Positions 1 to 43,333 of a stretch of 43,333 bases of DNA are shown here, piece by piece; the stretch's first letter is position 1, and each line of letters opens with the position of its first letter. The translations under genes and the position numbers were made by a program. Location: positions 1,612,001 through 1,655,333 of the forward strand of contig OZ237738.1 of assembly GCA_965178125.1 (NCBI GenBank), written 5' to 3'. Under the pieces are notes generated by a model. It saw nothing but the letters and a program-made list of their open reading frames with translations, did not search any database and was not told where the DNA came from. Source of the DNA: Bilabrum cf. latius. Its lineage: Eukaryota.

Positions 1-102
1 TCCCTCATGACTTGGGACGGATTCGGAGCACACTCGAATCTTCGGGGACGTGGGTTCCACTGCGCTAAACTACAGATTTTCTATTAAACGGTTGATTGAG
101 GT

Positions 103-1755
103 ATGGTTTCTTTATATGCTGGTGTCGATGCCGTGTTGCTTGACATGGATGGGGTTCTGGTGGAGGTCGCTGATTCCTACCGGGCTGCGATCGTAGGGAC
201 AGCAAAAGAGTTCGGTGTTACAGTCACAATGAAAGATATCGACGCAGCGAAGGCCAAAGGAGGTGCTAATAATGACTGGGTTCTGTCTCGACGGCTCATT
301 CTTGGCGACGAAAAGGCTGCCGATGCCACATAGACTCCCACGATTGACGACGTCACAGCTGTATTCGAGAGGTTGTACCAGGGGGAAGGCGGCAAGCCTG
401 GCTTGAAATCGTTGGAATAGCCTCTAGTACCGCGCGCGCTGCTACAGCAGCTCTTGGATCGCACTAGTGGGCGTGTATGCGTAGTTACCGGTCGTCCCCG
501 CGCGGACTGCGCGGAAGCGATGGCTCGCTTCGGCTGGGACTCCCTCATCCCATCCGAGAGCTGGGTCTGCATGGAAGACGGCCCACCTAAGCCGGACCCA
601 TTTCCGATCAACCGAGCCCTAGAAATCCTCAGCAAGCGCGGCCCAGCGGCCTTGCTGCCCTCCCGCGTGGCCATGGTTGGAGACACGGTGGATGACGTGG
701 TGGCGGCCAGGAAGGCCGGAGTGCGGGCCATTGGGGTGCTCACACCTGCTGCTGCGTATGAGGATTCTGGCAAGGAGGGTGCAGCGGGAGGCAAGCAGTC
801 GGACACTCGATCCATTCTGGAGGGGGAAGGGGCAGAGGCGGTGCTGCTGCCCGGGCTGGCGGGCTTGCCCGAGCTGCTCGAGAGCCGGCCCTCTAGCGGT
901 GGCATCTTCGAGGGGCAGGGTGGTGGCGATGCCGATGCGGTGCTCCGTGAGTTGCTGGGAGGAGGAGTAGGAGCAGGTGCGGGTCCTGCAGCCAGCGGGG
1001 CGGGGGCTTCCGGTGCGCCCCCACCCCCGCAGCCCCCGGCAGCCGCACTGGCGGGGGCAGGGCCCACAGGAGATCCCGAGAGGACACTGGCCGCCCTGCG
1101 GGTCAGAGCCAAGGCGATCGCAGCCTGCCCGCCGTCAGCTCCCGAGTGGGTGGCCAGGCACGGGTTCGTCCCTCGAGAGGGTTCGTGCACTCGTCACACC
1201 AAGGAGACCAGCATTTCTGCGTGGGTGCGGCTGGACGGGAGCGGCTGGTCAGCAGTCTCGACAGGCCTCGGTTTCCTGGACCACATGATCGGGGCCATGG
1301 CCAAGCACGGGCGCATGGACGTGCAGCTGCTATGCAAGGGGGATCTCTGGATCGACGACCACCACACCGCGGAGGATTGTTCCCTGGCCCTGGGGGAGGC
1401 CATGGACCGGGCCCTCGGTGCCAGGAAGGACATCACGCGGTGGGGCAGCGCCATGTGCCCCCTGGACGAGTCGCTGGCCCGCGCCGTGGTGGACGTGTCC
1501 TCACGGCCCTATGCGCACGTGGCTCTGGATCTGCAGCGGGACAGCGTGGGAGCCATCAGCTGCGAGATGCTGTCCCACTCGCTCGAGTCCCTCCTCACGG
1601 CTGCTCGTCTGACCGCGCACGTGGATGTGCTGCGGGGGTCCAACGACCACCACAAGGCCGAGGCTAGCTTCAAGGCGGTCGGGGTGGCACTCCGCACTGC
1701 CTTCAAGCGAGACGAAGGCGCGGGTGTTCCCAGCACGAAGGGCGTGCTGGCGTAA
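103..1755 (+). CDS. HIS3: Bifunctional HAD-family phosphatase / imidazoleglycerol-phosphate dehydratase (IGPD, HisB/HIS3-type), about 550 aa with TAG read as Gln
   Basis: ORFs 103..333 and 454..1755 share a frame, interrupted only by TAG at 331 and 418, and end at TAA 1753-1755. N-terminal HAD motifs: DMDGVL, VVTGRP, KPDP, MVGDTVDD. C-terminal IGPD signatures: RHTKET, GFLDHM, GDLWIDDHHTAED, NDHHKAEASFKA, VPSTKGVL. Confidence 0.93.
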
Positions 1756-1943
1756 CGGGGGTATGCCGATGCAGAAAGCGTGTGGATCAATGCTGGCTGC
1801 TTATGGAGCCCGTGCTGAATACGCTTGGTCAACAAATCAGTTTATTTTACTTGTTTGCTCCATGTAAGCATGCTGAGTCAAAGCATTGCTGGCCCCAAGT
1901 CATGAGTCATGATCGATTCCGGAATCCGGATGGCCCGGGCACG

Positions 1944-3230
1944 TCACTTGCCCGCCCCTGCCCCTGCCCCTGCCACCGCCGCGGCCTTTGCAAGCGCCTC
2001 CATGCGAGCAGCCCTGTCCTTCTCGGCTCTCTTGGCTGCGGCCTCTACTGCCTTGGGCAGAGACACCTCATAGGGCGGGTAGCACACCCCCTCCTCGGTG
2101 ATGATTCCAGTCAGGAAGCGCGCCGGTGTCATGTCGAAGGCGGGGTTGAACACAGGCACCCCCTCGGGTGCGGTGGGGGTCCCAAACACGGTGGCTACTT
2201 CCTTGGCACCCCTCTCCTCGATGGGGATGTCCTCTCCGCTGGCGACCGAGAGGTCAATCGTGCTCGTGGGCACGCAGGCATACGCGTGCACGCCGAATTC
2301 CCGCGCCACCACGCACACCTTGAACGTGCCCACCTTGTTGGCCACGTCCCCGTTACGGGCCACCCTGTCTGCCCCAAACACAACTGCGTCCACCTTACCC
2401 CTCTGCATGAGCAGACCTGCGGCGCTGTCCGCGATCAGGTGCATCGGCACGCCAGCGCGCATGAGCTCCCAAGCGGTTAGCCGAGAGCCTTGCAGCCGGG
2501 GTCGAGTCTCGTCTACCCACACGTGGATGTCCTTGCCAGTGTTGTGACATTCGTAAATCACGCCGAGGGCCGTGCCATAGTCAATCGTAGCAAGCGCGCC
2601 GGTGTTGCAGTGGTGCAGCAGGTTGCTGCCCTTGCGGATGAGCGCTGCGCCGTACTCAGCGAGGCGCTTGTTGACGCGCACATCGTCATCGCAGATCGCA
2701 TGGGCTTCTGCTAGCAAGATCCTGCGGACATCATCAACCGTTGCATCTGGCTTTGCCTCGGCGTACGCCTTCAGAGAGTCTACCATCCGCAGGGTGGCCC
2801 ACTCCAAGTTTACAGCGGTCGGCCTCGCCTCGTCCAAGTACTTCTTTGCCTCCTCTGCGGGCCCAACGAGCTCTTTAGCTGATTTCCCATCGTATGCTGC
2901 TTCCCCGACTGCCAGCACGAGGCCGTAGGCGCCGGCGACGCCGATAGCTGGAGCGCCGCGGACAACCATGCGTCGAATTCCATAGAACACGTCCTCTTTG
3001 GTAGCGAGCTCGTTCAATTCTAGCTTTGCAGGCAACTTGCGCTAATCAATCAGATACAACCGTGCCGAAGATACGGCGTCATCGTCTCCGTCAATCCAGT
3101 ACACGGGCCTACAAGTCTTGGTGCACAACGATCTTGCTCGTTCAGGCAACGTGGACAGCTCTGGAACCTCTAGCTGTTTCAAGACCGGTCCACCGTCTGA
3201 TTCTTTTGCGGCGCCACCAGCAGCAGCCAT
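1944..3230 (-). CDS. MRI1: Methylthioribose-1-phosphate isomerase (methionine salvage), about 428 aa
   Basis: ATG at 3230. One in-frame TAG at 3044-3042 gives LID*RKLP, the conserved DQRxLP motif. Other motifs: [65 protein letters not shown]. Stop TGA at 1946-1944. Confidence 0.95.
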
Positions 3231-3478
3231 TGTGTTCTTGATTTTGAGCTGGAGTGCACGGATTCTGCTGGCCGGAAGCTCGTCGGTGGATTGATCAGGG
3301 CCGTGACGACAGCAACTGCCCGCCGGCTGGGCCACTGGCCCAGTGGCACTGCACAGCCTTGGCAGCGCAAGTTGTCAAGGTGTGTGTGAAGTCAACATGT
3401 GCAATGCGATCAACTCCGCGAGGGTGCAGCGGACCATACGGTATCTTCACAAAGGTAACGTCGGAGCTAATGGCGTTC

Positions 3479-6400
3479 TCACACGACGACGACCGTGTGC
3501 AGAGCACCGGGAGCCCCTGGCGGGAACACCAGCGAGCTGCCCGCCCCCTGCACGCCATGCAGCGAGGCCCCATCTGCACCATTACCCAGCTGTGCCTCCA
3601 CGTAGTACTCTAGGGATTTCCCACCGATAGACCCGGCATCCACATTCCCTAGGAATACCCCCCTCCCCTCCATACTCTGCTTGAGAGCCACCGATGCAAA
3701 GGCCCCCTTGCTGCCCAGCGCCCGCCAGTGGAGGACGACACCCCCCTCCTGGGGCAGCACCGAGGCATCGCTCACCACCACAGCCTCCACCCGCAGATCG
3801 TCTCCTGCCTGCAGGCGGCCCCTGGGCGACATGACCCGCAGCGAGGGGCGCCCGAGGAAGCGGGGGCTGGGCTAGCACCGGGCTGGTAGCTGCTTGGGCG
3901 ATGTCAAGTTGGCCAGTTGGGCGAGCACGGGCACTTGCTCGTACACCAATCTCTGGAAGCTGTGGCTCTGCAGATTCGAACTGATGCCGCGCTCCCCGTG
4001 GGAGGAGACAGTCTGCAGCTGCAGCATGGAGGCCTGGCTCGCGTTTGACACGAGGTCGCCCAGGGCCTGGTACCCGATGCTGCGGGCCAGCTGCACCTTC
4101 TCCGCGGGGTCCTTCGCGGCCTTGATCTGGGGCAGCACGTGCGACTGCCAGGTGTACAGCGCGCAGTCAGTCCTCGACAGCTGGCGGGCGTACTAGAACG
4201 AGTCGCACCAGTAGTCGAACCGCTCCAGGGCCTGGGCGTCCCCCCAACGGGCCGCGAGGTCGCCTCCTGCCAGTGCGGTGCGAGCCAGCCCAGGTCGCAG
4301 GGAACACAGCTCGTCCACAAACGTGTAGTTGGTCTCCTTTAACTGACACTGGGACCCGTCCGAGATCAGCCCGCCGGGCCCGCCCACCCAGGATACCGGC
4401 CTAGGCATGGAGAACGAGTCCACGGCCTCGAAGATGGGAGCGGCTTGGACCCCAACCGACGGCCCGAACGAAGCCGTGGCCCACTGATTCCAGAACTGAC
4501 CCGCAGTCAAGTTCTGCCCAGAGCGCCAGGACCGCTGGGCCGTGGCCTCGAGCGTGGGTCCCACGGCCCGCGTGCGCCAATGGATGTTGGTGAACCCCTG
4601 GGCCCCGTACTTTTGCGCGTCATCTGCGTGGGAGAGCGTGCGCCACACCCAGAGTTCAGGTGCAGTCAGCCTGGGATCATCCTCAGCCCACGGGATCACC
4701 CACTTGCGGTGCCGGGTCACGTTCTGGTAAGCGGGATCCACGTACTTGTACCCCACCAGCTAGTCCAGGCTGCTGAGGGTCCACTCGGGAGACAGCTCGT
4801 AGTCCAGCAGCGAGCGGTTGCCCAGCGGACCCAGCACCCACCCGCAGGTGGCGAGGCTCAGGTTGGCCGCGATGGGGCCCAGGGCGTGCTTGGCGGCCTC
4901 GAGGGCACGGAGGTCCTCCAGTGTCTCTTGCACGAGCGGGTTGCTCACGTTCACCTTGCTCCACTCCCAGCCCTCCGGGGTCCACACCCAGTACGTGTCC
5001 AGCGAGGGGTAGGCCTGCAGGGCCCTCGCGAGGATGCCCTCGTACCAGTCCTGCCGCGAGGGCACACCGGGACCTGCAGAGGGGGCCAGCACCCAGGCGT
5101 GGCCAGTGAGGGAAGGGTCCAATGCGTATCCCTGGGCTGTCGCGTTAGACTAGCTCGCAGTGCCCTGCGTCACCGCCCGATGGTCCGTGCCCTTGCCGCT
5201 GCCCTTGCCGTACATGAGCAGCTGCACGTGCTCGTCATCGTATTGCCACGAGGAGGCACCCGCAAACGCGTACCCCTCAGTGCGCACCAGGGTGTACCCT
5301 GCCGGGGCCTGCACTCCCTCTGGCAGCAGGATATTGTCTCCTATCCCGCCGTTATAGTACGTCTTGAGGGCCACAGTGGCATCGGCGGTAGGCTGCGTCG
5401 AGACCCACCCCACGATCCCCACGGGCTCGTACAGCCCCTCGCATTCCGCGCATGACGTGGCCGTCACGAAGGAGTCTTGCCGTGATTCCGAGTAGTACAG
5501 GGTCAGGGGCTGCATCGGTTGAGGAGGCGTGACGAGTGGAGCCTCGGTTCCGATGACAGAGTTGACCCCGACCGAGTCGCCGAAGGAGAAGGCGTAGTCG
5601 AGCAGCTCGCCAGACTGCTGGAACTGGCGCTGGTAGGCTGCCTGCGTGCTGCCCCACGGACACAGGTCCTAGTCGATGTCCCTGTTCTGGAAGCAATCTG
5701 CATCGAAGAGGACCTGAGCTCCCAGCTGGTAGTCCGCAGTGGACATGATCCCGTAGTTCCACCCGCCCTTCATAGTCGAGTGCCAGGAGGCGTTGTAGGC
5801 CCATGAGACCTCGGAGCCGGACTGACCCACCTGCTCCCTGAGGCCGACCCACACGGCTGGCTCGGCGAAGATGTCGTTGATGGGGTACGTGTGCACCGCG
5901 ATGGTGTTTCCCCTGCGCTGAGCGATGCCCTCCTCCACGCGAGCCCACTCGTCGCGCGGCCACCAGTCGGGTCCAGAGGCGAAGTCGTGGAAGGGCTGCA
6001 GCCCGCGGACATCAAAGATGGGCTCGTCCACCAGGATCTCCCCGGGCTAAAGCCCAAGCAGGCCCGCTGCCCCGGTAGGCCCCAGGGATGAGGCGAGCAA
6101 GGGGTCCTCGCCGATGCCCGCTGCGAGCACCGCGCGGCGAACGCTCATTCGGCGCGATGCGAGCGGGATAGCGTACATTCCCTCGGTTGCAAATCGAATG
6201 CCGAGACGCTCCGACAGGGCGAATGCAGCATGGACAGCCGCTCGCGGGCTCGCGCCATGCACGCACACGGCTCCGCCGGTCCTGCTGATTCCAATTGCGT
6301 ACGCTTCAACGGACGTCGACGCACCGCTAACGGACTCAACGACGTACTTGCAGTCGGAATGCAGTATGTCTGTTGCAGAGGAAACGAAAATTGACAGCCG

Positions 6401-6700
6401 TACGTCCTCGATTTCGAATGCATCGGATCCAGCGGCGACGGTAGGTAGCTCGGATCCTTGGAAAGCGACTCGAAACGCACGCTACAGCTCCAAAGCGGCT
6501 TCGTTATGCTCATATCCTTCTTTCGCGTAATAGATATTGATGCTCTGACCCATCTAGATGCAGAGCAACCCGACTGCGACACCAGAAATTACCCTGCGAC
6601 CGACCCAGAAGTGGCAAGAAAATCGGACGGGTGCTCGTGTACCAGGCTCAAAACAAGCTAGTAGGTCTGACTATGACGGTAGAATCATATAATAGTTCAT
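3479..6700 (-). CDS. Putative secreted glycoside-hydrolase-like protein (predicted TIM-barrel core plus an inserted repeat domain), about 1070 aa; start uncertain
   Basis: Seven track ORFs (3479, 3872, 4193, 4760, 5150, 5669, 6047) share one frame and are joined only by TAG, with a further TAG at 6482. The frame stays open to ATGs at 6553, 6688 and 6700, and ends at TGA 3481-3479. A hydrophobic stretch VISGVAVGLLCI lies near the N-terminus. HAAFALSERLGIRF resembles the N-terminal domain of GH20/67/89/115 enzymes. RGLQPFHDFASGPDWW, YWVWTPEGWEW, WVIPWAEDDP and IHWRTR resemble uncharacterised bacterial CAZyme-like proteins (from memory, not searched). Confidence 0.65.
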
Positions 6701-6856
6701 ACATGTTCATGGTGGGGCGCATGCTGTATCCTTGCAGTGTTCAACATCATCTTGACTTTTTTCGCTAAAACTAACCGGAATAGAATTACCCATAAATGCG
6801 CGGCGATCTCCTGCACAACGGCAATCATAACCACGGAATTGGTTCAATGAAATAAT

Positions 6857-8764
6857 ATGGCTAGATGGATGGCTTGCCGTTGGTCCGGCTTGCTTGAGCT
6901 TCGGGGCAGAGGTTTTCGGGCTATGTCAACACTGAACCCGAAGCTAAACGTACGCCGGGATTTGAATGCGCCGCACAGCAACCCCCGAAGTCGGTTGAAG
7001 AAGCATAACCCAATTGAAGAGCTGCTTGGTGATGGCCCAGTGGCCGCTACGACTTTCAAACCTGGCCGAGGCAGCTGGCAACATGCCTGGAGCAGTCTTC
7101 CGAAGCAGCTGCTCAGAAATTTGAGAAGGGAAGGGCTGGCCAGTCCAACTGAAGTGTAGAGTTTAGCGTTCCGGTCTATATCAGGCGGAGCCGATGTTGT
7201 GCTGACTGCAGAGACTGGCAGTGGCAAGACCCTTGCTTTCTTGTTGCCCCATCTTGCTAGGTTATTTAGAACAGGCCCGAAGACCCGTGGGAATTCGTCG
7301 GGTTTCAAACCATCTAAAGAGAAACTGCAACGAAATACGTCAAATGGCAAATGGAGTGGTCCACATCTGTTGCTGCTCGCCCCGACTGCTGAACTGTGCA
7401 CTCAGGTGGCTGCTGCTGTTGTTTCTGTAGCCCCCCAGCTGGAGCCAGTGGTGATCTCTAGCACAGGCAGTGCAAAATCTGGCAGTGTGCACTTTCCTGA
7501 GGGTAGCGAGTGGCCTTCACCCATCCTGGTGGGAACGCCAACCGGCCTGCTGGGCTTGGTCCGCAGGCTGCCCTCCCAGCGAGGAAGAGGGCACCCGTTG
7601 CGGCACTGCACCGCGGTCGTCGTAGATGAGGCCGACTTGGTGCTGCAGCAGCCGCAGGCCCGCCGCTCGCTAGAGCAGCTGCTCGCCTTGTGTGGTCGAG
7701 AGGAATTGCCAGCAGCGGCCAAGAGAGTGTCATCCGATGTGCAGGTCGCTGGTGGCTGTGCTGGCGATGGCACGATGAGGCGACCGCGCGAAGCACTTGC
7801 CGCGCGCAATCGTGCCCCAACCGTGCAGCTAGTCCTGGCGATGGCATCAGCAGAGGCATAGACCCAGCGCCGCACCGGTGCCTGGCTCAGAGACCACTGC
7901 CCGGGGGCGGTGCAGGTGCGCACCGAGGGCTTCCACAGGTTGCCTGAGCGACTGCTGCACCGGGTGCGGGCCGTGGACGTCAGCGTCACAGCTGACGGCG
8001 GTGCGACATCCCACGGTCGTGACGGGATGTACGAGGACACGGAGGATGCATTGGGGGATGGGGACGGGGGCGTGCTGGGTGACGATGACGGTGGCTTCGG
8101 GGCGGTCGTGGAGGGGGTCGCAGAGGCGATTCTGGACGCGCCCTCGCCCTCCCCGCCCTCTGATGGGAGCCAGGAGAAGGCATTCAAGCAGCTGCGCGAG
8201 AGGCGGGGGAAGTCCGGAGGCTGGCCCTGGCAGACGCTCGTGTTCGTCACCACGTTCGACGAGGCGGAGGCAGTGGCCGACGGGCTAGAGGTGCTGCTAC
8301 CGGGGCTTTCCGTGGCCTGCCTGCACCGGAACTTGCCCATGGCGGCGAGGAGGGGTGTGATGAGTGCACTCCAAGGAGGCGCGGCCCCATCCGCAATAGG
8401 ACAAAGTCGAGCATGCGCAGGGGCAGGGGTAGTGGCAGTGGCAGGCGGTGCGAGTATCGTGCCAGAGGTGGACGTTCTAGTGGCAACCGATCTGGCGGCG
8501 AGGGGGCTGGATGCAAAGGGGGTGGGTCACGTAGTGCAGGTAGGGCCTGCCACTGACCTTGCGCAAATGCTGCACAGATGCGGACGCACGGCTAGGGCAG
8601 GTTGGTCTGGCACGGTCACGACGCTCACGAGGAGCGAGCAAGAGCGGTCTGCTGCTCTCCAGATGGAATAGCGGGCCAGGGGCGGAGTTCGTGATGCTAT
8701 CAGTGCTAGCAGAGATGCGCAGTGGAAGCGCAGGAGGTTGCGGAAAGGAAAGGCAAAGGGGTAA
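6857..8764 (+). CDS. DEAD-box RNA helicase, probably mitochondrial (DDX28-like), about 635 aa
   Basis: Single frame with TAG at 7157, 7859 and 8669 and stop TAA at 8762-8764. Q-motif PTEV* has TAG at the invariant Gln. Motif I AETGSGKT, Ia LAPTAELCTQ, Ib VGTP, II DEAD, V VATDLAARGLD, VI HRCGRTARAG. The Arg-rich N-terminus resembles a transit peptide. Confidence 0.88.
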
Positions 8765-8871
8765 CCATCGAAGGTTCCTCCGTCCGTGGCAGTTCGGAAT
8801 TCTCGACATATTAGGACGAAATAGTCCATGTGTGATAAACTAGGCACAAGAAGTGCAGAGTTGAATTGAAT

Positions 8872-11800
8872 ATGTCAGTACAGCTTCACACGTTGGCCCA
8901 GGCCCGACCACAGGCGGACCAGAAAAGGCTTGCCCAATTGCAACGGTAGGCAGTTGCCGCATCGCTTCCACCATGGGCTTCACTTGAACAGCGTCAGACT
9001 GTCAGCCTGGCGCGAACCCACTATCCGCTTGTCAAAGATGCGGCTAATGTGCTGCAATGGAGGTGTGGTGCCAAGCCAGCCAAAGCAGCAGTCGATTCCA
9101 GTGAGTTGGTGCGCAGAGCTGTCGCTGCAAGAACAGCAACCGGCGATGAAGACTCTGCTAGAAGCCAGAAGAATGGCATATCATGTATGACTAGTCCAGT
9201 TGTTCAGTGGATTGATGGCTGGCGGGGTTTCGAGTTTCGAAGGCTTATGGCTGGGAGACGCACTAGCCATTTTCCTGGAACACGCGAGATCTGCAACAAG
9301 TGCGCCCTTGGTGGCCATTTGAACCGCTTGCGCGCGGCATAGCCAGAGTGGTTTGACTTCTTTCCGCCCAGTTTCGTTCTACCGAGCGATAGACGACGGC
9401 TCGCGGAGTTCTGGAACGAGTGCGTCCGGCTCCGTGCCGAGGCCCGCAAGGCGAAGCGAACAGCCATGCAGCAGACTGAGGGGAAGCGCAAGCGCAAGCG
9501 AAAGGGCAAGAAAGGAAGCAGCCGGTCGTCATCTAGGTCGGTCTCGCCTCGTGCTGCCGCCGGGTCGTCTACCCCCTTCGGGCTGCCCCCCTCCACGCCG
9601 ATCCAGACGGACCGGCCCGAGCCTGCCGCGGCCTCGACCGGGCTCAAGTGGACAGTGCCCCCCAGCGCCCAGATGGCGTTCATCGCTAAGCCCGACCAGG
9701 GGGCGCAAGGTCGCGGCATCGAGCTGTTTCTGGACCCGCGCCCTCTGCTCGAGACAGCCATGGGCAGCGAACCGGTGGGCAACGCAATCGCCAGATGCGT
9801 CGCGCGGTCGGTCAAGGGGAACGGGGGCGGGTCTGAGGACGAGGACGGCAGTGATGGGGAGGACGAGGACGGCAGCGGCACCGATGAGGACACGGGGGGC
9901 GCTGGCTGGAAGTCGAGGGCGGACAGGGCCAGCAAGCAATTCCTAGCGACGTCAGCGGCGGCAACTGCAGCGGCCGCAGCTCGCCGCCAGGGGGTGGGGG
10001 TGTCCTCTTGGGCGAACTCGGGCATCACCCGGGCCCTCGTGCAGTCGTACATCCCCAAACCGCTGCTCCTGGACGGGCACAAGTTCGACCTGCGGATCTA
10101 CCTCCTGGTCAGCTCTGTGTTCCCCACGCTGCGGGCGTTTTTGTATGCAGACGGTCTCGTCAGGTTTGCGACGCAGCCCTATGCCAATCCCACGCGCAGC
10201 AATCTGCGCAAGAAGACCGGCCATCTGACCAACTACTCCATCAACAAGGGCAAAGCCATGGCCACGGAGGTGAAAGGGGCGGGGGAGGAGACTCCTGTCG
10301 CTGGCGAAGAGGGAGAAGAAGAGGAGGAAGAGGAAGGTGCGAATGGTGTCGAGTCTGTTCCCTCTAGTGGAAGCGCTGACGATGTGGGGCGCGAATGGGA
10401 AGCAGCAAGGGAGGAGGCCTTCGGTCCTGCCTCTCTGCTATCCCACGATGAGGGGCTCAAGTGGGGCTTGAGGGCCCTGTGGCCCGCTCTCAAGGCGCGG
10501 GGGTACGACGCAGAGGATGCCTGGAGGCAGGTCAGACGAATGGCAGCGCTTGTGCTGGCTTCCATCGCGCCTATCCTAGCGCACGAGTACAGCGCCGCTG
10601 CCCCAGGGGGTGGCGCGGCAATGGCGGCAGCGTAGCAGCAGAGCCAGCGCGAGCGTGTGGTGGCAAAGCTGAGAGAAGAGGGGCTGCTGCCCGATGGTTT
10701 GGATCCTTTCGAGCGGTCCATTAGCAAGGAAGAAGACAGCGGTGGAGATATGGGCTAGGCTGGCGTTCAAGGCAGTACCGGTAAGGAAGCATCGTTTGGG
10801 ACGCTCGGGGGACTGGGCGCCGCACACGGACAGTCGTTCGGGCACCATTGCTTCGAGCTGCTCGGGCTGGATGTCATGCTGGAGGACCCTGGGATGGACG
10901 CAGAGGGGCAATTTGGTGGGGGGGAGGCAGACACGACCGGTGGGGGTGGCGAAGGGGCCGCATCCAGTGCGGGCGGACTGAAGCCGCTGCGCTGCCTGCT
11001 CATCGAGGTGAACCAGGCGCCCTCTCTGGCAGCCAGCGCCGACGTGGACAGGGCAATCAAAGGGCGGCTCATTACCGACTCAATGATTCTCTCCTCTGCT
11101 ACGGAGCCATGGCTGGAGGCCTGGGGTACGGCGGCGTGTGTTTCGGATTCAACATCGAGTGCTGAGTAGCATGAGGCGGTGGCACCAGCGGCGGCACCGG
11201 CCAAAGCGAGCGACGATGCCCTCTTTGGCATGTTCAAGCCCCCACAGTGCGTTAGTGAGGACCCTGCCATGTCGCATGCAGTGCCGGAGAGTCTAAGGGC
11301 GCGGTGTGCACAAAGCTTGGACCAGCTGCGCGCGAGGGGAGGGGCCACGGATCCCACATCCCACGGGTTGACTGCGCCTGCCGTCACACCAGCCATGCAC
11401 CGCAACCTGCGGCAGCGCTGGGCCTGGGAAGATGCCTGCCTACCCCTCACCGCCTTCGAGCGGCTGCTGCCGTGCGAGTCCCCCGGGGAGGAGGCCGTGT
11501 TCCAGGACGTGCTGCGGAGGATCCCCGAGCAGCTGTCCTCCAGATCTAGCGCGCGGCTGGACACTAGACGCGCCGACGCCATGGAGGCGCGACGCAAGAG
11601 GCTTGAGAAGGTGGCGCAGGACATCGGCAAGAGACCAGGCTCATCGACGGGCAGCGGGAGGTGGTTGGGCCAGGGAAGCGTGTCAGTGAGTGACACCTCA
11701 GCGGCATCGAGCCAAGGAACCGCTCCCTTGGGGCCGTCTATTGGAGAGCTGACTGAACAACTGCTCGCTGCCATCCGAGAGAATGGGGCTGGCTCCTTGA

Positions 11801-13107
11801 CTGGTGTAGCAGGAACTCCCGGTGCGGGCGCAGACTCGAATGATCCCACCGGGGAGGACACCCCAGAATCTCCTCGTGCTCGCAGCAAGCGCTCCGTGTT
11901 TCTGTCTCTGTCGAAGGCCCTGCAGGACGAAGGCAGCTCCCTAGCGCATGCCCTGTTGAGGCAGCTCGTGCAGAAAGGGTCGATGGACGCAGCTGCAGTG
12001 TCCGCTGCGGGAGAGTCCGAGGGGCTGCCTGGTCCTGAGGATCCGGACAAGGCCGCGGCGCTGGCAGAGCTCGTGCGAGAGTCAAGCGAGAGGGCAGCCC
12101 GGGCGGCGAAAGACGCTGAGAAGGCTAGAGAACATCACCTGGCGCAACAGCGGGAGAGCGCTGCCAGGAGGGTGTAGCAGCGGGAGAGGTAGCGCAAGCA
12201 CGAGAGCGCCCGGGCGGCGGAGAGGAGGAGAGTCCTGGAGGCAGCCAAGCCCATGGCCGTGGTGGAGCTGGGTGGGGCATTCGGGCTCGGATCCGCCATC
12301 GAAGCCTCCCACTCGCCGGTGGGTGCAGGCGGAGATCCTCACCTGGGCGCACCTCAGATGCTCATCGGTGGTGGGATCAAGGGGGTGGGCCAGGGGTTGC
12401 CCCCGGGTTGGGTGGAGCCGATGGAAGTGGGGATCGGGATGCGGAGGGCGCAATCGGGAGGGATGGACACAAGGGGGTTCCCTGCAGGGCGCCGCAGCAG
12501 GAGTGATCCCTCGAGCGCTCGCTCATCCGTTGGGCGCGCGCGTGGGCTCGGGCGCGGGCGCGGATAGGGGTCCGGTGGGCATGGGTCCACCAGTGCGAGC
12601 CGCGGGGTTCCAGGGAGTGGTGGGGCGTAGAGAGGACGGCAGGGGCTGGCGGTGGGTGGGGTAGCGTCAGCGCGAGAAAGGAGAGCGGGGGTCCCAAAGG
12701 CAGGCCTCTTCATGCAAAGACAGGGCAGTTTTGGAGCCGGTGCTCACGGTGCGTCCAGCCAACCAGTTCCAATGGCGGGCTTCGGGCAACGTCGCAATGG
12801 TGGTATGGTGGGGACAGGGCCGGGCTCCGGCATGGGGTCAGGAGTCAGTCGGAGCGGCATGGCTGCCAGAGGAGCGTTGTTGCTCTCGGGTATGGGGGCT
12901 GGCACGGGCACGAGCTCTGGCAGGGGTTCGAGGAGTGCCAGGAATGGGGCAGCAGTGAGCCGACGTGGCCTGGCTGGCTAGGACCGCCGTGGGGGCTCCA
13001 CGGGCCGGACATCGACTGCCACATCGTCCGGAGCCATGGAAATGGACGTGTCCTCTTTCCCAGCTTCTGGACTTCGGGGCAACCGAGGTGGCAATCCGTT
13101 CCGGTAA
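8872..13107 (+). CDS. Tubulin-tyrosine-ligase-like protein (TTLL6/13-like polyglutamylase), about 1411 aa
   Basis: ATG at 8872. One frame with 10 TAG (8947, 9340, 10633, 10756, 11167, 12175, 12190, 12565, 12628, 12979) and stop TAA at 13105-13107. TTL motifs: SHFPGTREICNK, FFPPSFVLP, IAKPDQGAQGRGI, VQSYIPKPLLLDGHKFDLRIY, DGLVRFAT, HLTNYSINK, CFELLGLDVML, LIEVNQAPS. Confidence 0.9.
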
Positions 13108-13471
13108 TGTCGGGGTCGAGGTGGGAACTTAGCGCACAGAGACGGCTGCGCAGCAGGAACTGGTGGTCGAGGTTTGATGGTTGGCAGTTGCGGCACTGCA
13201 GCCTGCCTGAGTGGGCTCGTGAAGCTGCCGTCACGCCGGCGGTGGCCGCCGGCGCCGGCGGTAGTAATGTTTCTTCTCTCTCTCAATGCTACCATGTTGA
13301 AGTCAATGCTTGTCCCAGTCGTTACACTGGCTTTACAAGCCACCCTTGCTGCAGACAATCCAAATTTCAGCTGTTTTGGCCGGCCACGGAGCTTGCGTAA
13401 ACCGCCTGGCAATCAGTACTGCCAGTGGCAGATACCCGTGCTTGAACCTGCTCGAGAGCAAGCTCATAGCC

Positions 13472-14770
13472 ATGGCGCTGCACCAGCCGCGAGTGCAGTC
13501 GAAATCGATGTTTCGCTGTGAATACTGCAAAGTTTGGCTCTAGGATGATCCCATTGTAAGTAGTGCGGCAAGATTCCAGCTGCCAGCGTTGTGGTTGTTA
13601 GCTTCCGATGTCTGTTTTACATATTTCATTCATCTTGTCTCGCAGACGAAACGTATCCACAACCAAGGCAAGAAGCACAAAGAAAATGTCAAGTTGTTTC
13701 TCCTGGAGCAACAGACCAAGAGAGTTGCAGCCAAAAAAGATGAGGAAAGCCGCGATGCTTTGCTGGCGGACCTCGAGCAGAAGGCATCCGCGGCAACAAC
13801 ATCAATGCGCGGAAGCATGGTACCCAAGCCACCATCAGGGAATCCCCCTGCATTTGCCTTTGATATGATATAGGACGTATAGCCACCGTCCCTGCCAGCA
13901 CCGCCGGACGCAGTCCGTTTGGGCACCTAGGCGTACCGAGCCTGCATCAGCATGGGGTACCTGTCGCCGATGCCAGGTGGCTGGCCAGTGGCGACGGACG
14001 GTGCCGTGTCTCAGAAGCGACCGAGGTCAAATGTGTCCGGGCAGGAAAGCTTCAAGCCCTCTAGTGGGCCAGAATCGAAGCGCTCCAGGTGGGGCCCATC
14101 CTCCGCTGCTGAGGCAGATGGTGGGCAAGGCTCTACTAATCTGAGCGGTGGCACTAAAGCACGAGTACTCGGGTCTAGCACTGCGCCAAGTGCCCCGCCG
14201 CCTGCCTTTGTATACCAGGACGAGTACGAGCTCGTAGTTGAGGAGCCAGAGGAGCAGGCGGTCGACTCCCAGGAGGGCGAGGAGGCAGCTGGCCATGGAC
14301 CCTCCGTGGAAAGAGCGCAGGGAGGGGCATCCACCGGGGATGCGGCAGCTGCACCTGCCAGCGCAGATGCGGCAGAGTGGCTTGCTGCCGAGGAAGCGGA
14401 GACGGGGGATGTGCAGGCTGGCGGAGACTCGGCCACCTCCCATGCCCTGGCTGCACTGCAAGCCCGGGTGGGTCCGGGGCAGCAGTCGGGCGTCAGGTCA
14501 TTGTCTTCCAGTGAGTCGTCTAAACCTGGTGAGATTGCCAGCAGCCGTGCCGCAAACGAGCCTGCGGGTGGCTGGTCAAGAAGGGCAGGCGATGCCTCGG
14601 CAACAGCGGCAGAAGTTGAGACGAGCACCGGTAGCAAGGCATCTGCCTCTGGCGGGAGCAATGGTACACAAGTGGTCATCGATCCTGCTGCCGTTGAAGG
14701 CCTCTTCCGATCTAGACCGCAGGGCAACTCGAAGAAAAAGAAAAAGAAGCGGAATGCCGGGAGGCGGTGA
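13472..14770 (+). CDS. U1-type (matrin) zinc-finger protein with WBP4/FBP21-like N-terminus, about 402 aa; exons 13472..13555 and 13646..14770
   Basis: A GTAAGT...CGCAG intron spans 13556..13645 (90 nt). The spliced product CEYCKVWL*DDPITKRIHNQGKKHKENV restores the C-x2-C-x13-H-x5-H spacing of the WBP4 zinc finger. TAG at 13541, 13871, 13880 and 13928; stop TGA at 14768-14770. Lys-rich C-terminus; no clear WW domain seen. Confidence 0.75.
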
Positions 14771-14835
14771 CGGCGGCAGCCCCAAGTTGCCTGCATGCAA
14801 AGAGCTTGTCATGCGCAAGTATTGAGTAATCTTGA

Positions 14836-15258
14836 TCATGTCTTCTTGTCAATCTGGTTCCTCTCCTATATCTTCTTTCTTCGCTCCGCCCGGATTACAC
14901 GCTTGAGCTCTTTGTACGACAGATTCTCTGGCCCTCGGCTCTTGAGCTCCTCAATCGTAGGGTCTTCTTCCAGTAGTTCAAAGAGCCACGCCGGGTACTC
15001 TGAGTCATCCAAATACTGTGGTTCTTCCCCACCCTGCTTCAAGTTGACAGGAATGTCCTTGGTCAAGTCGAACTTCTCTGCGCTGCCCCCACCTCCGCCA
15101 CCACCTTTTGCTTTAGCACTGGCAGACGTGCTAGATGCTATGCATCGTCTGAACTTATCGCAGGCAGAGCATGAAACAATGCGCAATAATCCAAAATCCT
15201 TCGGAAGACGACTACCAGCCCGACATGATGCTGCGGCTACTCTTCGGGCGGCACGCAT
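14836..15258 (-). CDS. MRPL54: Mitochondrial ribosomal protein mL54 (MRPL54 / yeast MRPL37 family), about 140 aa
   Basis: Motif VNLKQGGEEPQYLDDSEYPAWLFELL follows an Arg/Ala/Ser-rich transit peptide. Reading TAG 14868-14866 as Gln completes the C-terminal helix RRKKI*ERNQIDKKT. Stop TGA at 14838-14836. Confidence 0.82.
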
Positions 15259-15524
15259 CACCTACCTGCGGACGCAAATCTAGCATCACGACCAAAGTCC
15301 AACCCATCGAATACTAGTGAAGAAATGTAGGGAGTTTCACAAGCGTCTTACATTGTCTGTATTGTGTAATTCGCGGATGCAACAAGACTGAAACAAAATA
15401 CAGACTGTTATGTAATTAACACGTTACATCGTACAAAGTGGCGGGAGCTGTGCTGGCAGAAGGGCCTCGGTGCGGTGCGTCTGCCCCACAAATACCCTCC
15501 TACCAAACATGGTTAGATGTATCC

Positions 15525-18500
15525 TCATCTTTGTGCAGTACCCCATTCGATGGGCGCCATCCAAACTTTCCCATCGCCCTCTGGCTTGGGCCCACTCTTG
15601 GCATGCAGCGCAAGCCTCGTGCACAGCCGCTCTACGACCCGCTGTCTCACCCTGTATCTAGCGGCACGGTCCTCTTTGCGGGACACCTCTGCGATCACCT
15701 TGCCCTGATACACCCTCACTGGCCTCTTCTTGTCCCCCTTGGCTCCCTCTCCCTCAACAGCCGGAGACACCCCCTCGTTGGTTGCCTCGAACACGAGCCC
15801 AACCCTCTCCCGACCATGGCGCTCCTTGGGCTTGTCACCATCTCCTGCGCTGCTCCTCCTCTTCCCACTGACCCCTGCCACCTCCCTCGACCCCACCGCG
15901 GGGTCCTCGAAAACCCTGAGACTCAGGGGATGACCCCCCACCTCCACCATCCGCATCATGAGCAGCTCTCTCGGCGGGGGTGCGCGGGGTTGCGGGGGCC
16001 GCCGCCGGCCGGGAGGTGCGGGGGGCTTCCCCGATCCCGTGGAGCCTGACGAACCGGCCGCCGGGCCGGGAGGAGGCTTGCTGGCTTCCTCGCCTGCAGC
16101 CCCTGCGCCCACAGGCCCGTGCCCCTCCGCCTCAGCCTTGCCCCTCCTCCGCTTAAGCACCACCACCTTGGTTCCCTTAGATTGCGCGCGGGCACGCTCA
16201 GCCGCCTGCTCCATCTGCACCTGCGCGATGTGCCTGGGGACCTCCTCCCCTCTTGACTCGAGCTGCACCAGCCGCCTCAATCGAGCGGCCAGCCCGTTCC
16301 TGAGCCTGGTGCGCTTCGTGCCCTTGGCTTCATCCACGGGCACCTGCAGCTTGGCTGTGTACGGGCGACTGGCGGCATCCGCCGTCACCACGCCCTGGTC
16401 TAGCGTCTGCCGAGCCAGGCTCTGCCGCCTCGCGCGGCGCTTCTTGCCCCCTGAAGACGCAGCAGTGCTTGGTGCAAAATACAGCACCCGGGCATCGTAC
16501 TAGAAGTGAATCGGAGCTCTTGTCGGCGCATCACGTCCCGCCCCCGTTGCATTCTGGATGGCTTGGTCAAGCCCGTCCCTCGCAAGCACGTCTAGCACGA
16601 CAGGCACACCCGACACAACCCGGCGGTCCCTCGCAAGCACCAGCATGCCCTCGGGGTTCGTCCGCCCGACCGGGACTGCACCAGGGTACATGGGTGGCTT
16701 GGCACTGCCTGGACGCTTCTGCGGGGACGGATCCCCTCCCGCGTGATCTCCTGTATTGTCTGCCTTGACTGCATCTGGAGAGGCTGCGTCTCCCTCTCGC
16801 GCAGCTGGCAGGGCACCTTCCTCACCCACACCGCGTCCGGTCTCATCTACGCCGTCATCGTCGTCCTCGTCGCTGTCGCTGCTGCTGTCGCCGGCTTCCG
16901 AGTCGCTGCTGCTGCTGCTGAGGCCGGATGAGCCCGACGAACCCGCTCCGCTGGCGGGCGCATTTGGGGGCGCAGTATCATTCGTCTTGATTCGCGGGCG
17001 GGCTGACAGCGGTCTTGACTTGCGAGCAGGTGAATCCTGCTAGCCCACGCCCTTGCCCTGCAGCGCCCTGGTGCTTCGGCTGCGAGGATGACTAGACTAA
17101 GGACGGAGCCGGCCTGCAGGAGCGGCTGGGACCTAGCCCTCGGCCTGACCGGCACCGTACCTTCTTAGCTCGATGGTCTTGCCTCCGGAGTCCTCGTCCA
17201 GTGAACCTCCCCCCTCTGCTTCGGTGGGTGCGCGGGGCTGCACCACAGCCGCCTCGGACGCGCCCATGCCCTCTACCCTAAGGCAGGGCAGGAAGCGCCG
17301 CACCAGCGCGGCCACCACCTTCCGCTGCAGAGAGGCAGACTGAGGGACCACCACCACCGTGGCGCCACCGAAGCGGGGCGGTCCAGTCTTCGCTGCTGCT
17401 GGCACAGGCGCAACGGCCCGTCTGGCCGCAGCCGCAGCAGCAGCCAGGTCACCGCCGCCCTCAGCCTGGCCAGGTACAAGACCAGCAACAATAGATCGTC
17501 GTCTTGCCGTGGACTGCCGCCGACCCCTCTGCCGAGCGGTCGCTTGGTCCTCGCCACCGCGCGAATCCCGGCTGGACTCGGCCGGCTGCACCACAGGGTG
17601 CTCCCCAAGCCCGGCCTGCAGCGCCGCTTTCATGACTGCCTAGCCAACGTCCCCGTCGAGCGGGACGCCGACGAGCAGCGGCGAGTCGGCACTGGACCCT
17701 GACTGTTGAAGGCCCTTGCCGCTGCCTCTAGCCCGCGAACCGATCCGGGGATCCACAAGAGGCACGGCATGGAATTCAAGGCGGGCCTTGACCCTGTCAA
17801 TTGCGCCGGCGGGTCCGCTGGCTCTCGCAGGTCTGGCTTTCCCAGTCGCCTGCCCCACGACCCTTAGGGTCACAGGTACTGCGCTACCCTTGGTGCCGCT
17901 CCCGTCCATGCCGTGGGACGAGGCACCGCTAGACATTCGCACAAACACGCGCAGCTGAAGTAGGTCCACCCTTACCCCAGGACCGCCGGCACTGCCTTCC
18001 CTTCCTCCCTTGGCAAGCCGCATCACGCGCTTCACTGCCAGCGGCACCGTGCTGACGGCCGCTAGTGCCTCATCAGCCACCTGCGACTCGGAGGGATCCT
18101 CGTCTACGGGCGGGGTGGGCTCTGCCTCGGGCTGCCGGAGGGGTGAACCTGCAGGTGCTGGGCTTGCCTCCTACGCTGGATGCTGCAGCGGTGACTTGAC
18201 TGCCGCAGCAAATGGGTGGATATCCGCGTGCTTCGGCGACACGGGCTCCAGCGAGATCCGCACCGATCGAGCCGGCTTCGGCTTGGGTGCTACGCCGGTG
18301 GCAGAAGCCGCAAAGGCAGATTCCAAAGACCGTGGGACGGCGGGCGCAGGAGCTTCCTCGGGGTCGGTGCCTTGCTCTTGAACGGCTGCATTGTCTGTCT
18401 GCGTGCCTATCTCCTCCCGGGGACTGGCCTCAGCGCGCGCACCCTCCACTGGCGAGTCCTCCTCGGCCCTACCCATGGGTGGCTGCAGTCCTTGCATGTC

Positions 18501-21146
18501 CGCTGCGATGGATGCTGCCAGCAAGGCTCTGCGCAGCCACCCAGAAGATGCACCACCCTCGCCGTCGCCAATGAAGCCCCCAGTAGCAGCCGGCGTAGTG
18601 GAGTCTTGACCCCCTGCTTTTCCTTTCCGCCTCTTCCTCTTCTTCTTCTTGGCAGGCGGCGGACCAGCAACGAGGCCCATTCCCCTCGCGATCGCAACGA
18701 TGCCCTTCTTCCCAATCTTGTCGATGAGTCCACCCGCACTAGCCAACAGCGCCCCTGCGGCTGCCTGCGATACCGCGCGGGCCTCCGAGGCCCGCCGCCC
18801 TGCGGCCTCGATCTTGGCCATCAGCTACGGAGCGAGCTCATCGGCGAACTACTCGGCGGGCTCTAGGTCCTCTCCATCGGTCCCAATGCGAACCGCTGCC
18901 TCCTTCATGTCTAGGGTGGCTTCTTCTGCTGTATCTGCGCGGGCTGCCTAGACGGCAATCTCCCTTGCAGCCCGCTTGAGTCTCGCCTTGAGCTCTCGCA
19001 ACGCGTGGAGGGCATGCGAGGGGTTGGAAGCAGTCTGCCGGAGCCTTGCGTCTGCTGCGGCCGCCTGGGCAGCACCCACCGCAGCATGGGTTAGAGATGG
19101 ACTGGCTACGGTCATGTGCACGAGCGCAGCTGGGTCGCTGGGGTATCCATCTGTCGGCGCGGCATGAGCGGAGTGAGCTACCGGCGCAGTCAGCGTGGGA
19201 AGGAAGCCCCGTTCGGCCGACTCGTCAGGCCCAGCGGTGGCAGAGGCCGCGTGAGCTGACTGCAGCCCCCGCCTCTGCCGGGGAGAAAAGGTGGCTCCCA
19301 AACGGGGGCGGCCAGCCCCGGCGGGCACGGAGCCGGGTCGCGCCTGCCTGCCCCCTGTGCTCTTCTCTCCCCAAGCCGACCGAGAAGGTGGCACTGGCCT
19401 CGCCCCGGGCCCTGCAGACGAGGAAACAGGAACATCTCCAGCCATGACTTGCGCGATGGAGCGCCGCATGCCCTCGGCAGCGCGGGCAGCAGCCGCCATG
19501 CGCCCCTCCATGAGGCGGCTCCTGGCCACTTCACCGGCACTGCGCCTTCGTTCCGTTGCAAGCTGCATCTCTGCCTCAATTGCCCGCCGTCTCCATTGCT
19601 CAGCAATTGCCTTCCAATCGTCCGTTTCTCCTCTCGACCGACCACCAGCTGTATCGTCACCGTCCTTAACAGATCCAGAGCCACCCACACCCACGCCCAC
19701 GCCCACGCCTAGCCCGCCGTTGCCACCTCGATCTTCCCCGCTGGGCTAGAGAGGCATGTCTCCGCTCGGGGGAGCCATCAATCGGGCTCCAGCCTCCGCC
19801 AGGGCAGCCCTATCAAGCGCCTGCTCCTAGAGCAGGTACTTGCACAGCTGCTCAAGCTCCTCCCGTGACAAGGGGCTGCCGAACGCGCTGGACAGCCCTG
19901 GATCGCCTCCTCGAGTGCCTCTGCCTCCCGATCTCCTCGTTGCACCCGCCGCATCGAGTGCCTATGAAAGAGACGCCCCAGCCCGCTGCACCGCCCCTGC
20001 CAGCCGAATCATCACATTCTCCGTTTTCCGCAGCGCTGCCTGGGCCTCCAGCGCGGCTGTGGCGCTCTCCTGCTCTGCCTGGGAGAGGGCAACGATCAGC
20101 GGGGCCACGTGCTGGGGGCGGAGCCTGGGGGCCACCTGGTCTCTGCGGGAATCCACGGTCCGCCTTGTCTCCCCGTCCACCTGCATATGCCCTTCCCCTT
20201 GCCCTTTCCCGCCAGACTGCTGATCCCCAGGCTCCCACCGGGCGGGCTGCTCAAGCTCGCCACCGCCTGCCTGAGGCGGGAAGAATCCACCGTCTTGCGC
20301 CCCCGGCCTATCCATGCTAGGCGACTATCCCGGTGATCTCTGCCTCGGAGTTCTAGCCCTCCCTCTTGTCCTGGTCCTGGCCGCTCCTCCAGCGTCCCCG
20401 TACGGCGACTGGGCAGCCAGAGATCGCTGGGCAGGAGAGAGGGCGCCGCGAGGCCTGGACCGGGACGGAGACCGGTCCGACTCTTGTCTCCCAACACGAC
20501 TAGATTCAAGCTTGGCAAGATGGTCGCGCTTTTTGGTTTGACCTCGAACCCCGGCGGGCGGTCTTGCTTCTTCCTGTTTGCGTGTGCGGCGGCGAGTCTC
20601 CCGAGCGAGCCGAGCCATGCGAGCCTGCCGCTCTGATGCACTATCATCAGACTTTTCTTCTTCATCGAGCTACTTCGCTTCTTGTGGCTTTCTACGTCGT
20701 TCTCTTGGGCTCGACTTGCGCGAACTAGCGGTTGCTCGGATGCGGCGCCTAGAGTTAGCGCTCTACATTGCCTGTGCTGCAGCCTGCGAGCGGGGACGCG
20801 AGGAAACCTCTGACACATGGCCATTGGTATGCCCATTGTTTTGCTCTGGTTCATCTGGTTCGGCCCGCGGCTTTGTCAGGCTATCTTCCTAGGCCTCAGT
20901 GTCGCTGGCTGCTGCTGCGCTCCCTGCAGCATTACTCGAATCGCCGCTGTCCGAGCCGGAGTCGCTCATGGTTAAATTTTCTACAGGTGCCCCTGCAGCT
21001 TCGCTGGCGCCGCCTGCGCTCGACCTGGAGTCCTCCTCGAACGCAGGTGGGGGGATGGTGCTGTTCGGGTTGCCGGGGCTGTTCGACGAGCGAAACGATA
21101 CTTTTGATGCCAGCTCCCTCTGTCTGTCCGCATCTGAGTCTGACAT
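15525..21146 (-). CDS. Large hypothetical low-complexity / coiled-coil protein, about 1873 aa
   Basis: Nine track ORFs (15525, 16500, 17133, 17640, 18171, 18948, 19962, 20325, 20889) share one frame. Every interrupting stop checked is TAG (at least 16). ATG at 21146, stop TGA at 15527-15525. Ala/Gly/Ser/Arg-rich with helical segments (AIAEQWRRRAIEAEMQLATERRR); no recognised domain. Confidence 0.7.
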
Positions 21147-21695
21147 TGTATTTTTTCGCTTTGTGTAAGTATTTGAGCGGCCGGGGCGCGCTGAAATTGC
21201 TGTTTTCGGAAACAGACCGACCGAACGGAAACACTACTCGGAGTAAATAATATGTCGCAACTTGTTGAACGGCGGTCGCGCACAACTTGAAGAGCGCGGT
21301 GAGCCTGCATGGTCGCAGCTGACTTCGTTACCATCGAAGGGACTGGTAAGGTGGCTGTTGCTGGTTAGTACATGGAGGCCGTGAGAGCATACACTTCGCA
21401 AGCATCTGGGTGGGTTGTTCTCAAGCAGCCAACGTCAGCCTACGTGCAACTACATCCACCCACGCCATGGCCAGACGTGAACTCAGAGCAGTCACTAGAA
21501 CAGCTTTGATGCACCTGTTAAGTCCTTGTCGCGGCTAAATGTGCCGTTGCTCTTCGGTATTTGTCCGCCCCGTGCAGCCAACGGGTGCTGCATGCATGGG
21601 CCAGCTGGGTTGCGTGCGATTCCAGCGGCGGCGAGTCTATATTGCCCGAATCCTCGCAGTTGTAGCGTCCACAGAAAAGCCTACTCCAGCTCAAG

Positions 21696-24053
21696 ATGAA
21701 AATTATTGACCATGTTAATACAAAGATCAAAGAAGGCCGCTAGTTCTACTCATTTGAGTACTTTCCGCCCAGAACGCAGCTTGGTTTGGAGAACCTGTGA
21801 GGCCATCTATCTATTGTGGATCAACAGCGCAGCTTCAAGCTTACAAAAGTATGCCAAATGCTGCTGCAATTATTTATCATACTGTACCGCAGGCTCCTTC
21901 GTATGGATCGGATGGCTGCTCTTGAGCCTGCGTTTATGGATGTGACATGGACTGCAGGTGGGGATCCTGCTGAGCATGAAAGGGCATTTGCTCTGTGTGA
22001 CCACGCGCGAAAAGTGGCAGGTGTTACGCCTATGCTACATCTTACCCTGACCGGCATGACGGTCGAGGCCATCAAATCTGTGCTGAGTACTGCAAAGCAG
22101 CGCGGAGTTAAGAACATCCTCGCGCTCCGTGGCGATCCAGCCCGCGGCTAGACAGAATGGAAACCGGTTCCTGGTGGGATGAGCAAGGCAGAAGACCTTG
22201 TGCGGTTGATTCGCAAGGAGCACGGAGACTACTTCTGCATCGCAGTAGCAGGCTTTCCGGAAGGCCACGACGGCGCCGGTAGGGAGGCGAGCAAGCCGCC
22301 AGCGGCAGCCCGTCCATCGACGGATGCCGCCAGTCCTGACAGCTCCGGCGCGGAACGCGCGGCAGACAAAGCCCTTCGCGCCGTGTCTGCCCCTCGCGAG
22401 GAGGAAAAGCCGGTCGAGGGCGAGAGCAAGGAGGCCGGCGCCGCAGCCAACGACAAGCCAGCCCCTGCCGTAGCACCCGCCAAGGCGCCGCTGTCGCCCT
22501 CCAAGGACCCAGCTGCAGCCGGGGACCCATGGGCCGGCTCGGACGGCTCGTATGCTGTGGACCTGCGCGCGCTGAAGGGCAAGGTGGACGCAGGTGCTGA
22601 CATGGTTCTGACGCAGCTCTTCTATGATCCCGCCGTGTACTCTGCCTTCGTGAGAGACGCGAGGGCGGCGGGGGTGCCCGACTCTGTGCCCATCATCCCC
22701 GGGCTGCTGCCGCTGTACTCTCGGGCCGCCTTCGAGCGAGTGACCCGGCACTGCAACATCGTGGTGCCCCGTCCACTGAGGGACGTAGTGGAGGCGTGCG
22801 GGTCGGACGAGGCCAAGCTGAGGAGGGCGGGGCGGGCCTACATGGCGGCTATGGGAGAGGAGCTGCTGGCGGCAGGTGCCCCTGGTCTGCACTTCTACAC
22901 GCTCAATTTGGAGAGCGAGGTGCGGGCCATCCTGTCCTCCCTCGGTCTGGCCAAGGGGCTTGAGGCGAGGAAGCTGCCGTGGAGGCCCAGCGCGGATGGG
23001 AGCAGGGCGGGGCAGGAGCAGGTGCGGCCCATCTTCTGGGCGAACCGGCCGCGGTCCTATGTGGCCCGCACGGAGGACTGGGACGTGTTTCCTAGGGGCA
23101 GGTGGGGAGGGGCGGACAACCCCGCCTTCGCTGAGCTGCAGCAGTCGCACTTTGCGGGGCTGGTCCTGGGCAGCGCCGAGGAGCGGAGGGCCATGTGGGG
23201 AGAGGCCCCTGCCTCGGACTCGGCTGTGAGGGAGGTTTTCGTGGGCTACTTGACGGGCCGTATTGAGCGGCTGCCGTGGTGTGACCAGCCGCTGCATGCC
23301 GAGACCTCTCCCCTGGTAGACGCCATGGCCAGGCTCAACAGGGCGGGCTACCTCACCATCAACTCGCAGCCCAGGGTGAATGGTGCCAGATCAGATGACC
23401 CCACCTACGGCTGGGGTGGCAAGGGCGGCTATGTGTACCAGAAGGCGTACATCGAGTGCTTCTGCCGCCCCAAGGCTCTGCGGGCCCTCATGGAGGCAGC
23501 CCTGGAGCACCCGTCCATCACGTACCTCGCCTCGGACAAGAAGGGCAACACGTACAGTAATCGCGAGAGCACAGCGGCAGCGCTGAGCCGATCGGCGAGC
23601 GGGGCCTCCTCGGGGGCCGGGGCGGACGGTGCCGGGCTGACTGCCCCCCGCACCAAGGCGTACGCAGTCACCTGGGGCGTATTCCCTGGGCGTGAGGTGA
23701 AGCAGCCCACCGTGGTGGACCCTGCTGCTTTCTTGGCGTGGCGTGACGAGGCCTTCGTGCTGTGGGGCGAGGCATGGGCGGGCATCTACGAGGCAGACAG
23801 CGACGCCAGGGAGCATCTGGAGGCCATGCGTGACGAGTGTTTCTTGCTGTGCGTGGTGGATGACGACTTTGTGGGTGGCGATGTGTTTGCTGTGTTCGAC
23901 AACGCGGCTCGGAGGCTGGGGTACCCTGGTGGACTGGAGGACTGCGTTGGTCCAGAGGCAGCGGCTGGGGGGGCAAGTGCAGACGGGTCTACCGCTGGCA
24001 CAGCGGGTGAAGAGAAGGCTGCTGCGGGTGCGGCGGCAGCGGCTGCTACGTGA
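21696..24053 (+). CDS. MTHFR: Methylenetetrahydrofolate reductase, eukaryotic type with C-terminal SAM-binding regulatory domain, about 753 aa; exons 21696..21796 and 21893..24053
   Basis: Starts MKIIDH...FYSFEYFPPRT. A GT...CGCAG intron spans 21797..21892 (96 nt). Motifs: MDVTWTAGG, NILALRGDPARG*, IAVAGFPEGH, LKGKVDAGAD, TQLFYD, LHFYTLN, VRPIFWANRP, LTINSQP, GYVYQKAY, AVTWGVFPG. TAG at 21741 and 22149; stop TGA at 24051-24053. Confidence 0.95.
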
Positions 24054-24688
24054 TGAACACAATGAAAACAATCAATAGACTATGCAGCTGCAACTAGCTA
24101 GGCCAAGCTCGTTTCGGCCTGTTTGCATGCATGCACCTCGTCTCAGCATGCGTCCTGGTGCCAGTGGCTCATGCGCTAGTCAACGTTGTCCGGGACTAAC
24201 GACTAACCCAGCACGACCCTCACGCCTCACTCCCCGCGCTAATGCTGCCTCGGTACTAGGCCCTATACGCCCGCAGCCCTCTCCTGGACTCCTCTCTTCG
24301 AACAATCTACTCAAGCGCCACGCGGCAGTCCACCTCATTATCTGGGTGCGCCCACTTCTACTCTTCAGTATCCGGGCCTTCGTCATTTGAGGCAACGTCA
24401 CGCGCTACGCTGCTTAGTATCTCTGGGTGCCCTCATGCCACAGTGGTGCTTGTCCTGTCGGCACCAAGCGCAAGAATTGGAAGTAAGTGTATCCTTTGGT
24501 GCAGTACGATTGTGTTAACACCTAAGCATCGACTACGAAACCTTCCTGGGCCACTACTAAGTCTCTGAAATCCATGGTTGACATCATTAATTTGGCCCGT
24601 TCGCCTGTGCAGCACGACGCAAATGCCACAGGACTCGGAGATCCTCGGCCGGCCCCAACCCAATGGCAAGATCGGTGTCAAAATAGCA

Positions 24689-25030
24689 TTACTAGAAAAA
24701 CAGGACGTAAACCGCTAAGGCCACACAGGCAATTGCGACGACCGGAGATAGTCTTTCGCCTATTCTAGCAAGCTTGAATGGGGTGCCAAGGAATCCCTTC
24801 GGATTGTTATTGATCCACCCAACGTTAGGTCGCACGTACGCACATGTACAAATAAGCAGTACTAACACAGTTAGCATTGAAGTGAAACTAAAGATTGCCA
24901 CCTGCGGACACGAAGGCGAGAAAGACGCACAAATGTATACTAGATCCGGCACATTACTGAGACAAATCACACCGTACCAAACACCTAGCTCAATTTATAG
25001 TAACAAACACGAAAATATAGCACGCACCAT
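24689..25030 (-). CDS. TMEM167: Protein kish (TMEM167 family), about 71 aa; exons 25030..25028 (ATG only) and 24901..24689
   Basis: Translation MVAIFSFTSMLTVLVLLICTCAYVR...KLARIGERLSPVVAIACVALAVYVLFF, then TAG (24694-24692) directly followed by TAA (24691-24689). Intron ATG|GTGCGT...CCGCAG spans 25027..24902 (126 nt). Confidence 0.85.
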
Positions 25031-25165
25031 CTTCTGATGTACTCACCCCCGCATCACTTGCTGCCGTCCCAATTACGGAACATCACATCTCCAGGTGCGC
25101 GGCGACTAGATCGGATCAGATCAACCACAAGCAGCCAACGGCGCTAACATCCGCGTGTTTACACC

Positions 25166-25992
25166 ATGTTCGAGAAGGTAAGCGTCTGTCGAGCTGTCAT
25201 TTGAATCATTGCGTGTATTCGTGGTCTAATTGTTGCAGAATTTTCTGTGATTCGATTGGATTGCAGCGGGACGCCAGCTTTTGTTTTGATGCAGTTGCTA
25301 TGGTCAACACTCACGCCTTGCCCTTCCATGATGTTTTCTCCTGATGAACACAGGTGGTCGTAATTGATTGCCGGGACCATCTCCTGGGCCGTCTGGCCTC
25401 CGTGATCGCGAAGCAGCTCCTATGCGGGCAGGACATCGTTGCTGTGCGTACTGAGCAGATCAACATCTCCGGCTCTCGTGAGTATTCGATGGAACGGAAA
25501 TGCATCCACCATGTAGTATTGTATGATATCATTTCTTTGCCTCGAGGTACCTGGCCATTTTCTCCTGCAGTCTACCGGAACAAGGTGAAGTACTGGAGCT
25601 TCCTGCACAAGCGCACCAACACCAACCCCGCGAAGGGTCCCTTCCACTTCAGGGCACCCTCCCGTATGCTTTGGAGGACTGTGCGTGGCATGCTCCCCCA
25701 CAAGACTCCCCGCGGTCAGGCAGCTCTGCAGCGCTTGAAGGTGTTCGAGGGCGTGCCCCCCCCGTTCGACAAGATGAAGCGTGTCGTAGTGCCCGACGCC
25801 CTGCGCGTGCGCAAGTTGAAGATCGGCCGCGAGTACTGCGTGCTTGGACGTCTGGCTAGCGAGGTGGGCTGGAAGCATGGCGACCTGATCGCTAAGCTGG
25901 AGACCGACCGCAAGGTTGCCGCCGAGGCGTGGTACCAGAAGAAGCTGGAGCAGGCCAAGGTGGCTGCTGCTGAGAAGGCCAAGCATGCTTGA
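25166..25992 (+). CDS. RPL13A: 60S ribosomal protein uL13 (L13a), about 185 aa; exons 25166..25177, 25354..25477 and 25571..25992
   Basis: [27 protein letters not shown]...NISGSLYRNKVKY...[43 protein letters not shown]. Introns GTAAGC..CAG (25178..25353) and GTGAGT..TGCAG (25478..25570). Stop TGA; no in-frame TAG. Confidence 0.96.
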
Positions 25993-26306
25993 GCTGTACA
26001 TAACAGGGAGGCAAGTGGGGATGGTCGGTCCCCATTCAATCAAATGGCCACAGACGTTGCTATTGGGTACGCTGGTATGGAGCTTCACAATGGAGTTGTC
26101 GGGGTTTGGCATGCTTGATGCAAACAATAGAAGGTCAGAAATCACCCTACACATTTTTCAAATCGCGCGACTCATGCTAAGTCTCACCCTTGCAAGGAAC
26201 CTGTGGCGGAATCATTGCATATGGCCTAATTCTACGTCGGGCAACCTGACGTCGGATCTTGGAAATAAAGCAAAGTAACCTGGTCGTGGCTGGCAAGACA
26301 CGAATA

Positions 26307-27668
26307 TTACTCTTCCATGCCAGCTGCGCCACTGCTTCCCCCAGGGGCGGCAGGGCCCGGGGCCGCAGCTCCACCGGCGCCCCCAAGCACACCACCTCCA
26401 GCAGGTGCAGCAGCGGGTGCGTCCCCTGCGCCGTCATCCATGGGCGCCGCCCCGCCACCACCCAGCACCCTCCCCTCTCCAGTCCCGCCAGCAGTAGCTC
26501 CAGCGCCAGCCCTAGTGCCTCTAGACCGGAAGGGCATCCTGGCGGCACCCCCCGCGGCGGCCCCCGCCAACCCCCCCTTGCGCACAGCCTCTGGGAGCGA
26601 GGCGAAGAACGGATGCGCCAGGGCCTGCTCGGCTGTGACCCGCTTGGAAGGGTCGTGCTACAGCATACCACGCAGCAGATCCAGCCCGTCCTTGTCCAAT
26701 CCAGGCACCAGTCGCGCCACATCGTTGGCGGGGTACAACTTGAACTTGCCTGTGCGATACTGCGGCAGCTCGAGCAACCCAGGGAATGCTTCCTCCGTGG
26801 GCGTGCCCATAGTGCGAAATATACGCAGCAACTGGTCGTCGGGGTCTGCTCCGGGGAACAGAGGCTTCCCCGTCACCATCTCGGCAAAGATGCAGCCTAC
26901 GCTCCACAGGTCGACCGGTGTCGAATACTTGGTGGACCCCAGGAGGACATCCGGAGGGCGGTACCACAGAGTCACAACCTCGTGCGTATATGATCGCACA
27001 GGAATTCCAAAAGCCCTTGCCAGCCCGAAATCAGCCAACTTGAGCTTGCCTTCCCGGTTGATGAGTAAATTCTGGGGCTTAAGATCGCGATGCAGCACGT
27101 GATGCGTGTGGCAGTACGCGATGCCAAGAACCAACTGATACAATAAATGCCGTACTCGTGGGATCTCCAATCCGCCGCCAGTACCGTCCAGCAACTTCTT
27201 CAGATCCACATCCAAGAACTCGAACACGAGCGTTAGCTTCTTGTCGGTGTGCACGACATCGTACAGTCTGCGGTTGGCCAAAGGAAGCAAGGAGCACTAT
27301 GATGGCATGGTGAACACACGGGATTTACACTTACAGCAACCTCTACCATTCCCTGCAAGCTACGCAAGGTCTTGATTGGCCTTGTTCGCTTGGGTCTGAT
27401 GAATGCCCCTTGCATGTAACAATGAGGCTAGTGCAGCGATCTTCGACACATTATCAACAAAGTTCTAGTCTTACCTGACAATGTTCGGGTGTTTCAGCTC
27501 CTTGAGCAACGAAATTTCACGGATAGCGGTGGATGGGATGCCTTCATCTTCCGTCTCCAGCCTTATCCTCTTCAGGGCAACAATATCGCCGGTGTGTCTG
27601 TCCCTCGCCTTATACACGATTCCATATGTACCCTCCCCGACTCGTCCAAGCCTCTCGTAGCGCTCCAT
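26307..27668 (-). CDS. PSTAIRE cyclin-dependent kinase (cdc2/CDK5-like), about 384 aa; exons 27668..27475 and 27267..26307
   Basis: Motifs [64 protein letters not shown]. Intron GTAAG..CCGCAG spans 27474..27268 (207 nt). TAG 26660-26658 lies before subdomain XI ([20 protein letters not shown]). Gly/Ala-rich tail; stop TAA at 26309-26307. Confidence 0.93.
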
Positions 27669-27833
27669 TTAAGTAGTACAATGGAGTGGACCGCAGTGCC
27701 GATGTCGACACTGGTTCTCGTTCGAAAACACACCTTACAAATCTCCAGCAGCAACCTTTGTTTTAAGCAGTAGGAAGCGCGGTTTAAGATACGAATCAAG
27801 AAGTGATGCTGTGATCGCTCCGCAACACCTAGT

Positions 27834-30800
27834 ATGTCCCGCTGGATAGAGGAAGATTGGGGCAGCGAATCACAAGTGCCTGCTGCGCTTGCTCGCAAAC
27901 CCCCAAGTTTTGTAGCCGTGCGCAGCATCCCAATCCCCAAACTTGCGGTAAACGCATCGTAGTAGGATTATCAACGTAGTGGAGCCAAACGGCTAGCAGT
28001 GAATCACAGCAAGCGCTCCCTAGCAGACCTTGCTCAAAATGGGATTCGAAGGAGTCCGCCTGCATCTCCTAGAGGCGTAGGCGTGGACTCCGACGACGAA
28101 TCCCTTCATGATGTGGATCATACTGAAGTTGAAAACCGGCAATATGCTGCTGCCAGGTACCGGCCCCGAGAAGAATCGCAATCAAGGGGGCAACTTCTGC
28201 CGACCCGCACTTCAACGATTGCAGCAACGGTCAGCGGATTGGATCAAGTCATGGCCGGACTGTCACACATTCCAAAGGGTGTCACAGTGTAGACTGGCCA
28301 TGCACTGGATCAGCATCGAATGGATACATCTGTCACAGCCCCCCCGGTGTCATCGAGGCACAGCCCTGTCCCCACATCCCCGCGGCGAAGTCCGGTGCTC
28401 GTGCGATACCAATCTAGCAGAGACGAAGTCGCCCGGCTGAAGAGTGCCCTAGAGTTGTAGACACAGCTGGCACTCGCCTCAAGGGCCCGTGCCGATGCAG
28501 TCTCTTCGGCTCTGGCCCTCGAGCGCAGCCGGGCCAGCCTCCTGCTCACGGCCACCGCCGCGAGCCACCAGCAGACGCTGCCGGCAGTGAACAATGCTTC
28601 GAATGAGGTGGACCCCAGCTCAGAAGAAGGAAATGGGGTGGGATTTCCCGGTCGTGGAGCGACCAGCGACCAGGCAGCAGCCTACTCGCAGGTGCGCAGG
28701 TCGCAGGCTGCTCCTCCTCCGGCCGAGACCAGCTGCAGTGCAGTGCCAAGTGGGCAGTCTGCTCGAGAGCAAAAACGGAAGCAGGCAAGTAGCTCCACTC
28801 GAGCACAGTTCTTGCACGACTTTTCCTCTCGCTTGGTTGAAACACCCTCAGTATAGTTCGCCCCAACGTCAGTTACGAATGGCGGGACGCCGGCGCGGAC
28901 CATTCGAGCTTCAGATCCACCCATGAGCCGCAGCTACGTGCCGGGCCCTTCGCACCAGCCCTAGGGCAAAGCAATCCATTCGTCGCTCGCCTCTGCACCG
29001 CCTGGAAGGTTTGCACTATCCCGAGGCATGCTGCCCCCGATGGTCGGCACTGGCGAGGCTCGAGATAAGATGCGAGTCAGAGATGCAGGGCTCGAGTCCA
29101 GCGCGATGCTCCGGTCCCCTGGCCTTGGGGCATCCGTGGCATCGTTTCTGGGCACCCAGCGCCTTGGGCAGGCAGGCCTCAATCAGTCGGTCTAGTGGTC
29201 CGCGTCACAGTGGCAGCCAGAGCACACGCCTGTTGAACGTAGCAGTGCATCCGTGCCCAACAATCAAGAGCTGATATCCTTCGCGGCGGGAGCATCTGCC
29301 CGCATCAAGCAGCTGGAATAGGACCTGGCTGCAGCCCGAATGGAAGCGGAGAGAGAGCGCCAGCTCAGGGCCCTGCGGGAAGGCATAGAAAGGAGAGAGC
29401 AGCGAGACGAGAGCCGGTTCATGATGCGAGGCATGCAAGCAGAGGGGAACCGTCAAGTGCGCATTCCCGCCGAGAGCGACTTTAAAAGTCCTACAGGTTC
29501 CAGTAGTGCGGGGAATGGTGACATTTTCGTGGAACAGGACGGTGAGCAGCGTGAAGCTTAGTCGCACCGTACTATGGTCGACTCGCACGGCAAGCGGGCA
29601 GCAGATACCGCGAAGCAATCGTCGCAAGGTAAGTCTGGCCACGAACCGTCCAAAAACAGCTAGGAACCCAACGTACCATCTAGCCCGCAGCTTGATGTCG
29701 CTGGGTAGAGTGAATAGAGCGGCGCGTCGCAGCCGAAGAGTCGCCTTGCTCGGTCGGCTCTGTCGGGGTGGTACACGAAGGCTTTCGGGAGCTCAGCGGA
29801 CCAAGTCATGGGAAATACGCCCGTCGCATCCGAGGCTGTCGTCTATGAGCCGCCAAGTGATTGCCCAGAGGAGACCGTGCCTGGCTCGGGCACAACCACA
29901 CTACCCGAGACGAGCCCGCCGAGAGGCAAGGACCGTGAAACTGAGCAGAAGCTCCTGCTGGCTGATACGCTGCTGTCAATCCTAGGGGCGAAGGCGCTGG
30001 AGCACATGCAGCCAGCTTCTCAGTCCAAATTGAAGCAGGTATCACCCACAGTCAACAACCAGGCCGTGCGGGGGGCAAGCGAACCGATGCAGGATCATAT
30101 TGCCAACGAATCAGGCCGTGCTGACCACAGATCTAGCACGGCGGGAGCCCACCCGGCACGCGAAGCTTCATATCATCAACATCCGGAGGTCCACGTCCAC
30201 CACGAGCACGCGGTCCCAGTGGTGGATGCATCTGCGCACAGCCTGCTGCCTGAGCATGCGGCGGCGAGGCCATAGTTGGATGCAGCAACCATTGAGCACC
30301 GCTCCAGTGCTTCAGCAGTTGGTCTGAGAGGTCAAACCAATGCAAACCGTGGTCTGTATGTACCAGGGCATCAGCATGTACCAGAGTAGCAGCATGGCCA
30401 GCAGAGAAACCCAGCTCGGTCAGGGAGCGGCTCCGACAGCCTCCGAGCCGCCCTTGGTGTCCGATACGACCCGCGTGAACCGCCACTGTCCTCCATCGAT
30501 CGAAAGTATCCAGCCCTGCGCGGCGCACGGCAAGTTCAAACTAGCTCTCTCAACCATCAATCTCAGAGCGGTGGTGGTGCGCTTGGGATGGCCAGGGAGG
30601 CAGTTGCGCTGCGGCAGCAAATCGCGCAGGCCAAGCGGCAGCATGCTGAAGAGACCCTAAGGCGGATATCCGAGCTCGGAAACACGCGCGTATCTTCTCA
30701 TAGCGATGGTTGTGGGCAGATCAATGCTCATGTCGGTGTGGACGGTCTTCCAGTTCCCCAGATGCCCGAGTCATTGCCAGTGTCGCCTGTTTCGGTGCCG

Positions 30801-31712
30801 CCTGCCTCCCAATGGGTTGGACTAGACGAGGCAAGAGACCCTGCGATCGGACAGCCCCATCAGCCGCAAGAGCCTGTAGCAAGTACGATGGGAGTACCCG
30901 CCGCCACTGCACCCAGCTCGGGGGACATTTAGGCGCTCATGGACCACACTTCTGTGGCAAACAGTGAGGATGATCAAGGGGTGCTAGACTCGCCTGCACT
31001 GGACCACCCACCTGGTGCACCGCTTTCGTAGCCAATTGGATCTGGTGAAAGCTCGCAGCAGCATCGATCTATTGTTTCGGGGAATCATAGTGGTACAAAG
31101 TAGTCACCTGGCAGCAGCCCAAGGAGCAGTGGAAGGAGCACCTTCGATGTCCGAGTCTCCCACCTGGCATCCATCCCGCCTTCAGGTAGAAGCCACGCTC
31201 CCTAGGACCAAAGGTTGGGTGGAGGGTCTCTTATGCAGGGAATAGGAGAGCAGTCCTTGTCTCTGCAAGCAGACCCACTGGCAGTAGGCGGTGTGGGACG
31301 GGGCGAGGTTGTGGATCGTGCACGCCGGCCAGCAGAGGCAGCGGCTGAGGGACCTAGCCAGGCCGGACATGAGACCACGCACATGCGCATAGAACAATCT
31401 CCAGGTCCACATGCTTCGTGTCGATCGCAAGACGTGGCGGAGTCAGCAGCTGCAATTGTTGGATTGTCCAGAGGGCCGGGCGGTGCGGCTGTGCGAGGCA
31501 GCTCGGTCGTGAGCCGAGTCGGGGCAATCGGACCAGGTCGCGTTGCTGGCTCATGGTCTGCAGGGCGGGGTGCGCAGACGGAGCAAACAAGTGCCACCCC
31601 GCGAATGCAAACAGAAGGATCAGGAGGTGGTGGATCACGAGGCAGCGTCGTAGTGCTACAGCCCGCCCACAGAATGCCACCAAGGACTGGCAGCAGCCCT
31701 GCGCAGCAATGA
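27834..31712 (+). CDS. Large hypothetical disordered / coiled-coil protein, about 1292 aa
   Basis: ATG at 27834. Track ORFs 27999, 28587, 29340, 29808, 30588 and 31215 share one frame, joined by at least 14 TAG including the tandem TAGTAG at 27960-27965. Coiled-coil segments RIKQLE*DLAAARMEAERERQLRALREGIERREQR and AREAVALRQQIAQAKRQHAEETLRR. Stop TGA at 31710-31712. Confidence 0.68.
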
Positions 31713-32374
31713 GCGTCCAGTGTGTTGTTCAAAAGTATATGTTGTTCGGAAAGTATAGATCAAGTCTGTTAAAAAAGAGTGTACATGGATCACGGATGTC
31801 AACTGATGCAGCTTCAAACTCCTGCGTTACGTCCCACCGGCCACAGCCACCGAGAAATTGGGGCTCATGGTCACCATCAACTCCTTCGCGCGCTGAACCG
31901 CTGCCTGTGACGGCTATTGGGGCGAAATATTGCCCTACAGTCTTTCGGCCGCGATTCGGCGATGGTGCCAGAGCAGCTAATCTGGAGCGGACGGCTCAAA
32001 ATGGCGCAATCCAGCTGCCAAAACCACCCTCTATAAATGGACGGTTGTACCGCTCATCAAGACGTATCTGAGTGCATTCACCAGACTTCATCGATAATGC
32101 ACTCCACTGCACTACTCACGCAGCCTGAGGTCGCACAACTTCGAGCTGGAGTCGACCCGTCGCTCCACAACAGGTAACCGTGGAGTGATTATCGCACTGT
32201 GCCCTGCACTCTACGCAGTATTCTTGCATGGGAATTTCCTTGGGCTAATTTGTGCTTCAGGGTCGTTCACACTGTGGGTTCAGATCATTTTCTACTCTAT
32301 CAACCTAGGGATCAATATACTATTTGTTTGAACTTGATTTGTGCACTGCTGGTAAATCCTAGTTATTCTTTACG

Positions 32375-35300
32375 ATGAACGCCCAACGAGCTCGCCTGAA
32401 AAGCTGGTCGTAGCGTAGAAAGAGCAAGCGGGGCCGAGCCCAGAGCAGTTCCAGTGAATCATCCAGCAGCGGTGCCAGCGATGCAGACGTGGAGGTTGAT
32501 GGTGCTGACGTGAGTTTAGTTTCTGTGTCTGGACGACAGGCCATGCGTGACAGCATAGAAGCTTCGCGTATCGATCGAGAAAGACAGCTACGCCTCGCTG
32601 CGGATCGCAAGGCTCGGAAAAAATGGTTCGCACCGGCTTCTGACGATGGTCTAGCTGATTTTATCGTCGGTAGTGATGAGGAAGAGGAGGAAGAAGACGA
32701 GCCACCTCCCAAAAAAAAGCGGCGGCGAGACAGCGGCCAGGTCGGCACGGCATCGTCCAAATCATCTAGCGAGGACGACAGCGATTCCTCGGATGCTGCA
32801 CCGGTCATGGGCCATTTTGGACTAATGCTGCAGCAAGATTTGCGATATGAAAAGGATTCGAGCACGCCAGGTCTTGGTTTCATGCGCGAGCTGCACGCCC
32901 GAGGGCTCCTACGCGTCCCTCGCGGCATCCAGGCCGACGACTACGTTTCAGTGAGCTCTCCCTCGCGCGGGACTGGCACTGCGGGAGACCTGCTCGAGGT
33001 TGGGGCATTCCTGGACATGGGGCGGAGACTCCCAGCCTTTACTCGGTTCAGCCTGTACCTGCGCATGCTGGCGCTGCACCTGTGCTACCGGCATGCGGCC
33101 AGGTACCTCAGGGCCCGGCCCCGGTCCGAGGACTCCCGCTGCTGGGTGCTGGCCAGGGATTCGGTGGAGGCCGTGCTCAACCGACACGCAGAGAACGTGC
33201 GTTCTGGTGCGTGGTAGCAAAAAGGTACGGCAGCAGCCGCTGCGCAGGGACTGTCCGCAAGCTTCGCGCGAGCCAACGCGGAGGCAGGGCAGCACGAGTC
33301 TGCCATCACCGCCTCTGCTGTCGCAGTGCAGCACCTTCCCGGTATCGCCATTGCATCACTCCCGACGGAACTTAGGCCAGCTCGGTGCGGGCTGTGCAAC
33401 CGCCGCATGCCCGCCCGCCTCGCCCTGACTATGTTCTCGCTTGGATCGGCTGCGTGGCACCCGATGCAACTGCGGGACGAGAGCGATTTCCGAGCCTCGA
33501 CCTGGAGCTCCAGGGGCAGGCACGTAAAGGGCGAAGGCAAGGCTGGTCGCAGGGCCAGCAAGGATCAGGTCCGGGCCTGGGAGTGGATGGCGGTGCCTCC
33601 TGGGTGGGAGTCTTCCATCCCGAGACAGGGGGACAAGGGGGTGGCGGGGGCGGGGCTGCACGATCCTCTCTCGGCTGCTGTGGGGGCCTTCCGGACACGG
33701 AGACATGCGCCTGGCGTGCGATTGCGGCGAGGGGGGTGGACAAACCCGTATGATTACGTGCAGGTGCCAGGGTGCGCCTGGTACTAGGGGTAGTCGAGCA
33801 CTTGGGCCGCGTCTGCTAGCCCACAGAGGCGCTAGCGAATATCCAGTGCCATGGCGGCGCTTGGCGGGGCTGGTGGGAAGATGGAATGGGCGCAATCACA
33901 CAAGGGTGGTCCTGCTCATCTTCCACCGAGGTATGCAGTGTCAGTGGCTGCTGGCACCACGTGCGCCCAGCGCATGGCCCTCTATTCGTCCTGCATCCAC
34001 TTCAAGGGCAGGCTGCTGGCCGCTGTGTCGTCCCACCTGCGGCAGTCACTCAAGTTCGGGGCAGCGCTCGACCGAGCACGATTGCGTGCGCGGGAGAAAC
34101 AGGGCAAGCAGGCCGCCTCTGCAGCTGGTGCTAGCGAGGACTACGAGCAATCCGCTGCCAAGACGAAGCCTAGCTCAGGCTCTTCGTCCGAGGATGAGGC
34201 GGAGTGGAGCGATGACCCCGGTGCACAAGTGAAGGGCAAGCCCAGGCCTTCTCGACTAAACACCACTGTGGACTCGGAGTCTGAGAGTGACGGTGGCACG
34301 GCTGCAGACTCAAAGGCCGCCTCTGTGGTGGAGTCAGTGAGGCGAGACAAAGCACCTTTCAGCAAGGGACAGGCGCGCGCAGCTCTGCCCAGAGCACCCG
34401 AGATGGAGGAATTGACCCGGGCTGTGAGTGGGCCCGCCTGGCAGTCCCTAGAGCGGACGTGGTACCAGCGCATGGTGGAGCTCCAGCGATAGGCCACTGG
34501 GTTCTTGCTCAGCAGTTCTCGGTCAGAGCGGGTGTCAGTCCGCAGCATGCTGCACCAGATCGCATCCATGGCCACGAATGAAGCTGATGATGACCGAGTG
34601 GCGATGCGACAGCTAAATGCATCTACTCAACGTCTCGGGCGCAGGAAGAAATCCACTGGGGAAAAAGGCAAGGGTGCAGGAGGTAGCGACTCGGAAGATA
34701 ATGAGGACTACAGGCTAGGCAGTCCCTTCCGATTAGCAACACGAGGCGGGCACTCGGGAAAGCATGCAGCCCATGCACCTAAACTGGCTGCCGAGTGGAT
34801 CACTGCAGCCGAGGATGCAGAAATGACGGAGGAGGGGAACGGTCTCGTTGCATTCGCGAACTCTCTGCCCATGGGTGGCATGCCTGGCAGTAGCGCTGGT
34901 GTTGGAGACGATGCGGAAGATGAGGAGGAGGAGGAGGGGGAGGCCGACTCGTCAGCAGATTCGCTGGGCTTCATGATCGGCCACTCCCCAGACGAAAAGG
35001 GAAGTGACAGCGAGGAGGACAGTAGCGACAGCGATGCTGGTGGAGGTAAAGACCCTAGCGCACAGGCTGCCGGATCACGCGCCAAAGAAGCCAGCGAATG
35101 GGATACTTCGGATGATGACGATGTTCTGAAAGCTGCGGGGCAACTCGAGTCAGATGCGTCCACGGAACCTGACGAGGAAGATGATAGTGGACAGGACGAA
35201 GTCGACGAGACTACTATAGGACCGTATCTCACCGGTAGTCGAAGTCGCAATCGATATTCAGTTGCAACTGGGCGGGCTCCGCCAGATGATACCCCCCCGC

Positions 35301-35773
35301 CGATTGCACTGTGTCGCTTCCTTACCGGCCCAAAGCCGAAACCGCCGAAAGAGAAGAGCAAGAAAAATGGCAAGAGCCGCGTGCTTGACGACATGTTATC
35401 GTTCTCGAGTGGCCATGAAGATTATAATGACGACGATGACGATGAGGATGAGGACGAGGATGAGGATTAGAATGGTGGAAGCATGGCGAGGAACTCCAGG
35501 TAGCAACCTCGAGGTAGTCGTCCGGATTCCGAACTCTTACGCGAAGTAGGCAGGAGGCGCTAGCCTTCCAAGGGTATGTCCGACAGCCAGCCGCGCGCAC
35601 CTGTGGTCGCAGAGCGGAAGCATGTAGTGGTTGTCAGTGACTCCTCAAGCAGCGATGAGTCTGTAGCAGCAGCAGATGGCAATGGCGCGGTGAGGGTGGA
35701 AAGTATAGCAGAAGAGGACAAACCGAAGAAGGTGAAACTTCCCATGCTCGGCAAACTGCGAGTCAGGTCCTAA
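32375..35773 (+). CDS. CCDC82/DUF4211-like protein with acidic low-complexity tracts, about 1132 aa
   Basis: ATG at 32375. One frame with at least 7 TAG (32411, 33215, 33785, 34490, 35468, 35501, 35561) and stop TAA at 35771-35773. ADFIVGSDEEE, SGAW, CGLCNR and AGTTCAQRMALYSSCIHFKGRL resemble the DUF4211 CxxC...C...H pattern as recalled from CCDC82. Confidence 0.62.
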
Positions 35774-35848
35774 CGAATGAACCCCATCGAATGTAGGCTA
35801 CTAGCAGTCATATACTTCTCGTTACTTCACTATTTGATCATACGGTCG

Positions 35849-36220
35849 TCCGTGGCCCTCGACTGAGTGTCACACGAACACCATGCCCTCATCCATGGCC
35901 CTCGCAGCCCGCCGACTGAGTGTCACACGAACACCATTCCCTCATCCATGGCCCTCGCAGCCCGCCGACTGAGTGTCACACGAACACCATGCTTTCACCC
36001 ATGGCCCTCGCAGCCCACCGACTGAGTGTCACACGAACACCATGCTTTCACCCATGGCCCTCGCAGCCCACCGACTGAGTGTCACACGAACACCATGCTT
36101 TCACCCATGGCCCTCGCAGCCCACCGACTGAGTGTCACACGAACACCATGCCCTCATCCATGGCCCTCGCAGCCCGCCGACTGAGTGTCACACGAACACC
36201 ATGCCCTCATCCATGGCCCT
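35849..36220. repeat. Subtelomeric tandem repeat, 53-bp unit, about 7 copies
   Basis: Unit GACTGAGTGTCACACGAACACCATGCCCTCATCCATGGCCCTCGCAGCCCGCC starts at 35861, 35914, 35967, 36020, 36073, 36126 and 36179. The last copy is truncated at the telomere. Confidence 0.95.
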
Positions 36221-36736
36221 AAGGGTTAAGGGTTAGGGTTAGGGTTAGGGTTAGGGTTAGGGTTAGGGTTAGGGTTAGGGTTAGGGTTAGGGTTAGGGTT
36301 AGGGTTAGGGTTAGGGTTAGGGTTAGGGTTAGGGTTAGGGTTAGGGTTAGGGTTAGGGTTAGGGTTAGGGTTAGGGTTAGGGTTAGGGTTAGGGTTAGGG
36401 TTAGGGTTAGGGTTAGGGTTAGGGTTAGGGTTAGGGTTAGGGTTAGGGTTAGGGTTAGGGTTAGGGTTAGGGTTAGGGTTAGGGTTAGGGTTAGGGTTAG
36501 GGTTAGGGTTAGGGTTAGGTTAGGGTTAGGGTTAGGGTTAGGGTTAGGGTTAGGGTTAGGGTTAGGGTTAGGGTTAGGGTTAGGGTTAGGGTTAGGGTTA
36601 GGGTTAGGGTTAGGGTTAGGGTTAGGGTTAGGGTTAGGGTTAGGGTTAGGGTTAGGGTTAGGGTTAGGGTTAGGGTTAGGGTTAGGGTTAGGGTTAGGGT
36701 TAGGGTTAGGGTTAGGGTTAGGGTTAGGGTTAGGGT
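36220..36736 (+). repeat. Telomeric repeat tract 1, (TTAGGG)n
   Basis: Continuous TTAGGG with variant units TAAGGG/TTAAGGG at the start and one TTAGG near 36515. Confidence 0.98.
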
Positions 36737-37509
36737 ATCTAATATAAAGTCAGGGACAGGGTCGGGGAAAAAATATTTTCATCTTCAATATTTGTCGAAA
36801 AACGACGTGCTACGATCTCGGCAACTACAGGTGATATGAAGACCGTTCAAACTGCATCGGGACGGCCTGGGGGCACAACATGGGCCAAATGTTCCCCAGG
36901 TTCCGTTCTGGCCGCGCGGCGCCGATATGGGTGTATGAAGAATTTCACACCGAAAAACGACGTGCTACGATCTCGGCAACTACAGGTGATATGAAGACCG
37001 TTCAAACTGCATCGGGACGGCCTGGGGGCACAACATGGGCCAAATGTTCCCCAGGTTCCGTTCTGGCCGCGCGGCGCCGATATGGGTGTATGAAGAATTT
37101 CACACCGAAAAACGACGTGCTACGATCTCGGCAACTACAGGTGATATGAAGACCGTTCAAACTGCATCGGGACGGCCTGGGGGCACAACATGGGCCAAAT
37201 GTTCCCCAGGTTCCGTTCTGGCCGCGCGGCGCCGATATGGGTGTATGAAGAATTTCACACCGAAAAACGACGTGCTACGATCTCGGCAACTACAGGTGAT
37301 ATGAAGACCGTTCAAACTGCATCGGGACGGCCTGGGGGCACAACATGGGCCAAATATTCCCCAGGTTCCGTTCTGGCCGCGCGGCGCTGATATGGGTGTA
37401 TGAAGATTTGCATGTCTATTCAATATGCATGGTTTATCTGTCAATTGTAGAATGGGGATGGTGTACATGACAGTTGTATTTGCTGTGTGGATTGCTTTGA
37501 TCTAAGGTA
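36737..37509. repeat. Telomere-embedded cassette A1: conserved leader, about 4 copies of 155-bp satellite subfamily A (36796..37406), about 100-bp AT-rich tail
   Basis: Leader ATCTAATATAAAGTCAGGGACAGGGTCGGGGAAAAAA. Monomers start CGAAAAACGACG at 36796, 36951, 37106 and 37261. Confidence 0.92.
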
Positions 37510-37762
37510 TTAGGGTTAAGGTTAGGGTTAGGGTTAGGGTTAGGGTTAGGGTTAGGGTTAGGGTTAGGGTTAGGGTTAGGGTTAGGGTTAGGGTTAGGGT
37601 TAGGGTTAGGGTTAGGGTTAGGGTTAGGGTTAGGGTTAGGGTTAGGGTTAGGGTTAGGGTTAGGGTTAGGGTTAGGGTTAGGGTTAGGGTTAGGGTTAGG
37701 GTTAGGGTTAGGGTTAGGGTTAGGGTTAGGGTTAGGGTTAGGGTTAGGGTTAGGGTTAGGGT
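37510..37762 (+). repeat. Telomeric repeat tract 2, (TTAGGG)n
   Basis: TTAGGG array with one TTAAGG variant as the second unit. Confidence 0.97.
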
Positions 37763-39516
37763 ATCTAATATAAAGTCAGGGACAGGGTCGGGGAAAAAAA
37801 ATTTTCATCTTCACTTTTTGTCGAAAAAATGCGCGCGACGATCTCGGCAACCAGATGAGATATGAGGACCGTTCAAACTGCATCGGGACGGCCTGGGGGT
37901 ACAATGTGGGGCAAATGTTCCCCAGGTTCCGTTTTGACCGCGCGGCGACAATATGGCTGGACGAAGATTGTCATGCAGAAAAAATGCGCGCAACGATCTC
38001 GGCAACCAGATGAGATATGAAGACTGTTCAAACTGCATCGGGACGGCCTGGGGGTACAATGTTAGGCAAATGTTCCCCAGGTTCCGTTTATACCGCGCGG
38101 CGACAATATGGCTGGACGAAGATTGTCATGCAGAAAAAATGCGCGCGACGATCTCGGCAACCAGATGAGATATGAAGACCGTTCAAACTGCATCGGGACG
38201 GCCTGGGACCACAACTGGGGGCAAATGTTCCCCAGGTTCCGTTTATACCGCGCGGCGACAATATGGCTGGACGAAGATTGTCATGCAGAAAAAATGCGCG
38301 CGGCGATCTCGGCAACCAGATGAGATATGAAGACCGTTCAAACTGCATCGGGACGGCCTGGGACCACAACTGGGGGCAAATGTTCCCCAGGTTCCGTTTA
38401 TACCGCGCGGCGACAATATGGCTGGACGAAGATTGTCATGCAGAAAAAATGCGCGCGACGATCTCGGCAACCAGATGAGATATGAAGACCGTTCATACTG
38501 CATCGGGACGGCCTGGGGGTACAATGTGGGGCAAATGTTCCCCAGATTCCGTTTTGACCGCGCGGCGACAGTATGGGGGGACGAAGATTTTCAGGCAGAA
38601 AAAATGCGCGCGGCGATCTCGGCAACCACAGGAGATATGAAGACCGTTCAAACTGCATCGGGACGGCCTGGGACCACAACTGGGGGCAAATGTTCCCCAG
38701 GTTCCGTTTATACCGCGCGGCGACAATATGGCTGGACGAAGATTGTCATGCAGAAAAAATGCGCGCGGCGATCTCGGCAACCAGATGAGATATGAAGACC
38801 GTTCAAACTGCATCGGGACGGCCTGGGACCACAACTGGGGGCAAATGTTCCCCAGGTTCCGTTTATTCCGCGCGGCGACAATATGGCTGGACGAAGATTG
38901 TCATGCAGAAAAAATGCGCGCGACGATCTCGGCAACCAGATGAGATATGAAGACCGTTCATACTGCATCGGGACGGCCTGGGGGTACAATGTGGGGCAAA
39001 TGTTCCCCAGATTCCGTTTTGACCGCGCGGCGACAGTATGGGGGGACGAAGATTTTCAGGCAGAAAAAATGCGCGCGGCGATCTCGGCAACCACAGGAGA
39101 TATGAAGACCGTTCAAACTGCATCGGGACGGCCTGGGACCACAACAGGGGGCAAATGTTCCCCAGGTTCCGTTTATACCGCGCGGCGACAGTATGGTGGG
39201 ACGAAGATTGTCATGCAGAAAAAATGCGCGCGGCGATCTCGGCAACCAGATGAGATATGAAGACCGTTCAAACTGCATCGGGACGGCCTGGGACCACAAC
39301 TGGGGGCAAATGTTCCCCGTGATTCTATTACATCAAGCATTGCAAGTATGGGGTTTGCACACCTACATGGTTGGGTTTGCATACGTACATGGGTTCGGGT
39401 TAGGTAAGAGGTTTTCCTTAGGGGCGTTCATTAGCTGTAAATGAGATTTCTTGATTTCAGCCGTTCATTCGCACTTTGAGTCATCATCATGTGTCATGTG
39501 TGCGAAGTTTGGAGAA
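37763..39516. repeat. Telomere-embedded cassette B1: same leader, about 9.7 copies of 155-bp satellite subfamily B (37822..39318), about 200-bp tail
   Basis: Monomers at 155-bp spacing from 37822. They share the core GATCTCGGCAAC...GATATGAAGACCGTTCAAACTGCATCGGGACGGCCTGGG...CAAATGTTCCCCAGGTTCCGTT with subfamily A. Confidence 0.92.
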
Positions 39517-39906
39517 TAGGGTTAGGGTTAGGGTTAGGGTTAGGGTTAGGGTTAGGGTTAGGGTTAGGGTTAGGGTTAGGGTTAGGGTTAGGGTTAGGGT
39601 TAGGGTTAGGGTTAGGGTTAGGGTTAGGGTTAGGGTTAGGGTTAGGGTTAGGGTTAGGGTTAGGGTTAGGGTTAGGGTTAGGGTTAGGGTTAGGGTTAGG
39701 GTTAGGGTTAGGGTTAGGGTTAGGGTTAGGGTTAGGGTTAGGGTTAGGGTTAGGGTTAGGGTTAGGGTTAGGGTTAGGGTTAGGGTTAGGGTTAGGGTTA
39801 GGGTTAGGGTTAGGGTTAGGGTTAGGGTTAGGGTTAGGGTTAGGGTTAGGGTTAGGGTTAGGGTTAGGGTTAGGGTTAGGGTTAGGGTTAGGGTTAGGGT
39901 TAGGGT
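39517..39906 (+). repeat. Telomeric repeat tract 3, (TTAGGG)n
   Basis: Pure TTAGGG array of about 390 bp. Confidence 0.97.
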
Positions 39907-40679
39907 ATCTAATATAAAGTCAGGGACAGGGTCGGGGAAAAAATATTTTCATCTTCAATATTTGTCGAAAAACGACGTGCTACGATCTCGGCAACTACAG
40001 GTGATATGAAGACCGTTCAAACTGCATCGGGACGGCCTGGGGGCACAACATGGGCCAAATGTTCCCCAGGTTCCGTTCTGGCCGCGCGGCGCCGATATGG
40101 GTGTATGAAGAATTTCACACCGAAAAACGACGTGCTACGATCTCGGCAACTACAGGTGATATGAAGACCGTTCAAACTGCATCGGGACGGCCTGGGGGCA
40201 CAACATGGGCCAAATGTTCCCCAGGTTCCGTTCTGGCCGCGCGGCGCCGATATGGGTGTATGAAGAATTTCACACCGAAAAACGACGTGCTACGATCTCG
40301 GCAACTACAGGTGATATGAAGACCGTTCAAACTGCATCGGGACGGCCTGGGGGCACAACATGGGCCAAATGTTCCCCAGGTTCCGTTCTGGCCGCGCGGC
40401 GCCGATATGGGTGTATGAAGAATTTCACACCGAAAAACGACGTGCTACGATCTCGGCAACTACAGGTGATATGAAGACCGTTCAAACTGCATCGGGACGG
40501 CCTGGGGGCACAACATGGGCCAAATATTCCCCAGGTTCCGTTCTGGCCGCGCGGCGCTGATATGGGTGTATGAAGATTTGCATGTCTATTCAATATGCAT
40601 GGTTTATCTGTCAATTGTAGAATGGGGATGGTGTACATGACAGTTGTATTTGCTGTGTGGATTGCTTTGATCTAAGGTA
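39907..40679. repeat. Cassette A2, copy of A1 at +3170 bp
   Basis: Sequence and spurious ORFs recur at exactly +3170 (36880 to 40050, 37157 to 40327). Confidence 0.92.
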
Positions 40680-40932
40680 TTAGGGTTAAGGTTAGGGTTA
40701 GGGTTAGGGTTAGGGTTAGGGTTAGGGTTAGGGTTAGGGTTAGGGTTAGGGTTAGGGTTAGGGTTAGGGTTAGGGTTAGGGTTAGGGTTAGGGTTAGGGT
40801 TAGGGTTAGGGTTAGGGTTAGGGTTAGGGTTAGGGTTAGGGTTAGGGTTAGGGTTAGGGTTAGGGTTAGGGTTAGGGTTAGGGTTAGGGTTAGGGTTAGG
40901 GTTAGGGTTAGGGTTAGGGTTAGGGTTAGGGT
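40680..40932 (+). repeat. Telomeric repeat tract 4, (TTAGGG)n
   Basis: Same length and same TTAAGG variant as tract 2. Confidence 0.97.
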
Positions 40933-42686
40933 ATCTAATATAAAGTCAGGGACAGGGTCGGGGAAAAAAAATTTTCATCTTCACTTTTTGTCGAAAAAAT
41001 GCGCGCGACGATCTCGGCAACCAGATGAGATATGAGGACCGTTCAAACTGCATCGGGACGGCCTGGGGGTACAATGTGGGGCAAATGTTCCCCAGGTTCC
41101 GTTTTGACCGCGCGGCGACAATATGGCTGGACGAAGATTGTCATGCAGAAAAAATGCGCGCAACGATCTCGGCAACCAGATGAGATATGAAGACTGTTCA
41201 AACTGCATCGGGACGGCCTGGGGGTACAATGTTAGGCAAATGTTCCCCAGGTTCCGTTTATACCGCGCGGCGACAATATGGCTGGACGAAGATTGTCATG
41301 CAGAAAAAATGCGCGCGACGATCTCGGCAACCAGATGAGATATGAAGACCGTTCAAACTGCATCGGGACGGCCTGGGACCACAACTGGGGGCAAATGTTC
41401 CCCAGGTTCCGTTTATACCGCGCGGCGACAATATGGCTGGACGAAGATTGTCATGCAGAAAAAATGCGCGCGGCGATCTCGGCAACCAGATGAGATATGA
41501 AGACCGTTCAAACTGCATCGGGACGGCCTGGGACCACAACTGGGGGCAAATGTTCCCCAGGTTCCGTTTATACCGCGCGGCGACAATATGGCTGGACGAA
41601 GATTGTCATGCAGAAAAAATGCGCGCGGCGATCTCGGCAACCAGATGAGATATGAAGACCGTTCATACTGCATCGGGACGGCCTGGGGGTACAATGTGGG
41701 GCAAATGTTCCCCAGATTCCGTTTTGACCGCGCGGCGACAGTATGGGGGGACGAAGATTTTCAGGCAGAAAAAATGCGCGCGGCGATCTCGGCAACCACA
41801 GGAGATATGAAGACCGTTCAAACTGCATCGGGACGGCCTGGGACCACAACTGGGGGCAAATGTTCCCCAGGTTCCGTTTATACCGCGCGGCGACAATATG
41901 GCTGGACGAAGATTGTCATGCAGAAAAAATGCGCGCGGCGATCTCGGCAACCAGATGAGATATGAAGACCGTTCAAACTGCATCGGGACGGCCTGGGACC
42001 ACAACTGGGGGCAAATGTTCCCCAGGTTCCGTTTATTCCGCGCGGCGACAATATGGCTGGACGAAGATTGTCATGCAGAAAAAATGCGCGCGACGATCTC
42101 GGCAACCAGATGAGATATGAAGACCGTTCATACTGCATCGGGACGGCCTGGGGGTACAATGTGGGGCAAATGTTCCCCAGATTCCGTTTTGACCGCGCGG
42201 CGACAGTATGGGGGGACGAAGATTTTCAGGCAGAAAAAATGCGCGCGGCGATCTCGGCAACCACAGGAGATATGAAGACCGTTCAAACTGCATCGGGACG
42301 GCCTGGGACCACAACAGGGGGCAAATGTTCCCCAGGTTCCGTTTATACCGCGCGGCGACAGTATGGTGGGACGAAGATTGTCATGCAGAAAAAATGCGCG
42401 CGGCGATCTCGGCAACCAGATGAGATATGAAGACCGTTCAAACTGCATCGGGACGGCCTGGGACCACAACTGGGGGCAAATGTTCCCCGTGATTCTATTA
42501 CATCAAGCATTGCAAGTATGGGGTTTGCACACCTACATGGTTGGGTTTGCATACGTACATGGGTTCGGGTTAGGTAAGAGGTTTTCCTTAGGGGCGTTCA
42601 TTAGCTGTAAATGAGATTTCTTGATTTCAGCCGTTCATTCGCACTTTGAGTCATCATCATGTGTCATGTGTGCGAAGTTTGGAGAA
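40933..42686. repeat. Cassette B2, copy of B1 at +3170 bp
   Basis: Recurs at +3170 (37811 to 40981). One substitution seen: A38458 versus G41628. Confidence 0.92.
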
Positions 42687-42963
42687 TAGGGTTAGGGGTT
42701 AGGGTTAGGGTTAGGGTTAGGGTTAGGGTTAGGGTTAGGGTTAGGGTTAGGGTTAGGGTTAGGGTTAGGGTTAGGGTTAGGGTTAGGGTTAGGGTTAGGG
42801 TTAGGGTTAGGGTTAGGGTTAGGGTTAGGGTTAGGGTTAGGGTTAGGGTTAGGGTTAGGGTTAGGGTTAGGGTTAGGGTTAGGGTTAGGGTTAGGGTTAG
42901 GGTTAGGGTTAGGGTTAGGGTTAGGGTTAGGGTTAGGGTTAGGGTTAGGGTTAGGGTTAGGGT
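42687..42963 (+). repeat. Telomeric repeat tract 5, (TTAGGG)n
   Basis: About 277 bp, with one TTAGGGG variant near 42695. Confidence 0.97.
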
Positions 42964-43004
42964 ATCTAATATAAAGTCAGGGACAGGGTCGGGGAAAAAA
43001 TATT
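42964..43004. repeat. Truncated leader-only cassette (A type)
   Basis: ATCTAATATAAAGTCAGGGACAGGGTCGGGGAAAAAATATT is followed directly by TAGGTTAGGG. Confidence 0.9.
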
Positions 43005-43333
43005 TAGGTTAGGGTTAGGGTTAGGGTTAGGGTTAGGGTTAGGGTTAGGGTTAGGGTTAGGGTTAGGGTTAGGGTTAGGGTTAGGGTTAGGGTTAGGGTT
43101 AGGGTTAGGGTTAGGGTTAGGGTTAGGGTTAGGGTTAGGGTTAGGGTTAGGGTTAGGGTTAGGGTTAGGGTTAGGGTTAGGGTTAGGGTTAGGGTTAGGG
43201 TTAGGGTTAGGGTTAGGGTTAGGGTTAGGGTTAGGGTTAGGGTTAGGGTTAGGGTTAGGGTTAGGGTTAGGGTTAGGGTTAGGGTTAGGGTTAGGGTTAG
43301 GGTTAGGGTTAGGGTTAGGGTTAGGGTTAGGGT
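43005..43333 (+). repeat. Terminal telomere tract, (TTAGGG)n, G-rich strand running 5' to 3' toward the window end
   Basis: TTAGGG continues to the last base; the orientation is that of a right chromosome end. Confidence 0.95.

Follow-up and report, generated by a model that had tools for sequence, protein, structure and literature searches.

In the window analysed here, the whole stretch of 43,333 nucleotides of Bilabrum cf. latius DNA, UAG encodes glutamine and termination is left to UAA and UGA, and the stretch itself is the GC-rich end of a stramenopile nuclear chromosome whose owner stands beside the Cafeteria roenbergensis clade; we give this combined reading a probability of about 0.9. 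The GC content is 0.61 and the chromosome ends in TTAGGG arrays. The code is of a rare type, which we take to be NCBI table 15 (TAG = Q).

The stop-to-stop reading frames of positions 1-35900 were compared under different codes. With the standard code the longest ORF was 633 aa, and with TAG as a sense codon ORFs of 1969, 1422, 1301, 1174 and 1075 aa appeared. Taking TAA as sense left the longest ORF at 633 aa, and taking TGA, the commonest stop trinucleotide, as sense served as the chance control and gave 906 aa. ORF length alone is no proof in GC-rich DNA, since the antisense strand of the methylenetetrahydrofolate reductase (MTHFR) gene also yields a TAG-sense ORF of 773 aa, with 13 TAGs and without a Pfam match. 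Codons were counted in 13 coding segments bounded by Pfam matches, the first ATG or RNA-supported exon borders, and the identity of eight of them is supported by Pfam:

103..1755, plus strand: HAD-phosphatase and imidazoleglycerol-phosphate dehydratase (IGPD) fusion (Pfam PF00475, PF00702); 2 in-frame TAG (331-333, 418-420), stop TAA
1944..3230, minus strand: methylthioribose-1-phosphate isomerase, MRI1/MtnA (Pfam PF01008); 1 in-frame TAG (3042-3044), in the L-I-D-Q-R-x-L-P motif, stop TGA
3479..6700, minus strand: conserved 1073-codon protein without Pfam match (1151 homologs at E<=0.001); 9 in-frame TAG, stop TGA
6857..8764, plus strand: DEAD-box helicase (Pfam PF00270, PF00271); 3 in-frame TAG, including that of the Q-motif glutamine (7157-7159), stop TAA
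8872..13107, plus strand: tubulin-tyrosine-ligase family protein (Pfam PF03133); 10 in-frame TAG, stop TAA
13646..14770, plus strand: U1-type zinc-finger protein, last exon (Pfam PF06220; intron 13556-13645); 3 in-frame TAG, stop TGA
14836..15258, minus strand: small expressed 140-codon ORF (ORF listing, contig depth raised at 14671-15337); 1 in-frame TAG, 10 codons before the stop TGA
15525..21146, minus strand: 1873-codon low-complexity protein without Pfam match (translation); 16 in-frame TAG, stop TGA
21893..24053, plus strand: MTHFR, main exon (Pfam PF02219, PF21895; intron 21797-21892); 1 in-frame TAG (22149-22151), stop TGA
25571..25992, plus strand: ribosomal protein L13a (RPL13a), last exon (Pfam PF00572; intron 25478-25570); no TAG, stop TGA, poly(A) site 26144
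26307..27267, minus strand: cyclin-dependent kinase (CDK), last exon (Pfam PF00069, PDB CDK matches; intron 27268-27474); 1 in-frame TAG (26658-26660), stop TAA
27834..31712, plus strand: 1292-codon Q/S-rich protein without Pfam match (ORF translation); 18 in-frame TAG, the highest number in any gene, stop TGA
32375..35773, plus strand: 1132-codon acidic low-complexity protein without Pfam match (ORF translation); 9 in-frame TAG downstream of the first ATG, stop TAA

These segments comprise 10,085 codons, with 74 TAG, no TAA and no TGA in frame. The two other frames of the same spans hold 162 TAG, 55 TAA and 319 TGA, from which about 187 TAA plus TGA would be expected per frame, against none observed. 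The first-pass annotation had described TAG codons that interrupt most genes without shifting the frame, together with a lack of in-frame TAA and TGA, and both statements were borne out by the counts. Its tallies (TAG in 13 of 14 genes; terminators TGA in eight and TAA in six) changed slightly with one gene fewer modelled: TAG is present in 12 of the 13 segments, only the RPL13a exon being free of it, and the segments terminate in TGA eight times, as claimed, and in TAA five times. The TAGs that it had placed at 10633-10635, 12175-12177 and 12190-12192 are exactly there, as is the one at 30387, which is codon Q861 in the ORF that begins at 27807. That the genes end in TAA or TGA is partly true by construction, because these were the codons at which ORFs were closed. 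About 16% of the glutamine codons in the window genes are UAG, which is sparse where a gene is conserved or highly expressed and crowded in low-complexity proteins. Along the genes the in-frame TAGs were distributed over the length deciles as 10, 9, 10, 4, 12, 3, 6, 7, 7 and 6, and they occur as near as 10 and 31 codons upstream of the real stop.

The meaning of the codon was sought in aligned homologs. The TAG column of MRI1 is invariant, with Gln in all 119 homologs covering the position and in 3 of 3 PDB chains, and that of the DEAD-box Q-motif holds Gln in 14 of 14 aligned homologs. The first-pass annotation was thus right in placing TAG at a conserved glutamine in these two proteins; its third example, the GDPxxGQ motif of MTHFR, did not hold, since that column is mostly Ala among 20 homologs (A9, L3, S3, Q2, K2 and one gap). 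The MTHFR ortholog P0280, which is 98% identical, does carry Gln at the TAG position. Other residues also prevail at three columns of the 1075-aa protein among 61 homologs (TAG649: R 44, Q 3; TAG838: R 30, Q 6; TAG346: G 34, Q 3), and the CDK column holds Lys in the 3 PDB chains shown. Judged from the alignments, the columns of this kind are variable ones, at which the closest relatives carry Gln or CAG.

A second source of evidence was an 11.5-kb metagenome contig, L001, which has four genes in the same order as the window and encodes orthologs 45-66% identical to the window proteins. Its ORFs reach at most 218 aa with the standard code, versus 1467, 1069 and 692 aa with TAG as sense; they contain 38 TAG, 0 TAA and 0 TGA in frame (3226 codons) and end in TGA, TGA and TAA. 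Its TAGs are mostly at other sites than those of the window. Twelve more distant loci compared with it showed no jump in ORF length with TAG as sense. Since a clearly diverged relative has it too, the UAG code is a trait of the lineage and not of one assembly. L001 has CAG at the TAG site of MRI1 and likewise TAG at the Q-motif glutamine of the helicase, and in its ortholog of the 1073-codon protein (66% identical) three of the nine window TAG sites are CAG and two are TAG. Between the window and L001, TAG faces a sense codon at 49 sites, and the partner encodes Gln at 19 of them (CAG 18, CAA 1). The share was 18/29 where at least 5 of the 10 flanking residues were identical and 10/16 where at least 7 of 10 were. 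At these three thresholds (all 49 sites, >=5/10, >=7/10) Gln was the maximum-likelihood assignment of UAG, leading the next residue by 38.8, 42.0 and 25.6 ln units, and its share among the TAG partners (0.39, 0.62, 0.62) matched the rate at which ordinary Gln codons are themselves conserved (0.43, 0.55, 0.59). The pairing demonstrates that, in terms of codon exchange, UAG has behaved as the equivalent of CAG in evolution. Taken with the invariant Gln columns, it supports the view that UAG is a sense codon behaving as Gln.

The stretch is matched by contigs from runs of three studies, and those named X5, X6 and X7 have GT..AG joints at four introns (for the U1-type zinc-finger gene the joint 13555/13646, in X5) and poly(A) at 26144, which lies 152 nt downstream of the RPL13a TGA. 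X5, X6 and X7 were taken as RNA from these joints, poly(A) ends and uneven depth, their automatic labels being guesses (X6 and X7 as tentative RNA, X5 as tentative RNA but probably DNA); at RPL13a the splice joint and loose poly(A) ends are accompanied by very high contig depth. The contigs and the DNA differ at 2 bases in 20 kb, none of them at a TAG. Of the 35 in-frame TAGs in 8001-28000, 24 lie within listed contig pieces, without a difference, and eight of those 24 are covered by both RNA studies. The spliced contigs of X6 and X7 retain both the TAG of MTHFR, unchanged, and that of CDK. In the tubulin-tyrosine-ligase gene 9 of 10 TAGs are in listed transcript contig pieces, and in the 1873-codon protein 12 of 16 are in one X5 contig (15394-20174), again with no difference. 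UAG is therefore kept in the mature spliced mRNA, neither edited nor spliced out. The comparison with mRNA was a check that the first-pass annotation had proposed; its outcome was that contigs of two further studies, spliced or polyadenylated, read the same as the DNA at the TAGs they span.

The same data bear on the possibility that the TAGs are not translated at all, being sequencing or assembly errors for CAG, targets of U-to-C editing of the mRNA, or parts of introns or pseudogenes. TAG and CAG are one transition apart, and the codon that TAG most often faces in L001 is CAG, as such errors or editing would have it. Against this, contigs of three studies agree, the 2 differing bases in 20 kb falling at no TAG, the four introns found leave the TAGs in, L001 has its own in-frame TAGs, and the genes are conserved and expressed, so that we give this explanation practically no weight. 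It is very improbable, too, that UAG stands for another residue, for instance Lys, Glu, Leu or Arg. The Arg favoured by distant homologs at two columns of the 1075-aa protein would speak for it, as would the Lys of the CDK column and the Lys found as TAG partner at 4 of the 49 L001 sites, but TAG fills two invariant Gln columns, the 98%-identical MTHFR ortholog has Gln, and in the pairing test no other residue comes within 25 ln units of Gln. Leu and Ser were rejected because both fall outside the five residues that score best in the likelihood test.

The two other explanations accept Gln and differ in how UAG is handled. In an ambiguous code, like those of Condylostoma, the karyorelicts and, for UAA, Blastocrithidia, UAG could mean Gln within genes and yet terminate some of them near their 3' ends. 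With ORFs closed at TAA or TGA, true UAG ends would have been read through at the 13 + 3 gene ends examined. However, the IGPD fusion aligns to the end of the solved IGPD chains and has its stop at this conserved C-terminus, no conserved protein of the window has a TAG at the homologous C-terminus, and TAGs are spread over all length deciles, up to the immediate neighbourhood of the real stops. In this small sample of 16 gene ends and the conserved C-termini there was no sign of UAG as a terminator, and we regard such a code as improbable. Somewhat more room should be left for the reading of UAG as Gln by a near-cognate tRNA-Gln(CUG), or by a structurally altered tRNA, with a weakened eRF1 and no dedicated tRNA-Gln(CUA); it still appears unlikely. 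In the 43-kb window and the 11.5-kb L001 no tRNA gene was found, and hence none with a CUA anticodon, and both near-cognate readthrough by tRNA-Gln and a short-anticodon-stem mechanism are on record in the accounts of PMC13192750 and PMC13092985. An altered tRNA would resemble the case of Blastocrithidia, where a tRNA-Trp with a 4-bp anticodon stem reads UGA. On the other side, up to 18 UAGs in one gene demand very efficient decoding at each site, and the simplest route in UAG=Gln lineages, as treated in PMC5304391, is a mutated copy of tRNA-Gln(CUG) giving CUA.

For the preferred reading, a dedicated UAG=Gln code, we infer that a tRNA-Gln with the anticodon CUA would decode UAG, such a mutated tRNA-Gln(CUG) copy being its simplest source, that the glutaminyl-tRNA synthetase would accept the CUA anticodon, and that eRF1 would have lost or weakened its recognition of the third-position G and kept UAA and UGA. 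The eRF1 gene is not within the window. Motifs of its N-domain tied to UAG recognition in the account of PMC5304391 are GTS, NIKS, YxCxxxF and their neighbours.

The organism was placed by one gene tree, that of MTHFR, and by lists of best matches. The best named MTHFR match was Cafeteria roenbergensis (55% identity). Of the 16 named matches that could be placed, 15 were stramenopiles and one was Balamuthia, and in the ML tree the window sequence adjoins a clade with Cafeteria (100/100). The best named MRI1 matches were oomycetes (58-62%), and Chloroflexi proteins score alike. These results support a grouping of the organism with the stramenopiles, probably near Bicosoecida and beside the clade holding Cafeteria roenbergensis. 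The earlier suggestion of a stramenopile-like organism, neither ciliate nor fornicate, agrees with both the single gene tree and the best matches. Since the organism is neither a ciliate nor a fornicate, an independent origin of its UAG=Gln code would be the natural reading. No report of a nuclear UAG reassignment in stramenopiles appeared in the literature searched. We put at about even odds that this would be the first change of the nuclear code in stramenopiles, an independent reassignment of UAG only to Gln in a GC-rich clade near Cafeteria with at least two well-diverged members, the window organism and L001. If true, the clade could serve, outside the ciliates and metamonads, as a test system for an eRF1 that drops UAG but keeps UAA, because genome and RNA-seq data for it exist from three studies.

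Codes in which UAG is a sense codon differ in what they share with the window. The UAR=Gln code is NCBI table 6. In it UAA is also Gln, whereas in the window there were no in-frame TAA among 10,085 codons and TAA is the stop of 5 of the 13 genes; this code was rejected for the window, where TAA as sense left the longest ORF unchanged. Among its users PMC11687900 names many ciliates, Hexamita, ulvophytes, Streblomastix and Amoeboaphelidium. UAG is uncoupled from UAA, as in the window, in a sainouroid rhizarian, where it is Leu (PMC5304391), and in Scotinosphaera, where it is Ser (cited in PMC11687900), but the amino acid differs. For UAG=Gln with UAA and UGA as stops, four other lineages are described in PMC11687900. 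Three are ciliates, Protocruzia tuzeti and two phyllopharyngean lineages (McGowan et al. 2024, PMC11687900), which share the code table of the window and, in that account, represent several independent origins; they belong to the Alveolata and have their own genome architecture, in contrast to the GC of 0.61 and the ordinary chromosomes of the stramenopile studied here. The fornicate Iotanema spirale (Panek et al. 2017, PMC5304391) is described with the same codon, amino acid and UAA/UGA terminators and with UAG across many ordinary genes, and the GTS motif of its eRF1 is altered by T32G. Unlike the window organism, it is an anaerobic endobiont of the Metamonada represented by a transcriptome only. 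UAG=Gln with UAA and UGA as stops is an already described variant of the code, to which the present organism adds a member.

The reading frames at positions 1-35900 were compared under alternative meanings of the three stop codons. With the standard code the longest stop-to-stop frame was 633 aa. When TAG was read as sense, the longest frames were 1969, 1422, 1301, 1174 and 1075 aa, while TAA as sense left the longest at 633 aa and TGA as sense, the control reading with the commonest stop trinucleotide of this GC-rich window, gave 906 aa. In the 13 coding segments modelled (10,085 codons) we counted 74 in-frame TAGs, in agreement with the approximately 70 reported in the first-pass annotation, and, as stated there too, neither TAA nor TGA occurred in frame. 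The two other frames of the same spans hold 162 TAG, 55 TAA and 319 TGA, thus about 187 TAA and TGA codons together would be expected per non-coding frame. TAG is present in 12 of the 13 segments, and the genes end in TGA (8) or TAA (5). The earlier figures had been 13 of 14 genes, with eight TGA and six TAA ends; the TGA count was reproduced, and the other values are lower by the one gene fewer that was modelled. The TAG positions quoted at that time (10633, 12175-12192 and 30387) proved exact. Antisense to MTHFR (21821-24142, minus strand), reading TAG as sense also opens an ORF of 773 aa, which contains 13 TAGs, lacks a Pfam match and arises as a side effect of coding in GC-rich DNA. Since such an ORF makes length weak evidence in GC-rich DNA, the case must rest on homology.

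The window is gene-dense eukaryotic nuclear DNA (GC 0.61 at 1-35900) with a small number of short GT..AG introns. The following features were assigned:

103-1755, plus strand: HAD and imidazoleglycerol-phosphate dehydratase (IGPD) fusion (Pfam)
MRI1/MtnA, methylthioribose-1-phosphate isomerase (Pfam)
DEAD-box helicase, DEAD (Pfam)
tubulin-tyrosine-ligase family protein, TTL (Pfam)
U1-type zinc-finger protein (Pfam)
MTHFR (Pfam)
ribosomal protein L13a, RPL13a (Pfam)
cyclin-dependent kinase, CDK (Pfam)
35860-36220: 53-bp tandem array
36222-36736, 37510-37762, 39517-39906, 40680-40932 and 42687-43333: TTAGGG arrays, the last reaching the window end

The HAD-type phosphatase and the IGPD are encoded by a single ORF with a Gly/Ala/Pro-rich linker. 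Four long proteins without a Pfam family and one small expressed ORF were also found. One gene lacking a Pfam family (3479-6700, minus strand, 1073 codons; its product is called here the 1075-aa protein) has 1151 homologs (E<=0.001), among which many Trp, Gly, Asp and Glu residues are all but invariant; it belongs to a widespread uncharacterised family, perhaps of enzymes. The segment 24063-24999 between MTHFR and RPL13a is transcribed, according to contigs of the public runs X6 and X7, and holds no convincing ORF in either code; it may consist of untranslated regions or encode a non-coding RNA or a small protein gene, and it may be the fourteenth gene of the first-pass annotation. The rest of the window, from 35860 onwards, is a chromosome end made up of subtelomeric satellites and TTAGGG arrays, a 155-bp satellite alternating with the arrays to form a higher-order repeat of roughly 3.17 kb. 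The TAG-rich 'ORFs' of this region (35860-43333) consist of these repeats only.

In order to avoid a bias towards Q, TAG was translated as X in the alignments with homologs. The TAG column of MRI1 holds Q in all three solved MtnA chains and in 119 of the 119 homologs covering it (120 aligned, one of them a fragment), and the TAG in the DEAD-box Q-motif is matched by Q in all 14 aligned homologs, so both glutamines had rightly been taken as conserved. The 'GDPxxGQ' of MTHFR, also put forward as a conserved motif, did not hold up, because its TAG column varies (A9, L3, S3, Q2, K2 and 1 gap; n=20). P0280, an MTHFR ortholog of 98% identity from another public assembly, has Q at the TAG of the window. 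The CDK column varies too, with K in the 3 chains shown. Among 61 distant homologs of the 1075-aa protein, R predominates at TAG649 (44, with Q in 3) and TAG838 (30, with Q in 6) and G at TAG346 (34, with Q in 3), the numbers being residue positions. Owing to this variation the MTHFR and CDK columns and most of the distant-homolog columns of the 1075-aa protein are uninformative. In P0126, the closest homolog of the latter (47% identity), TAG649 and TAG838 are each matched by Q. Both TAGs of the HAD-IGPD gene fall outside the part aligned with PDB chains.

When metagenome contigs were searched for the 1075-aa protein, 13 loci were recovered. One of them, L001 (11,476 bp, GC 0.55), carries TTL, DEAD, the 1075-aa protein and the start of MRI1 in the gene order of the window; the first three products share 56%, 45% and 66% of their residues with those of the window. 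Its longest ORF is 218 aa in the standard code; with TAG as sense, ORFs of 1467, 1069 and 692 aa appear, which contain 38 TAG and no TAA or TGA in frame (3226 codons). The 12 other loci, with more distant homologs, have long standard-code ORFs which show no jump in length when TAG is read as sense, and thus serve as a negative control. Codons were paired over the three ortholog pairs at sites with TAG in one genome and a sense codon in the other, and each of the 20 residues was scored using substitution frequencies that the ortholog alignments themselves supplied.

Pairing of TAG with sense codons between the window and L001 (Gln lead is that over the next residue)
No flank filter: 49 sites; Q at 19 (CAG 18, CAA 1); Gln lead 38.8 ln units; Q share of TAG partners 0.39; ordinary Gln self-conservation 0.43
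Flank identity >=5/10: 29 sites; Q at 18; Gln lead 42.0 ln units; Q share of TAG partners 0.62; ordinary Gln self-conservation 0.55
Flank identity >=7/10: 16 sites; Q at 10; Gln lead 25.6 ln units; Q share of TAG partners 0.62; ordinary Gln self-conservation 0.59

At all three thresholds Gln was the best-fitting residue, and TAG behaves as an ordinary Gln codon. The invariant glutamine of MRI1 is CAG in L001 and TAG in the window, and at three sites, the DEAD Q-motif among them, TAG stands in both genomes. These comparisons support the reading first proposed and show UAG to be a fully fledged Gln codon in the window and in L001.

The gene ends were examined in both genomes. The three complete genes of L001 end in TGA, TGA and TAA; in the window the IGPD stop lies at the conserved C-terminus and the RPL13a TGA is 152 nt upstream of the poly(A) site. 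In-frame TAGs are present in every decile of gene length, the nearest being 10 codons from a real stop. This spread argues against termination at UAG near the gene ends, although a sample of 16 ends is too small to make the conclusion firm. UAG accounts for 16% of the Gln codons in the window and for 26% of those in L001, and is commoner in low-complexity proteins (18 in the 1292 codons of one) than in conserved or highly expressed genes (0/139 codons in RPL13a, 1/719 in MTHFR, 1/428 in MRI1).

Public sequencing runs (X1-X7), filed under three different organism labels (A, B and C) across three studies, cover 6851-13107 almost fully. Between 8001 and 28000, contigs from X5, X6 and X7 omit four GT..AG introns (13556-13645, 21797-21892, 25478-25570 and 27268-27474), show a poly(A) end at 26144 and vary in depth from below 1 to above 2800. 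Thus these contigs derive from RNA, a nature inferred from contig mapping, the run-kind labels being guesses ('probably DNA' for X5). Over 20 kb only two bases differ from the window (8065 and 24829), neither of them at a TAG. At least 24 of the 35 in-frame TAGs of 8001-28000 lie inside listed contig pieces with zero differences, at least 8 being covered by both RNA studies, and the spliced MTHFR and CDK contigs keep their TAGs unchanged. The in-frame TAGs are therefore no artefact and are neither edited nor spliced out.

The host had been described as stramenopile-like. The best named MTHFR match is Cafeteria roenbergensis (55% identity), followed by oomycetes and ochrophytes at approx. 42-47%, and no heterolobosean occurs among the named MTHFR matches in the 120 rows listed. 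In a maximum-likelihood MTHFR tree of 21 sequences, with midpoint rooting for drawing only, the window and its 98% relative adjoin a clade of Cafeteria and four sequences; the 7-row grouping has a support of 100/100 and the window branch is long. The best named matches of MRI1 and DEAD are oomycetes, Chloroflexi MtnA proteins scoring similarly. Neither the tree nor the best matches point to Heterolobosea. These data support a stramenopile near the bicosoecids, as a single-gene placement.

UAA and UAG are nearly always reassigned jointly, and the UAG-only cases are few. Such cases are natural experiments on how eukaryotic release factor 1 (eRF1) separates a third-position G from A, and another independent one, in a different supergroup and a GC-rich genome, is a replicate for weighing codon capture against an ambiguous intermediate. 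Non-standard nuclear codes would also extend to stramenopiles. Standard-code gene callers shatter the proteins of this organism: the public protein P0182 (96% identical, 120 residues) stops directly in front of TAG346 in the 1075-aa protein, and P0155 stops at residue 741, which is encoded by TAG in L001 and by CAG in the window. These two and P0400 are standard-code fragments of close relatives, broken at TAG, so this lineage has to be annotated, binned from metagenomes and used in phylogenomics with table 15 (UAG=Gln, UAA/UGA stop).

By analogy with other UAG=Gln lineages (PMC5304391), a duplicated tRNA-Gln(CUG) with its anticodon mutated to CUA would read UAG and not UAA, a change in the eRF1 N-domain would weaken recognition of the third-position G, and the glutaminyl-tRNA synthetase would tolerate the CUA anticodon. 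ARAGORN found no tRNA gene in the window or L001 (43 kb and 11.5 kb), and Rfam at gathering thresholds gave zero matches in the window.

A full-text literature search covering few subscription journals returned no account of UAG being reassigned in the nuclear code of a stramenopile. Two RNA-seq studies and a genome data set from 2025 suggest that work on the organism is in progress, and publication elsewhere is possible. UAG is Leu in a rhizarian (PMC5304391) and Ser in Scotinosphaera (PMC11687900), and it is Gln, UAA and UGA remaining stops, in Iotanema spirale (PMC5304391, PMC11687900) and in Protocruzia tuzeti and two lineages of phyllopharyngean ciliates (PMC11687900). Thus the code variant is already known, and the lineage appears to be new. 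The present case departs from table 6 (UAR=Gln), because UAA is not sense here, and agrees in every sequence-level respect with the code of Iotanema, Protocruzia and the phyllopharyngeans.

What the first reader, a model, noticed from the sequence alone, without database searches (positions are those of the whole stretch)
36737..43004. Composite telomere: polar cassettes inserted at one fixed register of TTAGGG, a candidate telomere-associated non-autonomous element
Seen: five inserts (36737, 37763, 39907, 40933, 42964) all begin with the junction TTAGGGT|ATCTAATATAAAGTCAGGGACAGGGTCGGGGAAAAAA. They share orientation but have different distal ends (about 773, 1754 and 41 bp), each re-capped by telomeric repeats. 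The 37-nt leader is identical in A and B cassettes although their satellites differ by roughly a fifth of positions by eye. Established: fixed proximal junctions with variable, telomere-capped distal ends typify elements added to chromosome termini (endonuclease-deficient Penelope-like elements), while telomere-flanked cassettes also spread by recombination (yeast Y', C. elegans TALT). Inference: a non-coding element copied onto or into telomeres in trans. No RT, helicase or transposase is encoded here.
Basis: partly seen in the sequence, partly recalled or inferred. Interest (0 to 1): 0.75.

Follow-up and report, generated by a model that had tools for sequence, protein, structure and literature searches.

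The report
Repeat cassettes stacked inside a telomere
The end of this protist chromosome is a telomere interrupted by non-coding repeat cassettes that all start at the same point of the telomere repeat, most likely copied there by recombination between telomere tracts, as known from worms, yeast and a fungus.

Summary
The 37-nt leader occurs five times on the + strand with no mismatch, each time after TTAGGGT. It heads cassettes of 774, 1754, 774, 1754 and 41 bp, each followed by TTAGGG repeats.

The five junctions are not independent. A-tract-B (36737-39516) and its second copy (39907-42686) differ at 1 of 2780 bases and share the same internal telomere tract. That is a recent segmental duplication.

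Contigs of other public runs show the same telomere-leader junction ahead of a third cassette type (X5). They also show a variant that keeps only the first 19 leader bases (X8), and four further satellite-to-telomere joints in X1.

No RT, helicase or transposase domain, Rfam family, hammerhead core or tRNA was found.

Best reading (about 0.5): a telomere-embedded cassette family spread by telomere-homology-primed copying (loop-back or break-induced replication). Broken or aborted ends were then healed by telomerase. This resembles natural TALT arrays and amplified MoTeR arrays. Copying of a non-autonomous RNA by a reverse transcriptase in trans remains possible (about 0.25). The host is a GC-rich stramenopile; no whole genome or RNA data could be used.

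The parts
35860..36220 (+). 53-bp subterminal satellite (6.8 copies), the last chromosome-specific sequence. It is cut inside a unit and joined to the first telomere tract.
36222..36736 (+). Telomere tract 1, about 86 TTAGGG repeats. It opens with irregular repeats (TAAGGG, TTAAGGG), has one TTAGG variant near 36515, and ends ...TTAGGGT at the leader.
36737..37510 (+). Cassette A: leader about 36737-36796, then 3.9 x 155-bp units (36796-37406), then a tail of about 104 bp.
37511..37762 (+). Telomere tract 2 (a TTAAGG variant, then 40 perfect repeats). It is identical in both copies of the module.
37763..39516 (+). Cassette B: the same leader, 9.7 x 155-bp units with a 465-bp higher-order period, and a tail of about 198 bp that contains degenerate telomere-like GGGTTCGGGTTAGG at 39391-39404.
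39517..39906 (+). Telomere tract 3 (64 perfect repeats), the joint between the two copies of the module.
39907..42686 (+). Second copy of A - tract 2 - B (A' 39907-40680, tract 40681-40932, B' 40933-42686). It differs from 36737-39516 at 1 of 2780 bases.
42687..42963 (+). Telomere tract 5 (one TTAGGGG variant, then 44 perfect repeats).
42964..43004 (+). 41-nt stub: an A-type leader cut after ...TATTT and continued by TTAGG/TTAGGG repeats.
43005..43333 (+). Terminal telomere tract (54 perfect repeats), running to the end of the window.

Best explanation
This is a chromosome end of a GC-rich stramenopile. Its telomere has been lengthened with copies of a non-coding, polar cassette family, each built as leader, 155-bp satellite and family-specific tail. 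The proposed mechanism is as follows. A telomeric 3' end invades a TTAGGG tract that lies just proximal to a leader, on the same end by loop-back, on the sister chromatid, or on another end. DNA synthesis then copies the leader and everything distal to it. The junction TTAGGGT|leader is therefore inherited unchanged at every round. Wherever copying aborts or the end breaks, telomerase re-caps it, starting with irregular repeats. Repetition of this cycle gives [tract-cassette]n arrays. Shown: the layout, the near-identical 3.17-kb duplicate with its identical internal tract, the healed-looking distal joints, and the presence of the junction in other runs. Inferred: strand invasion and break-induced copying as the engine, telomerase as the healer, and a single ancestral origin of the telomere-leader junction. 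The leader's conservation would then come from constraint (it holds the only + strand TATAAAG motifs of the window) or from homogenisation, since it is the first sequence copied after each invasion.
For: (1) 36737-39516 and 39907-42686 differ at 1 of 2780 bases and carry the same internal tract, including its TTAAGG variant. The flanking tracts differ (about 86, 64 and 44 repeats). This is the pattern described for loop-back invasion of interstitial tracts in amplified MoTeR arrays (PMC8381367, passages) and for duplication by telomere-repeat homology in natural TALT1 arrays (PMC9066243, whole text). (2) Four of the 5 tracts that follow non-telomeric DNA open with irregular repeats, while every tract ends perfectly at the leader. 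(3) X1 contigs join satellite units to telomere repeats at four further positions (36870, 36907, 36949, 36955). These joints show 1-3 nt of overlap with the repeat and irregular first repeats. Their depths are very unequal (1462, 238, 22, 342), as expected if healed ends are themselves re-copied as DNA. (4) The B tail joins its satellite at the same unit position in run X5, so the tails are fixed parts of the families and not random truncations. (5) The B array has a 465-bp higher-order period (96.6% against 92-93% at other shifts), which is ordinary DNA-level satellite dynamics. (6) No RT, hammerhead, Rfam family or tRNA was found in or beside the cassettes.
Against: An RNA that reads through A-tract-B could be copied as one unit, so the duplicate does not exclude RT copying. 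One polar leader heads at least four post-leader variants in X1, a third cassette type in X5 and a 19-nt variant in X8. Shared ends on different bodies are typical of transposon families. The 41-nt stub is an unlikely breakpoint if breaks fall evenly over a 3.2-kb unit (about 1 in 77), whereas early abortion is common for reverse transcripts. Identity over 37 nt against about 18% divergence of the satellites needs constraint or homogenisation, although the satellites also hold invariant 31-nt blocks. No other chromosome end, donor copy or single long read could be examined, so the higher-order arrangement rests on the assembly.
Confidence: 0.5

Rival explanations
1. The cassettes are a non-autonomous terminal retroelement. 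A minus-strand RNA runs from the tail to the leader and into C-strand repeats. It anneals to, or is used at, the G-overhang and is reverse-transcribed in trans by an endonuclease-deficient Penelope-like RT, another telomere-targeted RT, or telomerase itself. This would give a fixed proximal (3') junction and 5'-truncated distal ends that telomerase then caps.
For: The orientation is polar and the register is the same in A, B, the stub, X5 and X8. Truncated copies exist: the 41-nt stub and four satellite-to-telomere joints in X1. On the minus strand the leader holds three degenerate C-strand-like hexamers close to the putative 3' end, reminiscent of the (NNNCCC)n stretches named for EN- PLEs (PMC8557442, passages). 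Several cassette bodies share one end.
Against: No hammerhead was found: Rfam gave 0 hits at E up to 5 on both strands, and the core-motif scan gave 0 hits in the cassettes against 2 elsewhere and 1.52 expected. The degenerate hexamers lie 13 nt from the junction and so could not prime at the observed joint. No RT domain was found in 12 + 29 + 61 ORFs of the window. The tails are family-specific and conserved. The one datable event is a segment duplication that includes a telomere tract.
Confidence: 0.25
2. The array is an assembly artefact. Reads or contigs were joined through long perfect TTAGGG tracts, so the order and number of cassettes, or their attachment to this chromosome, would be wrong.
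For: The tracts are 240-515 bp of perfect repeat. The two modules are nearly identical. The structure sits at the end of the window. No read-level check of the whole array was possible.
Against: The individual junctions are real. Telomere-leader, leader-unit, unit-unit and unit-B-tail joints all stand in contigs of other runs (X5, X7, X8), and many variants stand in X1. An artefact could change the copy number or the chromosome, but not the existence of telomere-flanked cassettes.
Confidence: 0.07
3. Rolling-circle copying from an extrachromosomal circle [A-tract-B-tract], a 'roll and spread' process, rather than invasion of a chromosomal tract. This is a variant of the recombination model.
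For: There is a tandem 3.17-kb period with an identical internal tract.
Against: The tracts between successive modules differ in length (64 against 44 repeats), whereas a circle should give equal joints. Only two and a bit units are present.
Confidence: 0.1

Closest known systems
TALT1/TALT2 'template for ALT' arrays of Caenorhabditis elegans (PMC4595603 passages; PMC9066243 whole text)
   Same: A block of non-telomeric DNA is flanked by telomere tracts in the same orientation. Tandem [short telomere tract + block] arrays occur at a natural chromosome end in wild strains. Copies are gained through telomere-repeat homology.
   Different: TALT is a single-copy-derived genomic block with an internal donor locus. 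Here at least two, and probably more, satellite-based families share one conserved leader. The tracts are telomere-length and perfect, and telomerase seems active. No donor locus could be sought.
MoTeR arrays of Pyricularia oryzae and their amplification by telomere attrition-induced replication (PMC8381367 passages)
   Same: The elements are polar and sit head-to-tail inside the telomere, separated by telomere tracts. Very short truncated relics occur. Arrays grow when the end loops back into an interstitial tract, and the tract length at the new joint varies.
   Different: MoTeR1 encodes an RT and MoTeRs carry telomere-like variant repeats at the distal (5') end. Here no RT was found, and the variant hexamers sit at the proximal end.
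Endonuclease-deficient Penelope-like elements Athena and Coprina (PMC8557442 passages)
   Same: They lie at chromosome termini and attach to telomeric repeats in one orientation. They carry C-rich telomere-like stretches near the proximal end.
   Different: No RT ORF and no hammerhead ribozyme were found here, and the telomere-like hexamers are degenerate and not terminal.
Saccharomyces cerevisiae Y' elements and type I survivors (named in a passage of PMC4595603; details recalled)
   Same: These are subtelomeric elements in tandem, separated by internal telomere tracts and amplified by recombination.
   Different: Y' is several kb long and encodes a helicase (recalled). The cassettes here are short and non-coding.
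LORE-TEARS of the stramenopile Aurantiochytrium limacinum (bioRxiv 10.1101/2023.06.15.545109, passages)
   Same: These are families of long tandem repeats at the chromosome ends of a heterotrophic stramenopile.
   Different: Their units are 366-529 bp and are interspersed with rDNA, not with telomere tracts. The telomere there is TTAGG. No sequence relation was tested.

Membership tests
Endonuclease-deficient Penelope-like elements (Athena/Coprina), or a non-autonomous derivative | PLE-type reverse transcriptase ORF in the element | tested here: not met
   The cassettes have no ORF beyond translated repeats. No RT domain was found in the 12 largest ORFs, in 29 ORFs of 24-36 kb, or in 61 ORFs of 70 aa or more in 27.3-36.2 kb.
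Endonuclease-deficient Penelope-like elements (Athena/Coprina), or a non-autonomous derivative | An autonomous partner (telomere-associated PLE RT) elsewhere in the genome | not testable with these tools
   No whole genome is held for this window.
Endonuclease-deficient Penelope-like elements (Athena/Coprina), or a non-autonomous derivative | Hammerhead ribozyme motif next to the 3' end | tested here: not met
   Rfam gave 0 hits at gathering score and 0 at E up to 5 for 36700-39560 on both strands. The core-motif scan gave no hit in 36222-43333.
Endonuclease-deficient Penelope-like elements (Athena/Coprina), or a non-autonomous derivative | [quoted passage not shown] | tested here: inconclusive
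   Three degenerate hexamers (TCAGGG ACAGGG TCGGGG on the + strand) are present but start 13 nt from the junction.
TALT-type telomere-embedded template arrays | Non-telomeric block flanked by telomere tracts of the same orientation | tested here: met
TALT-type telomere-embedded template arrays | Tandem [tract + block] array at a chromosome end, with copy gain through telomere-repeat homology | tested here: met
   The 3.17-kb module is present twice with 1 difference in 2780 bases and an identical internal tract. The joint tracts have different lengths.
TALT-type telomere-embedded template arrays | Internal genomic donor copy, and spread to many ends | not testable with these tools
   No genome is held. 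X1 contigs show many variants and further joints, but depth could not be calibrated.
MoTeR-type telomere-targeted retrotransposons | Telomere-like variant repeats at the distal (5') end of each element | tested here: not met
   The ends of the A and B tails carry none. The variant hexamers lie in the proximal leader, and one internal relic lies in the B tail at 39391-39404.
MoTeR-type telomere-targeted retrotransposons | Fixed proximal (3') joint to telomere repeats, with truncated relics | tested here: met
   The joint is the same in A, B, the stub, X5 and X8. A 41-nt stub is present.
MoTeR-type telomere-targeted retrotransposons | RT-encoding autonomous member | tested here: not met
   None was found in the window. 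The genome could not be tested.

The most novel reading that the evidence does not exclude
The leader is the 3' end of a non-coding RNA that is reverse-transcribed in trans directly onto G-overhangs ending ...TTAGGGT. The enzyme would be telomerase or an endonuclease-free telomerase-like RT. On this reading a stramenopile lineage builds composite telomeres from a non-autonomous terminal retroelement that lacks the hammerhead of known terminal Penelope-like elements. The recombination seen here would only amplify what that process seeds.
Probability: 0.2. Interest if true: 0.8.

Novelty: new variant of a known kind. Interest (0 to 1): 0.5.

Why it matters
Telomere-embedded template cassettes are mostly known from telomerase-deficient survivors, from a few wild worm strains, and from a fungus that carries telomeric retrotransposons. 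Here such an array stands in a wild stramenopile. Its interstitial tracts are long and perfect, and there are clear traces of telomerase healing. Several cassette families share one conserved leader, and the leader-telomere joint is also seen in runs labelled as other organisms.

If the pattern holds for many chromosome ends, it would be a natural system for two questions. The first is how recombination and telomerase together shape chromosome ends. The second is whether a conserved leader acts as a copying start, a promoter or an RNA end. If it is RT-driven, it would extend terminal retroelements to a new lineage and a new form.

Tried and rejected
- **Own genome:** none is held, so the number of ends, donor copies, TERT and RT genes could not be sought.
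- **Earlier notes of this scan:** none exist for this genome or for look-alike stretches. The word search 'telomere TTAGGG interstitial' returned only other genomes.
- **Collection scans:** the leader 31-mer and the invariant satellite 21-mer gave 0 and 0 in metagenome contigs. A satellite 31-mer gave 0 in genome contigs. The junction 25-mer gave 0 in viral contigs.
- **Protein-word search:** the leader plus first-unit reading frame was used to try to catch predicted ORFs on other assemblies. Two candidates shared words and none scored.
- **RNA runs:** no RNA holder is listed among the 13 runs, so expression and strand could not be addressed.
- **Copy number:** summed contig depth at the leader in X1 is about 0.36-0.46 million, against about 1.0-1.2 million at the satellite. 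No single-copy calibrator was laid, so no copy number is claimed.
- **Structured RNA in the 155-bp unit:** RNAalifold on 9 distinct units found 1 of 41 pairs (+ strand) and 0 of 34 pairs (- strand) with a compensatory change. There is no support for a structure.
- **RNA families and motifs:** Rfam gave 0 hits. ARAGORN gave 0 tRNA or tmRNA genes. The hammerhead core motif was absent from the cassettes.
- **Bacterial-type promoter and terminator scan:** not meaningful for a eukaryote.
- **Leader as a stramenopile core promoter:** TATAAAG occurs on the + strand only in the five leaders. The oomycete INR (YCAYTYY) and FPR (MWTTTNC) definitions in PMC3599244 (passages) are not matched exactly in the leader when read by eye. 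That paper also reports no TATA box in oomycetes. This is kept only as a lead.
- **Helitron reading:** rejected by eye, from recalled Helitron features. TTAGGG repeats hold no AT target dinucleotide, and the B tail lacks the expected 3' end.
- **Cassette relatives in the proximal window:** blastn against window 1-36221 gave only 11-12-nt hits.
Full report
**Observation**

The window ends in TTAGGG repeats with the G-rich strand running 5' to 3' towards the end, so it is a right-hand chromosome end. The 37-nt leader occurs exactly five times, all on the + strand, at 36737, 37763, 39907, 40933 and 42964. Shuffled sequence gives 0. Each copy follows ...TTAGGGT.

The layout from inside to end is as follows:
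- recognisable genes up to about 27.3 kb;
- 8.5 kb without recognisable domains;
- a 53-bp satellite (35860-36220);
- telomere tract 1, about 86 repeats;
- cassette A, 774 bp: leader, 3.9 x 155-bp units, tail of about 104 bp;
- tract 2, 40 perfect repeats after a TTAAGG variant;
- cassette B, 1754 bp: the same leader, 9.7 x 155-bp units, tail of about 198 bp;
- tract 3, 64 repeats;
- A again, tract 2 again, B again;
- a tract of 44 repeats;
- a 41-nt leader stub;
- 54 repeats to the end of the window.

A and B units differ at 27-32 of 155 positions. The leaders are identical over 37 nt and at 57 of 60 positions.

**The five junctions are not independent**

36737-39516 and 39907-42686 differ at one base (38458). 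They include the same internal telomere tract with the same variant repeat. The tracts on either side of the module differ in length. The window thus shows one very recent duplication of a 3.17-kb A-tract-B module, plus the beginning of a third round that stops 41 nt into an A-type leader. At most three junctions are independent: A, B and the stub.

**Host and surroundings**

The window is GC-rich, about 0.58-0.68 in the gene part. It encodes MTHFR, a tubulin-tyrosine-ligase-like protein, an eIF2B-family subunit, a HAD-IGPD fusion, ribosomal protein L13 and a protein kinase. The MTHFR ORF has a 98% match from an unnamed assembly. Its best named relatives are Cafeteria (55%) and oomycetes (about 47%), so the host is a stramenopile without a close named relative in that collection.

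No RT, helicase or transposase domain was found in the 12 largest ORFs, in 29 ORFs of 24-36 kb, or in all 61 stop-to-stop ORFs of 70 aa or more between 27.3 and 36.2 kb. Cassette parts have no relative in window 1-36221. The cassettes therefore lie only distal to the first telomere tract.

That first tract starts inside a 53-bp satellite unit with irregular repeats. This looks like an older, healed chromosome end onto which the cassettes were later added.

**Anatomy of the junctions**

Every tract ends perfectly at TTAGGGT|leader. Four of the five tracts that follow non-telomeric DNA open with irregular repeats: TAAGGG/TTAAGGG, TTAAGG, TTAGGGG and TTAGG. The stub is cut after ...TATTT, which overlaps the repeat by two or three T. 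On the + strand the leader reads as 13 AT-rich bases containing TATAAAG, then three degenerate telomere-like hexamers, then A6-8. TATAAAG occurs on the + strand of the whole window only in the five leaders.

**Evidence from other public data**

Thirteen runs hold part of 36737-39516. Four runs of 'organism A' hold 0.49-0.84 of the sampled words, and runs labelled as four other organisms hold 0.22-0.36. None is on record as RNA. I laid Logan contigs of X1, X5, X7 and X8 on 36719-36960.

- **X5.** A 539-nt contig runs from 28 nt of TTAGGG repeats through the leader in the same register. It continues into a third kind of first unit and then into an unrelated tail. Another contig leaves the satellite at the same unit position as the B tail here, with the same first 30 letters.
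- **X8.** A contig has telomere repeats plus only the first 19 leader bases, and then 127 unlike bases.
- **X7.** It covers the satellites only.
- **Shared contig.** A 174-nt A-type unit-to-unit contig is identical in X5, X7 and X8.
- **X1.** 1169 contigs were laid. There are at least two further post-leader variants. Four joints connect a satellite unit directly to telomere repeats (after 36870, 36907, 36949 and 36955). Each joint has 1-3 nt of overlap and irregular first repeats. Their depths are 1462, 238, 22 and 342.

So the junction and the cassette family exist outside this window and outside this assembly's five copies. The differently labelled organisms are evidently close kin or share the organism. 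Depth could not be turned into a copy number.

**What it is not**

- Rfam gives nothing at gathering score for the whole window, and nothing at E up to 5 for 36700-39560.
- A hammerhead core scan finds nothing in the cassettes: 2 hits elsewhere against 1.52 expected.
- ARAGORN finds no tRNA or tmRNA gene.
- Consensus folding of nine distinct units shows 1 of 41 and 0 of 34 pairs with compensatory change on the two strands. There is no evidence for a structured RNA.
- Reading frames in the cassettes are translations of repeats.

**Mechanism**

The best-supported account is DNA-level copying primed by telomere homology. A telomeric 3' end invades a tract proximal to a leader and copies the leader and whatever lies distal. 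This reproduces the junction register at every round. It keeps internal tracts identical and makes joint tracts of variable length, which is exactly what one search shows.

The same pattern is described in two known systems. One is loop-back invasion of interstitial tracts in MoTeR arrays of telomerase-knockout Pyricularia. In that system the number of repeats at the new joint depends on the invading end and on the register of invasion (PMC8381367, passages). The other is the six-copy TALT1 array of a wild C. elegans strain, made 'using homology of telomeric repeats' (PMC9066243, whole text). TALT itself is defined as a genomic block flanked by telomere-like tracts in the same orientation and tandemly integrated in telomeres (PMC4595603, passages).

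Other observations fit this account. The irregular tract starts and the microhomology joints fit re-capping of broken or aborted ends by telomerase (inference). The unequal depths of the X1 joints suggest that healed ends are themselves re-copied. The 465-bp higher-order period inside B is ordinary satellite turnover. I put this reading at about 0.5.

**The rival**

Polarity and one shared end on several bodies in several runs are what a terminal non-autonomous retroelement would leave. So are the 41-nt stub, the truncated and capped copies, and the C-strand-like hexamers near the putative RNA 3' end. A read-through RNA could also carry A-tract-B as a unit.

Several points count against it. 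[quoted passage not shown] The hammerhead is missing here, and the hexamers are degenerate and lie 13 nt from the joint. No RT is in reach. The tails are fixed family parts. No RNA data exist. I put this reading at about 0.25.

An assembly artefact (about 0.07) could alter the copy number or the attachment to this chromosome, but not the existence of the junctions, which other runs confirm. Rolling-circle copying is a sub-variant of the recombination model and fits the unequal joint tracts less well.

**The leader**

Its perfect conservation across A, B, the stub and X5, and of its first 19 nt in X8, needs explaining, given about 18% divergence of the units. There are two possibilities. One is constraint, through a promoter-like TATAAAG facing the chromosome end or through an RNA 3' end. 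The other is homogenisation, because the leader is the first sequence copied after every invasion.

The satellites also contain invariant 31-nt blocks, so rate heterogeneity is general here. The oomycete INR and FPR definitions (PMC3599244, passages) are not matched exactly by eye, and that paper finds no TATA boxes in oomycetes. The promoter idea is therefore only a lead.

**Novelty and verdict**

The kind is known: telomere-flanked cassettes stacked in a telomere and amplified through telomere homology, as in TALT, Y' and MoTeR arrays. What is new is the host lineage and the satellite-based non-coding cassettes in several families under one conserved leader. Also new are the telomere-length perfect interstitial tracts and the recurrence of the joint in related organisms.

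My searches of the held paper library turned up no description of this structure. These were searches by concept, not by sequence. The nearest stramenopile report, on LORE-TEARS, concerns rDNA-linked repeats without interstitial telomere tracts. I rate this a new variant of a known kind, with interest 0.5. The decisive data are the other chromosome ends, long reads and stranded RNA, none of which were available here.

Noticed in passing
window 35860-36232: A 53-bp satellite (6.8 copies, 96% matches) is the last chromosome-specific sequence. It is cut inside a unit and joined to the first telomere tract through irregular TAAGGG/TTAAGGG repeats. This looks like an older healed end.
   Followed up: partly
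window 37823-39318: The B satellite has a three-unit (465-bp) higher-order period. Self-identity is 96.6% at shift 465, against 92-93% at shifts 155, 310 and 620. Units B5 and B8 are identical.
   Followed up: yes
window 36743, 37769, 39913, 40939, 42970: TATAAAG occurs on the + strand of the whole 43-kb window only inside the five leaders, facing the chromosome end. It is a possible TATA-like element, or chance in an AT-rich 13-mer.
   Followed up: partly
window 39391-39404: The B tail holds a short degenerate telomere-like stretch (GGGTTCGGGTTAGG) after two copies of a motif of about 21 nt. It may be a relic of an older healed end inside the cassette.
   Followed up: no
window 27400-35860: About 8.5 kb between the last recognisable gene (a kinase, 26658-27296) and the 53-bp satellite has no Pfam match at a curated cut-off in 61 ORFs of 70 aa or more.
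   Followed up: partly
window 454-1755: This ORF combines a HAD-type hydrolase domain with imidazoleglycerol-phosphate dehydratase, a bifunctional HisB-like arrangement in a eukaryote.
   Followed up: no
run X8 contig laid at window 36719-36755: A variant keeps telomere repeats plus only the first 19 leader bases, then goes on with unrelated sequence that again holds an A-run about 20 nt further on. The conserved core of the leader may be only these 19 nt.
   Followed up: no
window 36796-39318, - strand: Read on the minus strand, every 155-bp unit ends in a run of 5-6 T, and the leader holds T6-8. No known small-RNA family matched.
   Followed up: partly
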